64,000 nt of DNA, taken from a virus. Lineage: Duplodnaviria; Heunggongvirae; Uroviricota; Caudoviricetes. This document shows, piece by piece, positions 1 to 64,000 of this stretch (the first letter of the stretch is position 1; each line of letters begins with the position of its first letter). The stretch lies in the IMG/VR virus record IMGVR_UViG_3300020048_000021, positions 105,848 to 169,847 of that record. One strand, 5' to 3'. A program made the translations under genes and the position numbers. The notes beneath the pieces are model-generated. The model did not search any database and had not been told where the DNA came from. It saw only the letters and a program-made list of their open reading frames with translations.

Positions 1-119
1 GTGAAAGCGGGTAACCCATCTGAGACTTTTAAAATCACACCCGACATTCAACGAGCGATTGAAGTTGTAGCCAAGGCTGAAGTAGAATACGCAAAAACAG
101 TTACATACAAGGAGAAAAA

Positions 120-374
120 ATGATTACAGTGTATACAAAAGATAATTGTCAATTTTGCGATATGGCAAAAGCATTACTAGAAAGTCGTGGCGTTGAATTC
201 ACGACAGTTAATGTTAGTGAAAAATCTGAGGCTCGTGACTATCTTATTGAGAACGGTCATCGCTCAGTGCCACAAATCTTTAGAGGCACTACGCACATTC
301 CAGGTGGATGGCAAGGCTTAGCCGGCATGACAGAAGAAGATTTTAATATTAAAGTTAAAGGAGAAGTAAAATGA
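120..374 (+). CDS. glutaredoxin (NrdC-like thiol-disulfide oxidoreductase)
   Basis: CQFC active-site motif near N-terminus, VPQIF glutaredoxin motif, 84 aa; RBS AAGGAGAAAAAATG. Confidence 0.75.
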   Translation: MITVYTKDNCQFCDMAKALLESRGVEFTTVNVSEKSEARDYLIENGHRSVPQIFRGTTHIPGGWQGLAGMTEEDFNIKVKGEVK

Positions 375-562
375 CAAAGAGCGTAGAATTTCAGGTAATA
401 CCAAAATTGCAAGCAGGTGAAACCCTAGTAGTAAATGTAGAGGTAGGCAATCTTCCTCAGAGGCTTGCAGAGGAATATGTGGCAAATTTTAAAGAAAGTT
501 TTATGAAAACTCGTGATGACGCAGATTCCGTACAGTACTTTTTTGTACCACAGCGTAATTAA
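371..562 (+). CDS. hypothetical protein
   Basis: ORF with ATGA overlap to upstream gene, same-strand operon context. Confidence 0.4.
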   Translation: MTKSVEFQVIPKLQAGETLVVNVEVGNLPQRLAEEYVANFKESFMKTRDDADSVQYFFVPQRN

Positions 563-571
563 AGGACATTA

Positions 572-838
572 ATGAACGAACAACAAACTACTAAATTTGA
601 TTTTTTTACTCCGATAGAAGTAATGTACGCACATTTTGATAATCCAGATTGTGGTCGTGATTCTTGGGATATAGCAGCGGATATCGTAAACGTATTAGTT
701 ACTAGAGAACAATTTACTTCAGACGCTGGATATTATTATCATGTGTATGAAGTAGTTAGAATGGTAATGGAATACGTAGCATCAACTCATCTTCCAATTA
801 TTGAAGCCAGCACTAAAACACAAAATAGACCATATTAA
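572..838 (+). CDS. hypothetical protein
   Basis: ORF, RBS AAGGACATTAATG. Confidence 0.4.
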   Translation: MNEQQTTKFDFFTPIEVMYAHFDNPDCGRDSWDIAADIVNVLVTREQFTSDAGYYYHVYEVVRMVMEYVASTHLPIIEASTKTQNRPY

Positions 839-846
839 GGATAATA

Positions 847-1149
847 ATGACATATAAAACAAACGAAATTTACACAATTAAAGTACTAAGTGGCGAAGAA
901 CTAATCACTAAAGTATTAGACGAAAATGTCGATACGATTACTGTAAGCGAACCATTATCGATTGCACCAAATCAGCAGGGAATGGGCTTAATCCCATCAT
1001 TGTTTTCAGCAGAAATGGACAAACCAGTGACGATAAATAAGAGTGGAATTACAATGTATGCTATTACAGCAGAACAGATTAGAGTGAAATACATTGAAGT
1101 TACTACTGGTATCTCAACACCACCAGCAAAGAAGATCGTACTAGGATAA
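847..1149 (+). CDS. hypothetical protein
   Basis: ORF, RBS AAGGATAATAATG. Confidence 0.4.
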   Translation: MTYKTNEIYTIKVLSGEELITKVLDENVDTITVSEPLSIAPNQQGMGLIPSLFSAEMDKPVTINKSGITMYAITAEQIRVKYIEVTTGISTPPAKKIVLG

Positions 1150-1153
1150 TTAT

Positions 1154-1432
1154 ATGGCAAAGTTAAGTAGAGTTGGAGATAAGAATGGCGGTGGCGGACA
1201 AATTGTTCGTGGTAGCAGCACGGTCTTCTGTAATGGAAAGCCTGTTGGATTACACGTTAGTGCTATTACTCCACACTCTCCTAAGCCAAAGAAAAAGCCA
1301 CATAATACAGCTAAAACTACAGACGGTAGTCCAACTGTATTTTGCGATGGAGTAGCGGTACTCAGAGTTGGTAGTGGTAATAGTTGTGGTCATAAAATAA
1401 TAGAAGGTAGTCCGGACGTTAACGTATCATGA
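1154..1432 (+). CDS. PAAR-repeat protein (T4 gp5.4-like spike tip)
   Basis: 92 aa, repeated motif STVFCNGKPVGL / PTVFCDGVAVLRVGS / CGHKIIEGSP typical of PAAR domains. Confidence 0.6.
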   Translation: MAKLSRVGDKNGGGGQIVRGSSTVFCNGKPVGLHVSAITPHSPKPKKKPHNTAKTTDGSPTVFCDGVAVLRVGSGNSCGHKIIEGSPDVNVS

Positions 1433-3972
1433 GTCAAAATGGAAGTTACACACCTCTTCAATTAAATGTATTGTCAGAATTAAAATCTGATAGAGGATTT
1501 GCTATTAACGCTACTGCTCAAGCATTAATGGGCGTATGGAATCCAGCAGGGTATCATCAGGGGAGTGTCAGCTCCAATACAGTGTTGAGTAAATTAACAT
1601 CTAGTATACCTAATTACTATCAATTAACAATTGTAGTTCCTATTCCTGACCCGCCACCTGATCCACCTGAACCAGTAACTAATATTTCAGTTCAAACCTA
1701 TCGTAAGTTGTTATCGTTGGGAGCAGGAATTTGCCCAGCACTAGGTAATAGTTTACCATCAACATTCAAGCCAAGTTATCCTGGATATGGAAGCTGGCAG
1801 GGTGCTACGCTAGCAAGTGATAATTATCCTCCAAAGAATTATCCCAGTAGCGGAGAATACAGTTACGTGTACACTGATTACAATCAGTATTGTTATATTA
1901 CTGGATGGCCTGGAAAAAATAGTTGGCAGAAAGACACTGATACTTATATAGCGGCATTGCCACCTAGTGTAGATGATGTAATACCCACTAGCTATGATGA
2001 ATATTTTAGCAACGGGTTTATTTCTCTGTTGGCTAGACAAGCATATTATGAATTATGGTCGGGACAGTTTAATCAGTATAATGACATTACCAGTTCATTT
2101 TCCACTACTGACAGTAACAAGTCACAAAATAATCAAGAGATATCTAGTTTGATCAATAGTCAAACAATGTCTACCAACTTTAGTAATATCAATGACTTGA
2201 CAACTAATGATGTTAGTGGTGTTAATCTAGCATTTAGATCATGGGGCACTGACTTAGTTAACAGCGGAAAAGTAATTGATTTATCAAATATATCACGATT
2301 TGGAACTCCAAGCGTGTTGTTAATCACGCTACAAAAATACAATGCTCTTACACCAGCGGTTGGTCTAGCATTACAGTATGCTGGATTAACTAGTCAAGAA
2401 TTAGCTAAGATATGTGATCCAACTTATATTCCTACACCAGATCAAGAAAAGAAAATCTATGATTCGTTTAAGCTAATATCAGGTGATGATCTATATAGTT
2501 TGAATGGCGGTATTACATTACAATTAAATTGTAGAATACCAAATCTTCGAACATTGGCAGATTTATTAGATCCATTATATTTATTTCCTAATAGTTATGG
2601 TAGCTTAACTGTACCACAGTACAGACCAGAAACATTAAGCAGCAAGATTTATTATTTAATATATACTAAAGATGCTCTTAATCCTCAAATAACTTCTATA
2701 GTTCAATCAGCATTAAGTCAGCTTATTGGAATATTACCAACTGACGTGGCTACAGCTTGTGCAGCATTTTCTACTAGCATGCAGCAAATTCAGAATATTT
2801 CACAAGGAACTATAGAAAAATTTGGAGTAGCAGTTACCAATTTAGAATTAACTAATAAAGATTTGCCGTTGATTAATCAAGCAACTGGTACTCCTGGAAG
2901 TGTTTCATCTGCTAATCAATTGTTAAACAATACAGCATTGGGTAGTGGTAATTCTGGTGTATATCGTCAGTGTGATTACTTTGGTGCTGCTAGTGGCTAT
3001 CCATATTCAGATTGGATGACAGAGATAACATCAATAATAAATTCACTACCCACTACTGCACTACAGCAAACGTATAAGAATATTTTCAATCTAAGTGTTA
3101 GTCCAACTGCCACAGTAGACGCTGACTTAACTGCTCTATTAGCAACTGCTACTGCTCAAATAACAGCAATTAAGAACAGTAATACTGGACAAGTTAATAG
3201 ATTGAATGATTTGTGGAACAAAATGGGTAATCAATTGTTTATTGAGCAAAGAGCTATCCCATATGCTATTCCAAGAACCACTGATATTACTTCTAATGTT
3301 GATAGTAATAACATCAGTAGTTTTGTAAAGAGCTTAGAGACTTATGCTCAAGACATTGGAGATGGTGAAGCAGCCAAGACATTAGAAGCCATTAGTAATA
3401 TTACTAATTTCGGTGGTCAAAGTGTAGTAGCTGCTATGCGTGAAGCAAGAAATGCTCAACAACTTAACAATGCTGGTATACCACCTAACAACGACGTTTC
3501 AAACGCAATTGACCCGTGTGCTGCCAGCGCAACAGTAGTATTAGGACCAACTGGTAGTATACAGTCAGTGACTATGACTAATCAAAGTACAGGATACAGT
3601 TTGTCGTCACCACCGCAAGTTAACATATATCCATTTGGATACGGAGGATTATTAGTTCCAGTAATAGAAAACGATGGGTCTATTAGTAGATTAATTATAG
3701 CCAATGCTGGTTTAGGATATCAGTATGCTACAGTAACTATAGATAGCCCCCCACAATGTTTGCCAACTACCATTGGTAGTGATACTGCTATTCCTGCTTA
3801 TGCAGCTACAGTTACTAACCCACAAACATTTCCGGGACCAGGACCATTTACAACCTTTAGTTATAATCCATATTTACCAGTGCCATCATTGCCATCACCG
3901 ACTTCTAGTCCCACAGTAGACCAAGCTATCGTAGATGTAATACTTTGCAACTGCGATTGTTGGAACTTGTAG
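1429..3972 (+). CDS. large S/T/N-rich protein, possible virion/adhesin-type structural protein
   Basis: 847 aa ORF translationally coupled (ATGA) to the PAAR gene; proline-rich PDPPPDPPEP linker; no recognisable catalytic motif. Confidence 0.45.
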   Translation: MSQNGSYTPLQLNVLSELKSDRGFAINATAQALMGVWNPAGYHQGSVSSNTVLSKLTSSIPNYYQLTIVVPIPDPPPDPPEPVTNISVQTYRKLLSLGAGICPALGNSLPSTFKPSYPGYGSWQGATLASDNYPPKNYPSSGEYSYVYTDYNQYCYITGWPGKNSWQKDTDTYIAALPPSVDDVIPTSYDEYFSNGFISLLARQAYYELWSGQFNQYNDITSSFSTTDSNKSQNNQEISSLINSQTMSTNFSNINDLTTNDVSGVNLAFRSWGTDLVNSGKVIDLSNISRFGTPSVLLITLQKYNALTPAVGLALQYAGLTSQELAKICDPTYIPTPDQEKKIYDSFKLISGDDLYSLNGGITLQLNCRIPNLRTLADLLDPLYLFPNSYGSLTVPQYRPETLSSKIYYLIYTKDALNPQITSIVQSALSQLIGILPTDVATACAAFSTSMQQIQNISQGTIEKFGVAVTNLELTNKDLPLINQATGTPGSVSSANQLLNNTALGSGNSGVYRQCDYFGAASGYPYSDWMTEITSIINSLPTTALQQTYKNIFNLSVSPTATVDADLTALLATATAQITAIKNSNTGQVNRLNDLWNKMGNQLFIEQRAIPYAIPRTTDITSNVDSNNISSFVKSLETYAQDIGDGEAAKTLEAISNITNFGGQSVVAAMREARNAQQLNNAGIPPNNDVSNAIDPCAASATVVLGPTGSIQSVTMTNQSTGYSLSSPPQVNIYPFGYGGLLVPVIENDGSISRLIIANAGLGYQYATVTIDSPPQCLPTTIGSDTAIPAYAATVTNPQTFPGPGPFTTFSYNPYLPVPSLPSPTSSPTVDQAIVDVILCNCDCWNL

Positions 3973-4007
3973 ATACTATCTACTTGTTATAATCAAAGGA
4001 GAATTAT

Positions 4008-4700
4008 ATGCTTAGTATAAGCAAACTAAAATCATTGACATTATGTGCGACTATCTCAATTATAGTATTACTACTTGGGACAATGTCCTTAAATAATACT
4101 GATTATTTAAAACAGTACGAAGAAAAAAAGAGTGTATTACTAGTCACAGCCGCTCCAAGTTTTATAAGTGAAATGAAACCAATTAAGTTTCCGGACTTAA
4201 CTGAATTTATTATTCAGCCTGTTGAAATTAAATCTGAATTTGTTATCAAAACAGATATTATCAAATTGACCAAACGTGATCAGATCAAGTGTATGGCTCA
4301 TAACATATACTACGAAGCAGGCGGCGAGTCTTATATGGGACAAATCGCAGTTGCTAGAGTAGTGATGAATCGCGTATTACACGGCTTTGCTGAGAATCCA
4401 TGTAAAGTGATTTATCAGACCACGAGAAAAGTAAATGTAGAAACAGAACGAGCTACTATACACTGTCAGTTCTCTTGGGTATGTCATGGAAAGCTTCAGC
4501 CTGATACTACTAGTAACAAATATAAAACAGCAGAAGAAATAGCTGAGCAAGTTATTCACGAAGATAAGTGGAATGATGAAATACCGAACAATGTATTATT
4601 CTTTCACAATAAAAGTGTTAATCCATCATGGCCATACAAAACCGCAATGGTAATCGGCAATCATGTATTTTATTCTTATGGAAAAGAAAAGAAAAATTAA
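4008..4700 (+). CDS. SleB-like cell wall hydrolase with N-terminal membrane anchor
   Basis: N-terminal TM helix; motif MAHNIYYEAGGESYMGQIAVARVVMNRV matches the SleB/CwlJ hydrolase signature. Confidence 0.6.
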   Translation: MLSISKLKSLTLCATISIIVLLLGTMSLNNTDYLKQYEEKKSVLLVTAAPSFISEMKPIKFPDLTEFIIQPVEIKSEFVIKTDIIKLTKRDQIKCMAHNIYYEAGGESYMGQIAVARVVMNRVLHGFAENPCKVIYQTTRKVNVETERATIHCQFSWVCHGKLQPDTTSNKYKTAEEIAEQVIHEDKWNDEIPNNVLFFHNKSVNPSWPYKTAMVIGNHVFYSYGKEKKN

Positions 4701-4702
4701 CA

Positions 4703-5560
4703 CTAGGTTAATTTATTATTTATTTTATCTGTTCTTGCTTTATAAATCGACTCACGACTTTCTACAGTAGCAACAAAAGGCAACAGTAATAAAGCAGGAT
4801 CATATTCTTTGGGATTTCCACTAATGGTTGTCCCAAAGTCATATGATTTTGAGTTAGCATGATGATTGTTATGATATCCTTGACCCCAGTTAGTATATGC
4901 CATTACTGTAATGTTTCTGCTATGATCATTAGTGTCAAAATTACGATATCCCCAGTTTGGAGAATGACACAGTGTATTGACAAAGCTTTCTTGATATAAT
5001 CCAATCACAGCTGGTAGCATTAATCCAAATAGCAGTACTTGCCAGCTAATTAGTCCTACGATAATATATGTACACAATATTATTACTCCATAGTTTTTTG
5101 CAAACCACACATGAGTGGGATTTCTTAATAAGTCTATTACTGAACGAGCATTGAAATAAGAATTCCAGTCCCACATCCATCCATGCCATGAATACCACGT
5201 ACCATGTACTGGACTATGAGCATCTTTTAAGGTGTCACAGTACTTATGATGACTGCCCCGATGTACTGATGCCCAGCCAAGTGGGCTTCCCTGTATTGCT
5301 AAACATGCTATATATAATAATATAGGCTCTAATCCTTTTTTTGCTATGAATGTCATATGACTTACATAACGATGTAATACAACATGAACTCCAATACCGT
5401 ATATCAATGTCCATCCAATTACAAAACTTAATACGTTAATCAATGATATTCCTATCATGACAGTATAACAAATTAATCCTAGCAATGTTACAGCATGAAT
5501 TGGATATAGTATATAAAACAGAAAATCTGTTCCGGTTTTTTCTGTAACAGTATTACTCAT
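4703..5560 (-). CDS. membrane fatty acid desaturase (delta-9 acyl-CoA/acyl-lipid desaturase family)
   Basis: Three histidine boxes HRYVSH, HRGSHHKY(x)DAHSP and HNNHH closely resembling stearoyl-CoA desaturase boxes HRLWSH/HRAHHKF/HNYHH; multiple TM segments. Confidence 0.8.
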   Translation of the reverse strand: MSNTVTEKTGTDFLFYILYPIHAVTLLGLICYTVMIGISLINVLSFVIGWTLIYGIGVHVVLHRYVSHMTFIAKKGLEPILLYIACLAIQGSPLGWASVHRGSHHKYCDTLKDAHSPVHGTWYSWHGWMWDWNSYFNARSVIDLLRNPTHVWFAKNYGVIILCTYIIVGLISWQVLLFGLMLPAVIGLYQESFVNTLCHSPNWGYRNFDTNDHSRNITVMAYTNWGQGYHNNHHANSKSYDFGTTISGNPKEYDPALLLLPFVATVESRESIYKARTDKINNKLT

Positions 5561-6141
5561 GATTGATTCCTTTTGTATTCGGCTACGTACTGATCAGTAA
5601 AATTCACGCTTCTAATACCAATCGGTAAAAAATTACTATATATTTTATCCCAAGCGTTTTTGAGACCAGTGCTTTTGCCCTGTTGAATTCTAGTAAATGC
5701 TTTATATATTGCTTTGTTATACTCGTTACATGTGATCCATAATCTATTATATGATTCGGAATCTTTAATTATAAGAGGTAATATATGATTAGCTATTAAA
5801 TTACGCTGCCTATATTCTGAAAGTACATATGTTCTAGTCAATGCCAATGCAATGTCATCTTTATACCAATTCCAACCAGAACTACATATATAATTATTAT
5901 CTTCTTCTACTATATAATAGTTTCCTATTTTAAATCTATCATGACGTAAGATATAAAATAAATTAGAGTTTTCGTTTTTATAATCTGGGTGATAATTTTT
6001 AATCAGTTCAGATTCAGTGACTTTTTGTAAACCCTTTTCTAAAAGTTTAATCACTTTTGTGTTTGATAAATTCTGTATCTGATGTATTAACATATTACGA
6101 ATATTTATATAATATAGCTGAACTATATTAATTTCGTTCAA
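5557..6141 (-). CDS. hypothetical protein
   Basis: ORF overlapping the desaturase stop by 4 nt, same-strand cassette. Confidence 0.4.
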   Translation of the reverse strand: MNEINIVQLYYINIRNMLIHQIQNLSNTKVIKLLEKGLQKVTESELIKNYHPDYKNENSNLFYILRHDRFKIGNYYIVEEDNNYICSSGWNWYKDDIALALTRTYVLSEYRQRNLIANHILPLIIKDSESYNRLWITCNEYNKAIYKAFTRIQQGKSTGLKNAWDKIYSNFLPIGIRSVNFTDQYVAEYKRNQS

Positions 6142-6721
6142 TAAGTAAATTTTTCGATTTTAAGTGAATTATTAATTCTTCCCAAGTATATGACAGTGAT
6201 CGTTTGATGCTAATACACCATCTCGGAACCTTTCCCATTGTTATGCTATGAGGAATATCAGTTCTGACCAGAGTAGAAACATTTTTAATTTCACGTTGTT
6301 CAATTTCTGTAAGATCATTGATCTTCCATGAAACATATGGAGTATTAGCCATTGTTCTCTCAACACAATTATCTTTTGACAAATCGTAATGATCTTTTGG
6401 AAAATTGTACCATACCATTTTGCTATCATCACCTCCAATTACCCAATTTATTGCCCACGGAACAGCTCCAGTGACTGTTTTGTTTATATCTATGTGTGCA
6501 TAAGGTCTTGTATTGTCGCTTGGATATCGATAAAATAATACGGCACGATATATAGGAATTTCAATTGATTCCATATAGTCTAGCCATTCAGTATTAAAAA
6601 TACTAGAATCGACCACTTGAATATTCATACTATTATTTAATTCACTTACGTCCCAAACCCAGTCTTTTCTTAGTGCATTTGACGTATCTATTTTGAGTTC
6701 ATACCAACAATTGTTATTCAT
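6128..6721 (-). CDS. hypothetical protein
   Basis: ORF in minus-strand cassette 4703-6721. Confidence 0.4.
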   Translation of the reverse strand: MNNNCWYELKIDTSNALRKDWVWDVSELNNSMNIQVVDSSIFNTEWLDYMESIEIPIYRAVLFYRYPSDNTRPYAHIDINKTVTGAVPWAINWVIGGDDSKMVWYNFPKDHYDLSKDNCVERTMANTPYVSWKINDLTEIEQREIKNVSTLVRTDIPHSITMGKVPRWCISIKRSLSYTWEELIIHLKSKNLLIERN

Positions 6722-6735
6722 AATACTATTTATGC

Positions 6736-6790
6736 TGTTGTATTTTTACAACACTAATTATTTGACAATAAATCTGCTTTCCTCTATAAT
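6736..6790 (+). promoter_or_regulatory. PeSL-type cassette: palindrome TGTTGTA-N5-TACAACA followed by sigma70 promoter (TTGACA 6762-6767, TATAAT 6785-6790, 17 bp spacer)
   Basis: exact consensus boxes and 17-bp spacer read from sequence. Confidence 0.7.
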
Positions 6791-6819
6791 GGTTGTATTG
6801 TCTAAACAAGGAAGCAAAA

Positions 6820-7038
6820 ATGTCTAAAAAATACGTAGTTATTAGCCCTGATTCAAGCTCACTGAGCTATCGTGTCTATGAATTAGACATTATCGCTGGC
6901 ACTGAAGTTTGTGTGGGTAACTGTGTTGGTAGCTTTGATACTGACGAATACGCTCAAGCGTATGCCAGCGACATGCAAATGGTTCACGACTGGGAATCTG
7001 CCAATATTCAACTTGAAGTTGGCTGTGAATTTGACTAA
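6820..7038 (+). CDS. hypothetical protein
   Basis: ATG 6820 with RBS AAGGAAGCAAAAATG (ORF-track start 6793 lies in the promoter). Confidence 0.45.
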   Translation: MSKKYVVISPDSSSLSYRVYELDIIAGTEVCVGNCVGSFDTDEYAQAYASDMQMVHDWESANIQLEVGCEFD

Positions 7039-7040
7039 AG

Positions 7041-7093
7041 TGTTGTATTTTTACAACACTTTAGTTGACAGTAATTATAGTATTTGCTATAAT
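7041..7093 (+). promoter_or_regulatory. PeSL-type cassette: palindrome TGTTGTA-N5-TACAACA + promoter TTGACA(7065-7070)-17-TATAAT(7088-7093)
   Basis: sequence read. Confidence 0.7.
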
Positions 7094-7124
7094 TCACACT
7101 TACATTGATAAACAGGAATACAAA

Positions 7125-7472
7125 ATGAACGTAAATTTGAATGAACTCATTGAGGGACTCAATCAAGCAGAAAATCTGGTTGATCAAGTTTATCATTATG
7201 CCATGGAATCTGGCAATGCTGAATTACAAAGCATTATGAATAGTGCTGGCACTGGCATCAATGATGGTCGTAATATCTTGGACAATATCAAAAAGAACAA
7301 TGAAAAGAAATTACGTAACAATGAGTTATTGCAAAAATTGCAATTAGCTCAACAACTTCTTTCTGATGTTTATTACGATGCTTGTGAAAATAAAAATTCT
7401 GAAATCGAAAGCAATATGTCGGTTGCTGATGACTGTATTAATGACTCAATTGGTATGTTGGAGACAAAATAA
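7125..7472 (+). CDS. hypothetical protein
   Basis: ATG 7125 after RBS CAGGAATACAAAATG; ORF-track start 7065 lies in the promoter so is rejected. Confidence 0.45.
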   Translation: MNVNLNELIEGLNQAENLVDQVYHYAMESGNAELQSIMNSAGTGINDGRNILDNIKKNNEKKLRNNELLQKLQLAQQLLSDVYYDACENKNSEIESNMSVADDCINDSIGMLETK

Positions 7473-7879
7473 TGGCTTATGTATCTCAAGAAATGAAAGC
7501 TAAATTAGCACCCACAATTAAAGCTGTGCTGAAAAAGTACGGCGTTAAGGGTACGATTTCGGTTCAAAATCATATGTCGTTGGTAGTCAATATCAAGTCT
7601 GGCAGCATTGATTTTATCAAGAATTATAACGATACTGTATCGAAACAACCGGGTGGATTTCGCAATGGCGGACCCGCGGAGAAATATTTACAAGTAAATC
7701 ATTACTGGTATCATGAGCATTATTCTGGCGTTGTCAAGAAGTTCTTGGGTGAGTTGATTCAGGCAATGAAGGGTCCTGATTTCTTCGATCATACTGATGC
7801 TCAAATTGATTACTTTCATGTATCACATTACTTTGATATTAATATTGGTCGTTGGAATAAACCATACGAGTTAGTATGA
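7472..7879 (+). CDS. hypothetical protein
   Basis: ORF with ATGG overlap coupling. Confidence 0.45.
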   Translation: MAYVSQEMKAKLAPTIKAVLKKYGVKGTISVQNHMSLVVNIKSGSIDFIKNYNDTVSKQPGGFRNGGPAEKYLQVNHYWYHEHYSGVVKKFLGELIQAMKGPDFFDHTDAQIDYFHVSHYFDINIGRWNKPYELV

Positions 7880-8079
7880 TCTTATTTTCTATCAATTTCT
7901 TTTTTGCCATACTCTTTACAGTATTGGCATTTGATGCTAGTAAATGGACAGGTCGGACCGGAGCTGTGATATTCTATCTAGTGATAGCTGGTATGTGCTT
8001 GTTCTCATGTGTATACTCTATCATGAATCATGATTCAGAACCAGTCAAGCCAGTAGTTAATAAGTTTTTACTTGTATGA
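7876..8079 (+). CDS. small membrane protein
   Basis: 67 aa, two hydrophobic helices. Confidence 0.4.
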   Translation: MILFSINFFFAILFTVLAFDASKWTGRTGAVIFYLVIAGMCLFSCVYSIMNHDSEPVKPVVNKFLLV

Positions 8080-8158
8080 GTTACTTTGACGTAGTTGTAG
8101 TATTAATTGGAATCGTGTTATATTTAATCTCTCGTTATATTTAAATTGGAAAATTGAA

Positions 8159-8401
8159 ATGCTTATTAAACTTACAGCAGCATTATTAACAGCATTAATA
8201 TTAGCTGCCATTCCCGGTATAATCTATGGAGTAGTCGAACTATTGCAGCATTTAGAACCGACGCCGTGGCAAGTCTTGGCGTTTGTAATTGGAATGGCAT
8301 TGGTGCCATTTGTTTCGCTAGTGACAAGTTTAATTTATAACGCTGTTCAGAGCAACTTACTTGACTTAGAAGCTCGTCGCTTTTGGAAGAAAAAATTATG
8401 A
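8159..8401 (+). CDS. small membrane protein
   Basis: 80 aa, hydrophobic helices, RBS. Confidence 0.4.
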   Translation: MLIKLTAALLTALILAAIPGIIYGVVELLQHLEPTPWQVLAFVIGMALVPFVSLVTSLIYNAVQSNLLDLEARRFWKKKL

Positions 8402-8688
8402 AACATATACATTGTGATTTAATTATAGCTTGGGCGAATGGCGCAGAAATTCAAGTTTATTTTGAACTTAAAAATACTTGGTTGGATGTTAAAACGCCAA
8501 TGTGGGATAACGATGAAGAATATAGAATTAAGCCTAAACCACCATGCGATATTGTTAGACAAATTGTCGCCGAAATCAGCGGGGCGGCCGCAGTATATGT
8601 GGTAGGGAGTGCTGTACCTCCCAATTTGCGGCTAACTTTTGACGGGAAAACCGGTAAATTAAAATCAGCAGAGGTGCTGAAATGGTAA
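8398..8688 (+). CDS. hypothetical protein, AWANGAxIQVY paralog family member 1
   Basis: motif IIAWANGAEIQVY...YRIKPKP shared with 8682-8960 and 13276-13701. Confidence 0.45.
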   Translation: MKHIHCDLIIAWANGAEIQVYFELKNTWLDVKTPMWDNDEEYRIKPKPPCDIVRQIVAEISGAAAVYVVGSAVPPNLRLTFDGKTGKLKSAEVLKW

Positions 8689-8960
8689 AGAATAAACACT
8701 ACAATGAAATTATTGCTTTCGCTGAAGGTATGACGATTCAATATTTTGATCATTATATGGATGAATGGGCAGATTGCTATGGCGCGCCTCAGTGGGGTGA
8801 ACGTACTCTATATCGTGTAAAGCCCGTGCTTAAAGAAAATCATGTTAGAATCGTTGGACTATATGAGCCTGATGGTTACGAGTGGAATTATTTGGGCCAG
8901 TTTCGTGTAATCTCTGACGGCGACACAAACAAAGTAATCAGCATAGAGGTGTTGGAATGA
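8682..8960 (+). CDS. hypothetical protein, AWANGAxIQVY paralog family member 2
   Basis: motif IIAFAEGMTIQYF...YRVKPV. Confidence 0.45.
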   Translation: MVKNKHYNEIIAFAEGMTIQYFDHYMDEWADCYGAPQWGERTLYRVKPVLKENHVRIVGLYEPDGYEWNYLGQFRVISDGDTNKVISIEVLE

Positions 8961-8995
8961 ATCAATTACGAGATATGTACATTGATAAATAAAGT

Positions 8996-9778
8996 ATGAA
9001 AAATTATCTATTTAAAAGTCTATTTCAAGTTACTGATACTAATTGGTATTTTAAAGATAGAAAAAATGAGCAGAATCTATATAATAAATATGTAGAAATG
9101 CATCAACTTAGTGTAGACAGTTATAATAAATATCTTAAAGGTGACTGGGAATTAAAATTTATACAGGGATCAGTAGAAAATATCAATGATGCTTTTAAAA
9201 AAACATTTATTGAAATCTATAAATTATGGAAACAAGGCGACACTAATATATTATATACCGATCCAGATACACTGGCTATTAATGATATGGATCCTTGGGA
9301 AATATCTGATAAGTTCATGATGTTTAATTTTACTAGTATGAAATCTCTGAGAACAAGTTGTCATTATAAAAGAAATTTTCCTTGGTACTTTAATGCCGGA
9401 GTAAGATATTTTCCAGCAAACATGACTCAACGTATCTGGGATATCGGCTTTAAAATGTACGATAACTGGGAAGAAAATTCATATAATACAGAACAGATTA
9501 TATTAAATTCAATGTTGTGGGATCAAGGTCTTACACTAGAACAAGCATTAAAACCTCAATTCGCATATCAAGCACACTGGCTTCCCAAGAAAGCATTGTT
9601 ATTAGAACAAGATATATGGAATGGTATGGATATTAATAAAGCATTTATAATTCATACTCATAGCAGCAGAGGCGTAGCAGAAAAGCTTAGTTTTATGAAA
9701 AGAATTTCAAATCGTACAGGTTTGATTAATCAAGAAACTTGTTTGAATGAAAATATTAACTTATTAATTGAAGAGTGA
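8996..9778 (+). CDS. hypothetical protein
   Basis: 260 aa ORF. Confidence 0.45.
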   Translation: MKNYLFKSLFQVTDTNWYFKDRKNEQNLYNKYVEMHQLSVDSYNKYLKGDWELKFIQGSVENINDAFKKTFIEIYKLWKQGDTNILYTDPDTLAINDMDPWEISDKFMMFNFTSMKSLRTSCHYKRNFPWYFNAGVRYFPANMTQRIWDIGFKMYDNWEENSYNTEQIILNSMLWDQGLTLEQALKPQFAYQAHWLPKKALLLEQDIWNGMDINKAFIIHTHSSRGVAEKLSFMKRISNRTGLINQETCLNENINLLIEE

Positions 9779-9785
9779 CATTATA

Positions 9786-10487
9786 ATGACTGATCGTGAA
9801 TTATTACAGCAAGCATTTAAATACCTGAAAGTTCTTAGCAGATTTTTAGGTGGGCATAGAAGTGAAAAAATGGATCAACTTATGATGGCGATTGAGATTG
9901 AGTTATCCAAGCCTGAGCAAGAGCCTGAGATTGTGCGGCGAGTAAGAAGATACACAGGTAAGCGGCGTGAATCTGTTGGCAGTCCTCATATCACTGCAAA
10001 AGAGTGTATTGCATTGGCAAACTGGATTGACTCCATACTTGCCGCACCACAAGAGCTGGCCAAACAGGAGTTTTATCCGGACTGGGACATGATAAAACCT
10101 TTTTACGAACGCATTGCGGAACTTGAGGCGCAGCTTGCACAGCCTGAGCAAGAACCTTTAATTGACGGAGACACATCAGATGGTTATCATACGTTCAATG
10201 AACTGTACGACTTTCGCAAGGCATACAACGCAGCATTGTTTAATGAATGGGCGACTAGTGGCAAGTATTCAGTACACAAGTCAAAGTGTCATTATAATGG
10301 AGAAACATGTTTTGGTGGTGGATGGTTTATCGTGATTGCACAATTACCAAATGGTCAAATTTCAAATCATTATGAGATGAAAGATTGGCAATTGTTTCAA
10401 TTGCCCGAAACCGAAAAAGCCTTGTTTGAGTATGATAACCATACTAGTGCAGATGTTTTAAAAAGATTATATTCTTTACACGATTGA
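9786..10487 (+). CDS. hypothetical protein with PEQEP repeats
   Basis: ATG 9786 after upstream stop 9776-9778; repeated PEQEPEI / AQPEQEPL segments. Confidence 0.4.
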   Translation: MTDRELLQQAFKYLKVLSRFLGGHRSEKMDQLMMAIEIELSKPEQEPEIVRRVRRYTGKRRESVGSPHITAKECIALANWIDSILAAPQELAKQEFYPDWDMIKPFYERIAELEAQLAQPEQEPLIDGDTSDGYHTFNELYDFRKAYNAALFNEWATSGKYSVHKSKCHYNGETCFGGGWFIVIAQLPNGQISNHYEMKDWQLFQLPETEKALFEYDNHTSADVLKRLYSLHD

Positions 10488-10569
10488 ATAGATATAGAAG
10501 AAAAACACTGAAAAATAGCACTTATTATATCATTTGGTAAACAAAAGATAAATAAACATAAGAAAGTGC

Positions 10570-10598
10570 TTGACAATTAACCTAACTTAATATATAAT
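10570..10598 (+). promoter_or_regulatory. sigma70-type promoter TTGACA-17-TATAAT
   Basis: TTGACA 10570-10575, TATAAT 10593-10598. Confidence 0.6.
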
Positions 10599-10604
10599 AC
10601 TAAC

Positions 10605-10808
10605 ATGAACTCGAAACTTACTCAGACAATTAATTCTTCCTCGATGCTACAACTAGCGTCAGCGGGATCATATTGGCTCGGGCATGATGCGAGTTTAGCC
10701 ACAATCGTCCCGACAATACGCCAAATTAATAATTCAGCGAATTTTATGGGCACAGTATGTGGTAATGAGTATAAGAGTATTGAGGTTTTTGAAGGGCAAG
10801 ATAGTTAG
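10605..10808 (+). CDS. hypothetical small protein
   Basis: ORF between consensus promoter and terminator. Confidence 0.4.
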   Translation: MNSKLTQTINSSSMLQLASAGSYWLGHDASLATIVPTIRQINNSANFMGTVCGNEYKSIEVFEGQDS

Positions 10809-10837
10809 AAGTATAACTTTCTAATCAATTCAAAAAA

Positions 10838-10871
10838 CCTCAGACCCAAAAGCTCTGAGGTTTTTCTTTTT
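10838..10871 (+). terminator. rho-independent terminator
   Basis: stem CCTCAGA...TCTGAGG followed by TTTTTCTTTTT. Confidence 0.7.
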
Positions 10872-11010
10872 GTAGTAAGTGGATGTAGGCAACGCGAGTC
10901 GTGTGACCACTATAAAATAAGCACTTAATGGGCGGACAGAATACATGAATGTGTGGCGATAACATACATAGTAAGACTTCTGGTATGGGTTAAACCCATA
11001 TAGAAAAGAA

Positions 11011-11394
11011 TTAGTTTCTTTTCTTATATTTACTATATTTTTTACCGTAATACCAATCGTTGATCAAATAATCATCTATATTATATTTAGATACATATTT
11101 GGTTTCTTTAAGATCATCATTTGATATCCATTTGTGATATGTTGCTGGATTTATGGCACGACCGGATTTTATTGCTGCTTTCATATCTCTAGATCGATTA
11201 TCGCTAAATTGTTTTTTAAATTCTATATCAGCTTCTAATTTATGTTTAAATGCTAAATTTCCTGCTTCTGATATGTCTTTTTGTTGATTTAAACGATGAC
11301 CTTGATTTGGTAAAGAGTTAATATAAGAAAATGAACCACCCCCACCCCCGCATTCAATCACCTTATTTATCATTTTTAAGCGCATTGTTGTCAA
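11011..11394 (-). CDS. hypothetical protein (isolated minus-strand gene)
   Basis: 127 aa ORF, GGGGG glycine run, basic C-terminus. Confidence 0.35.
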   Translation of the reverse strand: MTTMRLKMINKVIECGGGGGSFSYINSLPNQGHRLNQQKDISEAGNLAFKHKLEADIEFKKQFSDNRSRDMKAAIKSGRAINPATYHKWISNDDLKETKYVSKYNIDDYLINDWYYGKKYSKYKKRN

Positions 11395-11446
11395 AGATCG
11401 ACCACGAGTTTATCGATGTTATAGTGTGTTTAAAAATTGTAAATAT

Positions 11447-11521
11447 GCTCGGTTAGCTGAAATGGATTAGCAGCGTCTTGATAAGGCGCAGATATTGGAT
11501 CGTTACCAATACCGAGTACCA
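11447..11521 (+). tRNA. tRNA-Ile (anticodon GAU)
   Basis: hand-folded cloverleaf: acceptor GCTCGGT/ACCGAGT, D GCTG/TAGC, anticodon loop TTGATAA, T-loop ATCGTTA, CCA encoded. Confidence 0.7.
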
Positions 11522-11522
11522 A

Positions 11523-11600
11523 GCCCTGTTGGACAAATTGGCAAAGTCGTCTCTCTCAAAAGGAGAAATTCTCTCAGTTCAAATCTGAGACAGGGTACCA
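11523..11600 (+). tRNA. tRNA with anticodon CAA (Leu-type anticodon) but short variable arm
   Basis: acceptor GCCCTGT/ACAGGGT, anticodon stem TCTCT/GGAGA loop CTCAAAA, T-arm CTCAG-TTCAAAT-CTGAG, A73, CCA; variable region only 6 nt. Confidence 0.55.
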
Positions 11601-11606
11601 AATAAT

Positions 11607-11682
11607 GCGGGATTAGCTCAGTTGGTAGAGCGTCTGCTTGCCAAGCAGAAGGTCGTCGGTTCGAGCCCGATATCCCGCTCCA
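11607..11682 (+). tRNA. tRNA-Gly (GCC)
   Basis: canonical cloverleaf GCGGGAT...TTGCCAA...GGTTCGAGCC...ATCCCGC-T-CCA. Confidence 0.85.
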
Positions 11683-11754
11683 GAGTACTCTTTATTGTCT
11701 ACTGTTCATTGACGATAGGGGAAGGGAGAAAGAACAGTTCTCCCGAGAGTTTAT

Positions 11755-11830
11755 GGGCTGTGATTGAGCTGGGGTTCTTGGCTGCTTTGCAAGCAGTTAT
11801 CGTAGGGTTCGATTCCCTAACGGTCCACCA
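11755..11830 (+). tRNA. tRNA-Ala (UGC)
   Basis: acceptor GGGCTGT/ACGGTCC with G3-U70 Ala identity pair, anticodon loop TTTGCAA, T-arm TAGGG-TTCGATT-CCCTA; weak D-stem. Confidence 0.65.
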
Positions 11831-11897
11831 AATTAGTTGACATTTAATTCATCATGAGTTATAATGTGTAAATAGTAGTAGAAATAAAAAGTTTAAT

Positions 11898-11973
11898 TGC
11901 TTAGTAGCTCAGTTGGTAGAGTAGATGACTGTTAATCATTTGGTCCGTGGTTCGAGCCCACGCTAGGCAGCCA
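11898..11973 (+). tRNA. tRNA-Asn (GUU)
   Basis: acceptor TGCTTAG/CTAGGCA, anticodon loop CTGTTAA, T-arm CGTGG-TTCGAGC-CCACG, CCA. Confidence 0.8.
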
Positions 11974-12011
11974 GTTTAAGTAATAGTGTAGTTAACATAC
12001 AAAAGACAAAT

Positions 12012-12206
12012 ATGAAAACAATTCTAGTAAATAATGATGGTTTTAACACTAAAGTAGAATTACGAGAAGTTCTTAGTCCAAAAGGCTCAGTACAACTTCG
12101 TTTTCTTACTGAATGGGATGAAGCAAAACGAGATGTAGGTGATCATGTTCAATATGAAGTTGTATTGACTGCCAATCAACTCAAAAATCTGAAAGATTTA
12201 CTGTAA
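12012..12206 (+). CDS. hypothetical small protein inside tRNA cluster
   Basis: 64 aa ORF between tRNA genes. Confidence 0.35.
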   Translation: MKTILVNNDGFNTKVELREVLSPKGSVQLRFLTEWDEAKRDVGDHVQYEVVLTANQLKNLKDLL

Positions 12207-12213
12207 GGTCTGA

Positions 12214-12293
12214 TGCGGAGTAGGGGAGTCTGGTCGTCCCCGCTAGTCTCATAAGCTAGAGATCGTGTGGTTCGAATCCCACTTCCGCTTCCA
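12214..12293 (+). tRNA. tRNA with CAU anticodon (Met or Ile2), atypical T-arm
   Basis: acceptor TGCGGAG, U8-A9, D GGGG/CCCC with 11-nt loop, anticodon stem CTAGT/GCTAG loop CTCATAA; T-arm only 4 bp with 8-nt loop; 1-72 mismatch. Confidence 0.5.
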
Positions 12294-12315
12294 AAATATA
12301 TGACAAGGAGTCATT

Positions 12316-12552
12316 ATGAAAGCAGCATTGGCAATTATCGTAGCAACAGCGGCACTTAGTGGATGTGTAGTAGCTGATCCATATTATGTTCAGACTAGAC
12401 CAGTGTATGTTCAATCGGCGCCTGTTTATGTACAGCCTCCTGTGTATATACAGCCTAGACCTGTTTATGTAGTTCCATATGTTCGTTGTGGTTATGTACA
12501 ACAATGGAATAATTATTACAGAACATATCAAAGTGTAAGAGTCTGTCGTTAA
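12316..12552 (+). CDS. small lipoprotein with PVYVQ repeats
   Basis: signal peptide with lipobox LSGC; repeats RPVYVQ / APVYVQ / PVYIQ / RPVYVV; RBS AAGGAGTCATTATG. Confidence 0.55.
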   Translation: MKAALAIIVATAALSGCVVADPYYVQTRPVYVQSAPVYVQPPVYIQPRPVYVVPYVRCGYVQQWNNYYRTYQSVRVCR

Positions 12553-12562
12553 AAGTTTAATT

Positions 12563-12639
<77 letters not shown>

Positions 12640-12647
12640 TTTTTTAT

Positions 12648-12724
12648 ATCCGCGTAGCTCAATTGGATAGAGCAACAGTTTACGAAACTGTAGGTTGGGG
12701 GCTCGTATCCCTCCGTGGGTACCA
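12648..12724 (+). tRNA. tRNA-Arg (ACG)
   Basis: acceptor ATCCGCG/CGTGGGT, anticodon stem ACAGT/ACTGT loop TTACGAA, T-loop CTCGTAT (non-canonical), CCA. Confidence 0.7.
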
Positions 12725-12725
12725 A

Positions 12726-12802
12726 GTCGCCTTAACTCAACTGGATAGAGTGTCAGTCTTCGAAACTGAAAGTTGTGGGTTCAAGTCCCTCAGGCGGCAC
12801 CA
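12726..12802 (+). tRNA. tRNA-Arg (UCG)
   Basis: acceptor GTCGCCT/AGGCGGC, anticodon stem TCAGT/ACTGA loop CTTCGAA, T-loop TTCAAGT, CCA. Confidence 0.7.
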
Positions 12803-12818
12803 TTAGAGAAACCTAACT

Positions 12819-13319
12819 ATGAAAAAAATATTTCTAGACACTGAATTTACAGATTTTATTGACTGTGAGTTGATTAGTATCGGCGCAGTTGATGAATCTG
12901 GCTTTGAATTTTATGCTGAAGTTACTGACTTTAGACGAGAAGCCTGTAGTTCATTTGTTAAAGAAACGGTTATTCCATTATTGGGACAATATCCCAAATC
13001 GTATGTGAACACAAAACAACGAGTAGCTGAAGTATTTTATGAATGGTTGCAATCATATCGTCACGATGGGTGTATACTATGTGTTGACTATCATGCTGAT
13101 TGGGATTTAACCTTAGATTTACTAAGTTTAGTGCCTGATGCTGATATTAGTTTTATTCAAGGTCGAATGATATGGACTGATCTAGATCATCAGAAAATTG
13201 AACAGTATTGGGTCGATAGTCAACTACCACGACACATGGCGTTATATGATGCTCGTGCTAATCGTATAGGCTACGATGAAGAGAATGGTTACCGAGAAGA
13301 TAATGAAGAATCGTTATAA
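12819..13319 (+). CDS. DEDD-family 3'-5' exonuclease (DnaQ/oligoribonuclease-like)
   Basis: N-terminal motif FLDTEFTD (Exo I), later HxxxD-type residues; 166 aa. Confidence 0.55.
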   Translation: MKKIFLDTEFTDFIDCELISIGAVDESGFEFYAEVTDFRREACSSFVKETVIPLLGQYPKSYVNTKQRVAEVFYEWLQSYRHDGCILCVDYHADWDLTLDLLSLVPDADISFIQGRMIWTDLDHQKIEQYWVDSQLPRHMALYDARANRIGYDEENGYREDNEESL

Positions 13320-13701
13320 GAAAATATCGCCTGTTACTGCGTGGTGTATGTATGATAAGAAACAAGATACGTATATTCATCATCATATTGAAGACGGGCA
13401 TTGCGAGAATGATATTCCTACACCGAAAGAATCAATTCATTCGTCGTGGGAAAATCAAAAATGGGTAAAAGAATTCAAATGGATTCGTTCTGATTATGTA
13501 GTACAAGATGATAGAAAGCACAAGTATGCCGAATTGATACACGCATGGGCAAATGGTGCTACAATACAAGTATATTGGACCGGTAGTGGTATGACTCAAT
13601 ACGATTGGATCGATGTTGAATACCCTATTTGGAACATGGACGACTGTAAGACTCTCGAAGGCGAGAACATTACATGGCGATTTAGAATTAAACCCGAATA
13701 A
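13276..13701 (+). CDS. hypothetical protein, AWANGAxIQVY paralog family member 3
   Basis: motif LIHAWANGATIQVYW...WRFRIKPE; start uncertain (alternative ATG 13306). Confidence 0.4.
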   Translation: MKRMVTEKIMKNRYKKISPVTAWCMYDKKQDTYIHHHIEDGHCENDIPTPKESIHSSWENQKWVKEFKWIRSDYVVQDDRKHKYAELIHAWANGATIQVYWTGSGMTQYDWIDVEYPIWNMDDCKTLEGENITWRFRIKPE

Positions 13702-13720
13702 TAGAAAAAAAAGAAAATAG

Positions 13721-13948
13721 ATGTATAAAGTATATTGGACTTCAGAAGATGGAGTAGCTAGAAGTGAAGATTATTTAGAAATGGTAACAGCATTGACTGA
13801 AGCCAATCGTCTTCGTTCCGTAGGTTTTGCTTACGTTGCAATGGTAGGCGAGAATCCAAACCAAGTCGGTAAGATGGGCGTGGATAGTGTAGTAGATGGT
13901 AAATTGCCAAGTGGAGAAGAGTACACTTGGAAGATGCGAAGAATTTAA
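13721..13948 (+). CDS. hypothetical protein
   Basis: 75 aa ORF. Confidence 0.4.
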   Translation: MYKVYWTSEDGVARSEDYLEMVTALTEANRLRSVGFAYVAMVGENPNQVGKMGVDSVVDGKLPSGEEYTWKMRRI

Positions 13949-13981
13949 ATTTTCCATGATCTCTTTAATATAAATAATTTT

Positions 13982-14662
13982 ATGAAATCAATATTATTAT
14001 ATTCTTTGCCAAGAGCAAAAAGCACTGCTGTTTTATATTCATGTAAGAGTAAATTTAAATTAAATGAACCATTTGGGCTTACTAATATATATAAACATAT
14101 AACTTCTAATGAGTCGTGGATAAAACGAGCTGAGCTTAATAGTAAATTTGTTGATTCCGGACAATGGGACGAATTACTAGATCAGATGAATAGTGACAAT
14201 ACGGTAACGAAAATCGTTAGCACTGATATTTATAATTTTAATCCAGCAAGATCATGGTTTGAATATTCAATTGAGAATCAAACTCATGACATTTTTATTA
14301 TTGAAAGAGAAAATAGAGAAGAGACGTTAATATCATATATTATTGCCAGACATTTTGGATGGCATAAATCTACAGAAGTAGAGCCGTATGAATTTAAAGC
14401 AGACAATAATTTATTACCGTTTTTAAATTCAATGATAGATAGTTATCTTAGATTTTATCCTAAGAAGGGTAAAATAATAACACTTAATAATTTACCAGAA
14501 AGTCATTTTGATAAAACATTAAATCATACAGTTGATCAAGAATCATTATCTAAATATAGATATTTTAAAAATTTAGATGAATTTAGAGTTCATATTAAAT
14601 ATATTCTTGATTATTATAAAGATGAGTGGGATTTCAAAATAAGAAATTTAGATCAATCATAG
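13982..14662 (+). CDS. hypothetical protein (possible sulfotransferase-like fold)
   Basis: N-terminal LYSLPRAKSTAV resembles the PAPS-binding 5'-PSB loop; weak. Confidence 0.35.
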   Translation: MKSILLYSLPRAKSTAVLYSCKSKFKLNEPFGLTNIYKHITSNESWIKRAELNSKFVDSGQWDELLDQMNSDNTVTKIVSTDIYNFNPARSWFEYSIENQTHDIFIIERENREETLISYIIARHFGWHKSTEVEPYEFKADNNLLPFLNSMIDSYLRFYPKKGKIITLNNLPESHFDKTLNHTVDQESLSKYRYFKNLDEFRVHIKYILDYYKDEWDFKIRNLDQS

Positions 14663-14703
14663 TTACAAATTGACAATGTTCAATTTAAACAAAAATTTTT
14701 TAT

Positions 14704-14779
14704 CTCCGTGTGGCGTAATCTGGTAGCGTAGTCGGTCTGGAGCCGAGCGGTCCAAGTTCAAATCTTGGCATGGAGACCA
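14704..14779 (+). tRNA. tRNA-like gene, anticodon loop TCTGGAG (UGG reading, C at position 33)
   Basis: 76 nt, acceptor CTCCGTG/CATGGAG, D GCGT/GCGT via G-U pairs, T-arm CCAAG-TTCAAAT-CTTGG, CCA; anticodon stem has outer mismatch. Confidence 0.5.
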
Positions 14780-14784
14780 TTTTT

Positions 14785-14862
14785 GCAGGGTGAGCTAGTT
14801 TGGTAATTCAGCGACGGTTTGAAGAACCGTAGAACCCAGTTCGATTCTGGGACCCTGTACCA
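14785..14862 (+). tRNA. tRNA-Phe (GAA)
   Basis: acceptor GCAGGGT/ACCCTGT, anticodon stem ACGGT/ACCGT loop TTGAAGA, T-arm CCCAG-TTCGATT-CTGGG, CCA. Confidence 0.75.
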
Positions 14863-14871
14863 AAGTTTTAT

Positions 14872-14947
14872 GGGTAAGTAGTTCAATTGGCAGAATAGCG
14901 GTCTCCAAAACCGTTGGTTGTAGGTTCGAGTCCTACCTTGCCCGCCA
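14872..14947 (+). tRNA. tRNA-Trp (CCA)
   Basis: acceptor GGGTAAG/CTTGCCC, anticodon loop CTCCAAA, T-arm GTAGG-TTCGAGT-CCTAC, CCA. Confidence 0.8.
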
Positions 14948-14956
14948 AATAGCAAT

Positions 14957-15031
14957 GCTGATATAGCGTAGTGGTAGCGCACTCCCTTGGTAAGGGAGAG
15001 GTCATGAGTTCAATCCTCATTATCAGCACCA
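14957..15031 (+). tRNA. tRNA-Thr (GGU)
   Basis: acceptor GCTGATA/TATCAGC, anticodon stem CTCCC/GGGAG loop TTGGTAA, T-arm ATGAG-TTCAATC-CTCAT, CCA. Confidence 0.85.
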
Positions 15032-15060
15032 ATGAGTAACACAATTTAAAGGAGACGTAA

Positions 15061-15276
15061 ATGAGTATCAAGGATATGGTTGCTGGAAAAACTGTAAAGT
15101 TTGTCAAGTACCAACGTAGTGAACTGTGGTATGTGACTGAGTGCGGATTTGAATTTCCTGTTCCTCTAGATGAAACAGGTGACGCTGCATTTCTTGATAC
15201 TGATAAGGCTATGATGTTTATGAGATGGATTCGCAAGTACATGGAATTTCTAGAAACAGCAAAGCAAGAAAGTTAA
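15061..15276 (+). CDS. hypothetical small protein inside tRNA cluster
   Basis: 71 aa ORF with RBS AAGGAGACGTAAATG. Confidence 0.45.
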   Translation: MSIKDMVAGKTVKFVKYQRSELWYVTECGFEFPVPLDETGDAAFLDTDKAMMFMRWIRKYMEFLETAKQES

Positions 15277-15282
15277 TTTAAT

Positions 15283-15367
15283 GCCCCGATGGTGGAATCG
15301 GCAGACACGCTGGTCTTAGAAGCCAGTACCGAAAGGTGTGAGAGTTCAAGTCTCTCTTGGGGCACCA
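15283..15367 (+). tRNA. tRNA-Leu (UAG), type II
   Basis: acceptor GCCCCGA/TTGGGGC, anticodon stem CTGGT/GCCAG loop CTTAGAA, long variable arm, T-arm GAGAG-TTCAAGT-CTCTC, CCA. Confidence 0.75.
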
Positions 15368-15374
15368 AATATTT

Positions 15375-15449
15375 AGATGATTAGAGCAGCGGTAGCTCAT
15401 CGCCTCGACATGGCGCAGGTCATTGGTTCAAATCCAATATCATCTACCA
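15375..15449 (+). tRNA. tRNA, probable Val (GAC), C at position 33
   Basis: acceptor AGATGAT/ATCATCT perfect, D GAGC/GCTC, anticodon loop TCGACAT with 27-43 mismatch, T-arm ATTGG-TTCAAAT-CCAAT, CCA. Confidence 0.55.
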
Positions 15450-15456
15450 AAACAAT

Positions 15457-15549
15457 GGGTAGTAATGCAGCGGGGTTGGTCCTGCGACTGGCCTTGAAAA
15501 CCAGGTTCTCTGTAATGGGGATGGGGTTCGACTCCTCTGCTACCCGCCA
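15457..15549 (+). tRNA. tRNA-Ser (UGA), type II
   Basis: acceptor GGGTAGT/GCTACCC, anticodon loop CTTGAAA, variable arm stem TCTC/GGGA, T-loop TTCGACT, CCA; 93 nt. Confidence 0.65.
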
Positions 15550-15630
15550 ATTTTTTTAGGAGCAATTATGTTTAAATTTACAGAAAGATACTTTTTCCGA
15601 ATGCGTTAGGTTACGCAAAAGGAGAAAGAC

Positions 15631-15948
15631 ATGAGTAGAACATATCGTTTTAAGCACGACGAGTACATGATACAAGATGAACTTTATAAATGGGTAAAAG
15701 TAGAAAATAATCGATACGCTTATAATAAAGTTAAATTAGATTCAAAGAGTAAAGAAGGTCAACGTAAAATTGCAGTTACTCGCTCAGGAAAGCATATTAT
15801 GCAACACAATGGGCCAAGTTGGTTTAGACGTGAATTTTCACAAGTTCCATATCGAAGACGTGCAAAAAGATTGATTCATCAATATATTCGTGGTGAAATA
15901 GAAGATGTATTGTTAGAATCCAAACCACACAGAGAGTATTGGTATTAA
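15631..15948 (+). CDS. hypothetical basic protein
   Basis: 105 aa ORF, RBS AAAGGAGAAAGACATG, followed by terminator. Confidence 0.5.
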   Translation: MSRTYRFKHDEYMIQDELYKWVKVENNRYAYNKVKLDSKSKEGQRKIAVTRSGKHIMQHNGPSWFRREFSQVPYRRRAKRLIHQYIRGEIEDVLLESKPHREYWY

Positions 15949-15951
15949 AAT

Positions 15952-15977
15952 ATCACGCCTTTGGGCGTGATATTTTA
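15952..15977 (+). terminator. rho-independent terminator
   Basis: stem ATCACGCC/GGCGTGAT with TTTG loop then ATTTTA. Confidence 0.65.
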
Positions 15978-15999
15978 TGAACATTAAAGAGAAAATAAA

Positions 16000-16365
16000 A
16001 TGAGAAATTATAATTCAAAGATAGAAGATATGGTAGGAAAAGTATTTACTTCAGTTACATCAGATCATGACACTATGGTATTCAAAAATGACACAGAATC
16101 GTTTACATTTTTTCATAGTCAAAGTTGCTGTGAGAATGTAGAGATCAATGACATTGTTGGTGATTTATCTGACTTGGTCGGAACTCCATTATTAATGGCA
16201 GAAGAAGTATCGGGTAGTGGTCCAGATTCAGAAGATTCGTGGACGTCACGTACTTGGACATTCTATAAATTTGCCACTATTCACGGATACGTAGATGTAC
16301 GCTGGCTGGGTGAGTCAAATGGCTACTATAGCGAGAGTGTCGATTTAGATCATCAAATGTTGTAA
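16000..16365 (+). CDS. hypothetical protein
   Basis: 121 aa ORF, RBS. Confidence 0.45.
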   Translation: MRNYNSKIEDMVGKVFTSVTSDHDTMVFKNDTESFTFFHSQSCCENVEINDIVGDLSDLVGTPLLMAEEVSGSGPDSEDSWTSRTWTFYKFATIHGYVDVRWLGESNGYYSESVDLDHQML

Positions 16366-16411
16366 AAATACAACACTATTATTTGACGATAATTCGGTTT
16401 TAGTGTATAAT
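16358..16411 (+). promoter_or_regulatory. PeSL cassette: palindrome + promoter TTGACG(16383-16388)-17-TATAAT(16406-16411) with conserved leader ATACACATACACTAGAGAAAAGGA
   Basis: sequence read; leader repeated at 16710, 17285, 63977. Confidence 0.7.
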
Positions 16412-16441
16412 ATACACATACACTAGAGAAAAGGATAGAAA

Positions 16442-16654
16442 ATGAGCGAATTAACAGCGTGTTCTAAAGAGGCAAAAGCCGTAGTAGAATTCGAGAATCG
16501 TATTAAATATATGATTATTATGAGCAATGGCTATCATGATCGGTTAAGTGCCATTCGCTGGATCGCTAAACGAGAAGGCGCTGTTAAAAACCCAGAATCT
16601 CTGTGTCTTTTGTTGGGTCTCCCACGCGATTACTTTGCCGGTGATTTTTTCTAA
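16442..16654 (+). CDS. hypothetical protein
   Basis: 70 aa ORF downstream of PeSL with RBS AAAAGGATAGAAAATG. Confidence 0.45.
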   Translation: MSELTACSKEAKAVVEFENRIKYMIIMSNGYHDRLSAIRWIAKREGAVKNPESLCLLLGLPRDYFAGDFF

Positions 16655-16709
16655 TGTTGTAAAAATACAACACTATTTGATTGACAGTAAATCCTGTTTA
16701 CTGTACAAT
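16655..16709 (+). promoter_or_regulatory. PeSL cassette: palindrome + promoter TTGACA(16681-16686)-17-TACAAT(16704-16709)
   Basis: sequence read. Confidence 0.7.
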
Positions 16710-16739
16710 ACACACATACACTAGAGAAAAGGAAGTACA

Positions 16740-17009
16740 ATGTCTAAAAAGAATGTCGCAGTTGTTCGTATGAAAACCCACGGGTCGCACGGCGGAACTG
16801 ATGTCAATTTCTTTGTCACTAAGAATTCTCAGATTAACATTCACGAGTATGCACACCCAAGTCATAGACGAAATGACGAGTCGCTACGCTATATTTGTGT
16901 AGATGATGGTCGTCATGGCAACGGTGGGTGGCTATTTGAAACAGATCGAGACTATAAACTCGCTGACGTATTAAAAGTGTTTGAAGATGCTTTCAACAGT
17001 TTGGACTAA
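16740..17009 (+). CDS. hypothetical protein
   Basis: 89 aa ORF after conserved leader AAAAGGAAGTACAATG. Confidence 0.45.
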   Translation: MSKKNVAVVRMKTHGSHGGTDVNFFVTKNSQINIHEYAHPSHRRNDESLRYICVDDGRHGNGGWLFETDRDYKLADVLKVFEDAFNSLD

Positions 17010-17010
17010 T

Positions 17011-17229
17011 ATGAAAATTACAATTGACGTTGAGGAAATTGCTCGATTGGCAGAAAAACATCAAGAAATTAGTTATAATTTCGATGTTCCGTTTATGGAT
17101 GCTTTACGAGAATTACATCCAGAGTTGTGGGAGCCAGTTGACAGAATTATGACTGAGCAGTTGAAAAACAAATACAAGTGGCAGCGAGTTGGGAATGTAA
17201 TGTTTATCGATCATACTCAATCAGAATAA
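17011..17229 (+). CDS. hypothetical protein
   Basis: ATG 17011 immediately after upstream TAA; ORF-track start 16981 overlaps upstream gene. Confidence 0.4.
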   Translation: MKITIDVEEIARLAEKHQEISYNFDVPFMDALRELHPELWEPVDRIMTEQLKNKYKWQRVGNVMFIDHTQSE

Positions 17230-17283
17230 TGTTGTAACAATACAACAAAATAACTTGACAGTAAATCGATATTCCTGTATAAT
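17230..17283 (+). promoter_or_regulatory. PeSL cassette: palindrome TGTTGTA-N4-TACAACA + promoter TTGACA(17255-17260)-17-TATAAT(17278-17283)
   Basis: sequence read. Confidence 0.7.
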
Positions 17284-17314
17284 ATACACATACACTAGAG
17301 AAAAGGAAGTAAAC

Positions 17315-17506
17315 ATGAATTTACTAAATCAAATGGAACAGGCTGAAGAAAAATTTTGTGATAAATTAGATGCCGAAGGTCCCGTTGTTATTCACGGCAT
17401 GAAGTTTGATCGTAGTTTGATCATGCGAGTAATGGCAGAAAATTATTATTCCGATGCTCTTGACGCTTATATGATTTCACTCGGAATCGATATTGATGGC
17501 GAATAA
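17315..17506 (+). CDS. hypothetical acidic protein
   Basis: ATG 17315 after leader AAAAGGAAGTAAACATG; ORF-track start lies in promoter. Confidence 0.45.
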   Translation: MNLLNQMEQAEEKFCDKLDAEGPVVIHGMKFDRSLIMRVMAENYYSDALDAYMISLGIDIDGE

Positions 17507-17507
17507 T

Positions 17508-17735
17508 ATGAGCATCGACAAAGTTATCGAAATTGTCGAACAGGCAGCAATTTATTCCCCAGTAACGGGCGAGTCAATTCGTATCGACTATTGGGATACT
17601 CCAGATGAGGATCCACAAGAAATGTTTTATGGGACTGGCGAAGAATCAGGCGAAGAATATGGAATTCGTTTTGATGAAGTCGATCTAGAATTAGATTTGT
17701 TTTACAAATTAGTTTTAATTAATCCTAAGGATTAA
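17508..17735 (+). CDS. hypothetical acidic protein
   Basis: 75 aa ORF, acidic DE-rich. Confidence 0.4.
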   Translation: MSIDKVIEIVEQAAIYSPVTGESIRIDYWDTPDEDPQEMFYGTGEESGEEYGIRFDEVDLELDLFYKLVLINPKD

Positions 17736-17753
17736 TCAGAAAAAGGAAAAGCA

Positions 17754-17945
17754 ATGACCGTAACCGTGGCTAAAATGAACAACAAGATTGTTGAAGTTCT
17801 TAGAGTAGCGGAAACAGTTGGCTTCTCTGACGAACGTGGTTGGGTCTGTATTTGCTATCATGTAGGCGATGTTAATAGCAACGCCGTTAAGTGGGTAAAA
17901 ATAGACAAAAATCATTTTTCTTGGATAAGAGAATTTAATTTTTAA
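17754..17945 (+). CDS. hypothetical protein
   Basis: 63 aa, RBS AAAAGGAAAAGCAATG. Confidence 0.4.
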   Translation: MTVTVAKMNNKIVEVLRVAETVGFSDERGWVCICYHVGDVNSNAVKWVKIDKNHFSWIREFNF

Positions 17946-17961
17946 AAGTAGTTAAATTCTC

Positions 17962-17990
17962 TTGACAATAAATCAGTAGTACGCTATAAT
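17962..17990 (+). promoter_or_regulatory. sigma70-type promoter TTGACAATAAATC-17-TATAAT driving the third tRNA/structured-RNA cluster
   Basis: TTGACA 17962-17967, TATAAT 17985-17990. Confidence 0.65.
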
Positions 17991-18029
17991 AGAAGTTCAG
18001 TAAGTAAATCGTTCTTTAAAAATCAGACG

Positions 18030-18110
18030 CAATATTGAAGTACTCTTAAACATTGGTCTTGGTCGTTACCAGCCTAAGGCGAAAACGGCGACGAGAGTAT
18101 TTCAATATTG
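18030..18110 (+). repeat. inverted-repeat hairpin element (arms CAATATTGAAGTACT / AGTATTTCAATATTG) enclosing about 50 nt
   Basis: arms read from sequence, 14 of 15 complementary. Confidence 0.6.
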
Positions 18111-18184
18111 TGTTAATCACAATAGTAGTACGTTGACTCTATGATACTGGGAAGTATCGACCTGCTGGGAAGCACTTCTGAGAG

Positions 18185-18268
18185 TCATCATTATGAAGTA
18201 CATTTGCACTCCTTTTCTCAAAGATCCGATTGGCGCATAATCAGAGCGAGTGTACTTCATTATGATGA
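18185..18268 (+). repeat. inverted-repeat hairpin element (arms TCATCATTATGAAGTACAT / GTGTACTTCATTATGATGA) enclosing about 47 nt
   Basis: 19-nt arms with one mismatch and one G-U pair. Confidence 0.6.
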
Positions 18269-18281
18269 TTAATAGTACAAT

Positions 18282-18356
18282 ACAGCTATCGTCTATCGGT
18301 TAGGACGCTAGGTTTTCATCCTAGTAAGCGGGGTTCGATTCCCCGTAGCTGTACCA
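18282..18356 (+). tRNA. tRNA-Glu (UUC)
   Basis: acceptor ACAGCTA/TAGCTGT, D GTCT/GGAC, anticodon stem CTAGG/CCTAG loop TTTTCAT, T-arm CGGGG-TTCGATT-CCCCG, CCA. Confidence 0.8.
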
Positions 18357-18451
18357 ATAATAGTACATTTTAGGCTGATGACGGCAATCGTCAGAAGGTC
18401 TGTATTTTACCATCATGATTCGAGTATCTTGCCGGAGAAACAAATTGTGAT

Positions 18452-18522
18452 GAAGCATTCGTATAGCCGGAAGTACGCCGTCAATTGAGACGGAAACGTG
18501 GGTTCGACTCCTACATGCTTGT
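18452..18522 (+). pseudogene. aberrant tRNA-like element (6-nt or 8-nt anticodon loop, 1-72 G-G mismatch, no CCA)
   Basis: acceptor GAAGCAT/ATGCTTG, D GTAT/GTAC with AGCCGGAA loop, T-arm GTGGG-TTCGACT-CCTAC; anticodon region CCGTC-AATTGA-GACGG; flanked by long-range pairing AGGCTGATGACG (18375) with CGTCAGCCT (18528). Confidence 0.45.
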
Positions 18523-18554
18523 TACGTAAACGTCAGCCTAAAGTGTATTATAAT

Positions 18555-18629
18555 GCTGCATTCGACTTCTGGTGAGGTCATCACCCTTTCAAGGTGACCA
18601 GACGGGATCGTAACCCGTATGCAGTACCA
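18555..18629 (+). tRNA. tRNA-Glu (UUC), second copy with non-canonical T-loop ATCGTAA
   Basis: acceptor GCTGCAT/ATGCAGT, D GACT/GGTC loop TCTGGTGA, anticodon stem TCACC/GGTGA loop CTTTCAA, T-arm ACGGG-ATCGTAA-CCCGT, CCA. Confidence 0.65.
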
Positions 18630-18638
18630 AGTTTCAAT

Positions 18639-18715
18639 GGTGTAGATAGCTTAATTGGTAAAGCCCCGGATTGTGAAGCCGGCGGATGCGGATTCAAATT
18701 CCGTTCTACACCCCA
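18639..18715 (+). tRNA. tRNA-His (GUG) with encoded G-1
   Basis: extra 5' G pairing with discriminator C73, acceptor GTGTAGA/TCTACAC, anticodon loop TTGTGAA, T-arm GCGGA-TTCAAAT-TCCGT, CCA. Confidence 0.75.
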
Positions 18716-18900
18716 AAGTACATAAGATAGCGACCAGTAAGGCACGTGACTGAAAAATCGCCGTAAAGTCGAGGTGGGGCCGGTAGATAACCTCGTGAAA
18801 CACCGGCCAGAAATTTAGTAACCATAGTCGGCATGTGTTCCCACCGTGCATCAACCGACTTAAAATAAAGCTAGGACGCATGCTGTCGTTAACGGTGGGG
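18716..18900 (+). ncRNA. structured non-coding region with nested and interleaved helices (candidate ncRNA)
   Basis: GAGGT(18764)/ACCTC(18790) interleaved with GGCCGGT(18772)/ACCGGCC(18810), giving pseudoknot topology; long-range CCCACCGT(18851)/ACGGTGGG(18888); no ORF. Confidence 0.35.
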
Positions 18901-18998
18901 CCATATTGAAGTACATTACATACACAATCGGGTAGACATGACAGTATTGCTTGAGATACAGCAGTGTAACATCATGGTAGTGTATTTCAATATGGTAA
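18901..18998 (+). repeat. inverted-repeat hairpin element (CCATATTGAAGTACA / TGTATTTCAATATGG) enclosing about 62 nt
   Basis: 15-bp stem with one G-U wobble. Confidence 0.6.
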
Positions 18999-19166
18999 TC
19001 ACATAATGGTGAGACAGGAGACAAGGTGAGATTAACTTCTCAGTGAGCGTATCTCTCTATCCAACGCAGATAGGTCGGTTGAGTTCGATTCTCAGCAGTG
19101 ATTACTATATTGAAACACATTTGCGGGTATTCTGAAAGGACTAGTCCCTAACAATGTGACGACCAA

Positions 19167-19346
19167 GTGTATTTCAATATGGTATCGCTACTTAGTTGCA
19201 ATGGTCACACGCCCTTGACTGAGTAGAATGTTACCATATTGAAGTACATTGATGCCTGACTGAAACGGGCATATAGAGTAACTGGCACTAAGAGAGGTTC
19301 GATTCCTCTGACTCTTATTTCAGATCAGTGTATTTCAATATGGTAA
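19167..19346 (+). repeat. three alternating copies of the 19-nt repeat (R 19167-19184, R' 19231-19249, R 19327-19346) enclosing a T-arm-like hairpin AGAGG-TTCGATT-CCTCT
   Basis: sequence read; the central R' can pair with either flanking R. Confidence 0.6.
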
Positions 19347-19391
19347 TTGACTAATTTATGAATAACTACATATATACAATGTGAAATTTAT

Positions 19392-19399
19392 TATAAATA
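19392..19399 (+). promoter_or_regulatory. T4-type late promoter-like box TATAAATA upstream of lipoprotein gene
   Basis: exact TATAAATA about 31 nt upstream of ATG 19431. Confidence 0.35.
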
Positions 19400-19430
19400 C
19401 ATGGCAGGTCTTTCATAAAGGAAAATAATC

Positions 19431-19544
19431 ATGAAGAAAATAGCAGCAGTTTTAGCAATCGTATTGTTGAGCGCATTGGGTTTATCAGCTTGTGACAACA
19501 AGGGAATAACAGCACCAACGTACAACAGCAACACAGCTAACTAA
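19431..19544 (+). CDS. small lipoprotein (37 aa)
   Basis: MKKIAAVLAIVLLSALGLSACDNKG..., lipobox LSAC, RBS AAGGAAAATAATCATG; below ORF-track length cutoff. Confidence 0.55.
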   Translation: MKKIAAVLAIVLLSALGLSACDNKGITAPTYNSNTAN

Positions 19545-19562
19545 GTTTTTGTTTACATTGTA

Positions 19563-19588
19563 GTATAACTTGAGGGAACATTGTTCCC
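19563..19588 (+). terminator. rho-independent terminator
   Basis: GAGGGAAC-ATT-GTTCCCTC hairpin followed by ATTTTATT. Confidence 0.65.
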
Positions 19589-19641
19589 TCATTTTATTAG
19601 ACACTAGCTTAGTATTTAAAATAATACAAGGAACAAAGTAA

Positions 19642-21033
19642 TTGGCTAATTTAATTTTATGGAACTGTCTCAATGTAGATCATGCATCGATTCGACCTGC
19701 TGGGCCACATCAATTGGCTCATTGGTTACAATTGAACGGTTATACCGTTAAAGTTATAGATTTTTGTCACTCAATGAGTACCGATAATCTGGTCAATATT
19801 ACATTAAAGCATATTGATCTTAATACAATCGGAATAGGAGTTAGTACTACATTTTGGAATAATACCAATAATATTGATCCTAAATCTTTATCAGTAACAA
19901 TGGAACCAGAATGGGTAATAAATGCTAGAGATAGATTAAGTCATTTAAATGTAAAATGGATATTGGGCGGAGCTAATAGTACAAATGTATTCAGTTACGA
20001 TTGGAAAATATTACATGGTCACGCAGAAGATTCATTATTACAATTTATGGATGAACATTCGTCTAAAATTAGCGTAAGACCTCAATTTGATATTAAAAAT
20101 CTAGAAAATTGTTTTTACGATGATTTAGCTATACAAAGTACAGAAGTATTACCAATAGAATTAAGTAGAGGATGTCAGTTCAAATGTAAATTTTGTCGAT
20201 ATCCATTATTGGGAAAGAAAAAGAATACATATATACGAAATTATAAACTTATAGAAACTGAGTTTGTTGAAAATTATGAACGTTATGGAATCACAAAGTA
20301 TTTTTTCTTAGATGATACCGTAAATGAAAGTATTGAAAAGATAGAGGCGTTGGCCGAAATGGCACAACGATTGCCATTCAAACTTAATTGGTTTGGATAT
20401 AATAGATTAGACTTGATAGGCACACGACCATCTACTATTGAGTTATTGAAACATAGTGGATTAAAAAGTGCTTTTTTTGGAATAGAAAGCTTTCATTCTA
20501 AGGCCAGCAAGATTGTGGGCAAAGGATGGAATGGAGTTCATGGTAAAGAATTTTTATTAGAGTTACGTCAGAAATGGGGTAATGACATAAGTTTTCATCT
20601 GGCGTTTATAGCTGGACTTACTGGCGAAACATCTGAAAATTTAGATGATACTCAACGTTGGTGTATAGATAATAATATTGCTAGTTGGAGATTTTCTGGA
20701 TTGCATATTAGCAAAAGTGAAAATCTTGTTTGGAAAAGTGAATTCGATTTAAATCACGGATTATATGGGTATAAATTTCCATACGATGATAAACCAGAAT
20801 TCTGGACTAATAGTTTATGGACTTCTCAGTCTGCGGCTAGTAAAGCAATTCAATTACTAAAAGATTCACAGAAACATATTAAGCCAGCAGTTTGGTTATT
20901 GGGCGAGTTATCGTCATTGGGATATGATTTAGATCATTTAATGAGTAAGTACAAACATGAACTTGACTGGGACGATATTAAAAATCGTAATAAGATATTT
21001 GTTGAAAAATACGTAACAACTCAATTGAAATAA
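19642..21033 (+). CDS. radical SAM enzyme with N-terminal B12-binding-like domain
   Basis: CxxxCxxC motif in GCQFKCKFCRY; N-terminal Rossmann-like segment typical of class B radical SAM; TTG start with RBS AAGGAACAAAGTAATTG. Confidence 0.65.
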   Translation: MANLILWNCLNVDHASIRPAGPHQLAHWLQLNGYTVKVIDFCHSMSTDNLVNITLKHIDLNTIGIGVSTTFWNNTNNIDPKSLSVTMEPEWVINARDRLSHLNVKWILGGANSTNVFSYDWKILHGHAEDSLLQFMDEHSSKISVRPQFDIKNLENCFYDDLAIQSTEVLPIELSRGCQFKCKFCRYPLLGKKKNTYIRNYKLIETEFVENYERYGITKYFFLDDTVNESIEKIEALAEMAQRLPFKLNWFGYNRLDLIGTRPSTIELLKHSGLKSAFFGIESFHSKASKIVGKGWNGVHGKEFLLELRQKWGNDISFHLAFIAGLTGETSENLDDTQRWCIDNNIASWRFSGLHISKSENLVWKSEFDLNHGLYGYKFPYDDKPEFWTNSLWTSQSAASKAIQLLKDSQKHIKPAVWLLGELSSLGYDLDHLMSKYKHELDWDDIKNRNKIFVEKYVTTQLK

Positions 21034-21041
21034 ATATTATT

Positions 21042-21614
21042 ATGAAAAATATACTATGGTGTCCAATAGATTTGCCCAAGTGTCCGGTTATTCCTAAATT
21101 ACAGCCATCTGTAAAGTGGCACTTTTGGGAATTTGCAAAACTTATTGATAGTCATGAAAATCCTTACGCTATTACTGACTTTACTAAAGAAATAAAAACA
21201 GAATATCCTGAATTAGTAGAATGGTTTAAATTATTTCCGTATACTAGTATACGTAATATTAAATTGAATCATCAACTTACAGCAGTTAAAGCTCATATTG
21301 ACTTTACAAAGCCCGATTTAGATCCTAAGTTACATAAAAACAACGTTGAAAATGAACCATGTGGTTACAGAATTCTTCTTAGTGGTTCGAGAAATAACAA
21401 ACTATATGTAGTTCATAACGGAGAAAAGATATACTGTGAAATGCCAGATGATACCGATACGTATGTGTTAGGTCATACTTGTACATTACACGGAGTAGAT
21501 GATGATATTGATCGATGGACTCTATTCACTCATTTTGAAATAGATTCAGAAAACCATAAATCATTGTTAAATACGTCTTTACAAAAATATTCTAATTATG
21601 CTATAATTCGTTAA
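21042..21614 (+). CDS. hypothetical protein, possible cupin/2OG-Fe(II) oxygenase-like partner of the radical SAM gene
   Basis: 190 aa, HxD (AHIDF) and downstream His plus Asp-rich VDDDID segment; 8-nt gap to upstream gene. Confidence 0.35.
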   Translation: MKNILWCPIDLPKCPVIPKLQPSVKWHFWEFAKLIDSHENPYAITDFTKEIKTEYPELVEWFKLFPYTSIRNIKLNHQLTAVKAHIDFTKPDLDPKLHKNNVENEPCGYRILLSGSRNNKLYVVHNGEKIYCEMPDDTDTYVLGHTCTLHGVDDDIDRWTLFTHFEIDSENHKSLLNTSLQKYSNYAIIR

Positions 21615-21642
21615 GTTTTATTGAATTTGGATAACAATGTAG

Positions 21643-21671
21643 TTGACAGTAAATCATAATTCAGTTATAAT
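21643..21671 (+). promoter_or_regulatory. sigma70-type promoter TTGACAGTAAATC-17-TATAAT upstream of tRNA-Asp
   Basis: TTGACA 21643-21648, TATAAT 21666-21671. Confidence 0.65.
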
Positions 21672-21688
21672 AGATTTATAAAGAATTT

Positions 21689-21764
21689 GGATTGGTAGTT
21701 CAATGGTTAGAGCACCGCCCTGTCACGGCGGAAGTTGCGAGTTCGAGTCTCGTCCAGTCCGCCA
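21689..21764 (+). tRNA. tRNA-Asp (GUC)
   Basis: acceptor GGATTGG/CCAGTCC, anticodon stem CCGCC/GGCGG loop CTGTCAC, T-arm GCGAG-TTCGAGT-CTCGT, G73, CCA. Confidence 0.8.
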
Positions 21765-22005
21765 AGTTTTGTTGTAAGTAGATGTTGAGAAAGCAAAGCC
21801 TCGAAAACTTTGTGAAAGGGTTCTCTCCGCGATGAGGCTAAACTAGAAACCCCGTTATCGACTAAATCTATGTACCTCTAACCCAGCCGGCCTAGTATAA
21901 ATGGGTAAAATGGTTCCAAATGAAGGAGGTGGAACGTTACAACAAATTCATTTTATTAAGACACTGTTACAAGACAGTAAATACATATTCATATAAGGAA
22001 TTACA

Positions 22006-22203
22006 ATGTCAGACACTATTAAATTAATCAATGATCAGATCGAAGCATGGCAAACTGAAGATACAAAGTTTATCTCTGGAAATTCGTCTGCTGGTACTCG
22101 CTCACGTAAAGCGTTGGGTGAACTATCTAAATTGATTAAGATTCGTCGTAATGAAATTACTGCAGAAAAAAACGCTCGTAAAGAAGCTAAAGCAGCAAAG
22201 TAA
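22006..22203 (+). CDS. hypothetical small basic protein
   Basis: 65 aa, lysine/arginine-rich C-terminus, RBS AAGGAATTACAATG. Confidence 0.45.
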   Translation: MSDTIKLINDQIEAWQTEDTKFISGNSSAGTRSRKALGELSKLIKIRRNEITAEKNARKEAKAAK

Positions 22204-22209
22204 AGTTTT

Positions 22210-22295
22210 GGAGTAGAAGCATCAATGGTGATGCAGTGGACTGTAAATCCGCCGCCCTTCGGGCACGACTGGTTCGATCCCAGTATACTCCACCA
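22210..22295 (+). tRNA. tRNA-Tyr (GUA), type II
   Basis: acceptor GGAGTAG/ATACTCC (one mismatch), D GCAT/ATGC, anticodon loop CTGTAAA, variable arm GCCC-TTCG-GGGC, T-arm ACTGG-TTCGATC-CCAGT, CCA. Confidence 0.7.
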
Positions 22296-22390
22296 TAATT
22301 CGCCCGTAATGGATTAGCCTAACTCGCCACTTTCTCTCATAGGAAATTGGAAGTGACTCAAGGAGTAAGGCACAGATTAATTTTTAAAAT

Positions 22391-22485
22391 GCTAGATAGC
22401 ACTGGTGTGCGGCTGAATCTTATAAGTTCGGGAGAGTGGTCAGATGGGCTGCAACGGATAGGTTCGAATCCTATATCTAGTACCA
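22391..22485 (+). tRNA. 95-nt tRNA-like gene with Sec-like architecture, anticodon apparently UAU
   Basis: 8-bp acceptor GCTAGATA/TATCTAGT, D-stem GCAC/GTGC with 4-nt loop, GGCTGAA motif, 6-bp anticodon stem CTGAAT/GTTCGG loop CTTATAA, about 26-nt variable region, 4-bp T-stem TAGG/CCTA loop TTCGAAT, CCA. Confidence 0.45.
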
Positions 22486-22491
22486 AACAAC

Positions 22492-22569
22492 GGTGGGATG
22501 GCCGAGTGACCAAAGGCAAGTGACTGCAAATCTCTACAATCGTCGGTTTGAATCCGACTCCCACTTCCA
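22492..22569 (+). tRNA. tRNA-Cys (GCA)
   Basis: acceptor GGTGGGA/TCCCACT, anticodon loop CTGCAAA (stem with one U-U mismatch), T-arm GTCGG-TTTGAAT-CCGAC, CCA. Confidence 0.65.
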
Positions 22570-22578
22570 ATAAATTAC

Positions 22579-22607
22579 TTGACATTAAATCAAGTTTGCG
22601 CTATAAT
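22579..22607 (+). promoter_or_regulatory. sigma70-type promoter TTGACATTAAATC-17-TATAAT
   Basis: TTGACA 22579-22584, TATAAT 22602-22607. Confidence 0.65.
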
Positions 22608-22748
22608 GTTTTATCAATAGGAGAAGTACAATGAAGTCTAAGATGACCGTACCCAAACGTAACCCCTTCGTTTGTTTGGTACTAAAAAAGACAGGGGCAG
22701 GTAGTCATCGTAAGTCTAACAAGGCTACGAGAAAGCAAGACAAGCAAC

Positions 22749-22822
22749 GGGGGTATAGCTCAATGGTAGAGCATCCGGCTTTTAACCGGTCGACCACGGA
22801 TCGTTACCGTGTGCCCCCACCA
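22749..22822 (+). tRNA. tRNA-Lys (UUU)
   Basis: acceptor GGGGGTA/TGCCCCC, D GCTC/GAGC, anticodon loop CTTTTAA, T-arm CACGG-ATCGTTA-CCGTG (non-canonical T-loop), CCA. Confidence 0.75.
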
Positions 22823-22825
22823 ATG

Positions 22826-22939
22826 TTATCATATTGAAATACATTCAAAGGCTATGTACAAGCCCAGTGGTGGATTCATAGCATCGTGCCAACGATGTTC
22901 ACAGGTTCGATTCCTGTAGAGTGTATTTCAATATGATAA
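22826..22939 (+). repeat. inverted-repeat hairpin element (TTATCATATTGAAATACA / TGTATTTCAATATGATAA) enclosing a 77-nt tRNA-like insert
   Basis: 18-bp stem with a U-G wobble; insert has hairpins GCTATG...CATAGC, CATCGT-GCCA-ACGATG and T-arm ACAGG-TTCGATT-CCTGT; sits exactly between tRNA-Lys and the next tRNA. Confidence 0.6.
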
Positions 22940-22940
22940 T

Positions 22941-23017
22941 GGTGATGTAGCTCAGTTGGTTAGAGCAGGTGCTTCATACGCACAAGGTCAGTGGTTCGAA
23001 TCCACTCTTCACTACCA
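22941..23017 (+). tRNA. tRNA with CAU anticodon (Met or Ile2)
   Basis: acceptor GGTGATG/CTTCACT (one mismatch), D GCTC/GAGC, anticodon loop TTCATAC, T-arm AGTGG-TTCGAAT-CCACT, CCA. Confidence 0.7.
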
Positions 23018-23027
23018 GAAGTTCAGT

Positions 23028-23104
23028 TGGGATATCGCCTAGTTGGTCTAAGGCACTGGTCTTTGAAATCAGTATCGTTGGTTCGAATCCAACTATCCCT
23101 GCCA
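23028..23104 (+). tRNA. tRNA-Gln (UUG)
   Basis: acceptor TGGGATA/TATCCCT (1-72 mismatch), D GCCT/AGGC, anticodon stem CTGGT/ATCAG loop CTTTGAA, T-arm GTTGG-TTCGAAT-CCAAC, CCA. Confidence 0.7.
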
Positions 23105-23124
23105 AAATATAAAAGGAAAATAAA

Positions 23125-23673
23125 ATGAATACTTGGATTACATCTGATCTTCATTTTAGTCACGCGAACATTATGAAATTTTGCCCAGAATCACGGGCAC
23201 GATTTGTGTATGACGGCGTAGACTATATGAACGAAACGATGATTAAAGAATGGAATGAACTGATTGACCCAAATGACTTGACGTATATACTGGGCGATTT
23301 TGCGTTTTGTAACGCTCAAAAAGCAACCGAGATTGCTCGTAGACTAAATGGCACTAAGATTTTGGTAGAAGGAAATCATGATCGTAAATCACTAAACGAT
23401 CCTACATTTCGTAAATGTTTTAAAGAAGTTCACAAATATCTAGATATCAATTATAATGGTACTAAGATTGTGATGCTTCATTATCCAATTGCCGAATGGG
23501 ATCAGATGCATCGTGGAAGTGTTCATTTTCACGGTCATCTTCACGGTAACGTTAGCGGAATGGAAAAGTATCGTTGTCGTGATATGGGAATGGATGCAAC
23601 GGGTCGTATTGCCATTAGCATGGAAGAAGCTATTACAGACGCATTGACTGGTGAAATTAAAAGTCATCACTAG
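23125..23673 (+). CDS. calcineurin-like metallophosphoesterase
   Basis: N-terminal DLHFSH, GDFAF, GNHD motifs of the metallophosphatase fold. Confidence 0.65.
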   Translation: MNTWITSDLHFSHANIMKFCPESRARFVYDGVDYMNETMIKEWNELIDPNDLTYILGDFAFCNAQKATEIARRLNGTKILVEGNHDRKSLNDPTFRKCFKEVHKYLDINYNGTKIVMLHYPIAEWDQMHRGSVHFHGHLHGNVSGMEKYRCRDMGMDATGRIAISMEEAITDALTGEIKSHH

Positions 23674-23728
23674 ACATTAATTAATAATTCTGTTATAATT
23701 AACTCTTTTACACATACTGAGAAAAGAA

Positions 23729-24106
23729 ATGGGCTTTGTAATTAAACTTGATAAACTAGAATGGATAGAATCCATTAGAGCGGCTATTCGTGCAGAAGGG
23801 TGGACTGGTACTTCTGGTTGTAAAGAGTGGGCCAAAAAGACCTATGATGCCACTCTGAATTACAATTGCTATGGTAATATGTCTAGCATTAAGTTTAAGA
23901 CAGAAGAGATATGTCAGAAATTTGCTAAAGTATATGAAATTCCATACTTGACCAATGTACAGAAATTACAGGAAGATCACATGTACAAATTGTTGATGAG
24001 TGTGACTGAACTGTTAGAACGACCATCCTCGAATAGTATTGAGATTATTAAATCTGATATACTCAGTGCCATTAACAATATTAAAGCAACCTACGGAGTT
24101 AAATAA
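23729..24106 (+). CDS. hypothetical protein
   Basis: 125 aa ORF. Confidence 0.4.
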   Translation: MGFVIKLDKLEWIESIRAAIRAEGWTGTSGCKEWAKKTYDATLNYNCYGNMSSIKFKTEEICQKFAKVYEIPYLTNVQKLQEDHMYKLLMSVTELLERPSSNSIEIIKSDILSAINNIKATYGVK

Positions 24107-25014
24107 TGAATTCGTTAGAATTAAAAACCTTCGTTGAAGAAAATCCAAAATTGGTTTCTAAGAAGGTAGCAGGAGATGGAATCTACGTACTGAAATACAA
24201 ACGTCGAGTATTCTATGACAAATTGTGGAATGAATTTCTAGAAGAATGTCGTGGTACTATTGTCGATGAAGATTTTAATGTCGTTGCTCGTCCTTTTACA
24301 AAGATATATAATTTTCGAATCGAAGATAAGTCTCCTGTTTTGTCAGATGATACACTTGTTACCGCTTATCGCAAGGTAAATGGTTTCATGGTCGCAGTGA
24401 CTTGGTACAATGATGACATCTTGGTGTCTACCACTGGGTCTACTGATTCGCCCTATGTTGATATGGCACGTGAAATGATGGTGAAAGAACAGCCATGGGT
24501 CAACTGGGTATCTGCTATCAGCATGAATCAGGGTTACACCATGATGTTTGAGTGTGTACATCCCGACGATCCACACATTATCCCAGAACAAACAGGAATG
24601 TATTTTCTGGGTTGGCGTGAGAACACATGGGACTCTAAGGTCGAGGGATTTGGCGGAACAATTCAAGATCACTGGCAAAAGTATGCGGTGAGTTTCTTGC
24701 GTTGTAAGTGCGCTGAATCTTTTCAGACTTCTATCGATGAACTGGTAGAAATGTCTAAGACTGTTAAGCACGAGGGTTTCGTTTTCTATACAAAAGATGA
24801 AGTGTCGGCAAAGATCAAGTCGCCGTACTATTTGATCAAGAAGTTTGTAGCTCGTAACCCACGTACTGACAAGTTGATGAGAGCAGATATCAAACAATCA
24901 ATAGATGAAGAATACTATCCATTGATTGATCATATTCAAGCAAACATTGTTGAGTATACTGCCCTAGACGAGCAAGCTCGATTGTCATGGGTTCGTGAAT
25001 TTTTGGAGCGATAG
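24106..25014 (+). CDS. rnlA: RNA ligase 1 (T4 gp63 / RnlA-like)
   Basis: segment ECRGTIVDEDFNVVARPFTKIYNF aligns with T4 Rnl1 [28 protein letters not shown]; adjacent to other RNA-repair genes. Confidence 0.65.
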   Translation: MNSLELKTFVEENPKLVSKKVAGDGIYVLKYKRRVFYDKLWNEFLEECRGTIVDEDFNVVARPFTKIYNFRIEDKSPVLSDDTLVTAYRKVNGFMVAVTWYNDDILVSTTGSTDSPYVDMAREMMVKEQPWVNWVSAISMNQGYTMMFECVHPDDPHIIPEQTGMYFLGWRENTWDSKVEGFGGTIQDHWQKYAVSFLRCKCAESFQTSIDELVEMSKTVKHEGFVFYTKDEVSAKIKSPYYLIKKFVARNPRTDKLMRADIKQSIDEEYYPLIDHIQANIVEYTALDEQARLSWVREFLER

Positions 25015-25254
25015 ATGAAAAAGAATAAGGCTAATATCGAACATCAAATTCAATTAAAAAAGGATGAGATCATTAAATATGAAGAGGTAATTAAAAATTA
25101 TCCCCCAGATCGTATGAAAAAATACGGTCAGCCCTATCTTCAACAGTTACATAATGATCTTCAGATTCTACACAATGAATTAGAAGATCGAGAAGGTCGA
25201 CGTGAGATTAAAACAAAATTAGACTATAGTAGAATCGGATTGAACAATATATGA
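25015..25254 (+). CDS. hypothetical protein
   Basis: 79 aa, coiled-coil-like. Confidence 0.4.
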   Translation: MKKNKANIEHQIQLKKDEIIKYEEVIKNYPPDRMKKYGQPYLQQLHNDLQILHNELEDREGRREIKTKLDYSRIGLNNI

Positions 25255-25937
25255 AAATAAAAAGTAACTTTAAAGATTACTATGATCATGTAGCTCATGT
25301 ATACGGTGGAGGAGACCCCAAATTCGTATACGCTCGTTTACCTATTCAGTCAGAACGTTGTACATTAGAACTTAATGACAATCAAATGACTGAACTACGA
25401 ATGAATAGATTGTATAATCATGACTTTGATCATCAATATAACTATCAATATAAGTATTTGGTTATTGCTGGTCGTCGTTATCTCACGGCTTGTAAATGGG
25501 CAAAGAACGAATTGATGCCAATTGATTACAAGTTATGGACAGAAAAGAATTTTCCAGAAGAATATGAACATGCTCGTAATGGACGTAGTTTTTGGTCCCG
25601 TCGCATTAACTATGAAACAGAACTCGGAGGAGAATTCCCAGTTTTAACTGAGATTGCTCATATGATCAATGCTCCGGTATATTCCGTAAATATGGTAAAT
25701 CACAATGTTGGTAGAAACAAAAATCTAATTACAATCGATAGCAATATACCAGTATTAGCTAATTATGAAATACCTACTATCATTACAGCAGAACAATTGT
25801 ATCAAGATTTGTCTTACTACGTATCAAACAAGATGCACACTTCTCCTGATTTGGTAGTCAATGACAATCAAACTAACAAAGAAAAAATTGCTGGACATGG
25901 TTTCGATGTTAAGCAAAGTTTTAGACATAGGAAATAA
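25251..25937 (+). CDS. hypothetical protein
   Basis: 228 aa ORF, ATGA coupling. Confidence 0.45.
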   Translation: MKIKSNFKDYYDHVAHVYGGGDPKFVYARLPIQSERCTLELNDNQMTELRMNRLYNHDFDHQYNYQYKYLVIAGRRYLTACKWAKNELMPIDYKLWTEKNFPEEYEHARNGRSFWSRRINYETELGGEFPVLTEIAHMINAPVYSVNMVNHNVGRNKNLITIDSNIPVLANYEIPTIITAEQLYQDLSYYVSNKMHTSPDLVVNDNQTNKEKIAGHGFDVKQSFRHRK

Positions 25938-25938
25938 T

Positions 25939-26184
25939 ATGAACGAAGAAGATTTAGAATATCGCTTGAGAAAACGTGCTGAGATTCGTAGACAAATACT
26001 GACTCGCAAGAGTGTCATGGAAAATACTCCGGATCGAATAGCGGATCTACTTGAAGAAGCGGCTGCTGAACTTAATCGCTTAAAGATAGAGATCGAACGA
26101 CTTGGTAATCCGACTGATGAAGTTAAACGTTTGACTGAAGAAGTTGAACGATTAAATAACCTTCCAGGTCCAGCCTTTGCATAG
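25939..26184 (+). CDS. hypothetical coiled-coil protein
   Basis: ATG 25939 two nt after upstream TAA. Confidence 0.4.
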   Translation: MNEEDLEYRLRKRAEIRRQILTRKSVMENTPDRIADLLEEAAAELNRLKIEIERLGNPTDEVKRLTEEVERLNNLPGPAFA

Positions 26185-26209
26185 ATAAATACATGACAAA
26201 GGAACTATC

Positions 26210-26551
26210 ATGGAATCAAACTTTCTAAGAAAATATTCAGACATCATCACTGAGATGGAAAATTCAGTAGACGAAGGAATCTTTAGATCAACTAAAGTGT
26301 TTAATAACAAGAAAGGAGAATTGGAACCAGTTGGCGTTGCAACCAAAACTCTTCCGTATTGTAAAAAAATAGTAGCAATGTTGGGCAAATATGGAATTGA
26401 TAGTCAAGTTGAACAAGTAGGTCATGAATTGAATTCACGATACGTAGTTCAATTGGCTAATCCACAAGAAATACAGACCGTAACTGAGTTATTCAATGCC
26501 GGTAAAATCAAGGGATTTGAATTAACTGATGTATGGCCCTCAATGTATTAA
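26210..26551 (+). CDS. hypothetical protein
   Basis: 113 aa ORF. Confidence 0.4.
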   Translation: MESNFLRKYSDIITEMENSVDEGIFRSTKVFNNKKGELEPVGVATKTLPYCKKIVAMLGKYGIDSQVEQVGHELNSRYVVQLANPQEIQTVTELFNAGKIKGFELTDVWPSMY

Positions 26552-26573
26552 CATTTAATTTTGGACAAGTAGT

Positions 26574-27350
26574 ATGAAATTCTTAGTGCAGTTTAATTTA
26601 ATTCATGAAATGGGTCTTGCTCAAGTTCGTGAAGCTATTAGTTCTTACCCACATCAATACGTAAGCGTCATTCCATTCTCTAACGAGATTATCTCTGATG
26701 AGTCGGTTGAAGGCACTGACTATCTTGCTTATGGTAGTACATTGTTTATCAAACTTGGACACGAACGTGGATGGCAGGGTGTTTATTTTGACTATGAGAA
26801 TTTCAATTACGAAACCGCAGTTAAACATCGCACAGATATGCTCAATAATGAAGTTATACTGTCTGCAATCGACGTAATTCCGTTTCTTGAAGAATCTAAA
26901 ACAGATACGTGGTTCATTCGTCCTTCGCTTGATTTAAAGCATTTTAACGGTCAAGTTATCGACAGAGTAGAGTGTATTACATGGCTGAAAGACGCTATGC
27001 AATGTGCTTCTAGTGGGTCATATCAGATATCCGAGGACTTAAAGATTGTATTGGCACAACCAAAAAATATCCAAGCCGAATGGCGATGGTTCATTGTCAA
27101 TGGAAAAGTAGTATCTGGCGCAATGTATCGCTGTCGTGGTCAATTAGTTAAGATTCGTGAGCTAGACAAAGAAGTAATCGACGAAGCACAGAAATTGGCT
27201 GATGGATGGTTACCACATCGTAATTGCGTTATGGATACTGCATTGGTAGATGATAAGTTATCGGTGATTGAGTTCAATTGCATAAACGGTAGCGGATTTT
27301 ATGGACATGATGTTAAAATTATTTTCAAAGAATTGTACGAAAACGCTTGA
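26574..27350 (+). CDS. hypothetical protein (possible ATP-grasp-like fold)
   Basis: 258 aa; weak resemblance only. Confidence 0.3.
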   Translation: MKFLVQFNLIHEMGLAQVREAISSYPHQYVSVIPFSNEIISDESVEGTDYLAYGSTLFIKLGHERGWQGVYFDYENFNYETAVKHRTDMLNNEVILSAIDVIPFLEESKTDTWFIRPSLDLKHFNGQVIDRVECITWLKDAMQCASSGSYQISEDLKIVLAQPKNIQAEWRWFIVNGKVVSGAMYRCRGQLVKIRELDKEVIDEAQKLADGWLPHRNCVMDTALVDDKLSVIEFNCINGSGFYGHDVKIIFKELYENA

Positions 27351-27375
27351 CTTTTATTTCAACGTCATGTATAAT
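27347..27375 (+). promoter_or_regulatory. sigma70-type promoter TTGACT-17-TATAAT upstream of tRNA-Ser
   Basis: TTGACT 27347-27352, TATAAT 27370-27375. Confidence 0.6.
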
Positions 27376-27400
27376 AGTTAAATAGTAGAGTAAGTAATAC

Positions 27401-27488
27401 GGGTAGTTGCCTGAGTGGTTAAAGGAGCAGTTTGCTAAACTGTCGTCCCGAAAGGGGCGCATAGGTTCGAATCCTATACTACCCGCCA
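27401..27488 (+). tRNA. tRNA-Ser (GCU), type II
   Basis: acceptor GGGTAGT/ACTACCC, anticodon stem GCAGT/ACTGT loop TTGCTAA, variable arm GTCCC-GAAA-GGGGC, T-arm ATAGG-TTCGAAT-CCTAT, G73, CCA. Confidence 0.75.
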
Positions 27489-27505
27489 CTAATTTGTAGT
27501 ACACC

Positions 27506-27579
27506 GCAGGATTGGCATATTGGTTGTGTCCTAGCCTTCCAAGCTAGTCAAAGGAGTTCGATTCTCCTATCCTGCTCCA
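27506..27579 (+). tRNA. tRNA-Gly (UCC)
   Basis: acceptor GCAGGAT/ATCCTGC, anticodon stem CTAGC/GCTAG loop CTTCCAA, T-arm AGGAG-TTCGATT-CTCCT, CCA. Confidence 0.75.
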
Positions 27580-27596
27580 ATTTTTATAGGAAGTGC

Positions 27597-27854
27597 ATGG
27601 CTGTAATAACTGAGGATCGTTTAAAACAATTAATGATTGAGGCTGGTGGATCCATTGATGAGAAATCGTGGGCAATTGCTAGAAAGTTTGCCAGTTTAGT
27701 ATTACAAGATAATGCAAGTCTAAATCCGACAGTTAAAAATTTAACAGAAGATGAAATACTAGAATTATGGGATTGGAATAGTGGTGAAATTTTAGCCACT
27801 GACATTTTAGATTTTGCCAATGCTCATTGGCGAGTTTTATCAGGACGTATTTAG
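27597..27854 (+). CDS. hypothetical protein
   Basis: 85 aa ORF. Confidence 0.4.
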   Translation: MAVITEDRLKQLMIEAGGSIDEKSWAIARKFASLVLQDNASLNPTVKNLTEDEILELWDWNSGEILATDILDFANAHWRVLSGRI

Positions 27855-27863
27855 GAGAAGTAA

Positions 27864-28073
27864 ATGGCACAACGTAATCAAGTTAAAGATCCAAACAAAA
27901 CCAAAACTGGTAAACCCAAGTTAGGTGGATTAACAGTAAGTCAACTCACTACTATGGTTGAAAAAGAAGGTAAGAAGAAAATTAAGGCAAAAATTCTTAA
28001 TCGTATTCGTATTGTAACTAGTCGTAAAGGCTATGTAGCACCAGTTATTGTAGTAGAACCTACAGTAGTATAA
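27864..28073 (+). CDS. hypothetical basic protein
   Basis: 69 aa, lysine-rich, RBS AGGAGAAGTAAATG. Confidence 0.45.
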   Translation: MAQRNQVKDPNKTKTGKPKLGGLTVSQLTTMVEKEGKKKIKAKILNRIRIVTSRKGYVAPVIVVEPTVV

Positions 28074-28084
28074 ATAGTATCAAT

Positions 28085-28160
28085 GCCCGGTTAGCTCAGT
28101 TGGTAGAGCAGCTCACTTGTAATGAGAAGGTCGAGGGTTCGACTCCTTTACTGGGCACCA
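28085..28160 (+). tRNA. tRNA-Thr (UGU)
   Basis: acceptor GCCCGGT/ACTGGGC, D GCTC/GAGC, anticodon loop CTTGTAA, T-arm GAGGG-TTCGACT-CCTTT, CCA. Confidence 0.75.
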
Positions 28161-28164
28161 AATA

Positions 28165-29316
28165 TCAAAGCTTGAATAACTTCAAGTGTTCGTGAATACG
28201 GTTCAATGGTTCATCCCAATCGCCAATAGTTGGCTGTCTAAAAATACGACACGATGGATACCACGGACTGTCTTCACGATGTAGTAACCATCTCCAACAA
28301 TTTCCGAATTGATTCAACGGTAGTAACAATGGTTGACCCATTGCACCAGTTAAATGTGCAACAGCAGTATCAATCGATACGACTACATCTAAATTATGAA
28401 TCAATCCCGCAGTATCATTCCAATTTGTAATCGAAAGTGGATACGTGTTTAATCCTAGTTCAATTAATTTATCAGATTGTTCTTGATCGCAGTCAGCTTG
28501 TAAGCTTATCCATTCATAGTTTGGATTACGTTTAACTAATTCAAGCATCTTTTCAAATGGAATAGACTTGTGTTGATTGATCCAACTGTCACGACGACCA
28601 GACCAACAAAACCCAACTCTAAGTTTAGTTTTGGTACCTAATTTTGTTTGCCAATTCTGAATTGATTGTGGGCCAGCACTGATGTATTTTATTTCAGTTG
28701 GAAGATTCTCATACGTAATTTTTAGTACGCCGGGAATACTCATCATTGAAATCCAGTAATCAAATTCTGGTAATATTTCTTCATAAGAGTATACTTGTAT
28801 TGAATCTTTGAACGACATTTTAAACAGTACTTTAAGCACACTTTCACATTGAATAATGACATCTGTGCCTAATAATTTTAATTGTGTAATGAATCGAGAG
28901 AATTGAATATTGTCACCATGACCCTGTTCACACACAATAAGCAATCGTTTATTGTTTAAATCTTCTCCTGACCATCGTGGTTGTTCAAATCGTGGACTTA
29001 ATCCATTCAAGTGTTCGAATTGCCAACGCTTTTCGTATTGCTCCCATCCACGAGTTAAGTCTCCTGATAGTAAATAAGCAACTGCTAAATTGAATTGAGC
29101 TATGCTGTCAGTTGGATCAATGTCAATGGCACATTGCAAGAATCTGATTGCTCTTTCTGGATGTCCCATTTCTCTAATCACATTACCGTAATTGGTATAT
29201 GCAGAACCTAAGTCAGGAAATTGAGCAAATGCTTGGGCATATAAATCAATTGCATCTTTTGGTCGTGAAGTGGCTCTAAAATGAGCGGCTTGTTCAAATA
29301 GTTCTATTAATGTCAT
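28165..29316 (-). CDS. TPR-repeat protein fused to glycosyltransferase family 9 (heptosyltransferase-like) domain
   Basis: N-terminal TPR-like helices; C-terminal EQGHGDNIQFSRF and DTAVAHLTGAMGQPLLLPL resemble GT9 motifs. Confidence 0.55.
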   Translation of the reverse strand: MTLIELFEQAAHFRATSRPKDAIDLYAQAFAQFPDLGSAYTNYGNVIREMGHPERAIRFLQCAIDIDPTDSIAQFNLAVAYLLSGDLTRGWEQYEKRWQFEHLNGLSPRFEQPRWSGEDLNNKRLLIVCEQGHGDNIQFSRFITQLKLLGTDVIIQCESVLKVLFKMSFKDSIQVYSYEEILPEFDYWISMMSIPGVLKITYENLPTEIKYISAGPQSIQNWQTKLGTKTKLRVGFCWSGRRDSWINQHKSIPFEKMLELVKRNPNYEWISLQADCDQEQSDKLIELGLNTYPLSITNWNDTAGLIHNLDVVVSIDTAVAHLTGAMGQPLLLPLNQFGNCWRWLLHREDSPWYPSCRIFRQPTIGDWDEPLNRIHEHLKLFKL

Positions 29317-29671
29317 GCTAATATTTACTATTATTTCATTCGTTAATTATTTTTATCAGTTTGTCCGAATTTCATTGACTTTATAACAGTTATAAAGTAT
29401 AATAGTTTTATTGATTGAGAAGCAATTCTTAAATCAATCGTGAAGTAAAAGGTAGACGAGGGTAGGCACACAAGTCTCTTGAAAAGACTCATCCTAAGCT
29501 TAGCGTCATGTGTCATGATCTGGATCGCTGATCCACCAAATTGTTTATTGTTGATCATGAATATATGAACCACTGTTTATTGTACTTTGAGCATTGTATT
29601 ATGTTTATTGTCCGGTCTATTACTTGACCTTTTGCCACGTTAAATTTACCAATCACCCAAAGAGAGAAAAT

Positions 29672-30250
29672 ATGAATATTACCCTACGTAAAGCATCAGC
29701 ACTACAAAATCGTATCAACGAAACAATCGCTGATATCAGAATGAACCCATACGTAACTCTGAATGAGTTTCAAGATCCATCGACAATGTTACTTAACGCA
29801 AAAACTACATTGTTTGAAAACGATACTCGTCGTCAACGACTGTTATTGACCATGTATACCATTCGTAGTTTAGTAGCAGCAGCTAATTCTGCTTCGGGCG
29901 TAGACTTAAAGCTGGCAACCGCTGCGTACATCGACAAACGAATTGTACAATTAAACGAGTTGGCTGTATTACAACCACAAGAACCACTAAGTGTCATTGA
30001 GGGTCAGCTTGCTAAGCTCAAAGCTCAAGATACGACTAAGAATCAGCGTAGTATGTACGGTTATGATGACGGTGGAGTAAAGACTTCTGTTATTGAGAAT
30101 GAGCAAATCAAAAGATTTAAACAGGAAATTTTGAATTTGAAAAAGCAAAAGCAAGGCATCAATGATGAAGTTCTTGCACTGAATATCAAAACCGAGATTC
30201 CATTGAGTGAAGAATCGGTGGGTATTTTAACAGAAGAAGGTTTGCTATAA
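29672..30250 (+). CDS. hypothetical protein
   Basis: ATG 29672 after RBS AGAGAGAAAATATG; ORF-track start 29594 is upstream of the RBS. Confidence 0.4.
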   Translation: MNITLRKASALQNRINETIADIRMNPYVTLNEFQDPSTMLLNAKTTLFENDTRRQRLLLTMYTIRSLVAAANSASGVDLKLATAAYIDKRIVQLNELAVLQPQEPLSVIEGQLAKLKAQDTTKNQRSMYGYDDGGVKTSVIENEQIKRFKQEILNLKKQKQGINDEVLALNIKTEIPLSEESVGILTEEGLL

Positions 30251-30257
30251 ATAGATA

Positions 30258-30806
30258 ATGACGCCCGATAACATAAATTCAACATTAATTCAGATTGTAG
30301 ACTCGATTGATGTTGAATCTATTGTAGAATGCTTTCAATCTATGAAAGATATTATTCAATTCACTGAGTCTGGTCACAAGGGCAGTCAATCCGGACTTCA
30401 ATATTTATCAGAAGAAGATCCACATACTAGCGCCGTAGGTCGAGGCAAGGGTCGAGATCATGAATACACATCATTAAATCCCTTATTTGTAGGAACCATT
30501 TTCGAAACCATCATTAATAAATATAAGTTCACACGAACCAGATTAATGTGGGTTAATCATATGTCGTGCTATAGTATGCATAGAGATCCTAGTCCACGAG
30601 TACATATTCCTCTTATCACCAACGAACAATGTTATTTTATATTCAAACATGGATTAATACAGCATTTTCCAGTAGGTTATGTGTATTATACTGACACCAG
30701 ACACGATCATACATTTGCAAACTGTTCAGAAGAAAGACGATTACATTTAGTTGGCGCAGTTGATGATAATTGGATAACTGATAGATTGACAATAAATAAG
30801 AATTAA
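30258..30806 (+). CDS. hypothetical protein, possible cupin/2OG-Fe(II) oxygenase-like
   Basis: MHRDPSPRVH and HDH segments. Confidence 0.3.
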   Translation: MTPDNINSTLIQIVDSIDVESIVECFQSMKDIIQFTESGHKGSQSGLQYLSEEDPHTSAVGRGKGRDHEYTSLNPLFVGTIFETIINKYKFTRTRLMWVNHMSCYSMHRDPSPRVHIPLITNEQCYFIFKHGLIQHFPVGYVYYTDTRHDHTFANCSEERRLHLVGAVDDNWITDRLTINKN

Positions 30807-30814
30807 GTTATAAT
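30786..30814 (+). promoter_or_regulatory. sigma70-type promoter TTGACAATAAATA-17-TATAAT upstream of tRNA cluster, overlapping the end of the previous gene
   Basis: TTGACA 30786-30791, TATAAT 30809-30814. Confidence 0.6.
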
Positions 30815-30833
30815 AGTTTTATAGTAAAGAAAT

Positions 30834-30909
30834 GCTCCTCTAGCTCATCGGTTAGAGCAGGAAACTCATAATTTCTTGGTACCGTGTTCGATTCACGGGG
30901 GGAGTACCA
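30834..30909 (+). tRNA. tRNA with CAU anticodon (Met or Ile2)
   Basis: acceptor GCTCCTC/GGGGAGT, D GCTC/GAGC, anticodon stem GGAAA/TTTCT loop CTCATAA, T-arm CCGTG-TTCGATT-CACGG, CCA. Confidence 0.7.
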
Positions 30910-30914
30910 AATAT

Positions 30915-30989
30915 TCGCGCGTAGTTCAACGGATAGAACAGGGGATTTCTACTCCTCTGATGTGGGTTCGATTCCTGCCGCGCGAACCA
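30915..30989 (+). tRNA. tRNA-Arg (UCU)
   Basis: acceptor TCGCGCG/CGCGCGA, D GTTC/GAAC, anticodon loop TTTCTAC, T-loop TTCGATT, CCA. Confidence 0.7.
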
Positions 30990-31013
30990 GAATTCGTAGT
31001 AAATAGAAATAAT

Positions 31014-31098
31014 GCGAGAGTGGTGGAATTGGTATACACAAGGCGCTTAAAACGCCTCGCCGTAAGGATTATGGGTTCAAGTCCCGTCTCTCGTACCA
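31014..31098 (+). tRNA. tRNA-Leu (UAA), type II
   Basis: acceptor GCGAGAG/CTCTCGT, D GTG/CAC with GAATTGGTATA loop, anticodon stem AGGCG/CGCCT loop CTTAAAA, long variable arm, T-loop TTCAAGT, CCA. Confidence 0.75.
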
Positions 31099-31099
31099 T

Positions 31100-31175
31100 G
31101 GATCGTTAGCTCAGCGGTAGCAGCGGCGCCTTTACACGGCGTAGGTCGTAGGTTCGATCCCTACACGATCCACCA
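31100..31175 (+). tRNA. tRNA-Val (UAC)
   Basis: acceptor GGATCGT/ACGATCC, anticodon stem GCGCC/GGCGT loop TTTACAC, T-arm GTAGG-TTCGATC-CCTAC, CCA. Confidence 0.75.
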
Positions 31176-31196
31176 GATTTAGTTAAAAGGAGATTT

Positions 31197-31451
31197 ATGA
31201 AACGAGAACTAATTAATATTTATGAGCGAGTATTGGCCACATCAGCCCGAGTTAGAGAAATCAAAGAAGTTCGAGCGGCTGCCATTGAGATTGGACATTA
31301 CGAACTTAATCAGTATAAAAAACACGACACACCCGCTCAAATGGTAGACAAAGAAATTGAAGCTGGCGTGATTGGTCGAGATTACCTAATGAAAGCTATA
31401 TCAAAAACCAATAAGAGAAATAAGGATTACAACAAAACTAAACGAAGGTAG
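31197..31451 (+). CDS. hypothetical protein
   Basis: 84 aa, RBS AAAGGAGATTTATG. Confidence 0.45.
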   Translation: MKRELINIYERVLATSARVREIKEVRAAAIEIGHYELNQYKKHDTPAQMVDKEIEAGVIGRDYLMKAISKTNKRNKDYNKTKRR

Positions 31452-31457
31452 TTAATC

Positions 31458-31952
31458 ATGTATAAGAAACAAATCAACACAGATGACGTAGTAAAATTTC
31501 TAGAAACTTGCGATGACACGACTAAAGTGTACATCGGTTGTGACTCAGAACGATTTCAAATAAATTCAGTCTGGTATGCAGACTATATTACCGCGGTTGT
31601 GGTACATATTAATGGAAATCAAGGATGTAAGATTTTTGGCGCAGTTGATCGTGAACGAGATTATGAACAAAATGTCAACAAGCCTCGTCATCGTCTTATG
31701 TCGGAAGTTTATCGTGTGGCGGATTTGTATCTTAGATTAAGTGAAGTTGTAGCTCACGATATTGAAGTTCATTTGGACTTAAATCCAAGTGAAATCCATA
31801 ATAGTTCTATTGTGGTTAATGAGGCAGTTGGTTATATTAAGGGAATGTGTGGAGTGGTTCCTTTCGTTAAACCAGAGGCTTTTGCTGCTAGTTATGCTGC
31901 TGATCGATACAAGTCTTTGACAGAATATCAGCGTCATATGACTGGAACGTAA
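31458..31952 (+). CDS. hypothetical protein
   Basis: 164 aa ORF. Confidence 0.45.
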   Translation: MYKKQINTDDVVKFLETCDDTTKVYIGCDSERFQINSVWYADYITAVVVHINGNQGCKIFGAVDRERDYEQNVNKPRHRLMSEVYRVADLYLRLSEVVAHDIEVHLDLNPSEIHNSSIVVNEAVGYIKGMCGVVPFVKPEAFAASYAADRYKSLTEYQRHMTGT

Positions 31953-32057
31953 TGTTGTAAAAAAACAACACTTTTGCCCCCTTAGTCTTTAGAGACTTTG
32001 GGGGTTTTTTATTGCTCCGAAAATGCTTGACATTAAATCAAAAACAGTCTATAATGT
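31953..32057 (+). promoter_or_regulatory. PeSL-like cassette: palindrome TGTTGTA-N5-ACAACA, rho-independent terminator (31977-32010) and promoter TTGACA(32029-32034)-17-TATAAT(32052-32057)
   Basis: CCCCC...GGGGG hairpin followed by TTTTTT; exact promoter boxes. Confidence 0.65.
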
Positions 32058-32085
32058 ATCATAAACTGAAAAAACGGAAGAAAAG

Positions 32086-32355
32086 ATGATTACAGCAGAA
32101 AAATTAGAGCAGTTGCAGAATATCAATGCCGATCAAATGACTAACTTAATGTCTGATTGTGGGTATGATGTTACTTCTGAGCCGTATCTCAACACTTATT
32201 TCGAGGGTGTTACTACTTCTACTGAGAATAAAGTTAACTTCATTTATCAGGGCATGTATTACGATATTCATGTTACACACGCTATTCAGTACGCTCATTT
32301 GATCGTGTCGTTCGATTTGGTGACTGGCAAAACTTCAGTAGACTACTCAGCTTAA
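32086..32355 (+). CDS. hypothetical protein
   Basis: 89 aa, RBS AACGGAAGAAAAGATG. Confidence 0.4.
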   Translation: MITAEKLEQLQNINADQMTNLMSDCGYDVTSEPYLNTYFEGVTTSTENKVNFIYQGMYYDIHVTHAIQYAHLIVSFDLVTGKTSVDYSA

Positions 32356-32368
32356 AAAGGAAAAAATT

Positions 32369-33238
32369 ATGATCACGGTACGCGGCTTTGAAGATAAATT
32401 CTGGACATTTCCCGGTGGGGAACGTTCAGTCAAATTAACCCCGAATGAAAAACAAATTGCTACACAACGAGTTTTTGATGCCACGCCCGCTGGCGAATGG
32501 CCTGTATTTGAAATGCGTATGGACTTTCGTGGTTCAGACGATTTAGTGGATATGATGCTGGCAGTAAACGCTCTACGCAATGCGTATGGGCATGAAATTG
32601 AGTTAACATTGAATGTGCCATATTTCCCATTCTCTCGTCAAGATCGTGTGATGACTGGTGGAGAGTCGTTTGGACTTCAAGTGGTTGCTGATATGATTAA
32701 ACTGTGCAATTTCAAACGTGTTACTACGCTTGATATTCACAGTGATGTAGCTCGCGCAATGTTCCCAGCAGGCGTGTTTGGGAATGTATCGCAAGACACA
32801 GTGTGGGCTACTCGCATCAAAGACTTGACACACTTGGCAGAGTTGGAACTCAACGGAAAAACCGTTATTGTATCGCCTGATGCCGGCGCACTCAAGAAAA
32901 TTTACAAAGTAGCCGCTGCTACAGGATTGCCAGTAGTAGAGGCTAAAAAGATTCGTGACGTTGCCACAGGGCACATTGTCAAGACTGAAATTGATGGCTC
33001 ACAACTTAGTGAGTTTGAACAAGTAGTTATCGTTGACGATATTTGTGACGGTGGACGTACATTCGTAGAACTTGGTAAAGTCATTCGTGATAGCGGGTTT
33101 CGGGGTAGATTAGTACTGTGTGTAACTCACGGTATTTTCTCGAAAGGTCTGGATGTGTTTACTGAGTACTTTGATGAAATTCACACAGTAAACAATATCG
33201 GTGGGGTTGATCTGGTCGCATTTAATAGTGTAAAGTAG
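32369..33238 (+). CDS. ribose-phosphate pyrophosphokinase (PRPP synthetase)-like enzyme; candidate ADP-ribose pyrophosphate synthetase (Adps) of NARP1
   Basis: PRPP-synthetase/PRTase-type architecture including VVIVDDICDGGRTF PRPP-binding loop; directly upstream of NAMPT-like gene. Confidence 0.6.
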   Translation: MITVRGFEDKFWTFPGGERSVKLTPNEKQIATQRVFDATPAGEWPVFEMRMDFRGSDDLVDMMLAVNALRNAYGHEIELTLNVPYFPFSRQDRVMTGGESFGLQVVADMIKLCNFKRVTTLDIHSDVARAMFPAGVFGNVSQDTVWATRIKDLTHLAELELNGKTVIVSPDAGALKKIYKVAAATGLPVVEAKKIRDVATGHIVKTEIDGSQLSEFEQVVIVDDICDGGRTFVELGKVIRDSGFRGRLVLCVTHGIFSKGLDVFTEYFDEIHTVNNIGGVDLVAFNSVK

Positions 33239-33267
33239 TTGACAATAAATCAGTATTTTGATATAAT
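33239..33267 (+). promoter_or_regulatory. sigma70-type promoter TTGACAATAAATC-17-TATAAT in front of the NAMPT-like gene
   Basis: TTGACA 33239-33244, TATAAT 33262-33267. Confidence 0.6.
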
Positions 33268-33298
33268 ATTTACATAGACTAAAGAAAAGGAAAAGAAA

Positions 33299-34798
33299 AT
33301 GAAAATTACAGCACTCACTTCAATGGACTCGTACAAACTGGGTCACGGGGAAATGTACCCCGAAGGCACTACTAAAGTTTACTCAAACTTTACTCCACGT
33401 TCGCTCAAGCATTTGAACATGCCTGATCACTGGAAAGCAGATAACAAAATTGTTTGGTTTGGATTGCAAGGTTTTCTGCACGAACTCAACACAGTTTGGA
33501 AAGAGACATTTTTCGATTTACCCGAAGATGAAATTTGTGACGAGTTTCTTGAATTCGTAGCACCATTTGTCGGGCCCAACGGTTTCAATATTGAACGTAT
33601 TCGTGAATTACATCGTATTGGATACTTGCCACTTGAAATCAAATCTCTGCCAGAAGGATCACGAGTGCCGATTGGTGTGCCAGTATTGACGGTTACTAAC
33701 ACTGTAGCATCAGCATTTTGGTTGCCTAACTTTCTTGAAACATGGCTCTCTGCTGAGTTGTGGAAATCATCGACTTCTGCCACAATGGCACGAGTATATC
33801 GTAAAATTATCGACTCATACGCTGATGCTACAGGCGGCAGCAAAGAGTTTGTCGTATGGCAAGGTCATGACTTCTCAATGCGTGGCATGTCCGGTATTGC
33901 CGATGGTGCAAAATCGGGTGCTGGTCATTTGTTGAGTTTTCTTGGAACTGACGTACTATCAGCAGTCAAGTATGTCAACGACTACTACCATGGTAAATCA
34001 ACCTTTGTTGGTGGTTCGGTGCCTGCTAGTGAGCATAGCGTAATGAGTTCTTCTAGCCGTGATGCTGAGTTGGATACATATCGCTACATCTTGAGCAAAT
34101 ACCCAAGTGGTGTTGTCTCACTTGTATCAGATACATACGACTTTTTCCAAGTGATCACAACATACGCCACGATTCTCAAAGATGATATTCTGAATCGTAC
34201 TCCTGACTCACTTGGCTTGGCTAAAGTTGTGTTTCGTCCTGATTCGGGTGATCCAGTCAAGATTATCACTGGCGATCCAGAGGCACCAGCGGGTTCACCT
34301 GAACATAAAGGTGCTGTTGAATGTTTGTGGGAAATCTTTGGTGGCACAGTAAACAATAAAGGGTACAAAACTCTGAATCAACGTGTTGGTCTTATCTACG
34401 GAGATTCGATTACCATTGAGCGTTGCAAAGATATCCTGTTTATGTTGGCCGCTAAAGGATTCGCAAGTGACAACATTGTATTTGGTATCGGTTCGTACAC
34501 GTATCAGTTTGCTACTCGTGACTCGCTTGGGTTTGCTATGAAAGCTACTCATCGTGTTACTAACGGCGAAGGTGTTGCTATCTTTAAGGATCCTAAGACT
34601 GATTCTGGTACTAAGAAATCTGCTCGTGGCTTACTGTGTGTACATCGTAGCCCACTCTCAGGTGACTATGTATTAGTTGATGGTGTCACAGTAGAAGCCG
34701 AACGTTGTGGTGAGTTGAAGACTGTGTTTCTTGACGGTCAGATTCTTGTTGACGAGACATTTGAAACTATTCGTAAAAGGTTGACAGATAATGCTTAA
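33299..34798 (+). CDS. nicotinamide phosphoribosyltransferase family protein (NadV/NAMPT-like; candidate Namat of NARP1)
   Basis: 499 aa with N-terminal TSMDSYKLGH-type NAMPT motif and overall NAPRTase/NAMPT family length and layout. Confidence 0.7.
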   Translation: MKITALTSMDSYKLGHGEMYPEGTTKVYSNFTPRSLKHLNMPDHWKADNKIVWFGLQGFLHELNTVWKETFFDLPEDEICDEFLEFVAPFVGPNGFNIERIRELHRIGYLPLEIKSLPEGSRVPIGVPVLTVTNTVASAFWLPNFLETWLSAELWKSSTSATMARVYRKIIDSYADATGGSKEFVVWQGHDFSMRGMSGIADGAKSGAGHLLSFLGTDVLSAVKYVNDYYHGKSTFVGGSVPASEHSVMSSSSRDAELDTYRYILSKYPSGVVSLVSDTYDFFQVITTYATILKDDILNRTPDSLGLAKVVFRPDSGDPVKIITGDPEAPAGSPEHKGAVECLWEIFGGTVNNKGYKTLNQRVGLIYGDSITIERCKDILFMLAAKGFASDNIVFGIGSYTYQFATRDSLGFAMKATHRVTNGEGVAIFKDPKTDSGTKKSARGLLCVHRSPLSGDYVLVDGVTVEAERCGELKTVFLDGQILVDETFETIRKRLTDNA

Positions 34799-34976
34799 AG
34801 CACTACTATCATTTATAGCATTATTTTGGGTATTTTATTATGGTATTATCGGACTCAGGTTTGTTACCAAAAAGCAAGCATGGGAGTGGACTAAAGTTTT
34901 AACAATTAGCGCAGTATGTTCTGCATTATCCATCGTAGTATTAACAACTTTCGTTATTTTATTCTAAGGAAATTAT

Positions 34977-35774
34977 ATGAAACAAATTTTTAAATTAGCA
35001 ATCGTAGCAGGTCTAATCGCAACCACAGTTGGTTGTACCCGTATTGAAACCGGCGAAGTCGGTGTACGAGTTGGCTTTGATAAACAGGTAAAACCAGGTG
35101 AATTGATGCCAGGTTCATTCAATCAAACCTTAATCGGTGATGTACTTACATTTCCTATCCGTGATGTGTCAGTTAAGATTGATAACATGACTCCCTTGGC
35201 TCAAGACAACAGCACCATGAAAGACATGGATGTCACTGTTATCTACAACATCACTCCCGCACAGGTTAGTGAATTGTATGTGAGCAAGAACCGTAGCTTC
35301 CACGTTGTCCACAACGGCGATACTTATTTGATGTACAACTACATATTCAATGCCGCACGAAATGCTGCCTACAAAGCTGCTCGTAAGTATGACGCATTGA
35401 CCATGAACGACAGTCGTGCCCAAATGGAACAGGACATGAAAGAAATCATTGCCAAGACATTGGCTGATGAAAATCTTGCGGGATCAATTACCGTGAGTCA
35501 AGTTCTTATTCGTGCCCTTACACCGGCGGATTCTGTTGTGGCAAGTGCCAACGAATTGGTTCGCTCCAAGAATGAATTGCTGCAAAAAGAAGTTGAAGTT
35601 AAGACCGCCGAAGCAGAATCTCGTCGTATGGCAGCACTTACCAACCAAAGCTCAGCCAGCATTGCTTACATGAACGCTCAGGCTGCGTTGAACATCTCTG
35701 AAGGTGTTAAGAACGGCAAAGTCCAGACTATTATTGTTCCAAGCAATATGACTGGTTTGATGATTGGAAAATAA
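34977..35774 (+). CDS. SPFH/band-7-like lipoprotein
   Basis: signal peptide with lipobox VGC, then TGEVGVRVGF... pattern typical of SPFH domains. Confidence 0.45.
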   Translation: MKQIFKLAIVAGLIATTVGCTRIETGEVGVRVGFDKQVKPGELMPGSFNQTLIGDVLTFPIRDVSVKIDNMTPLAQDNSTMKDMDVTVIYNITPAQVSELYVSKNRSFHVVHNGDTYLMYNYIFNAARNAAYKAARKYDALTMNDSRAQMEQDMKEIIAKTLADENLAGSITVSQVLIRALTPADSVVASANELVRSKNELLQKEVEVKTAEAESRRMAALTNQSSASIAYMNAQAALNISEGVKNGKVQTIIVPSNMTGLMIGK

Positions 35775-35775
35775 A

Positions 35776-36375
35776 ATGGAAGAAATAATTGCGCTATCAA
35801 TTATCGCAATTCTTCTCATTGTTACCATCATCGGTGCTATTCTACTGCGAAGACGTTTTGTTCGCAGTAGAGAGAAGAAATTAACTCAAATAAAAGAGCA
35901 ATGGGAACAAGCTGAATCTCAAGAACGGCAGCGTTTTAAAAAACAGACCGAGTTATTGGCTCAGGCTCGTTCAGAAGAAGAAATACAGTTACGAGATCGT
36001 GCCGAACGACTGCGTATTAAAGGAATGCAAAATGTAACTCCAACATATCCAAATCTTGGTAATGCTGGAGCACAGAGATATGACACTAAGACTGGTACTA
36101 TCCAAACTGTGGTTTATGATAATAAAACTAACGACACTCAATGGAGAACGATTGGTGGCAGCGGTGGGACTACATCAGCGCAACCTGTTACTAATTCCAG
36201 TACCGATTTGTTTACAGGAATGGCTATAGGGAGTTTGGTAAATAGTCTTTTCAGTACACCATCATATTCAAGACCTAGTTCAGATGATAGTGATAGTCAA
36301 AAGTCGGTATCTAGTAGTTCTAGTTCTAGTAGTTGGAGTGATAGCTCAGACAGTGGTCCTAGTTCGGATTGGTAG
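35776..36375 (+). CDS. membrane-anchored protein with serine-rich C-terminus
   Basis: ATG 35776 after upstream TAA; N-terminal TM helix; SSSSSSSSWSDSSDSGPSSDW tail. Confidence 0.45.
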   Translation: MEEIIALSIIAILLIVTIIGAILLRRRFVRSREKKLTQIKEQWEQAESQERQRFKKQTELLAQARSEEEIQLRDRAERLRIKGMQNVTPTYPNLGNAGAQRYDTKTGTIQTVVYDNKTNDTQWRTIGGSGGTTSAQPVTNSSTDLFTGMAIGSLVNSLFSTPSYSRPSSDDSDSQKSVSSSSSSSSWSDSSDSGPSSDW

Positions 36376-36400
36376 TATAAAACAAATACAGGAAAATAAA

Positions 36401-36631
36401 ATGGATAATACAATTAGAGAATCAAAATATAAAGTTGGTGACATTGTTAATATTTTATATTACAAAGATATGACTGAGAAAGTACTATCCCCTGATTCCT
36501 TTACAATAACAGAGGTAGTATATGATCTTAATAAACATACTAGTGATACTCATATGTATGTTGCTAAAAACGACCACGAATTCGGATTTTGGTTTGAATC
36601 GGAGCTAGTTCTTTGTAATCAAGGAGAATAA
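36401..36631 (+). CDS. hypothetical protein
   Basis: ATG 36401 with RBS CAGGAAAATAAAATG; ORF-track start overlaps upstream gene. Confidence 0.4.
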   Translation: MDNTIRESKYKVGDIVNILYYKDMTEKVLSPDSFTITEVVYDLNKHTSDTHMYVAKNDHEFGFWFESELVLCNQGE

Positions 36632-36632
36632 A

Positions 36633-36824
36633 ATGAACAATAAAATTTCAGTGCAGTACAATGGACAGTTAGTGGGTTCAATTGATACAAACTCAACAAT
36701 GACTACTCAAGAAATTGAGAATATGGCTATTCAGCATTTGAGTATTGCTGATCAGCTAAATGGTTTATCAGCTACTAGATTTATTCACGTACCTGAAAAA
36801 CTTATCAATGTAATTGGAGCATAA
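36633..36824 (+). CDS. hypothetical protein
   Basis: 63 aa ORF, RBS. Confidence 0.4.
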   Translation: MNNKISVQYNGQLVGSIDTNSTMTTQEIENMAIQHLSIADQLNGLSATRFIHVPEKLINVIGA

Positions 36825-36825
36825 A

Positions 36826-36978
36826 ATGGAAACACAACAGCTATTAAACGAAGGTATTCTCAGATTTGGAATTGAATCACGAGATGTCTCAGTGGATGGA
36901 CACTGGGTGGGTGTAATTTGGAATGAAGTATGGCGACTCGCCGGAATTATTGTCGATGGAGAAACTAATGACAACACG
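36826..36978 (+). CDS. hypothetical small protein (50 aa)
   Basis: ATG 36826 after upstream TAA; below ORF-track cutoff. Confidence 0.3.
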
Positions 36979-37411
36979 TAGAGGATTTTTACAAACAATG
37001 GGGGCAGTATTCGGGTCAACAGTGCTGCCAGCAGGGGCAGTCGCGTCTGTAGCGTCAGCAGCACCCGTAGCAGAAGTAGCGGTTGGAGTAATGGCAGCGG
37101 CCGCAGTTGTTCGACAGTTCAAAACATCAATGGTACTTGACCCACAAACACTTGAGCCAAAAATTGCTGTTTCCGTTACAGAAAATGGAGAGAGACACGC
37201 TCTAGCTGGTTGTACATATTTAAATGAGGTCAAGATTGATGGCAAAACCCCATTGGAATTTATCGATAATTCAACACCTGAGAAACGTCAAGAATCACAA
37301 AATCTATTAGATGTGGTTGTTATTCGTGAGCAACTTGAACGTCAGGGTTTACCGCCATTGACCGACTTTGAGGCCGCGCTGCTCATGGCACGAGAAGGAG
37401 AAACAGCATGA
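36968..37411 (+). CDS. exported protein with twin-arginine (Tat) signal peptide
   Basis: N-terminus MTTRRGFLQTMGAVFGSTVLPAGAVASVASAAP fits the S/T-RRxFLK Tat motif with AxA-like cleavage region. Confidence 0.5.
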   Translation: MTTRRGFLQTMGAVFGSTVLPAGAVASVASAAPVAEVAVGVMAAAAVVRQFKTSMVLDPQTLEPKIAVSVTENGERHALAGCTYLNEVKIDGKTPLEFIDNSTPEKRQESQNLLDVVVIREQLERQGLPPLTDFEAALLMAREGETA

Positions 37412-37878
37412 GTCAATATAAATTCTTTTGGAGTGGACCATTCAGTCAATGGTTCAAGAGTTCATTCGTTATTGATGGAAAAACATTCAATACGTGTGAA
37501 CAGTGGATGATGTGGAACAAAGCTATGTTATTTCAAGATACTGAAATTGCAGATGCTATTCTTGCAACGTCTGATTCTAAAAAACAAAAAGCATTGGGTC
37601 GTCAAGTTAAAAACTTTGTAGATTCAGTTTGGATGAACGTCGCATATGACATCGTTGTCCGAGGCAATCGTGCCAAGTTTGAACAGAATCCAGAACTATA
37701 TAGCGAATTAGAAAAGACCAAAGGTCTGACTCTAGTTGAAGCTAGCCCACTTGACAAACGATGGGGAATTGGAATGGCTGAAGATGAAGAAGGAGTCGAA
37801 GACTCTGCAAATTGGAAAGGTGAGAATTTGCTAGGTAAAGCAATTACTCAAGTTCGTATGGACATGTTTCAAAGTTAA
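37408..37878 (+). CDS. NADAR (YbiA-like) domain protein
   Basis: FFWSGPFSQWF... CEQWMM... VVRGNRAKFEQNPEL... LVEASPLDKRWGIG matches conserved NADAR/DUF1768 blocks. Confidence 0.65.
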   Translation: MSQYKFFWSGPFSQWFKSSFVIDGKTFNTCEQWMMWNKAMLFQDTEIADAILATSDSKKQKALGRQVKNFVDSVWMNVAYDIVVRGNRAKFEQNPELYSELEKTKGLTLVEASPLDKRWGIGMAEDEEGVEDSANWKGENLLGKAITQVRMDMFQS

Positions 37879-38447
37879 TGAACTACGAAGCTATTTGGAA
37901 AAAGTGGTCTGAACGCTTTGGGTGGCAGCCGTTAGAGATTAAATTCACTAACAATTGGCGTGATTGTGTTCACATTCAAGACGTGACTCTAACTGATAAT
38001 AAGATATGGTATATGTCATTTATGTCTGAAGATGGCAAAGCCAGTAGCAGTTATCGATTAAGTCTTCAAAGTTCTCGACTTGAATGTACTTTAACCGAAT
38101 ATGAAGTAGAATGGAGATTACGTAATTTATTCATGCAATTTGAGACTCTTGATCGTGCCAATTTAGTATCTCATGTTGCGAAATCATACAGTGAGTATCA
38201 CTATAAAATTCAAGAATACTATAGTGATAAAGTGGATTTTCATAGATTAGTAAGTGCCGGCAGCAGAGTAGCACACGTTAGTAGACGAGGTCGTGGCAAT
38301 GTGTTTTTCAAGAATAACATCTTGTTGTATGTGGGTAAAAACAAGTATGATGCTGGTATTATTGTTGGTCAAAAACATGATAAATTTGGTATCTTCACGT
38401 TGGACGATAAACATACATGGAAAGATTACGGGATTAGAATGATATGA
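37878..38447 (+). CDS. hypothetical protein
   Basis: 189 aa, ATGA coupling. Confidence 0.4.
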   Translation: MNYEAIWKKWSERFGWQPLEIKFTNNWRDCVHIQDVTLTDNKIWYMSFMSEDGKASSSYRLSLQSSRLECTLTEYEVEWRLRNLFMQFETLDRANLVSHVAKSYSEYHYKIQEYYSDKVDFHRLVSAGSRVAHVSRRGRGNVFFKNNILLYVGKNKYDAGIIVGQKHDKFGIFTLDDKHTWKDYGIRMI

Positions 38448-38833
38448 AAGTTACAAAAATTTTAGTTAGTGAAATAGGTCGTCCAAACCCTAATGGCAGA
38501 GTATATACTGCTACTGAAATTCAACGAGCAATCAACGAAATTAAAAATAAGATTGACGGTAGAAAATTACTAGGGGAAATCGGTGTCGCTTTATATGGTC
38601 ACGTTAATCTTGATCAAGTATCACACATAATTGACAGACTGTGGATCGAAAATTATAAACTTTATGCCGATGCTACATTACTAGATACGCCAAGAGGTCT
38701 AGTGGCACAACATCTATTTTCTCAAGTATCACCAAGTGTCAAATTTGGAATTAGAGGAACTGGAATAATCAATGAATCTTTTTTGGTGTCAGACTTGACA
38801 ATAATTGCAATAGATGTTATACTGAAAGCATAA
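38444..38833 (+). CDS. hypothetical protein
   Basis: 129 aa, ATGA coupling. Confidence 0.4.
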   Translation: MKVTKILVSEIGRPNPNGRVYTATEIQRAINEIKNKIDGRKLLGEIGVALYGHVNLDQVSHIIDRLWIENYKLYADATLLDTPRGLVAQHLFSQVSPSVKFGIRGTGIINESFLVSDLTIIAIDVILKA

Positions 38834-38847
38834 ACTTAATATAGAAG

Positions 38848-39144
38848 ATGAAAATGAAAACATATACTATGAAACAAATTGTAATTTTTTTAAATTATAC
38901 TCAGTTGGCGGGTGACGAACGAATTAAATTTGCAGAAACGTTGTCAGACGAAGAAGCCAAGGAATTATTTCAGTTTGTGTTAGACTATATGATTCATATT
39001 ACTGTGTCTCGATTTGTAAATCCACAAGTAAATGAAGTCAGTGAAGTTGAAGAAACTGATAGTCTTTCAGATTTATTTAAAGATGAACTTGATAATTATC
39101 CTGAAGCAAACGAAATTATCAACAAAATAAAGAACATGAAGTAA
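38848..39144 (+). CDS. hypothetical acidic protein
   Basis: 98 aa ORF. Confidence 0.4.
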   Translation: MKMKTYTMKQIVIFLNYTQLAGDERIKFAETLSDEEAKELFQFVLDYMIHITVSRFVNPQVNEVSEVEETDSLSDLFKDELDNYPEANEIINKIKNMK

Positions 39145-39162
39145 ATTAGAAAAGGAAATAGT

Positions 39163-39525
39163 ATGAACGAACAGACTAGAATTAAACAACTAATTGAACA
39201 GTGTGAACAAGATACTCAGTATCTTGTTCAGGATCTTTCCAGTGATAGCTTTCTATACAGACTTGTCGAATTAACTATTGAAGATTGTGTTAATAAGATT
39301 GAGAATTTAAAAGATATTACTAATGATGCTTTAAAAACCAATAATTTTCAATGGAATACTTACAAAGAAACATTGAATCTTGTTGTTAAGGTGATAAAAA
39401 GAACAACTACTACTGATGAAGAATTACAGAAATATCGTTCAAAGATTATCGATGATGAAGGATATTGTCTAGTATGTGGCGAAACGTGGAATAGTGATTG
39501 CGGTTGTGCTTTGGAGTTAAAATAA
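39163..39525 (+). CDS. hypothetical protein with C-terminal Cys cluster
   Basis: CLVCGETWNSDCGC motif, 120 aa. Confidence 0.4.
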   Translation: MNEQTRIKQLIEQCEQDTQYLVQDLSSDSFLYRLVELTIEDCVNKIENLKDITNDALKTNNFQWNTYKETLNLVVKVIKRTTTTDEELQKYRSKIIDDEGYCLVCGETWNSDCGCALELK

Positions 39526-39983
39526 TGAATATTGTAAAAGGTAATTTATTAACGTTAGCAGTTAACGGTAAGTTTGATGTTATTGTACAGGGCTGTAATT
39601 GCTTTTGTGCAATGGGTGGTGGTATTGCTCGTGAAATTGCTGAACGTTTTCCAGAAGCTGTACTAGAAGATAATAAAACTACCAAAGGTGACTACAACAA
39701 ATTAGGTAATTACACACAAGTCGAAATTGACGATACGTTTATCCTGATTAACGCTTACACTCAATATGCATTGAGTAATGGAAATGATGTATTTGAATAC
39801 GATGCTTTCAAATTGATTCTACAGAAATTAGCACGAGAATACCCAACCGCTCGTTTTGGTTTTCCATTAATTGGCATGGGTTTGGCTAATGGAAATAAGA
39901 CTCGTATCATGGGAATGTTGGCTGAATTTTCAGAGAAAATTGCTGAGTTTGGTGGGACGTTCACACTCGTAGAATTTGAATAA
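39525..39983 (+). CDS. macro domain protein (ADP-ribose binding / deacylase family)
   Basis: GNLL...DVIVQGCNCFCAMGGGIAREI matches the macro domain signature (compare E. coli YmdB VNAAN...GGGGVDGAI); TAATG overlap. Confidence 0.65.
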   Translation: MNIVKGNLLTLAVNGKFDVIVQGCNCFCAMGGGIAREIAERFPEAVLEDNKTTKGDYNKLGNYTQVEIDDTFILINAYTQYALSNGNDVFEYDAFKLILQKLAREYPTARFGFPLIGMGLANGNKTRIMGMLAEFSEKIAEFGGTFTLVEFE

Positions 39984-39986
39984 AAG

Positions 39987-40041
39987 TGTTGTTTTTATAC
40001 AACAGTCATAAGTTGACAATAAATCGATAATCGATTATAAT
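39987..40041 (+). promoter_or_regulatory. PeSL cassette: palindrome TGTTGT-N-ACAACA + promoter TTGACA(40013-40018)-17-TATAAT(40036-40041); ATG only 6 nt downstream
   Basis: sequence read. Confidence 0.65.
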
Positions 40042-40047
40042 GTAGTT

Positions 40048-40266
40048 ATGATGAATTCAATACTTAAATGGTCAGCAACGCTTCTCACGATTCTGGGAGC
40101 GTTAGCTATTACTTATGGGCTGGACCCGCTCAATATCTACTTGCTAAATGTAGCTAGTATTCTATGGATTATTTGGGCACTAAGAATAGGTGAGCGTTCT
40201 ATTATCGTTGTAAATGCGGCAATGCTAGTAATTTACGGCTATGGTCTGATTATCAGACTGTTGTAA
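40048..40266 (+). CDS. small membrane protein (two TM helices), probably leaderless mRNA
   Basis: ATGATG begins 7 nt after the -10 box; hydrophobic 72 aa. Confidence 0.4.
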   Translation: MMNSILKWSATLLTILGALAITYGLDPLNIYLLNVASILWIIWALRIGERSIIVVNAAMLVIYGYGLIIRLL

Positions 40267-40311
40267 AAATACAACAAATCTATTGACAATAAATCAAAAA
40301 TCGTCTATAAT
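40259..40311 (+). promoter_or_regulatory. PeSL cassette: palindrome + promoter TTGACA(40283-40288)-17-TATAAT(40306-40311); ATG 7 nt downstream
   Basis: sequence read. Confidence 0.65.
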
Positions 40312-40317
40312 AGTTAC

Positions 40318-40638
40318 ATGATGACAAAACGCAAACGCCGTAACGACTGTACCCATCTAATCTACGTGATTAATAACACTGTCACGGGCGATCAATACGT
40401 GGGTCTAACTGTCAAGAATGTAGGCGGTGTTCAAAAAACTCTCAAGCGTCGCATTCAAAAACACGTTCAACGTGCTTTGGCAGAAGACAAAGGCTGGGCA
40501 TTATCTGAGTCGATTCGTAAACACGGCTCTGAGGCATTTACTTATGGTTTGCTTGAATCTGTACGTGGTCGTTTAGCTGCTCATTCTCGTGAGCGTGAAT
40601 TGATCAATACTTATCAGCCTACTTTGAACACATTTTAA
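40318..40638 (+). CDS. GIY-YIG domain nuclease (small homing-endonuclease-like)
   Basis: LIYVINNTVTGDQYVGLT motif. Confidence 0.55.
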   Translation: MMTKRKRRNDCTHLIYVINNTVTGDQYVGLTVKNVGGVQKTLKRRIQKHVQRALAEDKGWALSESIRKHGSEAFTYGLLESVRGRLAAHSRERELINTYQPTLNTF

Positions 40639-40647
40639 GGGTATACA

Positions 40648-40869
40648 ATGAACGAGCTGATTGAACGACTTGCCGAACAAGCTACTATAAAAGAAGAATA
40701 TTATCCTGCTGGTTGTAACGGATATCCTGAGTATCGTTACGACTTTGATAAAGAAAAGTTCGCCCGATTGATTGCGGCAGAGTGTGCCAGTATCTGTTAC
40801 GACGAAGATTTTGTCTCAGGCAGCGGATATGCTCGGGAAATTACAAAACGGTTTGGAGTTGAAGAATGA
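40648..40869 (+). CDS. MNExIxxLA...GVEE paralog family protein
   Basis: MNELIERLAEQ... ends KRFGVEE; GAATGA stop-start overlap with next paralog. Confidence 0.5.
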   Translation: MNELIERLAEQATIKEEYYPAGCNGYPEYRYDFDKEKFARLIAAECASICYDEDFVSGSGYAREITKRFGVEE

Positions 40870-41084
40870 ACGACAAAATTAAGGAACTAGCCGAAAAGTG
40901 TGGTTCTTGGGATCATTGTGATTGTGGTAACATTCGATTTGATTGGGAAGAATTCTATGAGTTGATTGTCAAAGAATCTGTCAAGGCACTGTGGACTGAG
41001 GATTGTCATGTAAGTGATCTGGCAATTATCGATTTTAACGAAAAGAAACGTAAAATTTTTAAACATATGGGAGTCACAGAATGA
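40866..41084 (+). CDS. MNExIxxLA...GVEE paralog family protein
   Basis: MNDKIKELAEKCG... ends KHMGVTE. Confidence 0.5.
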   Translation: MNDKIKELAEKCGSWDHCDCGNIRFDWEEFYELIVKESVKALWTEDCHVSDLAIIDFNEKKRKIFKHMGVTE

Positions 41085-41518
41085 TTTGTATGAAATGTGG
41101 ATATAATGATAATAGCTATCATACTTTTTATTCTCATGCTTGTTTTAAAAAACTGCAGCGTGAATTCAATCAACGCTTAATTGATAAACATAACGAAAAG
41201 GAAAGTAAAATGATTAGCGCAAAAATCGCAAGAGAAATCACTGATTCCAATAACACAGTAATGAATGATCGTTTAGAACGAATCGGCAAAATGATTGAGC
41301 ATGAAGCCAAAAACGGCAAGAGTGAATTATTACTTGATGCAGCTACGGATGTAGACTCTTTCTTTGAAGTCAATAGCGAATCCTTTAACTATACTTCTGA
41401 TCAAATGTTGCTTAAAGGGCAACTTGAGAAAATTGGATATAAAGTAGCAATCACCGGCGGACACGTACGGGGAACTCAAACGTCTGTCACAACTTACTAC
41501 ATTGTAGTACGGTGGTAA
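41081..41518 (+). CDS. hypothetical protein
   Basis: 145 aa, ATGA coupling. Confidence 0.4.
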   Translation: MICMKCGYNDNSYHTFYSHACFKKLQREFNQRLIDKHNEKESKMISAKIAREITDSNNTVMNDRLERIGKMIEHEAKNGKSELLLDAATDVDSFFEVNSESFNYTSDQMLLKGQLEKIGYKVAITGGHVRGTQTSVTTYYIVVRW

Positions 41519-41570
41519 ATCAATCATGATTAACAATAAAGTTAACTGACCCAACAGAAAAGGAATCAAA

Positions 41571-41747
41571 ATGACAGAACGTGAAGAAATTCAAACATAC
41601 TACAGCGGAGTGTCAGAGGGCATTTGCAAGTACGCACATTGGAAAGACGGCGTACAGTATGTGGGCACTACTGGTAAAACCTTGAAACAGGCACTTGAAG
41701 ACCTTAAAGCCGAACGTAAGTATCAATTGGCAGGAGCATTCAATTGA
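41571..41747 (+). CDS. hypothetical small protein (58 aa)
   Basis: RBS AAAAGGAATCAAAATG; below ORF-track cutoff. Confidence 0.35.
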   Translation: MTEREEIQTYYSGVSEGICKYAHWKDGVQYVGTTGKTLKQALEDLKAERKYQLAGAFN

Positions 41748-41804
41748 AATATATTGTAACTATCAGATAGTTACTATGATGGTTAATTAAATTAAGGAAA
41801 TATT

Positions 41805-42836
41805 ATGAGAAAGATGGCAACAATTCGTCGTATTGACGAACTAAACCCTATTGAGGGTGCTGATAAAATTGAAGTGGCTACCGTTGGTGGATGGAAAGTC
41901 GTGTGTCAGAAAGGATTGTATGTAGTTGGCGATCTAGCGGTATATTGTGAGATTGATAGTTTCATTCCCACTGCCATTGCTCCATTCCTGACTCGCGACG
42001 GGCATTACCCCAAGACGTATGAAGGTATTGAAGGTGAACGTCTTCGCACTATCAAGTTGCGTGGGCAAATCTCTCAAGGATTGTTACTGCCCTTGAGTGT
42101 TCTTGCTGTTAATACTTCTTCAGGTGATTATCTTGGTGACTGGGAACAGTTTGAGAATGAAGATGTAAGTGAGAATCTTGGCATCGTCAAATACGAACCG
42201 CCAATGTCAGCACAACTTGCTGGTGTCGCTCGTGGTAATTTCCCAAGTCAGATTCCAAAGACTGATCAAGAACGTTGTCAGAATCTGAAGCGTGAGATTT
42301 CTCAAGCTGGTGATACTACGTTCGAGGTTACTGAAAAGTTAGACGGTTCATCAATGACTGTATATCTGATTGATGGTGTCTTTGGTGTATGTTCACGCAA
42401 TCTTGATCTGAAAGAAAGTGAAGGAAATACTTTTTGGAAAGTTGCTCGTGAGTTGGATCTTGAAACTAAGATGCGGACTATGGGTGATAACTTTGCTATT
42501 CAAGGTGAACTAATTGGCGAAGGAATTCAAAAGAATATCTACGAAATCAAAGGTCATAAATTCATGGTATTCGATATCTATGATATTGTCGTGGGTGATT
42601 ATATGATTCCAGACATGGTTCGTACTATCTGCAAAATGCAGAACTTGAACCACTGTCCTGTTATTCTGCCTCACGGTTCAGTAAATCATACTATCGATGA
42701 ACTGCTTGAATTAGCAGAAGGAAAGTCTGAGCTGAATGTCAAGACTGAGCGTGAAGGTTTAGTATTCAAGGCAGTGAATGGTAGTTTTACATTCAAGGCT
42801 ATCTCAAATAAATTCTTATTAAAGCACGGGGATTAA
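41805..42836 (+). CDS. ATP-dependent RNA ligase (KxDG nucleotidyltransferase superfamily, Rnl2-like)
   Basis: motif I EKLDGSSMTVY; N-terminal OB-like region; RBS AAGGAAATATTATG. Confidence 0.55.
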   Translation: MRKMATIRRIDELNPIEGADKIEVATVGGWKVVCQKGLYVVGDLAVYCEIDSFIPTAIAPFLTRDGHYPKTYEGIEGERLRTIKLRGQISQGLLLPLSVLAVNTSSGDYLGDWEQFENEDVSENLGIVKYEPPMSAQLAGVARGNFPSQIPKTDQERCQNLKREISQAGDTTFEVTEKLDGSSMTVYLIDGVFGVCSRNLDLKESEGNTFWKVARELDLETKMRTMGDNFAIQGELIGEGIQKNIYEIKGHKFMVFDIYDIVVGDYMIPDMVRTICKMQNLNHCPVILPHGSVNHTIDELLELAEGKSELNVKTEREGLVFKAVNGSFTFKAISNKFLLKHGD

Positions 42837-42837
42837 A

Positions 42838-43002
42838 ATGAACGAAGCAACTTATACCATGATTAGAAAAAAATTCGATAAGTCGATGATGAAGATTGGC
42901 TGGATTGAAGATCGTAAAACAAGACACGCACTTGAATCACTACAAATTCAAATGAATGAAATTTTGCTTAAACATTTTGAAAGTAATAGAGGCGAAGAAT
43001 GA
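42838..43002 (+). CDS. hypothetical small protein (54 aa)
   Basis: ATG 2 nt after upstream TAA; first of four coupled small ORFs. Confidence 0.35.
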   Translation: MNEATYTMIRKKFDKSMMKIGWIEDRKTRHALESLQIQMNEILLKHFESNRGEE

Positions 43003-43169
43003 TTATATTTAAAAAAGAATATGATGATGAATCTCTCTATGATTTGGACAGAGATGTTTCAGAAGCAATTGATAGCGATTTCAATCCCAAGTTGGAAGCA
43101 ATTTCAACAGATGAACATGGTTTTCGATTGGGTAAATTCACAATAACTATTGAATGGAGTGAAGAATGA
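42999..43169 (+). CDS. hypothetical small acidic protein (56 aa)
   Basis: ATGA coupling. Confidence 0.35.
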   Translation: MIIFKKEYDDESLYDLDRDVSEAIDSDFNPKLEAISTDEHGFRLGKFTITIEWSEE

Positions 43170-43339
43170 ACTGGATACTAATTATTTTTGTGTGGGGCAC
43201 TGGTATGCAATCGGCGCCTGCATTGACTAGCATAGCTGTAGATACAGAGGCAGCGTGTCAATCAGCAGGCGTAAAATCCGTGCAAGACCTATCTACAAAA
43301 TATCATGTAGTTAAATTTTCTTGCTCAAAGAAGAATTAA
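43166..43339 (+). CDS. hypothetical small protein with N-terminal hydrophobic helix (57 aa)
   Basis: ATGA coupling. Confidence 0.35.
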   Translation: MNWILIIFVWGTGMQSAPALTSIAVDTEAACQSAGVKSVQDLSTKYHVVKFSCSKKN

Positions 43340-43510
43340 ATGACACGTAAAATTATACACATTGATGTTAGTAAAATGTCAGAAAAAGAAATTTGTGAAG
43401 CTATTGGCAGAAAATATATTCCTTGGTACAAAGACCTTGTATTTTGGTCGATTATTCTCTTGACTTTAAGTCAATCTTATGCTATAATTACTTTTATGAA
43501 AGGAATTTAA
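43340..43510 (+). CDS. hypothetical small protein (56 aa)
   Basis: TAAATG coupling; contains an internal promoter. Confidence 0.3.
   Translation: MTRKIIHIDVSKMSEKEICEAIGRKYIPWYKDLVFWSIILLTLSQSYAIITFMKGI
43460..43488 (+). promoter_or_regulatory. sigma70-type promoter TTGACT-17-TATAAT upstream of the kinase gene
   Basis: TTGACT 43460-43465, TATAAT 43483-43488. Confidence 0.55.
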
Positions 43511-43511
43511 A

Positions 43512-43943
43512 ATGAGACTAATCTTGATTCGTGGATTGCCGGGAAGTGGCAAGTCTACTCTTGCTCTTCAATTGATGTCATCAAATGGATTAACTTGCGC
43601 TCAACATTTTGAAGCAGATCAATATTTTATGGAAGATGGCGAATATAATTTCAACGTCGACCATTTACATTTGGCTCATAAATGGTGTCAAGATAAGACT
43701 CGTGATGCACTACAAGCTAACTGCGATGTGATCGTGTCTAACACATTCACAACCGCAAAAGAACTAAAATCGTATTTTAAAATTGCAGCAGAATACGATA
43801 TAGTACCTCAAGTAATTCTATGTCAGGGTTCTTGGGAAAGTGTACATAATGTACCAACTGAGGTTTTAGTCAAAATGAAAAATCGTTTTGATTATGATAT
43901 CACACGTTTATTTGAAACGTTAATTAACGATAAAGGAAAATAA
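43512..43943 (+). CDS. P-loop polynucleotide 5'-kinase-like protein (kinase domain only)
   Basis: LILIRGLPGSGKSTLA Walker A resembling T4 Pnk ILTIGCPGSGKSTWA; only 143 aa, no phosphatase domain. Confidence 0.55.
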   Translation: MRLILIRGLPGSGKSTLALQLMSSNGLTCAQHFEADQYFMEDGEYNFNVDHLHLAHKWCQDKTRDALQANCDVIVSNTFTTAKELKSYFKIAAEYDIVPQVILCQGSWESVHNVPTEVLVKMKNRFDYDITRLFETLINDKGK

Positions 43944-43950
43944 GTAAATC

Positions 43951-44439
43951 ATGAACAAGCATTATTATTTCGCATACGGAATGAATACTAATATCGGGGG
44001 GATGAAGTCAAGATGTCCCGCTGCTATCAGTATTGGTTCCTCTATGTTGGCAAATTACGAGTTTCGTTTTGCCTGTCACGCAGATGTAGTACCAAAATTA
44101 GGAGCCAAAACGGTTGGAGTATTATGGGAATTAACTGATAAATGTCTAGCTAGTCTAGATCGTTTAGAAAGCTATCCTGTATACTATGATCGTGTAATTG
44201 TTCCTATTATACACAGAGATCGTGTATATAACGGTTGGGTATACGTTATGCAACCGGGACATCCAAAAAGCCCTCCAGGAAATGGATATTGGGATTGCTT
44301 AATGGAAGGCTACAAAGAACACGATGTTAGTCGGCGTCAATTACATATTGCGCTGAATAATAGTCGTGATAGTATTAGAACCGGTGCCTATTCTCATGAT
44401 TGGCACGATTATCATGTTGATCAATACGTTACACATTAA
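43951..44439 (+). CDS. gamma-glutamyl cyclotransferase-like (AIG2/GGCT fold) protein
   Basis: N-terminal YFAYGMNTN resembles the YGSxL GGCT motif. Confidence 0.4.
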   Translation: MNKHYYFAYGMNTNIGGMKSRCPAAISIGSSMLANYEFRFACHADVVPKLGAKTVGVLWELTDKCLASLDRLESYPVYYDRVIVPIIHRDRVYNGWVYVMQPGHPKSPPGNGYWDCLMEGYKEHDVSRRQLHIALNNSRDSIRTGAYSHDWHDYHVDQYVTH

Positions 44440-44448
44440 GGATTTAAA

Positions 44449-44850
44449 ATGATTAATTACAAAGATTTTCCAGTGGTATCAATGGATGAATACGAGGGTA
44501 TTGTAATCGATGCTCATCAAAACAAAGATGGTTATACTCCTAGTATTCACTTTGTCAAACAATTTTGGAATCCAGACGCCAAGAAAAAAAGTAAGCGTAG
44601 AGCAGAGGGTTTTGTCATGGTTACTTATATGACATGCAAAACTCTAGAAGAATTACACGCTAAAATTAGTATGATGATCGAAATTGGGTTTTTCAATAAT
44701 ACCCAAGTGTCGGCATACGGTAATTTATGGAACGAATCTGACGAAATTGTGTCTCAAATTGACTGGCAGAAAATCGGTGATAACATTGAATGGGAAGAAG
44801 AAGATATTACCGATTCTATTCTCAACCGTGTAAGTAGAACATTACACTAG
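44449..44850 (+). CDS. hypothetical protein
   Basis: 133 aa ORF. Confidence 0.4.
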   Translation: MINYKDFPVVSMDEYEGIVIDAHQNKDGYTPSIHFVKQFWNPDAKKKSKRRAEGFVMVTYMTCKTLEELHAKISMMIEIGFFNNTQVSAYGNLWNESDEIVSQIDWQKIGDNIEWEEEDITDSILNRVSRTLH

Positions 44851-44854
44851 AATG

Positions 44855-45115
44855 TTATTTTACACTGTCAAAAATCTTTTTCTGATCTTCGTACCATTGA
44901 ATCCAGCTATCTAACTTAATGCTACATTCGTTATATTGACCGTAATTTTGTGTTACGGTCAATAGAACATCACTCAACTTATCAGTCTTTTTGACATCTA
45001 GCAATTCAGGACATTTTTCTTTTAAAATAGCAGGAACATCAGGGAAATTTCGTTTCACTGGCGTAACACATCCGCTGAGCGATAATATAACGAGTATTAG
45101 TATTAACGTTTTCAT
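44855..45115 (-). CDS. outer-membrane spanin (Rz1-like lipoprotein)
   Basis: signal peptide with lipobox LSGC, 86 aa, 4-nt overlap with the i-spanin gene. Confidence 0.55.
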   Translation of the reverse strand: MKTLILILVILSLSGCVTPVKRNFPDVPAILKEKCPELLDVKKTDKLSDVLLTVTQNYGQYNECSIKLDSWIQWYEDQKKIFDSVK

Positions 45116-45549
45116 TTCTTCACTCCTGAATGTGCAGCTTGATTAAGTATTTCAATAGCTTCTGGATCTATCTTACAAGTTCTGTCTAGTTTATCAGCAT
45201 CTTTATTGATACGAGTTTGATTAACGTATTGTATTTCTTTTACTACTTTAACTCGATCTACATATACAGTTTCAATTTTGCCATTAGCTTCGGCTGCAGC
45301 TTTCTCTGCTTTAGCAACTTTAATTTCAAGTTCAGCAACTCTTGCTTTCCATTTGGCTTCATTAACGATGCCACCTTCCATCCAAACTGAAAATATCATT
45401 ACTACTATACTAATGATACGAATAATTTCTACGTTGGTTGAAATAAACGGTATCATTTTAAGAACATAACAAGCTCCAAATGCAATCACACTGGCTAATA
45501 GTAACAAGTGATACACGAAATCAGGAATAAACGACAGTAGCCACATCAT
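45112..45549 (-). CDS. inner-membrane spanin (Rz-like)
   Basis: N-terminal TM helices then coiled coil AKWKARVAELEIKVAKAEKAAAEANGKIE. Confidence 0.55.
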   Translation of the reverse strand: MMWLLSFIPDFVYHLLLLASVIAFGACYVLKMIPFISTNVEIIRIISIVVMIFSVWMEGGIVNEAKWKARVAELEIKVAKAEKAAAEANGKIETVYVDRVKVVKEIQYVNQTRINKDADKLDRTCKIDPEAIEILNQAAHSGVKK

Positions 45550-45551
45550 GA

Positions 45552-46181
45552 TTAAGCTCCAAGTACGCGCATTGCGTGTTGATAATTATGAGTTCGTTCT
45601 TCTAGACCATTTTCTCCGCCATTGATAGCACGAGTGAGTCCGAGTACGTCTCCTACGTCGGCAAATCGATTTAATCGTTTATCTTCCCAAAACCAACAAG
45701 CACTTTGTACCGCTCCTTCAAATGTAGCTAGATAATCTGGCAGTTGTTCTACTGGAGTTTCTATACTTTCGGCAAAACGTGTATAATTATCTTTGCCAGT
45801 TAGCTGTATAAGACCTTTTCCAGCATATCGCCATCCATCTCCACTTGCTTCATTGCCATTTCCCATACGATCAGCATATGCTCTGTTTGCAATTTTCTCT
45901 TGATTGTGTGCATATTGATCTGCCATGTCTGGAGTGAATCTACTTGGCCATACTCGACATAATGAAGCAGCAGTGTAATTCAAATTCTCTCTAAGTGCAG
46001 TGAAATTTGCACTTTCGTGAGCGCATTGAGATAGAAAAGCGGCAACTCGTAATACGGTATTGATTTCGTAATCAGGTAATATAAGTGTTAGCGCAGTATA
46101 CCATTCAGTAACAAAAGAGTTACCCGGTATAATTTGTGCTAATTGTGATTCTGTAAAATTAAATGTAAATGATTGACTCAT
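45552..46181 (-). CDS. endolysin, glycoside hydrolase family 19 (chitinase-like lysozyme)
   Basis: CAHESANF... GKGLIQLTGKDNY matches GH19 catalytic blocks. Confidence 0.65.
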   Translation of the reverse strand: MSQSFTFNFTESQLAQIIPGNSFVTEWYTALTLILPDYEINTVLRVAAFLSQCAHESANFTALRENLNYTAASLCRVWPSRFTPDMADQYAHNQEKIANRAYADRMGNGNEASGDGWRYAGKGLIQLTGKDNYTRFAESIETPVEQLPDYLATFEGAVQSACWFWEDKRLNRFADVGDVLGLTRAINGGENGLEERTHNYQHAMRVLGA

Positions 46182-46195
46182 AATAGTTTTTTCCT

Positions 46196-46543
46196 TTATT
46201 TTTTAGGTACAAGATATCCGAATTCTGCTTCTGCTCGTCGTGTTGCTGGACCCGTAATTCCATCGGCTATAATTTTGGCACCTGCTGATATCAATTCCAA
46301 TTGACGTTTTTTCACAACTGAGTCAAATCCATATGGAGTAGGTGTTAACGATTTAGTAGGTACTACGGTTCCTTCATATTTTTTATGAATTGTTATGACT
46401 CGACATGTTTGTTTCGCAACTTCATTAACATCTAATACGACCTGCCCGTTTTTATCTTTGATATCAGTGCAAATTTGTTTGGTTTCTGCTGCATAAACAG
46501 AAGACGATGCTACAATCAATGTAATTAATGCAAGTTTTTTCAT
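46196..46543 (-). CDS. secreted protein with putative peptidoglycan-binding C-terminal domain
   Basis: signal peptide MKKLALITLIVASSSVYA; C-terminal LELISAGAKIIADGITGPATRRAEAEFGYL resembles PG_binding_1 repeats. Confidence 0.45.
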   Translation of the reverse strand: MKKLALITLIVASSSVYAAETKQICTDIKDKNGQVVLDVNEVAKQTCRVITIHKKYEGTVVPTKSLTPTPYGFDSVVKKRQLELISAGAKIIADGITGPATRRAEAEFGYLVPKK

Positions 46544-46553
46544 AATTTAATCC

Positions 46554-47003
46554 TTAAAGTGGTCTATCAACTTGATGCGGTGGCCCTGATCTCGGAGCGT
46601 ACATAGTTCTAGTGGGCGATACTTGTTGAGGCTGGTTGCTAACTTGTGCATTTCCCTGTCCCGGCGGAATGTAAGTAGTTCCGGAACCTTGACCAAATCC
46701 TTCCAATCCACTAATTTCTGCGCCCGCTATTTTTTCTTTAGTTCTACCATAAGCGGCTATACCCAATACCGCACCCATTGCTAGATGAAATAATCCAGCA
46801 CCCTGTAGTGTTAGTGGTTGCCATTGACTGGTCACTTGGCCATCAGCATATGCTTGTAATAAACTCCACAGAATAGGAAATCCTACAAAATCCATGATAC
46901 AAACCAACATATACATCCAGCCCATCATTGGTCGCCATTTGGAATTCATCCAATTTTCTTTTTTTCTTTCGCTATCAATCATTGTGTCATTTGACATTTT
47001 CAA
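46554..47003 (-). CDS. membrane protein, candidate holin
   Basis: hydrophobic helices with WRPMMGW motif and G/P-rich tail; heads the minus-strand lysis cassette. Confidence 0.4.
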   Translation of the reverse strand: MKMSNDTMIDSERKKENWMNSKWRPMMGWMYMLVCIMDFVGFPILWSLLQAYADGQVTSQWQPLTLQGAGLFHLAMGAVLGIAAYGRTKEKIAGAEISGLEGFGQGSGTTYIPPGQGNAQVSNQPQQVSPTRTMYAPRSGPPHQVDRPL

Positions 47004-47071
47004 ACCATTTTAAATATATAGATATTTATCCATTTTTAATTATTATATCTAGATATATTATACCTAAATAG

Positions 47072-47100
47072 TTGACATTAATGTGATATTAACGTATAAT
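47072..47100 (+). promoter_or_regulatory. sigma70-type promoter TTGACATTAATGT-17-TATAAT
   Basis: TTGACA 47072-47077, TATAAT 47095-47100. Confidence 0.6.
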
Positions 47101-47121
47101 CATATAAACAAGGACGAAATC

Positions 47122-47424
47122 ATGAGCACCGAAGAAGATAAGTTCAAGCATAGTCGAAGAATTTTGAAAGATGACAATGCTATATCCAAACAACTAAAGA
47201 TTGCAAAATCTAATAGTGCTATGGGTAAGATGATTGATGAGCCACATCGAATGGCAAAGCATCATGCCATGAATTGTGGTAATTCAAATTGTTTAATGTG
47301 TGGAAATCCTCGTAAGATATTCAACGAAAAGACCATGCAAGAACAACGTATGGAACAAGATATGGATACTATTAGAGATCGTCATAGTAATGGTACTGTA
47401 ATTATTAACGAAGACGACAAATAA
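47122..47424 (+). CDS. hypothetical protein with Cys-rich motif
   Basis: ATG 47122 after RBS CAAGGACGAAATCATG; CGNSNCLMCGNPRK. Confidence 0.45.
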   Translation: MSTEEDKFKHSRRILKDDNAISKQLKIAKSNSAMGKMIDEPHRMAKHHAMNCGNSNCLMCGNPRKIFNEKTMQEQRMEQDMDTIRDRHSNGTVIINEDDK

Positions 47425-47425
47425 A

Positions 47426-47599
47426 ATGGCCCTAATCGCAATCTTAATATTTTTTATATTAGTTATAACAAATTGTGTGTTTTTTGGTCTAGTAAAGATT
47501 GCAGTAGTATTTGCTATTCTTGCTGTACTTGGTGTAATAGCGATATTCGTAGCAATATTAGTTGGTATCATAACATTAGCAATTAAACTCTCGGAGTAA
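47426..47599 (+). CDS. small membrane protein (57 aa)
   Basis: MALIAILIFFILVIT... two TM helices; below ORF-track cutoff. Confidence 0.35.
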   Translation: MALIAILIFFILVITNCVFFGLVKIAVVFAILAVLGVIAIFVAILVGIITLAIKLSE

Positions 47600-47603
47600 T
47601 AAA

Positions 47604-47885
47604 ATGGACAAAATTTTGTCAGAAAGTGAAGTACTAGAAATGTTACGTGAATCAGTTTGTGAAGTAACATTCAAAAAAGTAGATGGCGAACTTAGAGTTA
47701 TGCCGTGTACGTTAAAATCAGATGTGTTGCCAGCAAAACCAGTTTTGTCAGAAAATGAAATTGTCAAAACTCGTACAAAAGCTCCAGGAGTTATCTCTGT
47801 ATGGAGTATGGATCGAAAAGAATGGCGTAGCTTTCGATTAGCAAACATTGTTAGCGTAGTTAAGCTACCAGACTCGGTAGTATAA
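47604..47885 (+). CDS. hypothetical protein
   Basis: 93 aa, RBS. Confidence 0.4.
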   Translation: MDKILSESEVLEMLRESVCEVTFKKVDGELRVMPCTLKSDVLPAKPVLSENEIVKTRTKAPGVISVWSMDRKEWRSFRLANIVSVVKLPDSVV

Positions 47886-48018
47886 GCTCATCTGAGTAGT
47901 ACAAATTTTAAGATAGTGATTATATCATATAAATATACGTTCATTATACCAAAAAATTTGTATAGTAAGTCATTATAGTATATAATGACATTGTTTTATA
48001 ACCTTAAGGAAAATATAA

Positions 48019-49173
48019 ATGCAATTTAATAAAACTTTAGTCGCATCAGCAGTACTCGCAATGGGCACAACTGTAGCGCAAGCAGCAGATTCGTCTGTAA
48101 CGCTTTACGGTGTTATCGACGCTGGATTTCAAGTATCTACTCAGAGTTTGGCCAATGGCTATTCAACGAGCAACGTAGGTATTGCCAGTGGTGTTCAACA
48201 AGGAAACCGATTTGGTATCAAAGGATCGGAAGATTTGGGAAATGGTCTACGTGCCACATTCACTCTTGAGTCTGGATTCAATCTTGGAAATGGCGCAAGT
48301 CAACAAGGTGGAACACTTTTCGGACGTCAATCATGGGTTGGGTTAGAAAGTGACAAATTGGGCTACGCTCGTTTGGGTAAACAATATAACTTTGCCACTG
48401 ACTACGTTGGTGCTATTGATCCATTCTTGTTAGGCTTCGGTCAAGCTAACATTGGTGCTACATTCGGTGCTGCCAACACTACACGTTACAACAACATGAT
48501 CAAATATCAATCACCAACATACTCAGGATTCACTGCTGGTGTCGGTTATTCATTTGCTAGTGGTCTAAGCACAGTCTACGCCGATAATGGTGCTGTAGCT
48601 GCTGCAAACACTTACAATTATGCTACAAACAACAACACTCGTGTACTGACAGTTGGCGGAAAATACGCAAGCGGTCCATTAACAGTGGTTGCTTCGTATG
48701 ACGTAATGTATGGTGCTGACAACGTAGTTGGTTCTAATGCCGCTAATCCAAAACAATGGATCTTCGGTGGAGCGTATGACTTCACAGTTGTAAAAGTTGC
48801 AGCCGCATATAGCCAAACCCGAAATGGTTGGATTAATGGTCAAGCTAGTGTAGACCCAACATTCAGTACTAATGCTTATGGTGGTGGTGCAGGTGGTGTA
48901 TTGTTCGACACTAACTTTGGTGCTAACAGCTACATGTTAGGTGCTACTGTTCCAGTAACAGGCGCTCAAAAAGTATTTGCATCATATCAGTATGCTACTC
49001 CAATTACAACATTGGCTAATGCTACTAACTTGAGCATCTACTCTGTTGGTTATCAATATGACTTCTCTAAGCGTACAAATGCGTATGCCTATGTTAGTCA
49101 GGCTCAGAACTATGCCTTCTTAGACGGTGCTAAAAGCACAGTTTATGGTGTAGGTTTACGTCACCAGTTTTAA
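48019..49173 (+). CDS. Gram-negative general porin (Porin_4 / Neisseria-Burkholderia type)
   Basis: signal peptide MQFNKTLVASAVLAMGTTVAQA, mature start ADSSVTLYGVIDAGF, alternating beta-strand pattern, C-terminal RHQF. Confidence 0.7.
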   Translation: MQFNKTLVASAVLAMGTTVAQAADSSVTLYGVIDAGFQVSTQSLANGYSTSNVGIASGVQQGNRFGIKGSEDLGNGLRATFTLESGFNLGNGASQQGGTLFGRQSWVGLESDKLGYARLGKQYNFATDYVGAIDPFLLGFGQANIGATFGAANTTRYNNMIKYQSPTYSGFTAGVGYSFASGLSTVYADNGAVAAANTYNYATNNNTRVLTVGGKYASGPLTVVASYDVMYGADNVVGSNAANPKQWIFGGAYDFTVVKVAAAYSQTRNGWINGQASVDPTFSTNAYGGGAGGVLFDTNFGANSYMLGATVPVTGAQKVFASYQYATPITTLANATNLSIYSVGYQYDFSKRTNAYAYVSQAQNYAFLDGAKSTVYGVGLRHQF

Positions 49174-49187
49174 TCCAAGGGATAACA

Positions 49188-49736
49188 ATGAAAGCATTAT
49201 TAGCAATCATGTTATCCTTCGTAACCCTCTGGTCGGCCGCTTTTGCGGTTGAGGGTTACGTAACGGATGGTAGTGGTCAAATTGTCAAGACAGGCTCCGG
49301 ACTGTGTCTTCACACTGGATCATTCACAGCAGCAAATGCAGTAGAAAATTGTGATTTGGTAGTTAAAGCTAAGTCAAAGCCAGTAGTATTGAGTTCAGAC
49401 GTACTGTTTGAGTTTGATAGTGCAGTCATTACCACTAAAGGTAAAGTAGCATTAGATCAATTATCAAAACAAATCAAAACAACTGATACTCTAGCTATCG
49501 TGGGTCATGCTGATCGTATTGGAACTGCTGTGTACAATCAACAACTGAGTTCACGTCGTGCTGATGCAGTTGCTATGTACTTAGATAGCAAAGTCAAAGC
49601 ATTGTATGTAACCACAGGAGTTGGCAGTACACAACCAACCGAAGATACTAAACTATGCAATGGCTTGAAGAATCAAGCAAAATTGATCAAGTGTTTATCA
49701 CCTGATCGACGGGTAGTAATTAGTTTTAGTAAATAA
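49188..49736 (+). CDS. OmpA-family protein (OmpA C-terminal peptidoglycan-binding domain)
   Basis: signal peptide; VLFEFDSAVI... AIVGHADRIGTAVYNQQLSSRRADAVAMYL matches the OmpA_C consensus. Confidence 0.65.
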   Translation: MKALLAIMLSFVTLWSAAFAVEGYVTDGSGQIVKTGSGLCLHTGSFTAANAVENCDLVVKAKSKPVVLSSDVLFEFDSAVITTKGKVALDQLSKQIKTTDTLAIVGHADRIGTAVYNQQLSSRRADAVAMYLDSKVKALYVTTGVGSTQPTEDTKLCNGLKNQAKLIKCLSPDRRVVISFSK

Positions 49737-49737
49737 T

Positions 49738-49763
49738 AAAATGCCTCTTCGGAGGCATTTTTA
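49738..49763 (+). terminator. rho-independent terminator
   Basis: ATGCCTC-TTCG-GAGGCAT followed by TTTTTA. Confidence 0.7.
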
Positions 49764-49814
49764 CTTGTAACATAACTGTAATACCATTGAATAGAATAGC
49801 AGATAAATATTTTT

Positions 49815-50603
49815 ATGAACAAAACATACCGTACTATATGTATTTCAGATATTCATCTCGGCACTCGTGATTGTAAAGCAGCTAAGCTAAATAATTTTCT
49901 CAAACACAATACTTGCGAAACATTATATCTCGTGGGTGACATCATTGATGCTTGGAAAATCCAACAGAATAAATGGCAATGGAAGCAAAGTCATAGTAAT
50001 GTAATTCGTAGAATATTAGGACATGCTAAGCGAGACACAAGAGTAGTTTATGTTGCTGGTAATCATGACGAATTTCTAAGACCATTAATGTCATATAAAA
50101 TTGGATTTGGAGATATCGAAATAGTAAACCAAGCAGAACATGTCGGAATAGACGGCAAACGTTACTTGGTCACTCACGGCGATTTATTCGATGGAATCAC
50201 AAGATTAGCACCGTGGATTAGTTTTTTAGGAGATAAAGCGTATGATTGTGTACTTAATTTCAATAGCAAATTTAATTGGATTCGTCACCGTATGGGTTTT
50301 GGTTATTGGAGTCTTAGCCAATATCTTAAACGCCGTGTCAAAAAAGCAGTAGATTTTATTTTCAAATTTGAAAATAATTTAGCAGCGTATTGTAAGAAAC
50401 GTGAATTTGACGGAGTAATTTGCGGTCATATACATCATGCTGAGATCAAAGATATAGACGGTATCACTTACATGAATGATGGTGACTGGGTAGAAAGTTG
50501 CACCGCATTAGTCGAACATCATGACGGGCGTTGGGAAATAATAACTTGGACTCAGGAGATCGATAATGTGGATACTACTACTGATAGCGATACACATCAG
50601 TGA
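49815..50603 (+). CDS. calcineurin-like metallophosphoesterase (LpxH-like layout)
   Basis: DIHLG, GDIIDAW, GNHDEF, HGD, GHIHH motifs; layout resembles UDP-2,3-diacylglucosamine hydrolase. Confidence 0.6.
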   Translation: MNKTYRTICISDIHLGTRDCKAAKLNNFLKHNTCETLYLVGDIIDAWKIQQNKWQWKQSHSNVIRRILGHAKRDTRVVYVAGNHDEFLRPLMSYKIGFGDIEIVNQAEHVGIDGKRYLVTHGDLFDGITRLAPWISFLGDKAYDCVLNFNSKFNWIRHRMGFGYWSLSQYLKRRVKKAVDFIFKFENNLAAYCKKREFDGVICGHIHHAEIKDIDGITYMNDGDWVESCTALVEHHDGRWEIITWTQEIDNVDTTTDSDTHQ

Positions 50604-50720
50604 TTCCAAAGATATACCTGCTAGAGTACAAATTCCATTTGAAAATCAAGCAGCATGTGAGTATGCAAAAGCCAATATGTCGTATTGGATAAAATTCGAG
50701 TCATTTAAAATAGAAGCAAT

Positions 50721-51728
50721 ATGTCAACCAAAAAAATCTTAATAGTAACTGATAATTTACCAAATCAAATTAACGGTGTAGTCACCACATTCAAAAATAT
50801 TGCATCATATGCAGAAAAAGATGGATATGAATTATGTCACATAAATCCTACTTTCTTTCATTATATAGATGCCCCTAGATATCCAGAAGTTAAGTTATCA
50901 TGGCCGTGGGGTATTGCTAAGTTGATCAGAGATCATAATCCCGATTACATACACATTGCCACCGAGGGTCCATTAGGTATTGCTGCTAGTAATTATTGTT
51001 GGAGAAATAATCTTCGTTACAATACTAGCTATCATACGAAATTTCCAGAGTTTTTGAAAAAGATTTACAATATTCCGGAATCTTTAACTTATCGATATGT
51101 TCGATGGTTTCATAAACACAGTGGTAAAGTATTGACCACTACTCAGACTATGGTTAATGAATTAAAAGCAAATGGTTTTATTGGTAAAATTTATGGATGG
51201 ACAAGAGGCGTAGATAAGACAGTGTTCATTGATGGTTTGCGAAATGAAGATATCAAAAATCAATCTATATTACTCAGTGTTGGTCGAGTTAGTAAAGAGA
51301 AAAATCTAGATGCCTTTTGTCAATTGGATATTCCAAATACGATTAAAATAATTGTCGGAGATGGGCCGTATCGAAAAGAATTAGAAATTAAATACCCAAA
51401 TGTAAAATTCGTTGGAGTTAAAACTGGCACAGAACTCGCTAGATATTATGCCAATGCTGACGTTTTTGTTTTTCCGAGTCGAGTAGATACATTTGGAATC
51501 GTCATGATTGAATCTATTAGTATGGGAACACCAGTGGCAGCTTATCCAGTGCCTGGACCGATTGACATCATTGAGAATAATGTAACCGGTATATTGAATG
51601 ATGATCTAGAATTTGCAGTGAAAGAATGTTTGCAATTGAGCAGAGGACAAGTCAAGAAAAATAGTAATAAATGGACTTGGGAAAATTGTTGGGAAATATT
51701 TAGAGACAATCTAGTTACATCAAAATAA
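50721..51728 (+). CDS. glycosyltransferase family 4 (group 1 GT)
   Basis: GRVSKEKNLD... and VFVFPSRVDTFGIVMIESISMGTPVAAY match the GT4 C-terminal EX7E-type block. Confidence 0.65.
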   Translation: MSTKKILIVTDNLPNQINGVVTTFKNIASYAEKDGYELCHINPTFFHYIDAPRYPEVKLSWPWGIAKLIRDHNPDYIHIATEGPLGIAASNYCWRNNLRYNTSYHTKFPEFLKKIYNIPESLTYRYVRWFHKHSGKVLTTTQTMVNELKANGFIGKIYGWTRGVDKTVFIDGLRNEDIKNQSILLSVGRVSKEKNLDAFCQLDIPNTIKIIVGDGPYRKELEIKYPNVKFVGVKTGTELARYYANADVFVFPSRVDTFGIVMIESISMGTPVAAYPVPGPIDIIENNVTGILNDDLEFAVKECLQLSRGQVKKNSNKWTWENCWEIFRDNLVTSK

Positions 51729-51875
51729 TTCATTTATCCACATTAGATTGACATTATAATAGCATATGTTATATACTAGTATACATACACGAATCGTGTA
51801 TTCTAACTTAAAGAAAATTAAAAATGAAATCAGTTCTTACACTTTTGACTATGATCATTAGGCATATTTAATAAA

Positions 51876-52292
51876 ATGAGCTACTTAAATACTCGTGGTA
51901 TTACCATTGACTTTGAAGAATGGATTGTTAAACGTAGAGAAGAAAAAGAAGAGTATAATTGGAGCGTAGATAATTGGGTTAGAGACATACATGGTTTGTA
52001 TTATCTTGATAGAAAATGTAATCTTTCTGGTTTCATGATCGGTCCCGTAGTTACATATCGAGGTAGTTTCTGTAACGCAATTACACGTAAGATTGAATCT
52101 CTTGATGAGTTTATTCTTCATTGTGAAGAAGAATTTGCAGAAAAGCATATATTTCTATACGATCTACACTACAATGTAGGTATGCCAACGTATACCAAAG
52201 AACTAGATCCTACAACATTTGAGCCAGTATATTTAGATCGACCAATAGAACATGAAATTTGTGGCTGGCGTATAAGATACGGCGAAATATAG
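51876..52292 (+). CDS. hypothetical protein
   Basis: 138 aa ORF. Confidence 0.4.
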   Translation: MSYLNTRGITIDFEEWIVKRREEKEEYNWSVDNWVRDIHGLYYLDRKCNLSGFMIGPVVTYRGSFCNAITRKIESLDEFILHCEEEFAEKHIFLYDLHYNVGMPTYTKELDPTTFEPVYLDRPIEHEICGWRIRYGEI

Positions 52293-52345
52293 TGTTGTAT
52301 TTTTACAACACTATAGTTGACAGTAAATCCATAGTATAGTATACT
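52293..52345 (+). promoter_or_regulatory. PeSL cassette: palindrome TGTTGTA-N5-TACAACA + promoter TTGACA(52317-52322)-17-TATACT(52340-52345)
   Basis: sequence read. Confidence 0.65.
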
Positions 52346-52375
52346 ATAAGTGTAAGATAAGAAAAGGAATTAAAT

Positions 52376-52819
52376 ATGAAAAAAGGCGAAATGCTTGACA
52401 GGATGTTAGTTATTGCTACTAATGCTCACTCTGGTCAATTTGATCGTGGGGGTGCTCCATATATTCTTCATCCTCTTAGAGTTATGTCGTTTTTAAAAAC
52501 CTCTGATGAAGAATTACAATGTATTGCTTTGGGACATGATGTTATCGAAGACACCGATGTTACCTATAAGGATTTAGCTGATAGTGGAATCTCTGAACGT
52601 GTTATTATCGGCATTCGTGCTTTGACTAAAGTTCCGGGAGAAACTCTTGATGAATACAAAGCACGAGTTTTTGCCAATATTGATGCCATGCAAGTTAAAC
52701 TTTGTGACTTACGGCACAATACGGATATTCGCCGCTTAAAGGGCGTTACAGAAAAAGATATTGCCCGTATGGCAAAATATCATACTTTTTATTTAGAAAT
52801 TCAAGCACGTTTAGATTGA
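52376..52819 (+). CDS. HD-domain protein of the RelA/SpoT hydrolase type (candidate (p)ppGpp hydrolase)
   Basis: ATNAHSGQFDRGGAPYILHPLRV and IALGHDVIEDTD match the SpoT-type HD hydrolase motif; 147 aa. Confidence 0.55.
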   Translation: MKKGEMLDRMLVIATNAHSGQFDRGGAPYILHPLRVMSFLKTSDEELQCIALGHDVIEDTDVTYKDLADSGISERVIIGIRALTKVPGETLDEYKARVFANIDAMQVKLCDLRHNTDIRRLKGVTEKDIARMAKYHTFYLEIQARLD

Positions 52820-52844
52820 CAGTAAATCAGAATTCTGATACAAT
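52816..52844 (+). promoter_or_regulatory. sigma70-type promoter TTGACAGTAAATC-17-TACAAT upstream of rIIA
   Basis: TTGACA 52816-52821, TACAAT 52839-52844. Confidence 0.6.
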
Positions 52845-52877
52845 TACACTTACACTGACACACAACAAGAGATTTTA

Positions 52878-55079
52878 ATGATTCTTAATAATACCCCAAA
52901 ACACGAAGCAGTTCTTAGCAATGTTGGCGAAATCGGTGAATTCCGAATTCGTAATAGTGCTAAGGCATTCTCGATTCTATCTAGTGGCTTATATGCCAAT
53001 AAAATTCGTGCCATTATTCGTGAATTATCATGTAATGCTGTAGACAGTCATGTGGCGGCTGATTGTCCTGATACGCCATTCGATGTTCATCTGCCTACTA
53101 GTTTAGAACCGTGGTTTTCTATTCGTGATTATGGAACTGGCTTATCTCACGATCAAGTTACACGAATTTACACTACATATTTTGAATCGACCAAAACTGG
53201 ATCAAACGATTTTATCGGAGCATTGGGTCTTGGCTCAAAATCCCCATTCTCTTATACTGACAACTTTACTGTTGCTGCCGTACAAAATGGAGTTCGTGGA
53301 ATTTATTCTGCCTTTATTAACGCTGATGGTGTTCCCAGTATTGCTCTTATGTCTACAGAAACATCAGATCAACCAAATGGCGTTGAGATCAAATTTTCTG
53401 TAAATTCTTCATATGATTATTCAAAGTTTCGTGAAGAAGCCCAAAATGTTTATCTTCATTTCAAATTACGTCCAGTTTTTAATATTGATTTAAAGATCAA
53501 CACTCATGAATATAGCTCGCGAGATATTATTACTGGAGTTCATGAGTACAAGAATCGAACTGTTACTACTGCCATTATGGGTAATATTGCTTATCCAATT
53601 GACGTTCCAAACTCTAGAACTGCGTTAGGGGATTTATCACAACTGCTAAATTCCAATCTTGAAATGCACTTTGATATTGGTGAATTAGACTTTCAGGCAA
53701 GTCGTGAGGGCTTGTCGTATGTTCCACAAACCATTGAGGCTATCAAGAATAAGCTAGCAAAGATCAACTCGGCTCTTACTAAGCGACTGACAACAGAAAT
53801 GGATTTGATCGAAAATCTATGGGATCGTGCCCATATGTTGAGCAAGAAAATGGAACGAAATTTATGGCGCGAAGCAGTAGTAAAATACATTGCTGATACC
53901 AAATTTCCTTTGCTTAAAGCATCCGGTGGATATGGAAATTATTCGGTTTTTGATCTGTTGAGTTTGGAATTACAATCTAAGTATAACATTGTAATTCGTT
54001 CATTTACTGTATCTAGTACTACTGGTAATAAGATAACGTGTTCTATTAATCACGAACGTTCTGTTCGTATTATTGACCCGAAAAATCCGACCGCTCTTCA
54101 TCAACAGGGTTGGCAAATTCCGTCTTCGCCCAGTGTTAGCTTTATCGTTAATGATACAAAAAAGGGAGCGACTGAGCGTTCTAAATTTCATTATCGTTCA
54201 ACCAAAACCAATCACTCAACAGAGACAATTTATGTTATTGAGCCATTTGATCGTAGTAAGAAAATTGAAGTAGATGAATTTTTTAAATTTTTGAAAAATC
54301 CTCCTCGTGTTGTATTGGTCAGCACTTTGTTACAAAAAGAACGTAAGTCAGTAAACAAAGATGTAACCATTATGAGTTTACAACGGCGAGATCCTCGCGG
54401 CTATAATAGTAATAGCAGTGATTTAGTATGGCGAGATGCAGGCAAAAGCGATAGTTTTTGTACAACCACTACTCACTACTACTTACCATTGAATGGATTC
54501 ATTATGACTTCCAAATATGAATGGATTCAATCTGCCAGTGAGTTGGGTAGTATCTTACGAAACATTGAATTCGGTGATTTAAATAAAATTAACGTTTATG
54601 GTGTTCGTAAGGGTGATATTAAGTTTATTGAATCACAGACAAATTGGGTCAATTTAGAAGATCATATTGTTGCCACACTTGTTAAGTTTCGTAGCAATAT
54701 TATTGATACAATGATGTCCAAATCTCTTGACTATTTTGTCTTTGGGAAGTATAATAAGAATACAGCATCAATTTTAAATCAAGTCACTGATTCAACCGGT
54801 AAATACTCAGCATTGATTAATAAGATTAAGCAATTGAATACTATTCCAATGTCTAGTGAAAGTTGTATTAAGCAGTTAGTAAGTGGATATGATAAAGATA
54901 CAATGTCATTGATCACTTCAAGTATTACTAAATTACACTCTGAGTGTAAGGAATGCTACAATCATTATCCATTGTTATCTATGTTGGAACATTCCATTAA
55001 TCAGTTTAGTTTTGATAGCAGTAAATTTGCAGACTACATTAATTTAATTGATAGTAAATCTAATAAAAAGGAAATTTAA
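52878..55079 (+). CDS. rIIA: rIIA protein (membrane-integrity protector)
   Basis: AKAFSILSSGLYANKIRAIIRELSCNAVDSH and NDFIGALGLGSKSPFSYTDNFTVAA align with T4 rIIA; 733 aa. Confidence 0.8.
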   Translation: MILNNTPKHEAVLSNVGEIGEFRIRNSAKAFSILSSGLYANKIRAIIRELSCNAVDSHVAADCPDTPFDVHLPTSLEPWFSIRDYGTGLSHDQVTRIYTTYFESTKTGSNDFIGALGLGSKSPFSYTDNFTVAAVQNGVRGIYSAFINADGVPSIALMSTETSDQPNGVEIKFSVNSSYDYSKFREEAQNVYLHFKLRPVFNIDLKINTHEYSSRDIITGVHEYKNRTVTTAIMGNIAYPIDVPNSRTALGDLSQLLNSNLEMHFDIGELDFQASREGLSYVPQTIEAIKNKLAKINSALTKRLTTEMDLIENLWDRAHMLSKKMERNLWREAVVKYIADTKFPLLKASGGYGNYSVFDLLSLELQSKYNIVIRSFTVSSTTGNKITCSINHERSVRIIDPKNPTALHQQGWQIPSSPSVSFIVNDTKKGATERSKFHYRSTKTNHSTETIYVIEPFDRSKKIEVDEFFKFLKNPPRVVLVSTLLQKERKSVNKDVTIMSLQRRDPRGYNSNSSDLVWRDAGKSDSFCTTTTHYYLPLNGFIMTSKYEWIQSASELGSILRNIEFGDLNKINVYGVRKGDIKFIESQTNWVNLEDHIVATLVKFRSNIIDTMMSKSLDYFVFGKYNKNTASILNQVTDSTGKYSALINKIKQLNTIPMSSESCIKQLVSGYDKDTMSLITSSITKLHSECKECYNHYPLLSMLEHSINQFSFDSSKFADYINLIDSKSNKKEI

Positions 55080-55080
55080 A

Positions 55081-55896
55081 ATGTCTTATCCGTATATTGT
55101 ACAAGGTAATAACATCGTAGTGGTCATTGACAATCAGCCACATACGATTTCTAAAACACACATCACTTATCAAAAAGTGCTGGATGCCATTAAGGCAAAT
55201 GATTGGGATGCAGTTAAAGACGTAATCGAACCAAAGAAAGTAGTTCTGAATTACGGTCAAGGTAACGTTGAAATTCAAGGCGAAACTTTGTTTTGGCGTG
55301 GAACTGAAATGCACAATTCACTCACCACTAGAATGATTTCTATGTTGCAAGAGGGTTTCCCAATTGAACCTTTGGTATTGTTCATGGAAAATCTTATGAG
55401 CAATCCAAGCAAGCGTGCAGTTGATGAACTGTATGGTTTCTTGGAACACAATGTTCTTCCGATTACACCCGATGGTCATTTCTTGGCTTACAAGAAAGTC
55501 CGTGAAGACTATATGGACGTTCATAGCGGAACTTTCAATAACTCAGTCGGTAAGATTTGTGAAATGGAACGTAATCAAGTTGACGATGACAAAGATCGTA
55601 CTTGTTCGACTGGATTGCACTTTTGCTCACAAGAGTATTTGTCTAGCTTTGGTGGTCAACATACGATGATTCTCAAGATCAATCCTCGTGACGTTGTTAG
55701 TATTCCTAGTGATTACAACAACAGCAAGGGTCGTACTTGTCGCTACGAAGTTATCGACGAATTGGCAGTGGATCCAAGTGATGCATTTACTCGTTCGATT
55801 CAAAATTCTGCTAATGGTTCTGATCTTTACGAAGATGAAGACGATTGGATCGATGATGACGAAGACGAGTTCGATACGTCTAAAGGCTGGAATTAA
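55081..55896 (+). CDS. rIIB: rIIB protein
   Basis: ATG 55081; LENLMSNPSKRAVDELYGFL... CSTGLHFCSQEYL... INPRDVVSIPSDYNNSKGRTCRYEVIDEL align with T4 rIIB. Confidence 0.8.
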   Translation: MSYPYIVQGNNIVVVIDNQPHTISKTHITYQKVLDAIKANDWDAVKDVIEPKKVVLNYGQGNVEIQGETLFWRGTEMHNSLTTRMISMLQEGFPIEPLVLFMENLMSNPSKRAVDELYGFLEHNVLPITPDGHFLAYKKVREDYMDVHSGTFNNSVGKICEMERNQVDDDKDRTCSTGLHFCSQEYLSSFGGQHTMILKINPRDVVSIPSDYNNSKGRTCRYEVIDELAVDPSDAFTRSIQNSANGSDLYEDEDDWIDDDEDEFDTSKGWN

Positions 55897-55902
55897 TCAA
55901 TC

Positions 55903-56382
55903 ATGATCGAGATTCAAGCACCTAATAGTGATGAACATATCGATCATGTTCTGCCAAGAATCTTTTTGGCAGGGTCAATCGAAATGGGTGTAGCTGAAAA
56001 TTGGCAAACTCGTGTTACTAAAGATTTGGCTGATTATGACGTGGTGCTATTGAATCCTCGTCGTGATGATTGGGATTCGTCGTGGAAACAATCTATCGAC
56101 GATCCTCAGTTTAATGAACAGGTTTCATGGGAACTGAACGGGTTAGAATCTGCCAGCTTCATTATCTTTTATTTTGATCCTAGTACTAAGTCACCAATTA
56201 CATTAATGGAATTGGGTTTGGAAGCTAGTTCACATGGACACTTAGTAGTATGTTGCCCAGAAGGTTTTTGGCGTAAGGGTAATGTAGAAATGGTATGTGA
56301 TCGATATGCTATTCCATTGTACGATAACTACGATGAGATGATCACTCACGTTAAAGATTATCTTGGCTTGTATGTATGTTAA
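55903..56382 (+). CDS. nucleoside 2-deoxyribosyltransferase-like protein
   Basis: IFLAGSIEMG ... VVLLNPRRDDWD resembles NDT-family blocks. Confidence 0.45.
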   Translation: MIEIQAPNSDEHIDHVLPRIFLAGSIEMGVAENWQTRVTKDLADYDVVLLNPRRDDWDSSWKQSIDDPQFNEQVSWELNGLESASFIIFYFDPSTKSPITLMELGLEASSHGHLVVCCPEGFWRKGNVEMVCDRYAIPLYDNYDEMITHVKDYLGLYVC

Positions 56383-56477
56383 TGTTGGAATAAATTATGA
56401 ACGACGTATTTTTGATTATGATTTTAATTATTTGTATTCTGTTTCTTGTCATCTCATCAAAGTAGGAAAGTAAAATA

Positions 56478-56987
56478 ATGAAACACACAGTTGAATACGA
56501 GTTGATTAATCGTTTCTATGGAGATCGGGTCGCCCGGCGTAGCCAAGTTCCATTGATCAATCATATCAACGAAGGATTAGTTGTTCTCTCTGTTATTGGT
56601 GCCACAGATGCGGTCAAACGAGCATTTTGTATTCATCCTTTGTTACAAGCAGACGAAGATTTACAAGAGAACTATTATATTGCTTCCTTGATTGACCCTC
56701 ATGTGTTAATGTTGGCCATGGAGTATCGTAGTGTGGCAAATGAGTATTTGAGCAACAAAGTAAACACAGAGCAAGAGATTCGGTTAAGCCCATTGAAGGA
56801 AGTCAATCAAATGTTGATTGCCGACAAGGTACAAAACTACAAAGACTTTTTAACATATCACTATGATACTCACGAACTCAGTGCTGAGTTACTTGTATAC
56901 TTTGCAAGATGGTTTAAGAAACTGGATATTGACGATGCGACATATCTTGATCTCTGCAAAGCAATTGACGAAAGGAAAGTAAAATGA
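56478..56987 (+). CDS. hypothetical protein
   Basis: 169 aa ORF. Confidence 0.4.
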   Translation: MKHTVEYELINRFYGDRVARRSQVPLINHINEGLVVLSVIGATDAVKRAFCIHPLLQADEDLQENYYIASLIDPHVLMLAMEYRSVANEYLSNKVNTEQEIRLSPLKEVNQMLIADKVQNYKDFLTYHYDTHELSAELLVYFARWFKKLDIDDATYLDLCKAIDERKVK

Positions 56988-57223
56988 ACAAGATGAATGA
57001 CGCACTTGGCAATGAAATCGTAATCGGTCAACGGTACGGATATTCTACATCGAGTACCGTAGTGATCGGCCGCGCTGTTCGGTTGACTACTTTAAAGGTC
57101 ACCATAGAAAATGAAAAGACTCGTCATTTCTTATACGGCGAAGAAACTGTGAGAGATTGGGTCGGTAATGCAAAGACTGTATCAGTTTTCTCATGGCACC
57201 TATTTCCAATAAAGGACGTGTAA
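56984..57223 (+). CDS. hypothetical protein
   Basis: 79 aa, ATGA coupling. Confidence 0.4.
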   Translation: MNKMNDALGNEIVIGQRYGYSTSSTVVIGRAVRLTTLKVTIENEKTRHFLYGEETVRDWVGNAKTVSVFSWHLFPIKDV

Positions 57224-57435
57224 TGTTAAAAGATCGTAGAATATTAGTAGAGAAAGAACTTAACAAGACAAGAGCAGACGCAGCTATTGTGTACATGGAC
57301 ATGATGCGTAGTGAGATAACAAACTACGACGGCTTTCGGCTCGATGAGACGTATCAAGACCTCAAAGAACGCATTACGGATTTGACCATTGACCTAAGCG
57401 TGATCAATAGTCTGATCGAACAGGGACACGAATAA
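57223..57435 (+). CDS. hypothetical protein
   Basis: ATG 57223 overlapping upstream TAA by 1 nt. Confidence 0.35.
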   Translation: MLKDRRILVEKELNKTRADAAIVYMDMMRSEITNYDGFRLDETYQDLKERITDLTIDLSVINSLIEQGHE

Positions 57436-57680
57436 TGTTCTCAGTCGTAGTTGATGATAAGGTGGAGGACATTCGTTATAAACGTCACACTGAATATTCA
57501 TATCTTGTTTACTTAGGAGACAGATACATTGGACAAGTGTTTCGTCCCGATAAAGGATGGGATTTAGTGTCCACTAATTCGCCAGACATTGCCATGTCGC
57601 TAGGCGCAATGTCTGGATTCAGAACAAGACATAATGCGACAGAAATGTTGCTGAGATTGAATCAAATAGGCGGTAGATAA
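57435..57680 (+). CDS. hypothetical protein
   Basis: 81 aa, TAATG coupling. Confidence 0.4.
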   Translation: MFSVVVDDKVEDIRYKRHTEYSYLVYLGDRYIGQVFRPDKGWDLVSTNSPDIAMSLGAMSGFRTRHNATEMLLRLNQIGGR

Positions 57681-57928
57681 TGGACTGGGATAAAGAACCT
57701 AAACTAAAAGAATTTGCAGAGGCATTCGCTGACTATCTCAACGATGTAGGCTGTATGGACAATCCAGATGGTTGGATGGGTTCACACAAAATTGTATCCC
57801 GAATCAATATCCTATGCGAAGATTCGGATGAAGATATTGAGTATGAAGTATGCGGACTAGAATATGATCAGCTAATGGGCTGTGGTTGCCCCGCAGATAT
57901 TACAATTAAAATACGGAAAGTAAAATAA
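57680..57928 (+). CDS. hypothetical acidic protein
   Basis: 82 aa, TAATG coupling. Confidence 0.4.
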   Translation: MDWDKEPKLKEFAEAFADYLNDVGCMDNPDGWMGSHKIVSRINILCEDSDEDIEYEVCGLEYDQLMGCGCPADITIKIRKVK

Positions 57929-57960
57929 AAGAAATTAATTTAAAATCAATAAATAGTAAT

Positions 57961-58668
57961 ATGAGAACAGTAGAAGAAATTTCTAAAATTAAATCTAGAA
58001 TGACTGATCCGTATGCTATTCAAGATTTTTTGTCTATTGACGAAATAAATCATCTAATTGATTTATTTGAATCTCAAGAAATCGAACCAAATAAAGTATA
58101 TAAAAATACAGGTCCGATAACTCTAGATATTAAATTTCATTTAACTGATTCAGTAATATCTAAAATTATCGATAAACTAGTTAAAGAAATTGGACCATTT
58201 GAAATAACTGCTGGATTTTTCTTTACAACAAATTATCCACATATTATACATAATGATGATACATTTGAATTACCGAGCACCGTATATAAGGGAATAACTA
58301 TACCATTAAAAACGTATGGATCGAATAATATACCCAAACTTTGTTTTTTCGATCAATGTTACTTTCATGGTCCCGCTAAATTTTTTAATGAGGATAGTAA
58401 TATTCCAACATACTACAACAAGCAAATATATGAGTACTCGGACGTAGACGGAATTCAGAATGAAATGCTTATTGATGAATCCACAAGAGTTAAACATTTA
58501 ACACATTTAAAAACAATGTGGTTAAAGGGCTTAACACTGTGGGGAACATTAGATTGGAAACCCACCAGTGCATTAATTTTCGATAGTGTGAAATTACATT
58601 GCGCCAGCGATTTTAGAACTCAAGGAATTGAGCGTAAATTAGGTATAAGTATTTTTACAAAATTATAA
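57961..58668 (+). CDS. hypothetical protein
   Basis: 235 aa ORF in the local AT-rich stretch. Confidence 0.4.
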   Translation: MRTVEEISKIKSRMTDPYAIQDFLSIDEINHLIDLFESQEIEPNKVYKNTGPITLDIKFHLTDSVISKIIDKLVKEIGPFEITAGFFFTTNYPHIIHNDDTFELPSTVYKGITIPLKTYGSNNIPKLCFFDQCYFHGPAKFFNEDSNIPTYYNKQIYEYSDVDGIQNEMLIDESTRVKHLTHLKTMWLKGLTLWGTLDWKPTSALIFDSVKLHCASDFRTQGIERKLGISIFTKL

Positions 58669-58749
58669 GTTACTATCTCAGATAGTATCAAGTTTCAAAG
58701 TTGAAGTATATTAATATTGAACTTCAATGAAGCGAAAAATTATTTTAAG

Positions 58750-59442
58750 TCAATGAGTGTGTGCTAAACTTGCAATTACTTTTGATACATTAGATGTTGT
58801 AAACGGAACATTAATAATTAAGTGTTGACTATTATCAACCCAGCTAATAGTACGATGTGTCATACGTGTATTAACATAGTATACTTGACCCATTTGTATG
58901 TTCATTTTTCTATCATCCATTAACCAATCATACTGTAATGGCCCACAATTGTTTAAGAATACTATTAAACGAAAACATTCTCGTGGCATACTAGGATGAT
59001 CTCGATGAGGAACAAAGTATCCTCCTATATTAGATTGTACGATGAATGTTCGACCCAACGGTGACCACGAATTTAAAAATGAATGTAAACTAGTACACGC
59101 TCTATACACATCAGTTGGCTCGGTAAATTCTGTCTCACTTACTCTTCGACCAGCCTCGTAACTGGCTTGTGCGTTACTAGGAGAATCAATGTGAGTTTTC
59201 CCGGGAAGATTGGTAAGAGTTAACGCTCGTCTATTATTATGACGATCGGTACGAGGCAAATAATCTACCCAATCATTATTAAATTGACTTATTTCATTCA
59301 TATATTGACCAGTATTAATCCATATATTCAATGGTTCAAATGATCCGAGACTGAGTAACGAGAGTTCATTTGACAATGTTTCATTGTCAACATTTCCCGT
59401 ATACTCAGCAGATCGTCCACTTATTCCTGGTGGTACTTTCAT
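58750..59442 (-). CDS. hypothetical protein, possible cupin/2OG-Fe(II) oxygenase-like
   Basis: VPHRDH (HxD) and downstream MTHRT His. Confidence 0.3.
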   Translation of the reverse strand: MKVPPGISGRSAEYTGNVDNETLSNELSLLSLGSFEPLNIWINTGQYMNEISQFNNDWVDYLPRTDRHNNRRALTLTNLPGKTHIDSPSNAQASYEAGRRVSETEFTEPTDVYRACTSLHSFLNSWSPLGRTFIVQSNIGGYFVPHRDHPSMPRECFRLIVFLNNCGPLQYDWLMDDRKMNIQMGQVYYVNTRMTHRTISWVDNSQHLIINVPFTTSNVSKVIASLAHTH

Positions 59443-60092
59443 ATGTAACTTACCATTGAGTTTATGTCAGATCTTTTTATTCTAGTAGGGATGTCTCTGA
59501 TAGAGGAATGATGATTAGCAAGATCAAACCCCATTTCAACATTGTCATTATAAACTTTCATAGTTTGGCTTATATCATGACTAGTAGCATATCCAAATCC
59601 CATACTAACTATCGCAGTTGACTTAGGCTTGTTTAATCTATCAGCTATTTCTCGACCACCGATACATCCGCAAAATCCTGTATTAACACCTAGTTCTTCT
59701 GCTTGACACATGGCCATTGTAGCACTAATAATACAATCGTTATTAGTTCGTAAGAACTCGTTTTCATTATAATCGTTAACTGCCTGATCAAATTGTTTTG
59801 CTAGCCAAATCATTACAACAGGCGCCAGTACTTGTCCATTATATCTTCGTAGTCCTTCTCCTGGTTTATCTCGTACTTTATCCAAACACGAAGTATTGTC
59901 CCAATACAACCATTGTTTAAATTCTTTGCCGGTAGGACTATCTGTAAGTACAACTATTTCAAAATCATAGTTACCTTGTTTACTTGGCGCCAAATATGCA
60001 CACTCAATTATGGTTTTGATTTTTTCATCTTCGAGTGATCGGTCTTGCCACCATTTGGTTGTGTAACGATTTCTTAAATGATCTAATAACAT
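59439..60092 (-). CDS. hypothetical protein (possible nitroreductase-like fold)
   Basis: 217 aa, 4-nt overlap with downstream minus-strand gene; weak resemblance only. Confidence 0.3.
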   Translation of the reverse strand: MLLDHLRNRYTTKWWQDRSLEDEKIKTIIECAYLAPSKQGNYDFEIVVLTDSPTGKEFKQWLYWDNTSCLDKVRDKPGEGLRRYNGQVLAPVVMIWLAKQFDQAVNDYNENEFLRTNNDCIISATMAMCQAEELGVNTGFCGCIGGREIADRLNKPKSTAIVSMGFGYATSHDISQTMKVYNDNVEMGFDLANHHSSIRDIPTRIKRSDINSMVSYI

Positions 60093-60159
60093 ATTTATCC
60101 TAATAATATATATTTATCGTGTTATTCTATCATAACAAAAATATGTTTGTCCTAATTTA

Positions 60160-60188
60160 TTGACAAAATTCATTTAATATTATATAAT
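60160..60188 (+). promoter_or_regulatory. sigma70-type promoter TTGACA-17-TATAAT
   Basis: TTGACA 60160-60165, TATAAT 60183-60188. Confidence 0.55.
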
Positions 60189-60229
60189 ATTAAATCAAGT
60201 GATATTACAATTAAAATACGGAAAATAAA

Positions 60230-60499
60230 ATGATTATTAAAGATGCTACGCCTCATCAACAAGCATTGGCTGATTTACTAAACAAAAAACTTGACGAATA
60301 TTATATTGAATATGGGTCAGAACATGTTGCTGATAAATTCTTAGAATTTATTATGACTCATGATGAGCATACTCAGAAACAAATGAAGGCGGTATCATTA
60401 ATGACAATTCAGCAATTGGCAAATAATATTGGCACTCTTGAAGTTCAGCAAGAAGCACAAGAGAGCATAACAAGAATTTTAAAGAAACATTTGCCATGA
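60230..60499 (+). CDS. hypothetical protein
   Basis: 89 aa, RBS ACGGAAAATAAAATG. Confidence 0.4.
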   Translation: MIIKDATPHQQALADLLNKKLDEYYIEYGSEHVADKFLEFIMTHDEHTQKQMKAVSLMTIQQLANNIGTLEVQQEAQESITRILKKHLP

Positions 60500-61023
60500 A
60501 CAAAGAATTGATTAAAGAACTTGCTACGCTATCTGAAATGAATCCAAAAGTAGTAAGTTTAATCTTAGCCACTTGGGCACCTTTACCAGAAGCTAATCTT
60601 ATCTTGTCTAAGTTAATGATTAACGATATTCAATCTCGTCTAGATGCTGATGATGATACATGGTCAGACATGGATACATATCATTATGGCTTTAAACAGT
60701 TGCTACTTGAATGCGCTCGTGGACGTGCGGCTGGTGTATTAGATGCACGACAAATCAAAAAGATTATTGATGATTGTTGGTCATATCCGTATGTTGGATA
60801 TGATCTAATTCAATATGTAATCAAGTCAAAACTGTTTGATGGTGAAGTCGCAGGTGATGAGTTAACCGCTATCATTAAGAAAGCAATGGAAGCTAATCCC
60901 AAGGCTGTAGCAGAGCTTAAACAGGGCAAAGACAAGGCAATTGGTGCATTGGTTGGTGCTGTTATGAAACAACAAAAGGCAAGCCCACAAGAAGTACAGG
61001 CTATTATTAGATCGTTACTATAG
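60496..61023 (+). CDS. GatB/YqeY-domain protein
   Basis: C-terminal AMEANPKAVAELKQGKDKAIGALVGAVMKQQKASPQEVQAIIRSLL matches the YqeY/GatB C-terminal consensus. Confidence 0.5.
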   Translation: MNKELIKELATLSEMNPKVVSLILATWAPLPEANLILSKLMINDIQSRLDADDDTWSDMDTYHYGFKQLLLECARGRAAGVLDARQIKKIIDDCWSYPYVGYDLIQYVIKSKLFDGEVAGDELTAIIKKAMEANPKAVAELKQGKDKAIGALVGAVMKQQKASPQEVQAIIRSLL

Positions 61024-61032
61024 GAATAAATC

Positions 61033-61266
61033 ATGAACGAACGAATCAAAGAACTTGCAGTACAGGCTGGTTTACCGACATATATCACACGAGAGATCGG
61101 TCCAACAATAATTCAAAAGTTTGCCAAATTATTGATCAATGAATGTACCGAACAGATTAGATTAAAAGGTACAGACTGGATGGATTTTGCTCCCAGTCAA
61201 CATGGAATTCGCCCAGAGTATGTGGCAATGGCCCAACACATCAACGAGCATTTCGGAGTTGAATAG
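61033..61266 (+). CDS. MNERIKEL...HFGVE paralog family protein
   Basis: MNERIKELAVQAG... ends EHFGVE. Confidence 0.5.
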   Translation: MNERIKELAVQAGLPTYITREIGPTIIQKFAKLLINECTEQIRLKGTDWMDFAPSQHGIRPEYVAMAQHINEHFGVE

Positions 61267-61503
61267 ATGAAGAAAATTGAATTTACCAAAGAATTGATTA
61301 AAGAAATACAAGATTCTTTTCCTGAAGATGAGAAGCCTACAGTAGAGCAAGTAATTATAACGTTGGCAACTAAAGAATATATCGACAATCATTTAGATCA
61401 TTATAAAAATGATCAGTATTATATGATAGATATACAAGCAGAGCTTGCTAATTTTATTGAAGGATTATTTGATGAAATTATTAAACAAGGAGAAGTAAAA
61501 TGA
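61267..61503 (+). CDS. hypothetical acidic protein
   Basis: 78 aa, coupled. Confidence 0.4.
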   Translation: MKKIEFTKELIKEIQDSFPEDEKPTVEQVIITLATKEYIDNHLDHYKNDQYYMIDIQAELANFIEGLFDEIIKQGEVK

Positions 61504-61874
61504 ATCCATTTAAGGATCAAGAGCAATTTATGAAAGCGTGTGACCAATCAGTTGGTGACTTTAACGAAGCACAGTATAAACTATATTGTGATTTGATTGA
61601 CGAAGAATACAACGATGAATTCAAACATGCGTTGGCTACTAATGATCGAGTAGAGCAGTTAGACGCTCTAATTGACATTCTAGTGGTCACGATTGGTGCT
61701 ATCCATAGCGGTGGGTTTGATGCAGAAGGTGCTTGGAATGAAGTAATGAAAACAAACTTCGCCAAAATCGATCTCGATACAGGTAAAGTACGTAAGCGTG
61801 AAGACGGGAAAGTTTTAAAACCGGATGGTTGGGTCGCACCTAACTTGACACCATTCTTAAAGAAGACGGACTGA
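61500..61874 (+). CDS. MazG-like nucleotide pyrophosphohydrolase
   Basis: EExxE/DxxD pattern in DLIDEEYNDEFKHALATNDRVEQLDALIDILVV. Confidence 0.5.
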   Translation: MNPFKDQEQFMKACDQSVGDFNEAQYKLYCDLIDEEYNDEFKHALATNDRVEQLDALIDILVVTIGAIHSGGFDAEGAWNEVMKTNFAKIDLDTGKVRKREDGKVLKPDGWVAPNLTPFLKKTD

Positions 61875-62065
61875 TGAACGAACGAATCAAAGATTTCTTT
61901 CTACTCGTGTTGGTTCACGGGCTGATTCTGCCAGTATTCTGGTTGATTGTTTGGTACAGTGCCCTACACGAACGAGTCAAGGAGATGTACTATCGTTTGT
62001 TTGGTATTCCTTATTACAAAGGCCGAGACAAGTTTATTGACTATGTTAGAAGGACAGACCGATGA
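61874..62065 (+). CDS. small membrane protein starting MNERIKDF
   Basis: 63 aa, shares N-terminal nucleotide/peptide motif with the MNERI paralogs, then TM helix. Confidence 0.4.
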   Translation: MNERIKDFFLLVLVHGLILPVFWLIVWYSALHERVKEMYYRLFGIPYYKGRDKFIDYVRRTDR

Positions 62066-62256
62066 ACGAACGAATTAGAGAACTTTTAGAACAATCTGGT
62101 GTAAAATATGTCACTATGCCTAAAGACACGGTGTACGAAAAGTTCGCTGAGTTGATTGTTAGAGCGTGTGCGGGTGTTTGTCTTGAACAACGTCAATATC
62201 AACCCAAAGAGGTATATGCTAAGGCAGTGTTATCACATTTCGGAGTTGAAGAATGA
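62062..62256 (+). CDS. MNERIKEL...HFGVEE paralog family protein
   Basis: MNERIRELLEQSGV... ends SHFGVEE; GATGA coupling. Confidence 0.5.
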   Translation: MNERIRELLEQSGVKYVTMPKDTVYEKFAELIVRACAGVCLEQRQYQPKEVYAKAVLSHFGVEE

Positions 62257-62579
62257 ACGAACGAATTAGAGAACTATTGAAACAGAGTACCAATCCTCCC
62301 TGGGATGGTGAGCAGGGTCCAATGAACGAATTTAATCTGGAACGGTTCGCCGAGTTGATTGTGAAAGAAATGTGTGACATGATGGAACAAGCAGAGGATG
62401 ATTCGTATCATTGCTTTGAGCCAAGTGAAAGACCCATGGATTACATTCGATTCCTTTATGATTGGCGTACAAGATTTGAAAAACATTTCGGAGTTGAAGA
62501 ACAGACCATCTCTCAGAAAATGGCAGATGCCGGATATACTCGCAGACCACGTGGTTGGACAAAGGAAGATTCAGAATGA
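62253..62579 (+). CDS. MNERIKEL...HFGVEE paralog family protein (extended C-terminus)
   Basis: MNERIRELLKQS... internal KHFGVEEQ. Confidence 0.5.
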   Translation: MNERIRELLKQSTNPPWDGEQGPMNEFNLERFAELIVKEMCDMMEQAEDDSYHCFEPSERPMDYIRFLYDWRTRFEKHFGVEEQTISQKMADAGYTRRPRGWTKEDSE

Positions 62580-62788
62580 AAGAACGTTGGTATAAATTCT
62601 GGTTGCACGTCAATAATGAGATTGGTTCTTTAATTTTTCTTGTAATATTACTATACGCTGATATATTGGATATGATTGAGACAAAATGCAAGAACTTTCT
62701 ACATCGTATGAAAATAAAAAAAATACATAAAGAGAATCCCGAAATTATAGAACTAACAAAATTAGCAGGCATTAAACAACCTGACTAA
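62576..62788 (+). CDS. small membrane protein
   Basis: ATG 62576 in GAATGA overlap; hydrophobic segment. Confidence 0.35.
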   Translation: MKERWYKFWLHVNNEIGSLIFLVILLYADILDMIETKCKNFLHRMKIKKIHKENPEIIELTKLAGIKQPD

Positions 62789-62878
62789 ATACTTTCACTG
62801 CGTTAAACAATGCGTAGTCCTTAACAGAATTAAAACTATGGGCACTTATTCTGTGTGCCGTTACAAATGGAGAAGTAA

Positions 62879-63886
62879 ATGATGTACTCAAACAAGCTAG
62901 CAGTAGCAATCAAAACTAATGGGCAAGTCCTTCGTGAGTATGGGGATAAAGTCTATGTCAAATTCAATTCCGAATATTCAATTCTAATCAAAAATCTACA
63001 CACCACACGAGCAGTAGTCAACGTGTTCATCGACGGAGTAAATCAAACTCCAAGCGGTCTTGTAATCGATGCTGGTCGTGAGTGTGACTTTGAACGTAGT
63101 CTACTTAATGGAAGTTTAACTGCTGGCAACAAATTCAAATTTATTGAACGTACTGCTGGTATTGAGCAGCATCGTGGCGTACAACTCGAAGATGGATTGG
63201 TAAAAATTGAATATCAATTTGAAGCCGCTATGCAATATCGCACAACCACTAATACATTTTTGGTACACGATCATTACTACAATGGTCTCAAAGTTGGCAC
63301 AAGCAATCACCCACTGAATGTAGATAAAAGTTGGTTATCTGCCAGTGGGTCGTCTGTCAATGCTTACAACTCTAGTATAGCGACATCTCATTCTAGTTTT
63401 CGTGGAATGAGTGGGGGTGGGGGTGGTCAACCTACTGGAGGAATGGGTGGGGGTGGGGGTCCTGCACCTGAGGGAGTTTACAACGTAGGTGGTATCGCTC
63501 GTAGTGCTGATGTGAGCAAGAATGGTCAGTTTACTGGTGCGGTAGCAAGTGCGGCTGTCAATCAATACTGTAAGGACAACGGCATCAATTCATTCACAGG
63601 CGAGGTGCACGAGGGCTGTGCTACTATGGACTTGTACAACGATACTGGCATCACGGTAAGCGGCAGCAAGAGTACCCAGAAGTTCGCTACGACCACAATG
63701 GGCACTATGGATCCAGACAAATTCTCGATGGTCATTAAATTGTTGGGCGAGACGCCAGATAACAAGCCTGTACTTAAGCCTGTTACTGTAAAATCAAAAC
63801 CTAAATGCGTTACTTGTGGAACTCAAAATAAAGCAACTGCTCATTTTTGTACTAAGTGTGGGACAGCATTAGAAATCTTCGCTTAA
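62879..63886 (+). CDS. hypothetical protein with Gly-rich linker and C-terminal zinc ribbon
   Basis: GMSGGGGGQPTGGMGGGGGP and CVTCGTQNKATAHFCTKCGT. Confidence 0.45.
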   Translation: MMYSNKLAVAIKTNGQVLREYGDKVYVKFNSEYSILIKNLHTTRAVVNVFIDGVNQTPSGLVIDAGRECDFERSLLNGSLTAGNKFKFIERTAGIEQHRGVQLEDGLVKIEYQFEAAMQYRTTTNTFLVHDHYYNGLKVGTSNHPLNVDKSWLSASGSSVNAYNSSIATSHSSFRGMSGGGGGQPTGGMGGGGGPAPEGVYNVGGIARSADVSKNGQFTGAVASAAVNQYCKDNGINSFTGEVHEGCATMDLYNDTGITVSGSKSTQKFATTTMGTMDPDKFSMVIKLLGETPDNKPVLKPVTVKSKPKCVTCGTQNKATAHFCTKCGTALEIFA

Positions 63887-63911
63887 ACTGCTCAAAAAGT
63901 AAGCAAAAAGG

Positions 63912-63976
63912 TGTTGTAGAAATACAACACTTTTTTACGGCAAAATATTGACAATAAATCCATATTCCTGTATAAT
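63912..63976 (+). promoter_or_regulatory. PeSL cassette: palindrome TGTTGTA-N4-TACAACA followed by T-run, then promoter TTGACA(63948-63953)-17-TATAAT(63971-63976) and conserved leader
   Basis: sequence read; leader ATACACATACACTAGAGAAAAGGA identical to copies at 16412, 16710 and 17285. Confidence 0.7.
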
Positions 63977-64000
63977 ATACACATACACTAGAGAAAAGGA

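Follow-up and report, generated by a model that had tools for sequence, protein, structure and literature searches.

A putative Delta-9-type desaturase from a largely viral clade, and its association with an upstream acyltransferase rather than with the adjacent cell-wall hydrolase, in a large T4-like phage

In a 64,000-nucleotide stretch of DNA (hereafter the window), which we assign to a large T4-like phage, the gene for a fatty-acid desaturase meets, end to end, the gene for a SleB-like cell-wall hydrolase. Since both a megablast search of positions 3500-6500 against 50,697 phage genomes and a tblastn search with the neighbouring 847-aa protein returned no match, this phage lineage appears to have no cultured relative. 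The initial annotation had taken the two genes to be functionally paired. We asked whether they belong together and, if not, which genes the desaturase is associated with. Both open reading frames proved to be real, and their coordinates within 4008-5560 are exact:

4008..4700, plus strand: SleB-type (Hydrolase_2) cell-wall hydrolase of 230 aa, convergent with the desaturase gene
4703..5560, minus strand: desaturase of 285 aa, a predicted four-helix membrane di-iron enzyme with the SCD1 fold, from a virus-dominated clade with an HX3HH box

Sequence and model comparisons support the reading of ORF 4703-5560 as an intact membrane desaturase of the Delta-9 (SCD/DesC/OLE1) type that is under purifying selection. 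In a phmmer search of PDB sequences it matched stearoyl-CoA desaturases from mouse (SCD1 4ymk, E 1.8e-12) and human (SCD1 4zyo, E 3.6e-12), with an alignment that spans all metal-ligand motifs. The AlphaFold model (pLDDT 95.4) retrieved the SCD1 structures 4zyo, 4ymk and 6wf2 as top folds in a Foldseek search of the PDB (TM 0.66, E 3e-8), and the hydropathy profile contains two long hydrophobic hairpins (residues 12-62 and 153-190). A dN/dS of 0.16 against the orthologue in the related locus L003 indicates purifying selection. The ligand motifs are as follows:

5357..5374, minus strand: histidine box 1, HRYVSH (H63-H68), spacing HX4H, opposite SCD1 HRLWSH
5246..5263, minus strand: histidine box 2, HRGSHH (H100-H105), spacing HX3HH, aligned with a gap to SCD1 HRAHH
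4964..4978, minus strand: NTLCH (N195, H199) at the end of the fourth membrane helix, opposite SCD1 NSAAH
4859..4873, minus strand: histidine box 3, HNNHH (H230-H234), opposite SCD1 HNYHH

Nine histidines in these motifs (H63, H68, H100, H104, H105, H199, H230, H233 and H234) are invariant among 82 homologues, and N195, which aligns to the SCD1 asparagine, is nearly so; the four-helix membrane fold and the cytosolic di-iron cap are likewise shared with SCD1. The annotation as a Delta-9-type enzyme thus withstood closer alignment, in which every ligand motif found its SCD1 counterpart. The accompanying claim that the three boxes closely match stearoyl-CoA desaturase went too far, as overall identity is only about 23% and box 2 carries an insertion. 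Boxes 1 and 3 keep the canonical Delta-9 spacing (HX4H in box 1 is typical of Delta-9 desaturases, and HNxHH in box 3 is common to both proteins), whereas box 2 reads HX3HH in place of the canonical HX2HH; it is one residue longer than in SCD1 and still falls within the superfamily motif HX(2-3)HH. The phage protein also lacks the long N-terminal extension of the ~355-aa SCD1, has S-V in place of the R-D pair that precedes box 2, and contains an additional conserved histidine, H22, absent from SCD1. Furthermore, its gene lies in an operon with an acyltransferase, and a bacterial host would not be expected to provide a cytochrome b5 system. Pfam FA_desaturase gave no match to the protein at E 0.01, although PF00487 is present in most of its homologues (35-66% identity), and it scores 52 bits against the NCBIfam DesA_fam model, for which the cut-off is 400. 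Cluster members are named in their source records just ‘fatty-acid desaturase’ and ‘hypothetical protein’.

The departures from SCD1 raise the question of whether the fold serves another chemistry, such as that of a hydroxylase or oxidase, or a non-lipid substrate, a possibility for which AlkB, OlsE and RtxC, a rhizobitoxine desaturase, set precedents within the broader histidine-box superfamily. The HX3HH spacing of box 2 is that of alkane hydroxylases, represented by the AlkB motif EHxxGHH; H22 is specific to this family; the pair replaced by S-V is one that we take to contact CoA in SCD1; and the PP-loop and GNAT partners described below are typical of small-molecule tailoring. We nevertheless regard this explanation as improbable. 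Structurally, SCD1 matches far better than anything else, AlkB reaching a TM of only 0.42 in the same Foldseek comparison, while box 1, the N-x3-H motif and HNNHH all fit the Delta-9 desaturase pattern, and the homologues score with Pfam FA_desaturase and not with FA_hydroxylase.

The neighbour on the opposite strand is a SleB-type hydrolase. Its main features, and the two genes that precede it, are:

4035..4091, plus strand: N-terminal signal-anchor of the hydrolase, residues 10-28, LTLCATISIIVLLLGTMSL, Kyte-Doolittle mean 2.24 over 19 residues
4323..4673, plus strand: Hydrolase_2 catalytic domain, residues 106-222, with the YYEAGGE motif (E103, E107) just upstream
1154-1432, plus strand: PAAR-motif protein, from its PAAR Pfam annotation
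1429-3972, plus strand: 847-aa protein with a weak match (E 6e-6) to the baseplate wedge family PHROG 438

The catalytic domain is recognized by Pfam PF07486 (E 5.7e-21, 75.5 bits against a cut-off of 27) and by PHROG endolysin families, and the gene has an AAGGAG ribosome-binding site ahead of its ATG. Alignment with the SleB catalytic domains 4f55 and 4fet runs through the YxE-xxGE motif, in which E103 and E107 are kept and stand opposite the SleB motif YGESRGE. This conserved domain and motif are shared with the SleB/Hydrolase_2 endolysins used by hundreds of phages; relatives were found in 777 phage records, mostly annotated as endolysin. In contrast to SleB itself, the N-terminal peptidoglycan-binding domain, for which a Pfam search of the phage hydrolase found no match, is replaced by a membrane signal-anchor and a linker of ~75 residues, and the score against the SleB equivalog TIGR02869 is 38.5 bits, where the cut-off is 236.5. 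The membrane anchor proposed by the initial annotation was borne out, as a comparable N-terminal hydrophobic stretch occurs in all nine distinct orthologues; Thr, Ser, Gly and Ala are frequent in it, a composition also seen in signal-anchor-release (SAR) domains, and 8 of its 19 residues are small or polar. Unlike phage endolysins, the hydrolase gene adjoins baseplate-type genes rather than a lysis cassette. The PAAR/847-aa/hydrolase block (c24-c19-c18) recurs in six related loci (L003, L106, L118, L125, L136 and L144), always with the hydrolase co-directional with the other two genes. From its sequence, the product is probably a signal-anchored muralytic enzyme, either an endolysin or a tail-associated lysin, separate from the desaturase.

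Could the two enzymes nevertheless form one functional unit for lysis, with membrane and wall weakened at the same time? The genes adjoin, with stop codons 2 nt apart, both products are membrane-associated, and in the diverged relatives L106, L118, L125, L136 and L144 the baseplate/hydrolase block is found close to the desaturase cassette. Since the genes converge on opposite strands, however, they are not co-transcribed, and a shared transcript is not possible; no terminator-like site was found between them. To quantify gene neighbourhoods we used 62 viral loci, dereplicated at 90% identity, and counted genes lying within three genes of the desaturase. The hydrolase was that close in only two loci, and in the closest relative a PP-loop gene sits between the two. 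Moreover, the hydrolase keeps the direction of the PAAR and 847-aa genes and diverges in the manner of structural genes (56% identity, compared with 78% for the desaturase). These observations make a joint lysis unit very improbable, and the functional pairing originally suggested by adjacency does not hold.

On its own strand, by contrast, the desaturase gene is the last of three. The minus-strand operon begins with a cupin oxygenase-like gene, followed by a GNAT acyltransferase gene and then by the desaturase gene. Its components, the promoter beyond it and a related oxygenase encoded elsewhere in the window are:

5557..6093, minus strand: GNAT-fold acyl-CoA N-acyltransferase-like protein of 178 aa, the upstream partner of the desaturase
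6128..6721, minus strand: cupin protein of 197 aa with an HxD...H...R motif, the first gene of the operon
6762..6790, plus strand: sigma-70 consensus promoter TTGACA-17-TATAAT, 12/12 matches, serving divergent plus-strand genes
30258..30806, plus strand: Asp/Arg beta-hydroxylase-type oxygenase (family c3), Pfam PF05118 E 2e-5

The TGA stop of the GNAT gene overlaps the ATG start of the desaturase gene (ATGA, read directly from the sequence). The promoter at 6762..6790 marks the upstream boundary of the operon, for which no comparable promoter or terminator-like site of its own was found. ORF 5557-6093 has the GNAT alpha/beta fold. Its assignment is to that fold and not to a specific family, which weakens the reading of the operon as a GNAT pathway; small GNATs mostly transfer acetyl rather than long acyl groups, and this too counts against such a reading. 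The cupin protein, for which a search with the single sequence gave no PDB or Pfam assignment, has invariant H76, D78 and H158 and a nearly invariant R167, and its profile aligned by hhalign to the Asp_Arg_Hydrox-positive cluster c3 (probability 94.9%, E 4e-8). It would thus be a distant paralogue of the Asp/Arg beta-hydroxylase-type 2-oxoglutarate oxygenases. Neither of these two partners had been mentioned in the initial annotation, which also passed over the PP-loop ATPase and the 200-aa protein that join them in relatives.

Comparison with relatives indicates that the conserved partner of the desaturase is the upstream acyltransferase and not the neighbouring wall hydrolase. The recurrent cassette consists of genes for the GNAT, a PP-loop ATPase (c1), a 200-aa protein (c4) and the desaturase. 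Within three genes of the desaturase, the PP-loop gene was found in 52 of the 62 loci and the GNAT and c4 genes in 46 each; all three accompany it in 35 loci, and at least one in 57. Two gene orders were seen, ‘GNAT-PPloop-c4-DES’ and ‘GNAT< DES-PPloop-c4’, and adjacency thus survives rearrangement. The same genes also occur in a cultured bacterium, Duganella sacchari, in the order PPloop-c4-DES-GNAT-...-c8-cupin and all in one direction, with a desaturase 55% identical to a phage copy. Part of the synteny is mere conserved phage backbone, and the island includes ThyX as well. A literature search for the combination of desaturase, PP-loop protein and acetyltransferase returned nothing relevant.

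The cassette proteins themselves are only partly recognizable. Family c1 carries the SGGxDS signature in the form of a near-invariant SGGxDSE motif and matches NAD synthetase (E 8e-7), QueC, Cap9 and MnmA; its Pfam and NCBIfam matches (QueC, Asn_synthase, NAD_synthase) all score under the specific family cut-offs. Family c4 had no match among PDB sequences and only faint GNAT matches in Pfam, and its profile gave no convincing match to the GNAT cluster (hhalign 17%). In relatives the cassette keeps company with FA_hydroxylase (c14) and Asp_Arg_Hydrox paralogues, and the c3 family flanks it in many of them; the c3 oxygenase of the window is 53% identical to the member from L116 (tblastn). No c1, c4, c8 or c14 gene was found elsewhere in the 64-kb window, the whole phage genome being roughly 170 kb. 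Either the PP-loop and c4 genes lie elsewhere in the genome, or the desaturase and GNAT of this phage work without them.

Viral desaturases had been called rare in the initial annotation, which is not the case: at least 558 IMG/VR contigs encode relatives of this one. Phage desaturases have also been described from cyanophages, where Delta-9 activity on C16 chains was demonstrated in yeast (PMC5776448), from Arctic viromes (PMC7300359), from Lake Baikal phages (PMC7678222) and from freshwater pelagimyophages (PMC7029224). What sets the present desaturase apart, judging by sequence, is its membership in a distinct clade almost confined to viruses and marked by the box 2 insertion (HRG[S/Y]HH), which is fixed in the clade. 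In a comparison that may be biased by the use of two conserved peptide patterns to collect the relatives, the HX3HH box was present in 82 of 93 viral contigs but in 2 of 79 cellular ones, and cassette genes were located near 77 of the 82 viral HX3HH copies, compared with 4 of 69 cellular HX2HH copies. In a neighbour-joining tree the clade is single and comprises 75 sequences, with Duganella nested within it. Among the matches listed, the best cellular identity is 43%, whereas viral and metagenomic relatives reach 58-83%.

Like the present enzyme, the cyanophage vFAD-I and vFAD-II are phage-borne Delta-9-type membrane desaturases of similar size; they are auxiliary metabolic genes carried by T4-like myophages. 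Their identity to picocyanobacterial DesC reaches ~70%, and they evidently derive from the host (PMC5776448). In contrast, no cyanobacterial contig found exceeds 26-34% identity to the window desaturase (26% for the best Synechococcus, 34% for Gloeobacterales), which had no match among cyanophage records at E 1e-3 and whose clade combines an almost complete lack of cellular members with conserved non-redox gene partners. By these comparisons the clade appears unrelated to the host-derived vFAD-I/II; activity has been demonstrated for the latter, whereas the former is known from sequence. The sole relative in a genuine cultured-phage record is that of Pelagibacter phage Mosig (MT647606, Kyanoviridae; E 4e-7). 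The island around its FA_desaturase gene also contains Asp_Arg_Hydrox, TauD, nitroreductase and N-acetyltransferase genes, similar in kind to those of the window, but the protein is only 25% identical, has 216 aa and SCD-type HRMHH and HKNHH boxes, and its gene has no adjoining c1, c2 or c4 homologues. Matches to ‘Acinetobacter phage MD-2021a’ were discarded, since that record is a bacterial chromosome (with trpC, btuB and baeSR) mislabelled as a phage.

Phage desaturases are usually viewed as host-copied ‘membrane fluidity’ auxiliary genes. Applied here, this view would make the enzyme a stand-alone Delta-9 acyl-lipid desaturase that renders host phospholipid chains monounsaturated during infection and increases membrane fluidity (in cold, oxygenated fresh water, for instance), with the GNAT unrelated. 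The SCD1/DesC-like fold and ligands and the HX4H spacing of box 1 agree with such a role, which has been proposed for the Arctic and Baikal phage desaturases (PMC7300359, PMC7678222), and cyanophage vFADs do act alone on the C16 chains of yeast lipids (PMC5776448). The window phage itself has lost the PP-loop and c4 genes and keeps the desaturase under purifying selection. However, the clade-specific insertion in box 2 co-varies with the cassette, the desaturase gene overlaps the GNAT stop codon, and at least one of the three partners accompanies it in 57 of the 62 loci as well as in the bacterial operon. None of GNAT, PP-loop protein or c4 is an electron donor, so that ordinary lipid desaturation would not need them, and the cyanophage precedent comes from an unrelated clade. 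Action alone on bulk lipid is possible, but we consider it unlikely.

We lean, with modest confidence, towards a functional di-iron acyl-chain desaturase that acts with the GNAT on an acylated lipid or metabolite. The enzyme would be O2-dependent, with the SCD/DesC (Delta-9-type) fold, and rather than acting alone on bulk membrane lipid it would form a cis double bond within the fatty-acyl chain of a product made or handled by the GNAT. As the protein carries no fused donor domain, a host ferredoxin or flavodoxin would supply its electrons. Where relatives have the PP-loop enzyme, its role would be to activate a carboxylate from which an amide is formed. As target we consider an envelope lipid likely, either one resembling an N-acyl aminolipid or an acyl chain of lipid A type, in keeping with the LpxO/OlsC-type and fatty-acid-hydroxylase genes found alongside the cassette. 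Members of the Asp_Arg_Hydrox oxygenase family include LpxO, OlsC and OlsD, and OlsE is a member of the di-iron hydroxylase superfamily (PMC12971839). The phage island thus combines the same kinds of enzymes as ornithine-lipid and lipid A tailoring (OlsB, OlsC/OlsD/LpxO, OlsE), which works on head groups or lipid-bound acyl chains, namely an N-acyltransferase, LpxO-type 2-oxoglutarate oxygenases and a histidine-box di-iron enzyme. The resemblance is one of analogy and not of membership, as the known Ols pathway includes neither a PP-loop enzyme nor a desaturase.

A broader and distinctly more tentative proposal is that the GNAT/PP-loop/c4/HX3HH-desaturase cassette encodes an undescribed biosynthetic or tailoring pathway, found mainly in large aquatic phages, whose product may be an unsaturated N-acyl envelope lipid or an acylated metabolite. 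Such a pathway would make or remodel an amide-linked unsaturated acyl product in the infected cell, often in the company of LpxO/OlsC-type and fatty-acid-hydroxylase-type oxygenases. The window phage would hold a reduced core of it (cupin, GNAT and desaturase), and Duganella sacchari would share it through exchange with phages. A clade almost confined to viruses, with its own active-site signature and non-redox partners suggests a phage-borne pathway of lipid or acyl-metabolite chemistry; in addition, two misreadings are corrected here, namely the rarity of viral desaturases and a shared function inferred from adjacency to a wall hydrolase. Since the cassette is also present in the cultured strain Duganella sacchari Sac-22, genetics and lipidomics are possible before any phage is isolated.

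Finally, the ‘extensive membrane engineering’ ascribed to this phage was overdrawn, as the genes concerned lie scattered across 45 kb and have no organisation in common. Envelope-related genes are indeed present: they include a porin, a protein with a weak GT9 (heptosyltransferase-family) match, and the SPFH protein at 34977-35774, whose assignment was confirmed by a Band_7 match (E 1.5e-20) and a lipobox-like TVGC motif.

Two complete, convergent ORFs are present between positions 4008 and 5560 of the window, which confirms the initial annotation as an observation. Their stop codons are separated by 2 nt, and no terminator-like structure was found between them. The desaturase ORF belongs to an operon of three minus-strand genes opposing their plus-strand neighbors, and is translationally coupled to a GNAT gene, whose stop codon overlaps its ATG (ATGA).

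4008-4700, plus strand: hydrolase, 230 aa
4703-5560, minus strand: desaturase, 285 aa
5557-6093, minus strand: GNAT
6128-6721, minus strand: cupin (HxD...H invariant, R near-invariant)

By hhalign (94.9%), the cupin ORF is a homologue of the Asp_Arg_Hydrox cluster. The GNAT gene (dN/dS 0.15) is constrained to the same degree as the desaturase (dN/dS 0.16 against the orthologue from locus L003, 79% identity).

Among PDB sequences, phmmer gave meaningful scores for mouse and human stearoyl-CoA desaturase 1 (SCD1) only (E 1.8e-12 and 3.6e-12, respectively), and the alignment spans every metal-ligand motif. The SCD1 metal ligands and CoA contacts are assigned from the published structures.

Metal-ligand motifs (window motif; window residues; SCD1 motif)
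Box 1: HRYVSH; H63, H68; HRLWSH
Box 2: HRGSHH; H100, H104, H105; HRAHH
Asn/His motif: NTLCH; N195, H199; NSAAH
Box 3: HNNHH; H230, H233, H234; HNYHH

Across the family alignment of 82 sequences, all nine histidines are invariant and N195 is almost so. An AlphaFold model built on this alignment (pLDDT 95.4, pTM 0.91) has the SCD1 structures as top PDB folds (TM 0.66, 247 aligned columns, E 3e-8), followed by AlkB with a TM of only 0.42; the two long hydrophobic hairpins in the hydropathy profile are likewise found in SCD1. Alignment, fold, conservation and dN/dS together indicate that the gene is real, intact and constrained, and its product has the SCD1-like membrane fold with its di-iron site intact. 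The histidine boxes reported initially are thus all present, but their description as closely matching SCD1 was overstated: overall identity is about 23%, box 2 is one residue longer (HX3HH), Pfam FA_desaturase falls short of E 0.01, and the NCBIfam DesA model gives 52 bits where its cut-off is 400.

The initial reading called viral desaturases rare, which is contradicted both by our IMG/VR scan, where at least 558 viral contigs encode relatives, and by published phage genes. The latter include cyanophage DesC-like desaturases that desaturate C16 chains at Delta-9 in yeast (PMC5776448), desaturases of Arctic brine viruses (PMC7300359), an acyl-CoA desaturase gene of a Lake Baikal phage (PMC7678222), a stearoyl-CoA desaturase gene of freshwater pelagimyophages (PMC7029224), and a desaturase gene on a pelagiphage scaffold (PMC11480375). 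A phage desaturase is a known kind of gene; what is new is a variant with conserved partner genes. A large protein database contained 236 relatives, including about 100 short ones (about 275-285 aa) at 50-83% identity, many from 100-370 kb contigs; the contexts that were read had phage-like surroundings.

Despite this abundance the desaturase clade is distinct: what defines it is the extra residue in box 2 together with conserved partners of non-redox type. The HX3HH box occurs in 82 of 93 copies on viral loci versus 2 of 79 on cellular contigs, counts that could be biased as two conserved peptide patterns served to gather the relatives. In a neighbor-joining tree (no support values) the HX3HH sequences group into a single 75-member clade, with a Duganella sacchari copy nested within. 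Host-derived cyanophage vFADs are unrelated to this clade (closest Synechococcus contig 26% identical), and the sole relative in a genuine cultured-phage record, a Pelagibacter phage Mosig gene (25% identity), has an ordinary HRMHH box instead. Two 'Acinetobacter phage' matches were rejected as phage, since they fall on mislabelled bacterial chromosome; record CAKLQH020000002.1 ('Acinetobacter phage MD-2021a'), with trpC, btuB, ugpQ and baeSR around a 'fatty acid desaturase', looks like chromosomal DNA of a bacterium submitted as a phage.

After genes of all fetched loci were called by a simple longest-ORF rule and clustered, the desaturase was found within a recurrent same-strand cassette with three partners: a GNAT (c2 or c13), a PP-loop protein (c1) of about 310 aa, and a family of about 200 aa (c4). 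The c1 proteins have a near-invariant SGGxDSE PP-loop and match NAD synthetase, QueC, Asn synthase and MnmA over the PP-loop region only.

Genes within three genes of the desaturase (62 loci after dereplication at 90% desaturase identity)
c1: 52 of 62
GNAT: 46 of 62
c4: 46 of 62
c1, GNAT and c4 together: 35 of 62
One or more of these: 57 of 62
SleB-type hydrolase: 2 of 62

Two gene orders were seen (GNAT>c1>c4>DES and GNAT< DES>c1>c4, DES being the desaturase) among desaturases only 35-58% identical, so the adjacency has outlived rearrangement between phages. The cultured bacterium D. sacchari Sac-22 carries c1, c4, desaturase (55% identical to a phage copy), GNAT, a 210-aa protein, another cluster (c8) and a cupin, all co-directional (positions 2820-9585 of locus L009, NZ_FRCX01000005.1). 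Among 185,579 prokaryotic species, represented by one genome each, it is the second match to the window desaturase (37%); the top match (43%) lies on a 9-kb MAG contig that also has cassette genes and is probably viral, and all others are at or below 35%. Three 6-13 kb contigs in Pseudobdellovibrionaceae/Nitrososphaerales MAGs (L008, L025, L028), with c1, c2, c4, an oxygenase (c5), a fatty-acid hydroxylase (c14) and cluster c10, are probably misbinned phage DNA. Neither a PP-loop nor a c4 gene was found in all 64 kb of the window; the nearest relative has a PP-loop gene between desaturase and hydrolase, and the window phage has therefore lost it from that site or relocated it.

Also in the islands of relatives are oxygenases of Asp/Arg beta-hydroxylase type (c3, c5, c26), a member of the fatty-acid hydroxylase family (c14), genes for TauD and radical-SAM proteins, and ThyX, whose presence cautions that some synteny is merely conserved backbone. 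LpxO/OlsC-type and OlsE-type families, whose lipid-tailoring roles have been reviewed (PMC12971839), keep company with the cassette and by analogy point to envelope lipids, e.g. aminolipids or lipid A, as the putative substrate. The desaturase would use O2 and electrons of host ferredoxin or flavodoxin to insert a double bond in a fatty-acyl chain; this chain would sit on a lipid or acylated molecule made or handled by the GNAT, and in relatives the PP-loop enzyme would participate too. We lean modestly toward such a GNAT-linked acylated target, rather than bulk phospholipid, as the most likely one. A stand-alone Delta-9 lipid desaturase would be simpler and would agree with the SCD1-like fold, but it leaves the conserved partners aside and seems a distinctly weaker possibility. 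Other chemistry, or a substrate that is not a lipid, is improbable for a protein aligned with SCD1 through every ligand motif, distant as the two sequences are.

The neighboring product is, as first proposed, a SleB-like hydrolase with an N-terminal anchor: Pfam Hydrolase_2 covers residues 106-222 (E 5.7e-21), and residues 10-28 are hydrophobic, with an equivalent stretch, not conserved in sequence, in 9 of 9 distinct orthologues. PHROG endolysin families also match, and alignment with the SleB catalytic-domain structures 4f55 and 4fet runs through YYEAGGESYMGQIAVARVVMNRV, where both SleB-motif glutamates are retained. A true SleB was rejected, the protein being without a peptidoglycan-binding domain and scoring far under the SleB equivalog cut-off; it is a muralytic enzyme of ordinary type with a signal anchor. 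Catalytic-domain relatives occur in 777 deposited phage genomes, for the most part annotated as endolysin, and full-length matches, anchor included, in Xanthomonas jumbo phages.

The hydrolase is co-directional in every case with genes for a PAAR protein and an 847-aa protein (1429-3972, plus strand, after the PAAR gene; 57-62% identity in related metagenomic phages), the latter always preceding a SleB-type hydrolase. The hydrolase and this block diverge at a like pace (56% and 62% identity versus 78% for the desaturase), and both features assign it to the block. The hydrolase abuts the desaturase because of the cassette insertion site; that the two abutting genes form one functional unit is very hard to credit. 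Of the initial interpretation, the identities of desaturase and anchored hydrolase stand, while rarity and pairing fall; the conserved partners hold more interest than that pairing.

The window is part of a large T4-like myophage. It encodes rIIA (PHROG E 9e-131), two RNA ligases and nicotinamide phosphoribosyltransferase (NAMPT), and the PAAR and 847-aa proteins, the latter with a weak baseplate-wedge match, lie directly upstream of the hydrolase. A close relative is on a 206-kb scaffold that also has rIIB and ribonucleotide reductase. Among 50,697 deposited phage genomes, neither DNA-level resemblance to positions 3500-6500 nor relatives of the 847-aa protein were found, making this an uncultured lineage.

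6762-6790 and 7065-7093, plus strand: sigma-70 consensus promoters (12/12, TTGACA-17-TATAAT)
11447-31175, all plus strand: 32 tRNA genes in several clusters
34977-35774, plus strand: SPFH/Band_7 protein (E 1.5e-20)
48019-49173, plus strand: full-length porin (Pfam Porin_4, E 4.2e-44)
19642-21033: radical-SAM protein
28165-29316: TPR protein with weak heptosyltransferase (GT9) match
32369-34798: PRPP-synthetase-like gene beside NAMPT
59439-60092: nitroreductase

The tRNA set includes three tRNA-Met, one tRNA-Ile(tat) and one of undetermined anticodon. Both promoters are upstream of small plus-strand genes, like T4 early promoters. A phage-encoded porin is unusual, and this one, of Gram-negative type (signal peptide ending VAQA/ADSS, C-terminus ...RHQF), has a single weak relative among 50,697 phage records; it hints at a betaproteobacterial (Burkholderiales-type) host. 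The SPFH protein has a lipobox-like signal peptide (…ATTVGC) and matches PHROG 200 'lipoprotein'; the ORF at 35764-36375 follows and overlaps its gene, and may encode a partner. The radical-SAM, TPR/GT9, PRPP-synthetase-like and nitroreductase genes are of auxiliary type.

Follow-up and report, generated by a model that had tools for sequence, protein, structure and literature searches.

PeSL-like intergenic control cassettes in a large uncultivated phage, and a palindrome that may be a sequence-specific protein site

Which function keeps one short palindrome in place ahead of strong promoters in this phage DNA: that of a stem-loop in the transcript, or that of a site recognised as double-stranded DNA? 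A motif search of the window (the whole 64-kb stretch analysed) found TGTTGTA-N4/5-TACAACA exactly at 6736, 7041, 16358, 16655, 17230, 40259, 52293 and 63912, eight copies against 0.00 expected from 100 shuffles. Two further sites that the first-pass annotation had counted as palindromes, 31953 (TGTTGTAAAAAAACAACA) and 39987 (TGTTGTTTTTATACAACA), carry one mismatch each, at the loop-closing pair. All 10 copies are on the + strand, each upstream of a near-consensus sigma70 promoter, which thus accompanies 10/10 copies of the window. Terminator scans of the window found no palindrome at the block ends where + strand genes face - strand genes. The -35 element had been placed about 10 bp after the palindrome; the gap is 6-8 nt in eight copies, and the rule fails at 63912 (18 nt) and at 31953 (56 nt), where a separate canonical terminator lies between the near-palindrome and the promoter. 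The ten cassettes are as follows.

Cassette 1, 6736..6822, + strand: palindrome 6736-6753 (loop TTTT), -35 6762-6767, -10 6785-6790, SD AAGGA, ATG 6820.
Cassette 2, 7041..7127, + strand: palindrome 7041-7058 (loop TTTT) inside a 17-bp extended stem that includes the upstream stop TAA (7036-7038), -35 7065-7070, -10 7088-7093, ATG 7125.
Cassette 3, 16358..16444, + strand: palindrome 16358-16375 (loop AAAA) with the upstream stop TAA built in, -35 16383-16388 (TTGACG), -10 16406-16411, leader 16414-16435, ATG 16442.
Cassette 4, 16655..16742, + strand: palindrome 16655-16672 (AAAA), -35 16681-16686, -10 16704-16709 (TACAAT), leader 16712-16733, ATG 16740.
Cassette 5, 17230..17317, + strand: palindrome 17230-17247 (ACAA), -35 17255-17260, -10 17278-17283, leader 17286-17307, ATG 17315.
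Cassette 6, 31953..32088, + strand: near-palindrome 31953-31970 (one mismatch), separate terminator at about 31976-32011 (CCCCC..GGGGG, then T6), -35 32027-32032, -10 32050-32055, ATG 32086.
Cassette 7, 39987..40050, + strand: near-palindrome 39987-40004 (one mismatch), -35 40013-40018, -10 40036-40041, leaderless, with ATG 40048 at the 7th nt after the -10.
Cassette 8, 40259..40320, + strand: palindrome 40259-40276 (AAAA) with the upstream stop TAA built in, -35 40283-40288, -10 40306-40311, leaderless ATG 40318 of a stand-alone GIY-YIG ORF.
Cassette 9, 52293..52378, + strand: palindrome 52293-52310 (TTTT) inside a 12-bp stem, -35 52317-52322, -10 52340-52345 (TATACT), ATG 52376.
Cassette 10, 63912..64000, + strand: palindrome 63912-63929 (GAAA) inside AAAAAGG..CTTTTTT, -35 63948-63953, -10 63971-63976, leader 63979-64000 (ending at the window edge).

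The order of elements is upstream stop codon, stem-loop, promoter, SD/ATG and small ORF. A small early gene ends with its stop codon directly ahead of each cassette, except at 6736; this copy lies in a divergent intergenic region with its upstream gene (6128-6721) on the - strand, so that there is no + strand gene to terminate. Transcription then starts anew into the following small ORF, by way of either a fixed SD leader of 22-24 nt or a leaderless start. The leader is identical at 16414, 16712, 17286 and 63979 (four exact copies), and measures 22 nt as written rather than the 24 nt given before. The cassettes at 16358, 16655 and 17230 are direct repeats 298 and 574 bp apart, with ORFs of 70-89 aa between them. 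Near-identical cassettes are also found 45-46 kb apart: the copies at 7041 and 52293 agree at 37/39 positions, the two remaining ones, in the stem extension, compensating each other (A-T to T-A), and cassettes 5 and 10 agree at 51/53 positions from the -35 to the leader (17255 versus 63948). This near-identity of distant copies fits copying or gene conversion of whole cassettes.

The promoters are near-perfect, as first described: TTGACA-N17-TATAAT occurs exactly 16 times in the window, always on the + strand, against 0.03 expected. Sigma70-like sites with at most one mismatch and a spacer of 16-18 nt number 31 on the + strand and 3 on the - strand, and the extended -35 TTGACANTAAAT occurs 14 times on the + strand and never on the - strand. 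The cassette form is an extended near-consensus sigma70 promoter, TTGACA-nTAAATc-N-TATAATa. Palindrome-linked promoters stay near consensus throughout, but are not all exact as had been claimed, with three deviating (16383 TTGACG, 16704 TACAAT and 52340 TATACT). Another 16 intergenic promoters with at most one mismatch lack the palindrome, in fair agreement with the earlier estimate of about twelve, and at least five of these 16 drive tRNA clusters, not ORFs:

10570..10598, + strand: consensus promoter.
11837..11865, + strand: consensus promoter between tRNA-Ala and tRNA-Asn.
17962..18022, + strand: consensus promoter with a different 10-bp inverted repeat upstream; its leader carries a boxA-like GTTCTTTAAAAA (18011-18022) ahead of the tRNA cluster 18282-18715.
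21643..21671, + strand: consensus promoter of tRNA-Asp.
22579..22607, + strand: consensus promoter after tRNA-Cys, leading to ORF 22631.
23671..23699, + strand: TAGACA/TATAAT, leading to ORF 23729.
27347..27375, + strand: TTGACT/TATAAT, leading to tRNA-Ser and tRNA-Gly.
29375..29403, + strand: TTGACT/TATAAT.
30786..30814, + strand: consensus promoter of a tRNA-Met/Arg/Leu/Val cluster.
33239..33267, + strand: consensus promoter with a cassette-like leader, leading to the NAMPT gene (33299).
38795..38823, + strand: TTGACA/TATACT.
43460..43488, + strand: TTGACT/TATAAT, leading to ORF 43512.
47072..47100, + strand: consensus promoter in a divergent region, leading to ORF 47122.
51748..51777, + strand: promoter with an 18-nt spacer and TATACT.
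52816..52844, + strand: TTGACAGTAAATC/TACAAT, leading to rIIA.
60160..60188, + strand: consensus promoter in a divergent region, leading to ORF 60230.

Promoter-early stem-loop (PeSL) cassettes are known from RB49/phi1, PST/T4 and nt-1/KVP40 (Arbiol et al., 2010, PMC2839356; Comeau et al., 2014, PMC4122927). Like the window cassettes, they are intergenic, join a strong sigma70-like early promoter to an adjacent inverted repeat and SD/ATG, recur many times among small non-essential ORFs and form direct repeats around ORFans; their stem-loop likewise lies upstream of the promoter or after the -10, and its consensus is lineage-specific. The proposed PeSL match is supported for the layout, which is as published (upstream stop codon, inverted repeat, A/T-rich spacer, near-consensus sigma70 promoter, SD/ATG, small ORFs), and the cassettes are best explained as PeSL-like control units between the genes of a large uncultivated phage. 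The label 'T4-type' is not established: among cultured phages the best rIIA relative reaches only 46% identity, another top hit is an Otagovirus (44.5%) and the 847-aa ORF had no phage match. Nor are the proposed recombination junctions established, the sole close relative being an 11.6-kb contig (99.98% identical); the next share at most 50% aa identity. Compared with published PeSL stem-loops, which are low-complexity G/C-type terminators (Gn-loop-Cn; A3-4G3-loop-C3T3-4) with termination shown by lacZ assay, the window core is one specific 7-mer, A/T-rich and unchanged across highly divergent contigs; it is mostly too weak, lacks a U-tract in most copies and tolerates pair-breaking variants.

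In RNA folding, the core by itself reaches -4 to -6 kcal/mol. Six of the ten window copies are bare, at about -5.6 to -7 kcal/mol (16358, -5.6 kcal/mol), without stem extension or U-tract, and none of the six passes a simple terminator scan. The extended copies fold more stably (7041, -20.6 kcal/mol, z -5.9; 52293, -17.4 kcal/mol; 63912, -16.1 kcal/mol, z -5.9), as does the 31953 region including its separate terminator (-23.5 kcal/mol, z -3.4); with its flanks, the 63912 palindrome has a canonical bidirectional terminator shape. Because of the weak core, the missing extension, the failed scan and the absence of a co-directional gene upstream of 6736, it is doubtful that most copies have the terminator role by which the PeSL stem-loop is defined. 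Among the IMG/VR copies listed, 81/127 promoter-linked ones have neither stem extension nor T enrichment. The dominant AAAA type is not terminator-like: 9% of its listed copies have stem extensions, the mean MFE is -7.3 kcal/mol and the 8 nt downstream are A-rich (4.0 A versus 2.0 T). Listed copies of the GAAA type have stem-extending flanks followed by T-runs in 47%, and covarying extensions, then T-runs, also appear behind a wHTH gene at about 25 homologous loci. In many copies the stem-extending flanks covary and contain G.U pairs that hold only when the sense strand is read. One subset carries covarying GC extensions and T-runs, mostly around a GAAA loop, and looks in its sequence like true terminators; unrelated canonical terminators occupy the same slot in relatives.

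The new result is that the exact core recurs across hundreds of divergent uncultivated phage contigs. Three scans found the 14-nt core in at least 119, at least 120 and at least 120 IMG/VR stretches, counts that are lower bounds over phylogenetically non-independent loci. Of the first 119 loci listed, 66 have ORFs in common with the window, at aa identities of only 30-75%, and across this divergence the core persists exactly amid unrelated flanks. The arms are invariant, and the 4-nt centre is variable and A/T-rich (AAAA, GAAA, TTTT, TTAA and others). Where near-cognate copies adjoin strong promoters, their cores lack compensatory changes; the changes concentrate at half-site positions 1, 6 and 7 of both arms. 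The one-sided variant TGTTGCA-N4-TACAACA, a C.A mismatch in sense RNA, is widespread and, before good promoters, equals its wobble-compatible mirror (71/~95 good cassettes each, among the matches listed); the two are one duplex element in both orientations. Elsewhere the core is found at +2 to +19 behind a strong promoter, where it is kept across diverged homologues, in tandem arrays with a start-to-start spacing of roughly 19-31 bp, and between genes without a promoter. In Actinobacteria the identical 18-mer separates the start codons of an ArsR-type regulator gene and a divergently oriented neighbour, and in Methylophilaceae it stays conserved ahead of a porin gene although the surrounding sequence diverges; the 18-mer is therefore plausible as a protein operator.

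We tentatively favour a PeSL-like cassette with a palindrome that a protein recognises by its sequence and that also forms a stem-loop. The palindrome appears to be kept for its sequence and not merely for its pairing ability: the exact core recurs, compensatory changes are missing, the C.A variant is tolerated and the AAAA type is weak, to which the +2 copies, the tandem arrays, the context of 6736, the promoter linkage and the ArsR and porin sites add. TGTTGTA-N4-TACAACA would most likely be an operator of 7-4-7 geometry, recognised as double-stranded DNA by a dimeric (winged-)helix-turn-helix protein from the phage or its host, which would control or insulate the adjacent strong promoter, possibly by early-promoter shut-off or a read-through block. 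As any palindrome does, it would also fold in the transcript, and the stem-extended copies (7041, 52293), and especially 63912 with its U-tract, may additionally serve as RNA stem-loop or terminator, the classical PeSL role. Operators of dimeric HTH proteins, such as the putative ArsR-family operator of Actinobacteria, share with the phage element the 7-4-7 geometry, invariant arms on either side of a freely varying A/T-rich centre, degenerate half-site edges, tandem arrays, and sites both upstream of promoters and overlapping the promoter start; the phage element differs in its loose promoter spacing and in loops polarised with transcription. A mechanistic analogy for an upstream-bound early-promoter regulator is phi29 protein p4, which recognises inverted repeats immediately ahead of strong sigma-A promoters and shuts early promoters down, although its sites are unrelated in sequence and geometry, few per genome and from a phage of a Gram-positive host.

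Several observations weigh against an operator. No candidate regulator was found in the window or by neighbourhood clustering, and the palindrome stands anywhere from 1 to 56 nt from the -35, its helical phasing not being significant (p = 0.13 at 10.5 bp). An upstream stop codon is built in or 0-3 nt away in 71/147 copies, and among the copies listed the loops are polar relative to transcription (GAAA 62 versus TTTC 1; AAAA 83 versus TTTT 24), which built-in stops fail to explain. The covarying extensions and the terminators in the same slot count here too. The stop-codon position, the polar loops, the extensions and these terminators suit a palindrome acting solely as an RNA stem-loop on upstream transcripts (attenuator, terminator or 3'-end stabiliser), whose loops are GNRA-biased; the +2 copies would then be 5' stabilisers, and identity would reflect cassette copying and common descent rather than recognition. 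This somewhat less probable reading ranks close behind the protein site. The compensatory pair between 7041 and 52293, the terminator shape of 63912 and the T-runs of the GAAA type and the wHTH-linked loci speak for it, and the +2 copies begin 1-2 nt from the predicted 5' end; 5' stabilising hairpins require a start within 1-2 nt of the transcript 5' end. Each PeSL lineage is reported to have its own stem-loop consensus (PMC4122927). In jumbo phage PA5oct, whose promoters read TTGAC/TATAATA, 36 terminators 'with conserved stem loops' were predicted close to RNA-seq stops (Lood et al., 2020, PMC7318152), and one of them, TGTAGTA-GAAA-TACTACA with A/T-run flanks right behind the major capsid gene, is the window core with one symmetric base-pair swap. 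It is, however, a single copy in the 90 kb examined rather than a promoter-linked repeat family, and the other PA5oct terminators are GC-rich, unlike the window core. Against a stem-loop alone stand the low stability of the core, the 81 plain copies, the A-runs behind the AAAA type, core changes that are neither compensatory nor wobble-biased, the widespread sense-oriented C.A variant, the exact core amid unrelated flanks and the 6736 copy.

The protein-site reading is also preferred to two less probable ones. A folded hairpin recognised by a sequence-specific RNA-binding protein or endoribonuclease, for example in processing or stabilising early polycistronic transcripts, is unlikely, even though it would reconcile sense polarity and structural extensions with sequence conservation and would suit the flexible position at 3' ends, 5' ends and between genes without a promoter. 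With an unchanging stem and a free loop, the palindrome has the opposite signature to known protein-hairpin pairs; genuine boxB-like leader hairpins in related contigs have covarying stems and a fixed GAAA loop. The pair-breaking variant is common, the palindrome has no Rfam family and no RNA-binding candidate was seen. Still less probable is a palindrome serving mainly as a recombination or mobility site (cassette end or hotspot, with PeSL-type shuffling and mini-circles), regulation being secondary. Crossovers in RB49 map to the PeSL stem-loop (PMC2839356), the direct-repeat cassettes flank small ORFs, near-identical cassettes lie far apart, and a small GIY-YIG nuclease directly behind such cassettes is conserved in the clade. 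Against this, 7-nt arms are too short for homologous recombination, and no recombinase is linked to the palindrome. The palindrome moreover occurs in both orientations relative to the promoter, so that palindrome and promoter are separable modules.

The palindrome TGTTGTA-N4-TACAACA and the promoter beside it are both repeated far above expectation in the window, as determined by a motif search for the two elements. The palindrome occurs in eight exact copies, compared with 0.00 expected, and exact TTGACA-N17-TATAAT promoters occur 16 times, all on the + strand, compared with 0.03 expected. The ten sites listed in the first-pass annotation are all real, but two of them, 31953 and 39987, carry one mismatch at the loop-closing pair and are not exact. 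The copies are named by the start of the palindrome, and a copy is called bare if its flanks do not extend the stem.

Palindrome copies in the window (positions on the + strand)
6736, exact, bare
7041, exact, stem extended by the flanks
16358, exact, bare
16655, exact, bare
17230, exact, bare
31953, one mismatch, with a separate canonical terminator (31976-32011) between palindrome and promoter
39987, one mismatch, bare
40259, exact, bare
52293, exact, stem extended by the flanks
63912, exact, stem extended by the flanks

A promoter scan of the window allowing one mismatch yielded 31 sites on the + strand and 3 on the - strand. Ten promoters with zero or one mismatch are linked to a palindrome; three of these deviate by one base from the consensus that had been ascribed to all of them, and the others match it. 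The extended -35 element TTGACANTAAAT is present 14 times on the + strand of the window and is absent from the - strand. The shared leader is present, but it comprises 22 nt (ACACATACACTAGAGAAAAGGA) instead of the proposed 24 and is exact at four sites. Similarly, the distance between the palindrome and the -35 element, described as about 10 bp, is 6–8 nt for eight of the ten copies, the exceptions being 63912 (18 nt) and 31953 (56 nt). A further 16 intergenic promoters of the same type in the window lack the palindrome, and at least five of them drive tRNA clusters. The initial observation is confirmed. Its interpretation as promoter-early stem-loop (PeSL) cassettes is partly supported: the architecture matches the published description, in which the stem-loop can stand in front of the promoter or immediately past the -10 element (PMC2839356, PMC4122927), but by sequence criteria most copies are not terminator-like, and both a T4 affiliation and a role of the cassettes as shuffling junctions are putative.

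The window belongs to the early or accessory part of the genome of a large uncultivated phage. It contains rIIA/rIIB, NAMPT with PRPP synthetase, two RNA ligases, 32 tRNAs and many small ORFs, with almost all genes on the + strand; rIIA/rIIB, the RNA ligases, NAMPT and the tRNAs are not exclusive to T4-likes, and none of the window genes was recognised as a T4 core gene. No near-DNA relative was found among 50,697 cultured phage records. The label 'T4-type' is not established because the rIIA protein is at most 46% identical to that of any cultured phage (a 44.5% match among the top ones is from Otagovirus) and an 847-aa ORF has no phage match. The phage has been sampled at least twice, since an independent metagenome contig (ENA ERZ27262919 k141_56999) is 99.98% identical to window positions 48947-60573 over 11.6 kb, with 2 substitutions and no indel. 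After this contig, the next relatives share at most 50% amino acid identity, and the rIIA identity of the closest IMG/VR relatives is 45–50%. Adjacent PRPP synthetase-like and NAMPT genes (32369-34798) form an NAD salvage module, in which NAMPT is driven from a promoter and leader of the cassette type that lack the palindrome. A 65-aa ORF at 22006-22203 matches Pfam Hc1 (chlamydial histone H1-like protein, E = 1e-11) and has homologues in several related contigs. Two further tRNA calls are discordant: a weak one at 22210-22292 was called by Rfam and not listed by ARAGORN, and an odd tRNA-??? with a 2-nt anticodon at 18452-18522 was reported by ARAGORN and is not confirmed by Rfam.

The cassettes are placed between genes, as in PeSL, and a stop codon of the upstream + strand gene lies within or near the palindrome in nine of the ten copies. 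The exception, 6736, is located in a divergent intergenic region with no + strand gene upstream. Seven cassettes have a leader of 22–24 nt with an AAGGA SD before a small ORF, and two are leaderless, with the ATG as the 7th nucleotide after the -10 element (at 40048 and 40318). Among the matches listed, the IMG/VR copies place the stop codon, SD and start in the same manner. The window spacers upstream of the -35 element are A/T-rich (ctaattat, ctattat, aaataac and aatcta). The ORFs behind the cassettes encode 63–147 aa in a region of small ORFs and tRNAs, and some have homologues; direct-repeat cassettes 298 and 574 bp apart flank ORFs of 70–89 aa. Positions 7036-7074 and 52288-52326 are identical at 37 of 39 positions, and the match between 17255-17307 and 63948-64000 (51 of 53) takes in the spacer, which normally varies. 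This near-identity of distant copies indicates that whole cassettes were probably copied or gene-converted recently. It also lends indirect support to putative PeSL-type shuffling, in which indels or replacements between close genomes would fall at cassettes and mini-circles would form. The leaderless cassettes lie at 40036-40050 and 40306-40638, and the product of one is a GIY-YIG domain of 106 aa that stands alone; in 33 contigs, every homologue of it begins about 6 nt past a consensus -10 element and has a hairpin and promoter upstream. The cassettes are predicted to be compact, very strong and insulated promoter-leader units, some of them leaderless, which could interest synthetic biologists.

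All window copies can pair over 6–7 bp, and the folding energy of the core by itself is -4.1 to -5.9 kcal/mol. Bare copies reach -5.6 to -6.7 kcal/mol (z ~ -2). The extended copies fold at -20.6 (7041) and -17.4 kcal/mol (52293), with stems of 12–17 bp, and at -16.1 kcal/mol (63912), with z ~ -6 for all three. By a sequence proxy, 63912 is the only copy with a terminator shape, and its arrangement, AAAAAGG-core-CTTTTTT, is that of a full bidirectional terminator. No bare copy in the window passes a simple terminator scan, and canonical terminators are not enriched in the window. The combination of a GC-rich stem and a U-tract is missing from eight of the ten window copies and present at 63912; elsewhere, it is found in approximately 40–47% of the GAAA-type copies (named, as are the AAAA and TTTT types, by the 4-nt loop) among the matches listed. 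These features suggest that the palindrome is mostly not a terminator. Pairing has been selected in at least 7041 and 52293 because, over 39 nt, these cassettes differ at two positions only, which form a compensatory exchange of A-T for T-A in the extended part of the stem. A clean bidirectional terminator, AAAATGCCTC-CGAA-GAGGCATTTT, is located at 49738-49761 after the ORF at 49188-49736 and is among the few canonical ones in the window.

The cassette pattern was found in at least 119 IMG/VR stretches, and the 18-mer alone in at least 120 with the GAAA loop and at least 120 with the AAAA loop; these counts are lower bounds and the stretches are phylogenetically non-independent. Among the matches listed, spacers, leaders and flanks are unrelated in sequence, and 66 of the 119 first loci listed share ORFs with the window at only 30–75% amino acid identity. 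Scans without a promoter requirement placed a strong promoter within 60 nt of approximately 63–70% of the palindromes listed. The cassette was not found in any cultured phage searched, the nearest analogue being a single copy in phage PA5oct. A general promoter motif of host chromosomes was rejected: the exact AAAA 18-mer is single and taxonomically scattered in 185k bacterial genomes, and a strong promoter follows only 1 of the 120 bacterial matches listed, which is probably phage DNA. The identical 18-mer (TGTTGTAAAAATACAACA) is nevertheless a conserved intergenic site at loci of Actinobacteria, Methylophilaceae, Chloroflexi and Nitrospirae. In Actinobacteria (compared stretches L123, L152 and about ten others), it separates an ArsR-family regulator gene from an SRPBCC-like gene, with the start codons of these divergent genes on either side. 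In Methylophilaceae (stretches L129, L147, L148 and L229), it adjoins a Pho-box-like sequence about 120 nt upstream of a porin gene and stays exact while its flanks diverge; this site is a possible lead to the host of the phage. On the basis of these two settings, the palindrome can plausibly serve as a protein operator. The integron attC, Fis, IHF, CRP/FNR, LexA and parS consensuses gave no convincing fit to the palindrome. Rfam matches in the window are tRNAs only, with nothing in 16300-18300 at E up to 1, and a literature search for the sequence strings returned only unrelated primer matches.

Neither a protein site nor a stem-loop explains all of the evidence. Our tentative preference, held at somewhat below even confidence, is that the cassettes are PeSL-like restart modules in which the palindrome is a putative sequence-specific protein site in duplex DNA. 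It would act as an operator or insulator beside strong early promoters and, in copies with a stem extended by the flanks, would also serve as an RNA stem-loop or terminator. Among the matches listed, the arms are invariant and the 4-nt centre is variable and A/T-rich, which was counted for a protein site and is the signature of a putative dimeric operator. The boxB-like leader hairpins of related contigs exhibit the opposite pattern, covarying stems with a fixed GAAA loop. The properties of a dimeric HTH operator are present, with symmetric invariant half-sites separated by a fixed distance of about 11 bp, a free centre and degeneracy without pairing compensation. Near-cognate copies beside strong promoters have changes at half-site positions 1, 6 and 7 in both arms, none of them compensatory or wobble-biased in the core, among the matches listed. 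In the sense RNA, TGTTGCA-N4-TACAACA contains a C.A mismatch and TGTTGTA-N4-TGCAACA a U.G wobble, and each variant yields 71 good cassettes per approximately 95 unique matches listed, the two being compared by relative quality among these matches instead of database-wide totals. Both represent one duplex element, 5'-TGTTGCAAAAATACAACA-3', in either orientation to the promoter (about 65 cases listed), and its mirror is rare (about 9 cases among the matches listed), with orientation statistics being indicative only. The dominant AAAA type is bare in 91% of the IMG/VR copies and followed by A-rich sequence, 81 of 127 promoter-linked copies have neither stem extension nor T enrichment, and tandem arrays of two or three copies are spaced about 19–31 bp from start to start, all among the matches listed. 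Every window copy accompanies a promoter, even 6736 with nothing upstream to terminate, and none was found in the window at the end of a + strand gene block facing - strand genes. Counted against an operator are the missing regulator, the loose and unphased -35 distance and the polarity of the loops. No convincing cognate DNA-binding protein was found among the small window ORFs or by clustering ORFs around 300 loci. A 90-aa wHTH family was rejected as the binder, since its occurrence beside many copies reflects a single homologous locus, in which it is the upstream gene, and an activator (Class I/II) site or UP element was rejected because the -35 distance ranges over 1–56 nt without phasing (Rayleigh p = 0.13 at 10.5 bp).

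In the classical PeSL model, which we consider possible but rather doubtful here, the palindrome is an RNA stem-loop only and owes its sequence identity to cassette copying. Several observations among the matches listed favour a role in RNA: a stop codon is built in or 0–3 nt away for 71 of 147 copies, the loops are polar relative to transcription (GAAA 62 vs TTTC 1; AAAA 83 vs TTTT 24), the flanks extend the stem in 47% of the GAAA-type copies with at least five T following in 39%, and flank pairing exceeds that of shuffles (for example, 52/94 vs 34.8 +/- 3.6). A built-in stop codon (TAA/TAG) was rejected as the cause of loop polarity, with 16 built-in TAA and no TAG in the 62 GAAA copies. 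Flank covariation is not above shuffle in the promoter-ascertained set and is seen only in the GAAA subset. At approximately 25 homologous loci downstream of the wHTH gene, the stem base covaries (GGGGC/GCC, GAGGG/CCTTT) under an unchanged apex, and its G.U pairs are valid in the sense strand only. Unrelated canonical terminators occupy the pre-promoter slot in relatives. One gene family has the palindrome 8 nt after the -10 element, which is predicted to put it at about +2 of the transcript, where a hairpin that stabilises the 5' end would have to lie; a stem-loop downstream of the -10 element is also a published PeSL subclass (PMC2839356, PMC4122927). In PA5oct (MK797984, 87073-87108; positions 20000-20035 of the compared stretch L433), AAAAAAAG-TGTAGTA-GAAA-TACTACA-CTTTTTT, with its A/T-run flanks, directly follows the major capsid gene after 37 nt. 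This element is the window core with one symmetric base-pair swap and is single-copy in the 90 kb examined; the PA5oct authors report terminators 'with conserved stem loops' (PMC7318152). A mere stem-loop is opposed by the weak energetics and missing U-tracts, by the tolerated mismatch variant and by the exact core that is kept across deep divergence. A hairpin recognised by a protein as RNA is unlikely, and a recombination or mobility site very unlikely.

The feature that merits follow-up is the palindrome, which is clade-wide, invariant in sequence and mostly unlike a terminator. It may, though we regard this as a speculative extension, be the putative operator either of a regulator that uncultivated, apparently freshwater phages of a very large clade have in common or of a host factor that they hijack; this protein would jointly switch or insulate hundreds of strong early promoters. 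Such a clade-wide operator would place early genes under a regulon-like level of control that has no known counterpart in T4-type or jumbo lytic phages. If the sequence is read by a protein, the PeSL 'stem-loop' would be an operator or insulator instead of a terminator in at least some lineages and would need re-examination, TGTTGTA-N4-TACAACA with TTGACA-N17-TATAAT would be a searchable marker for the early regions of the clade, and the palindrome would provide a handle for finding its early-transcription regulator and perhaps its host. If it is a stem-loop only, another lineage outside the cultured T4-likes would be added to the picture of PeSL modular cassettes, which is useful but expected.

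Four paralogous small ORFs of 64–77 aa (40648-40869, 40866-41084, 61033-61266 and 62062-62256) have N-termini of the form MNE(R/L)I..L(A/L)EQ, C-termini of the form ..FGVEE and conserved 5' ends (repeat families D7 and D12). A tandem 36-nt repeat at 63404-63475, inside the ORF at 62879-63886, encodes a Gly-rich stretch (GGAATGGGTGGGGGTGGGGGT...). The leader of the promoter at 17962-18022, upstream of the tRNA cluster at 18282-18715, contains the boxA-like GTTCTTTAAAAA; the E. coli rrn boxA is TGCTCTTTAACAA. Many related IMG/VR contigs (compared stretches L013, L049, L065, L077, L088, L089 and others) have a covarying boxB-like hairpin, GTTGA-GAAA-TCAAC, and then TGTTCTTTAAAAA, directly 3' of the same promoter type. 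The boxA-like leader site and the boxB-like hairpins after promoters of this type suggest that rrn-type antitermination may act on phage tRNA or long operons.
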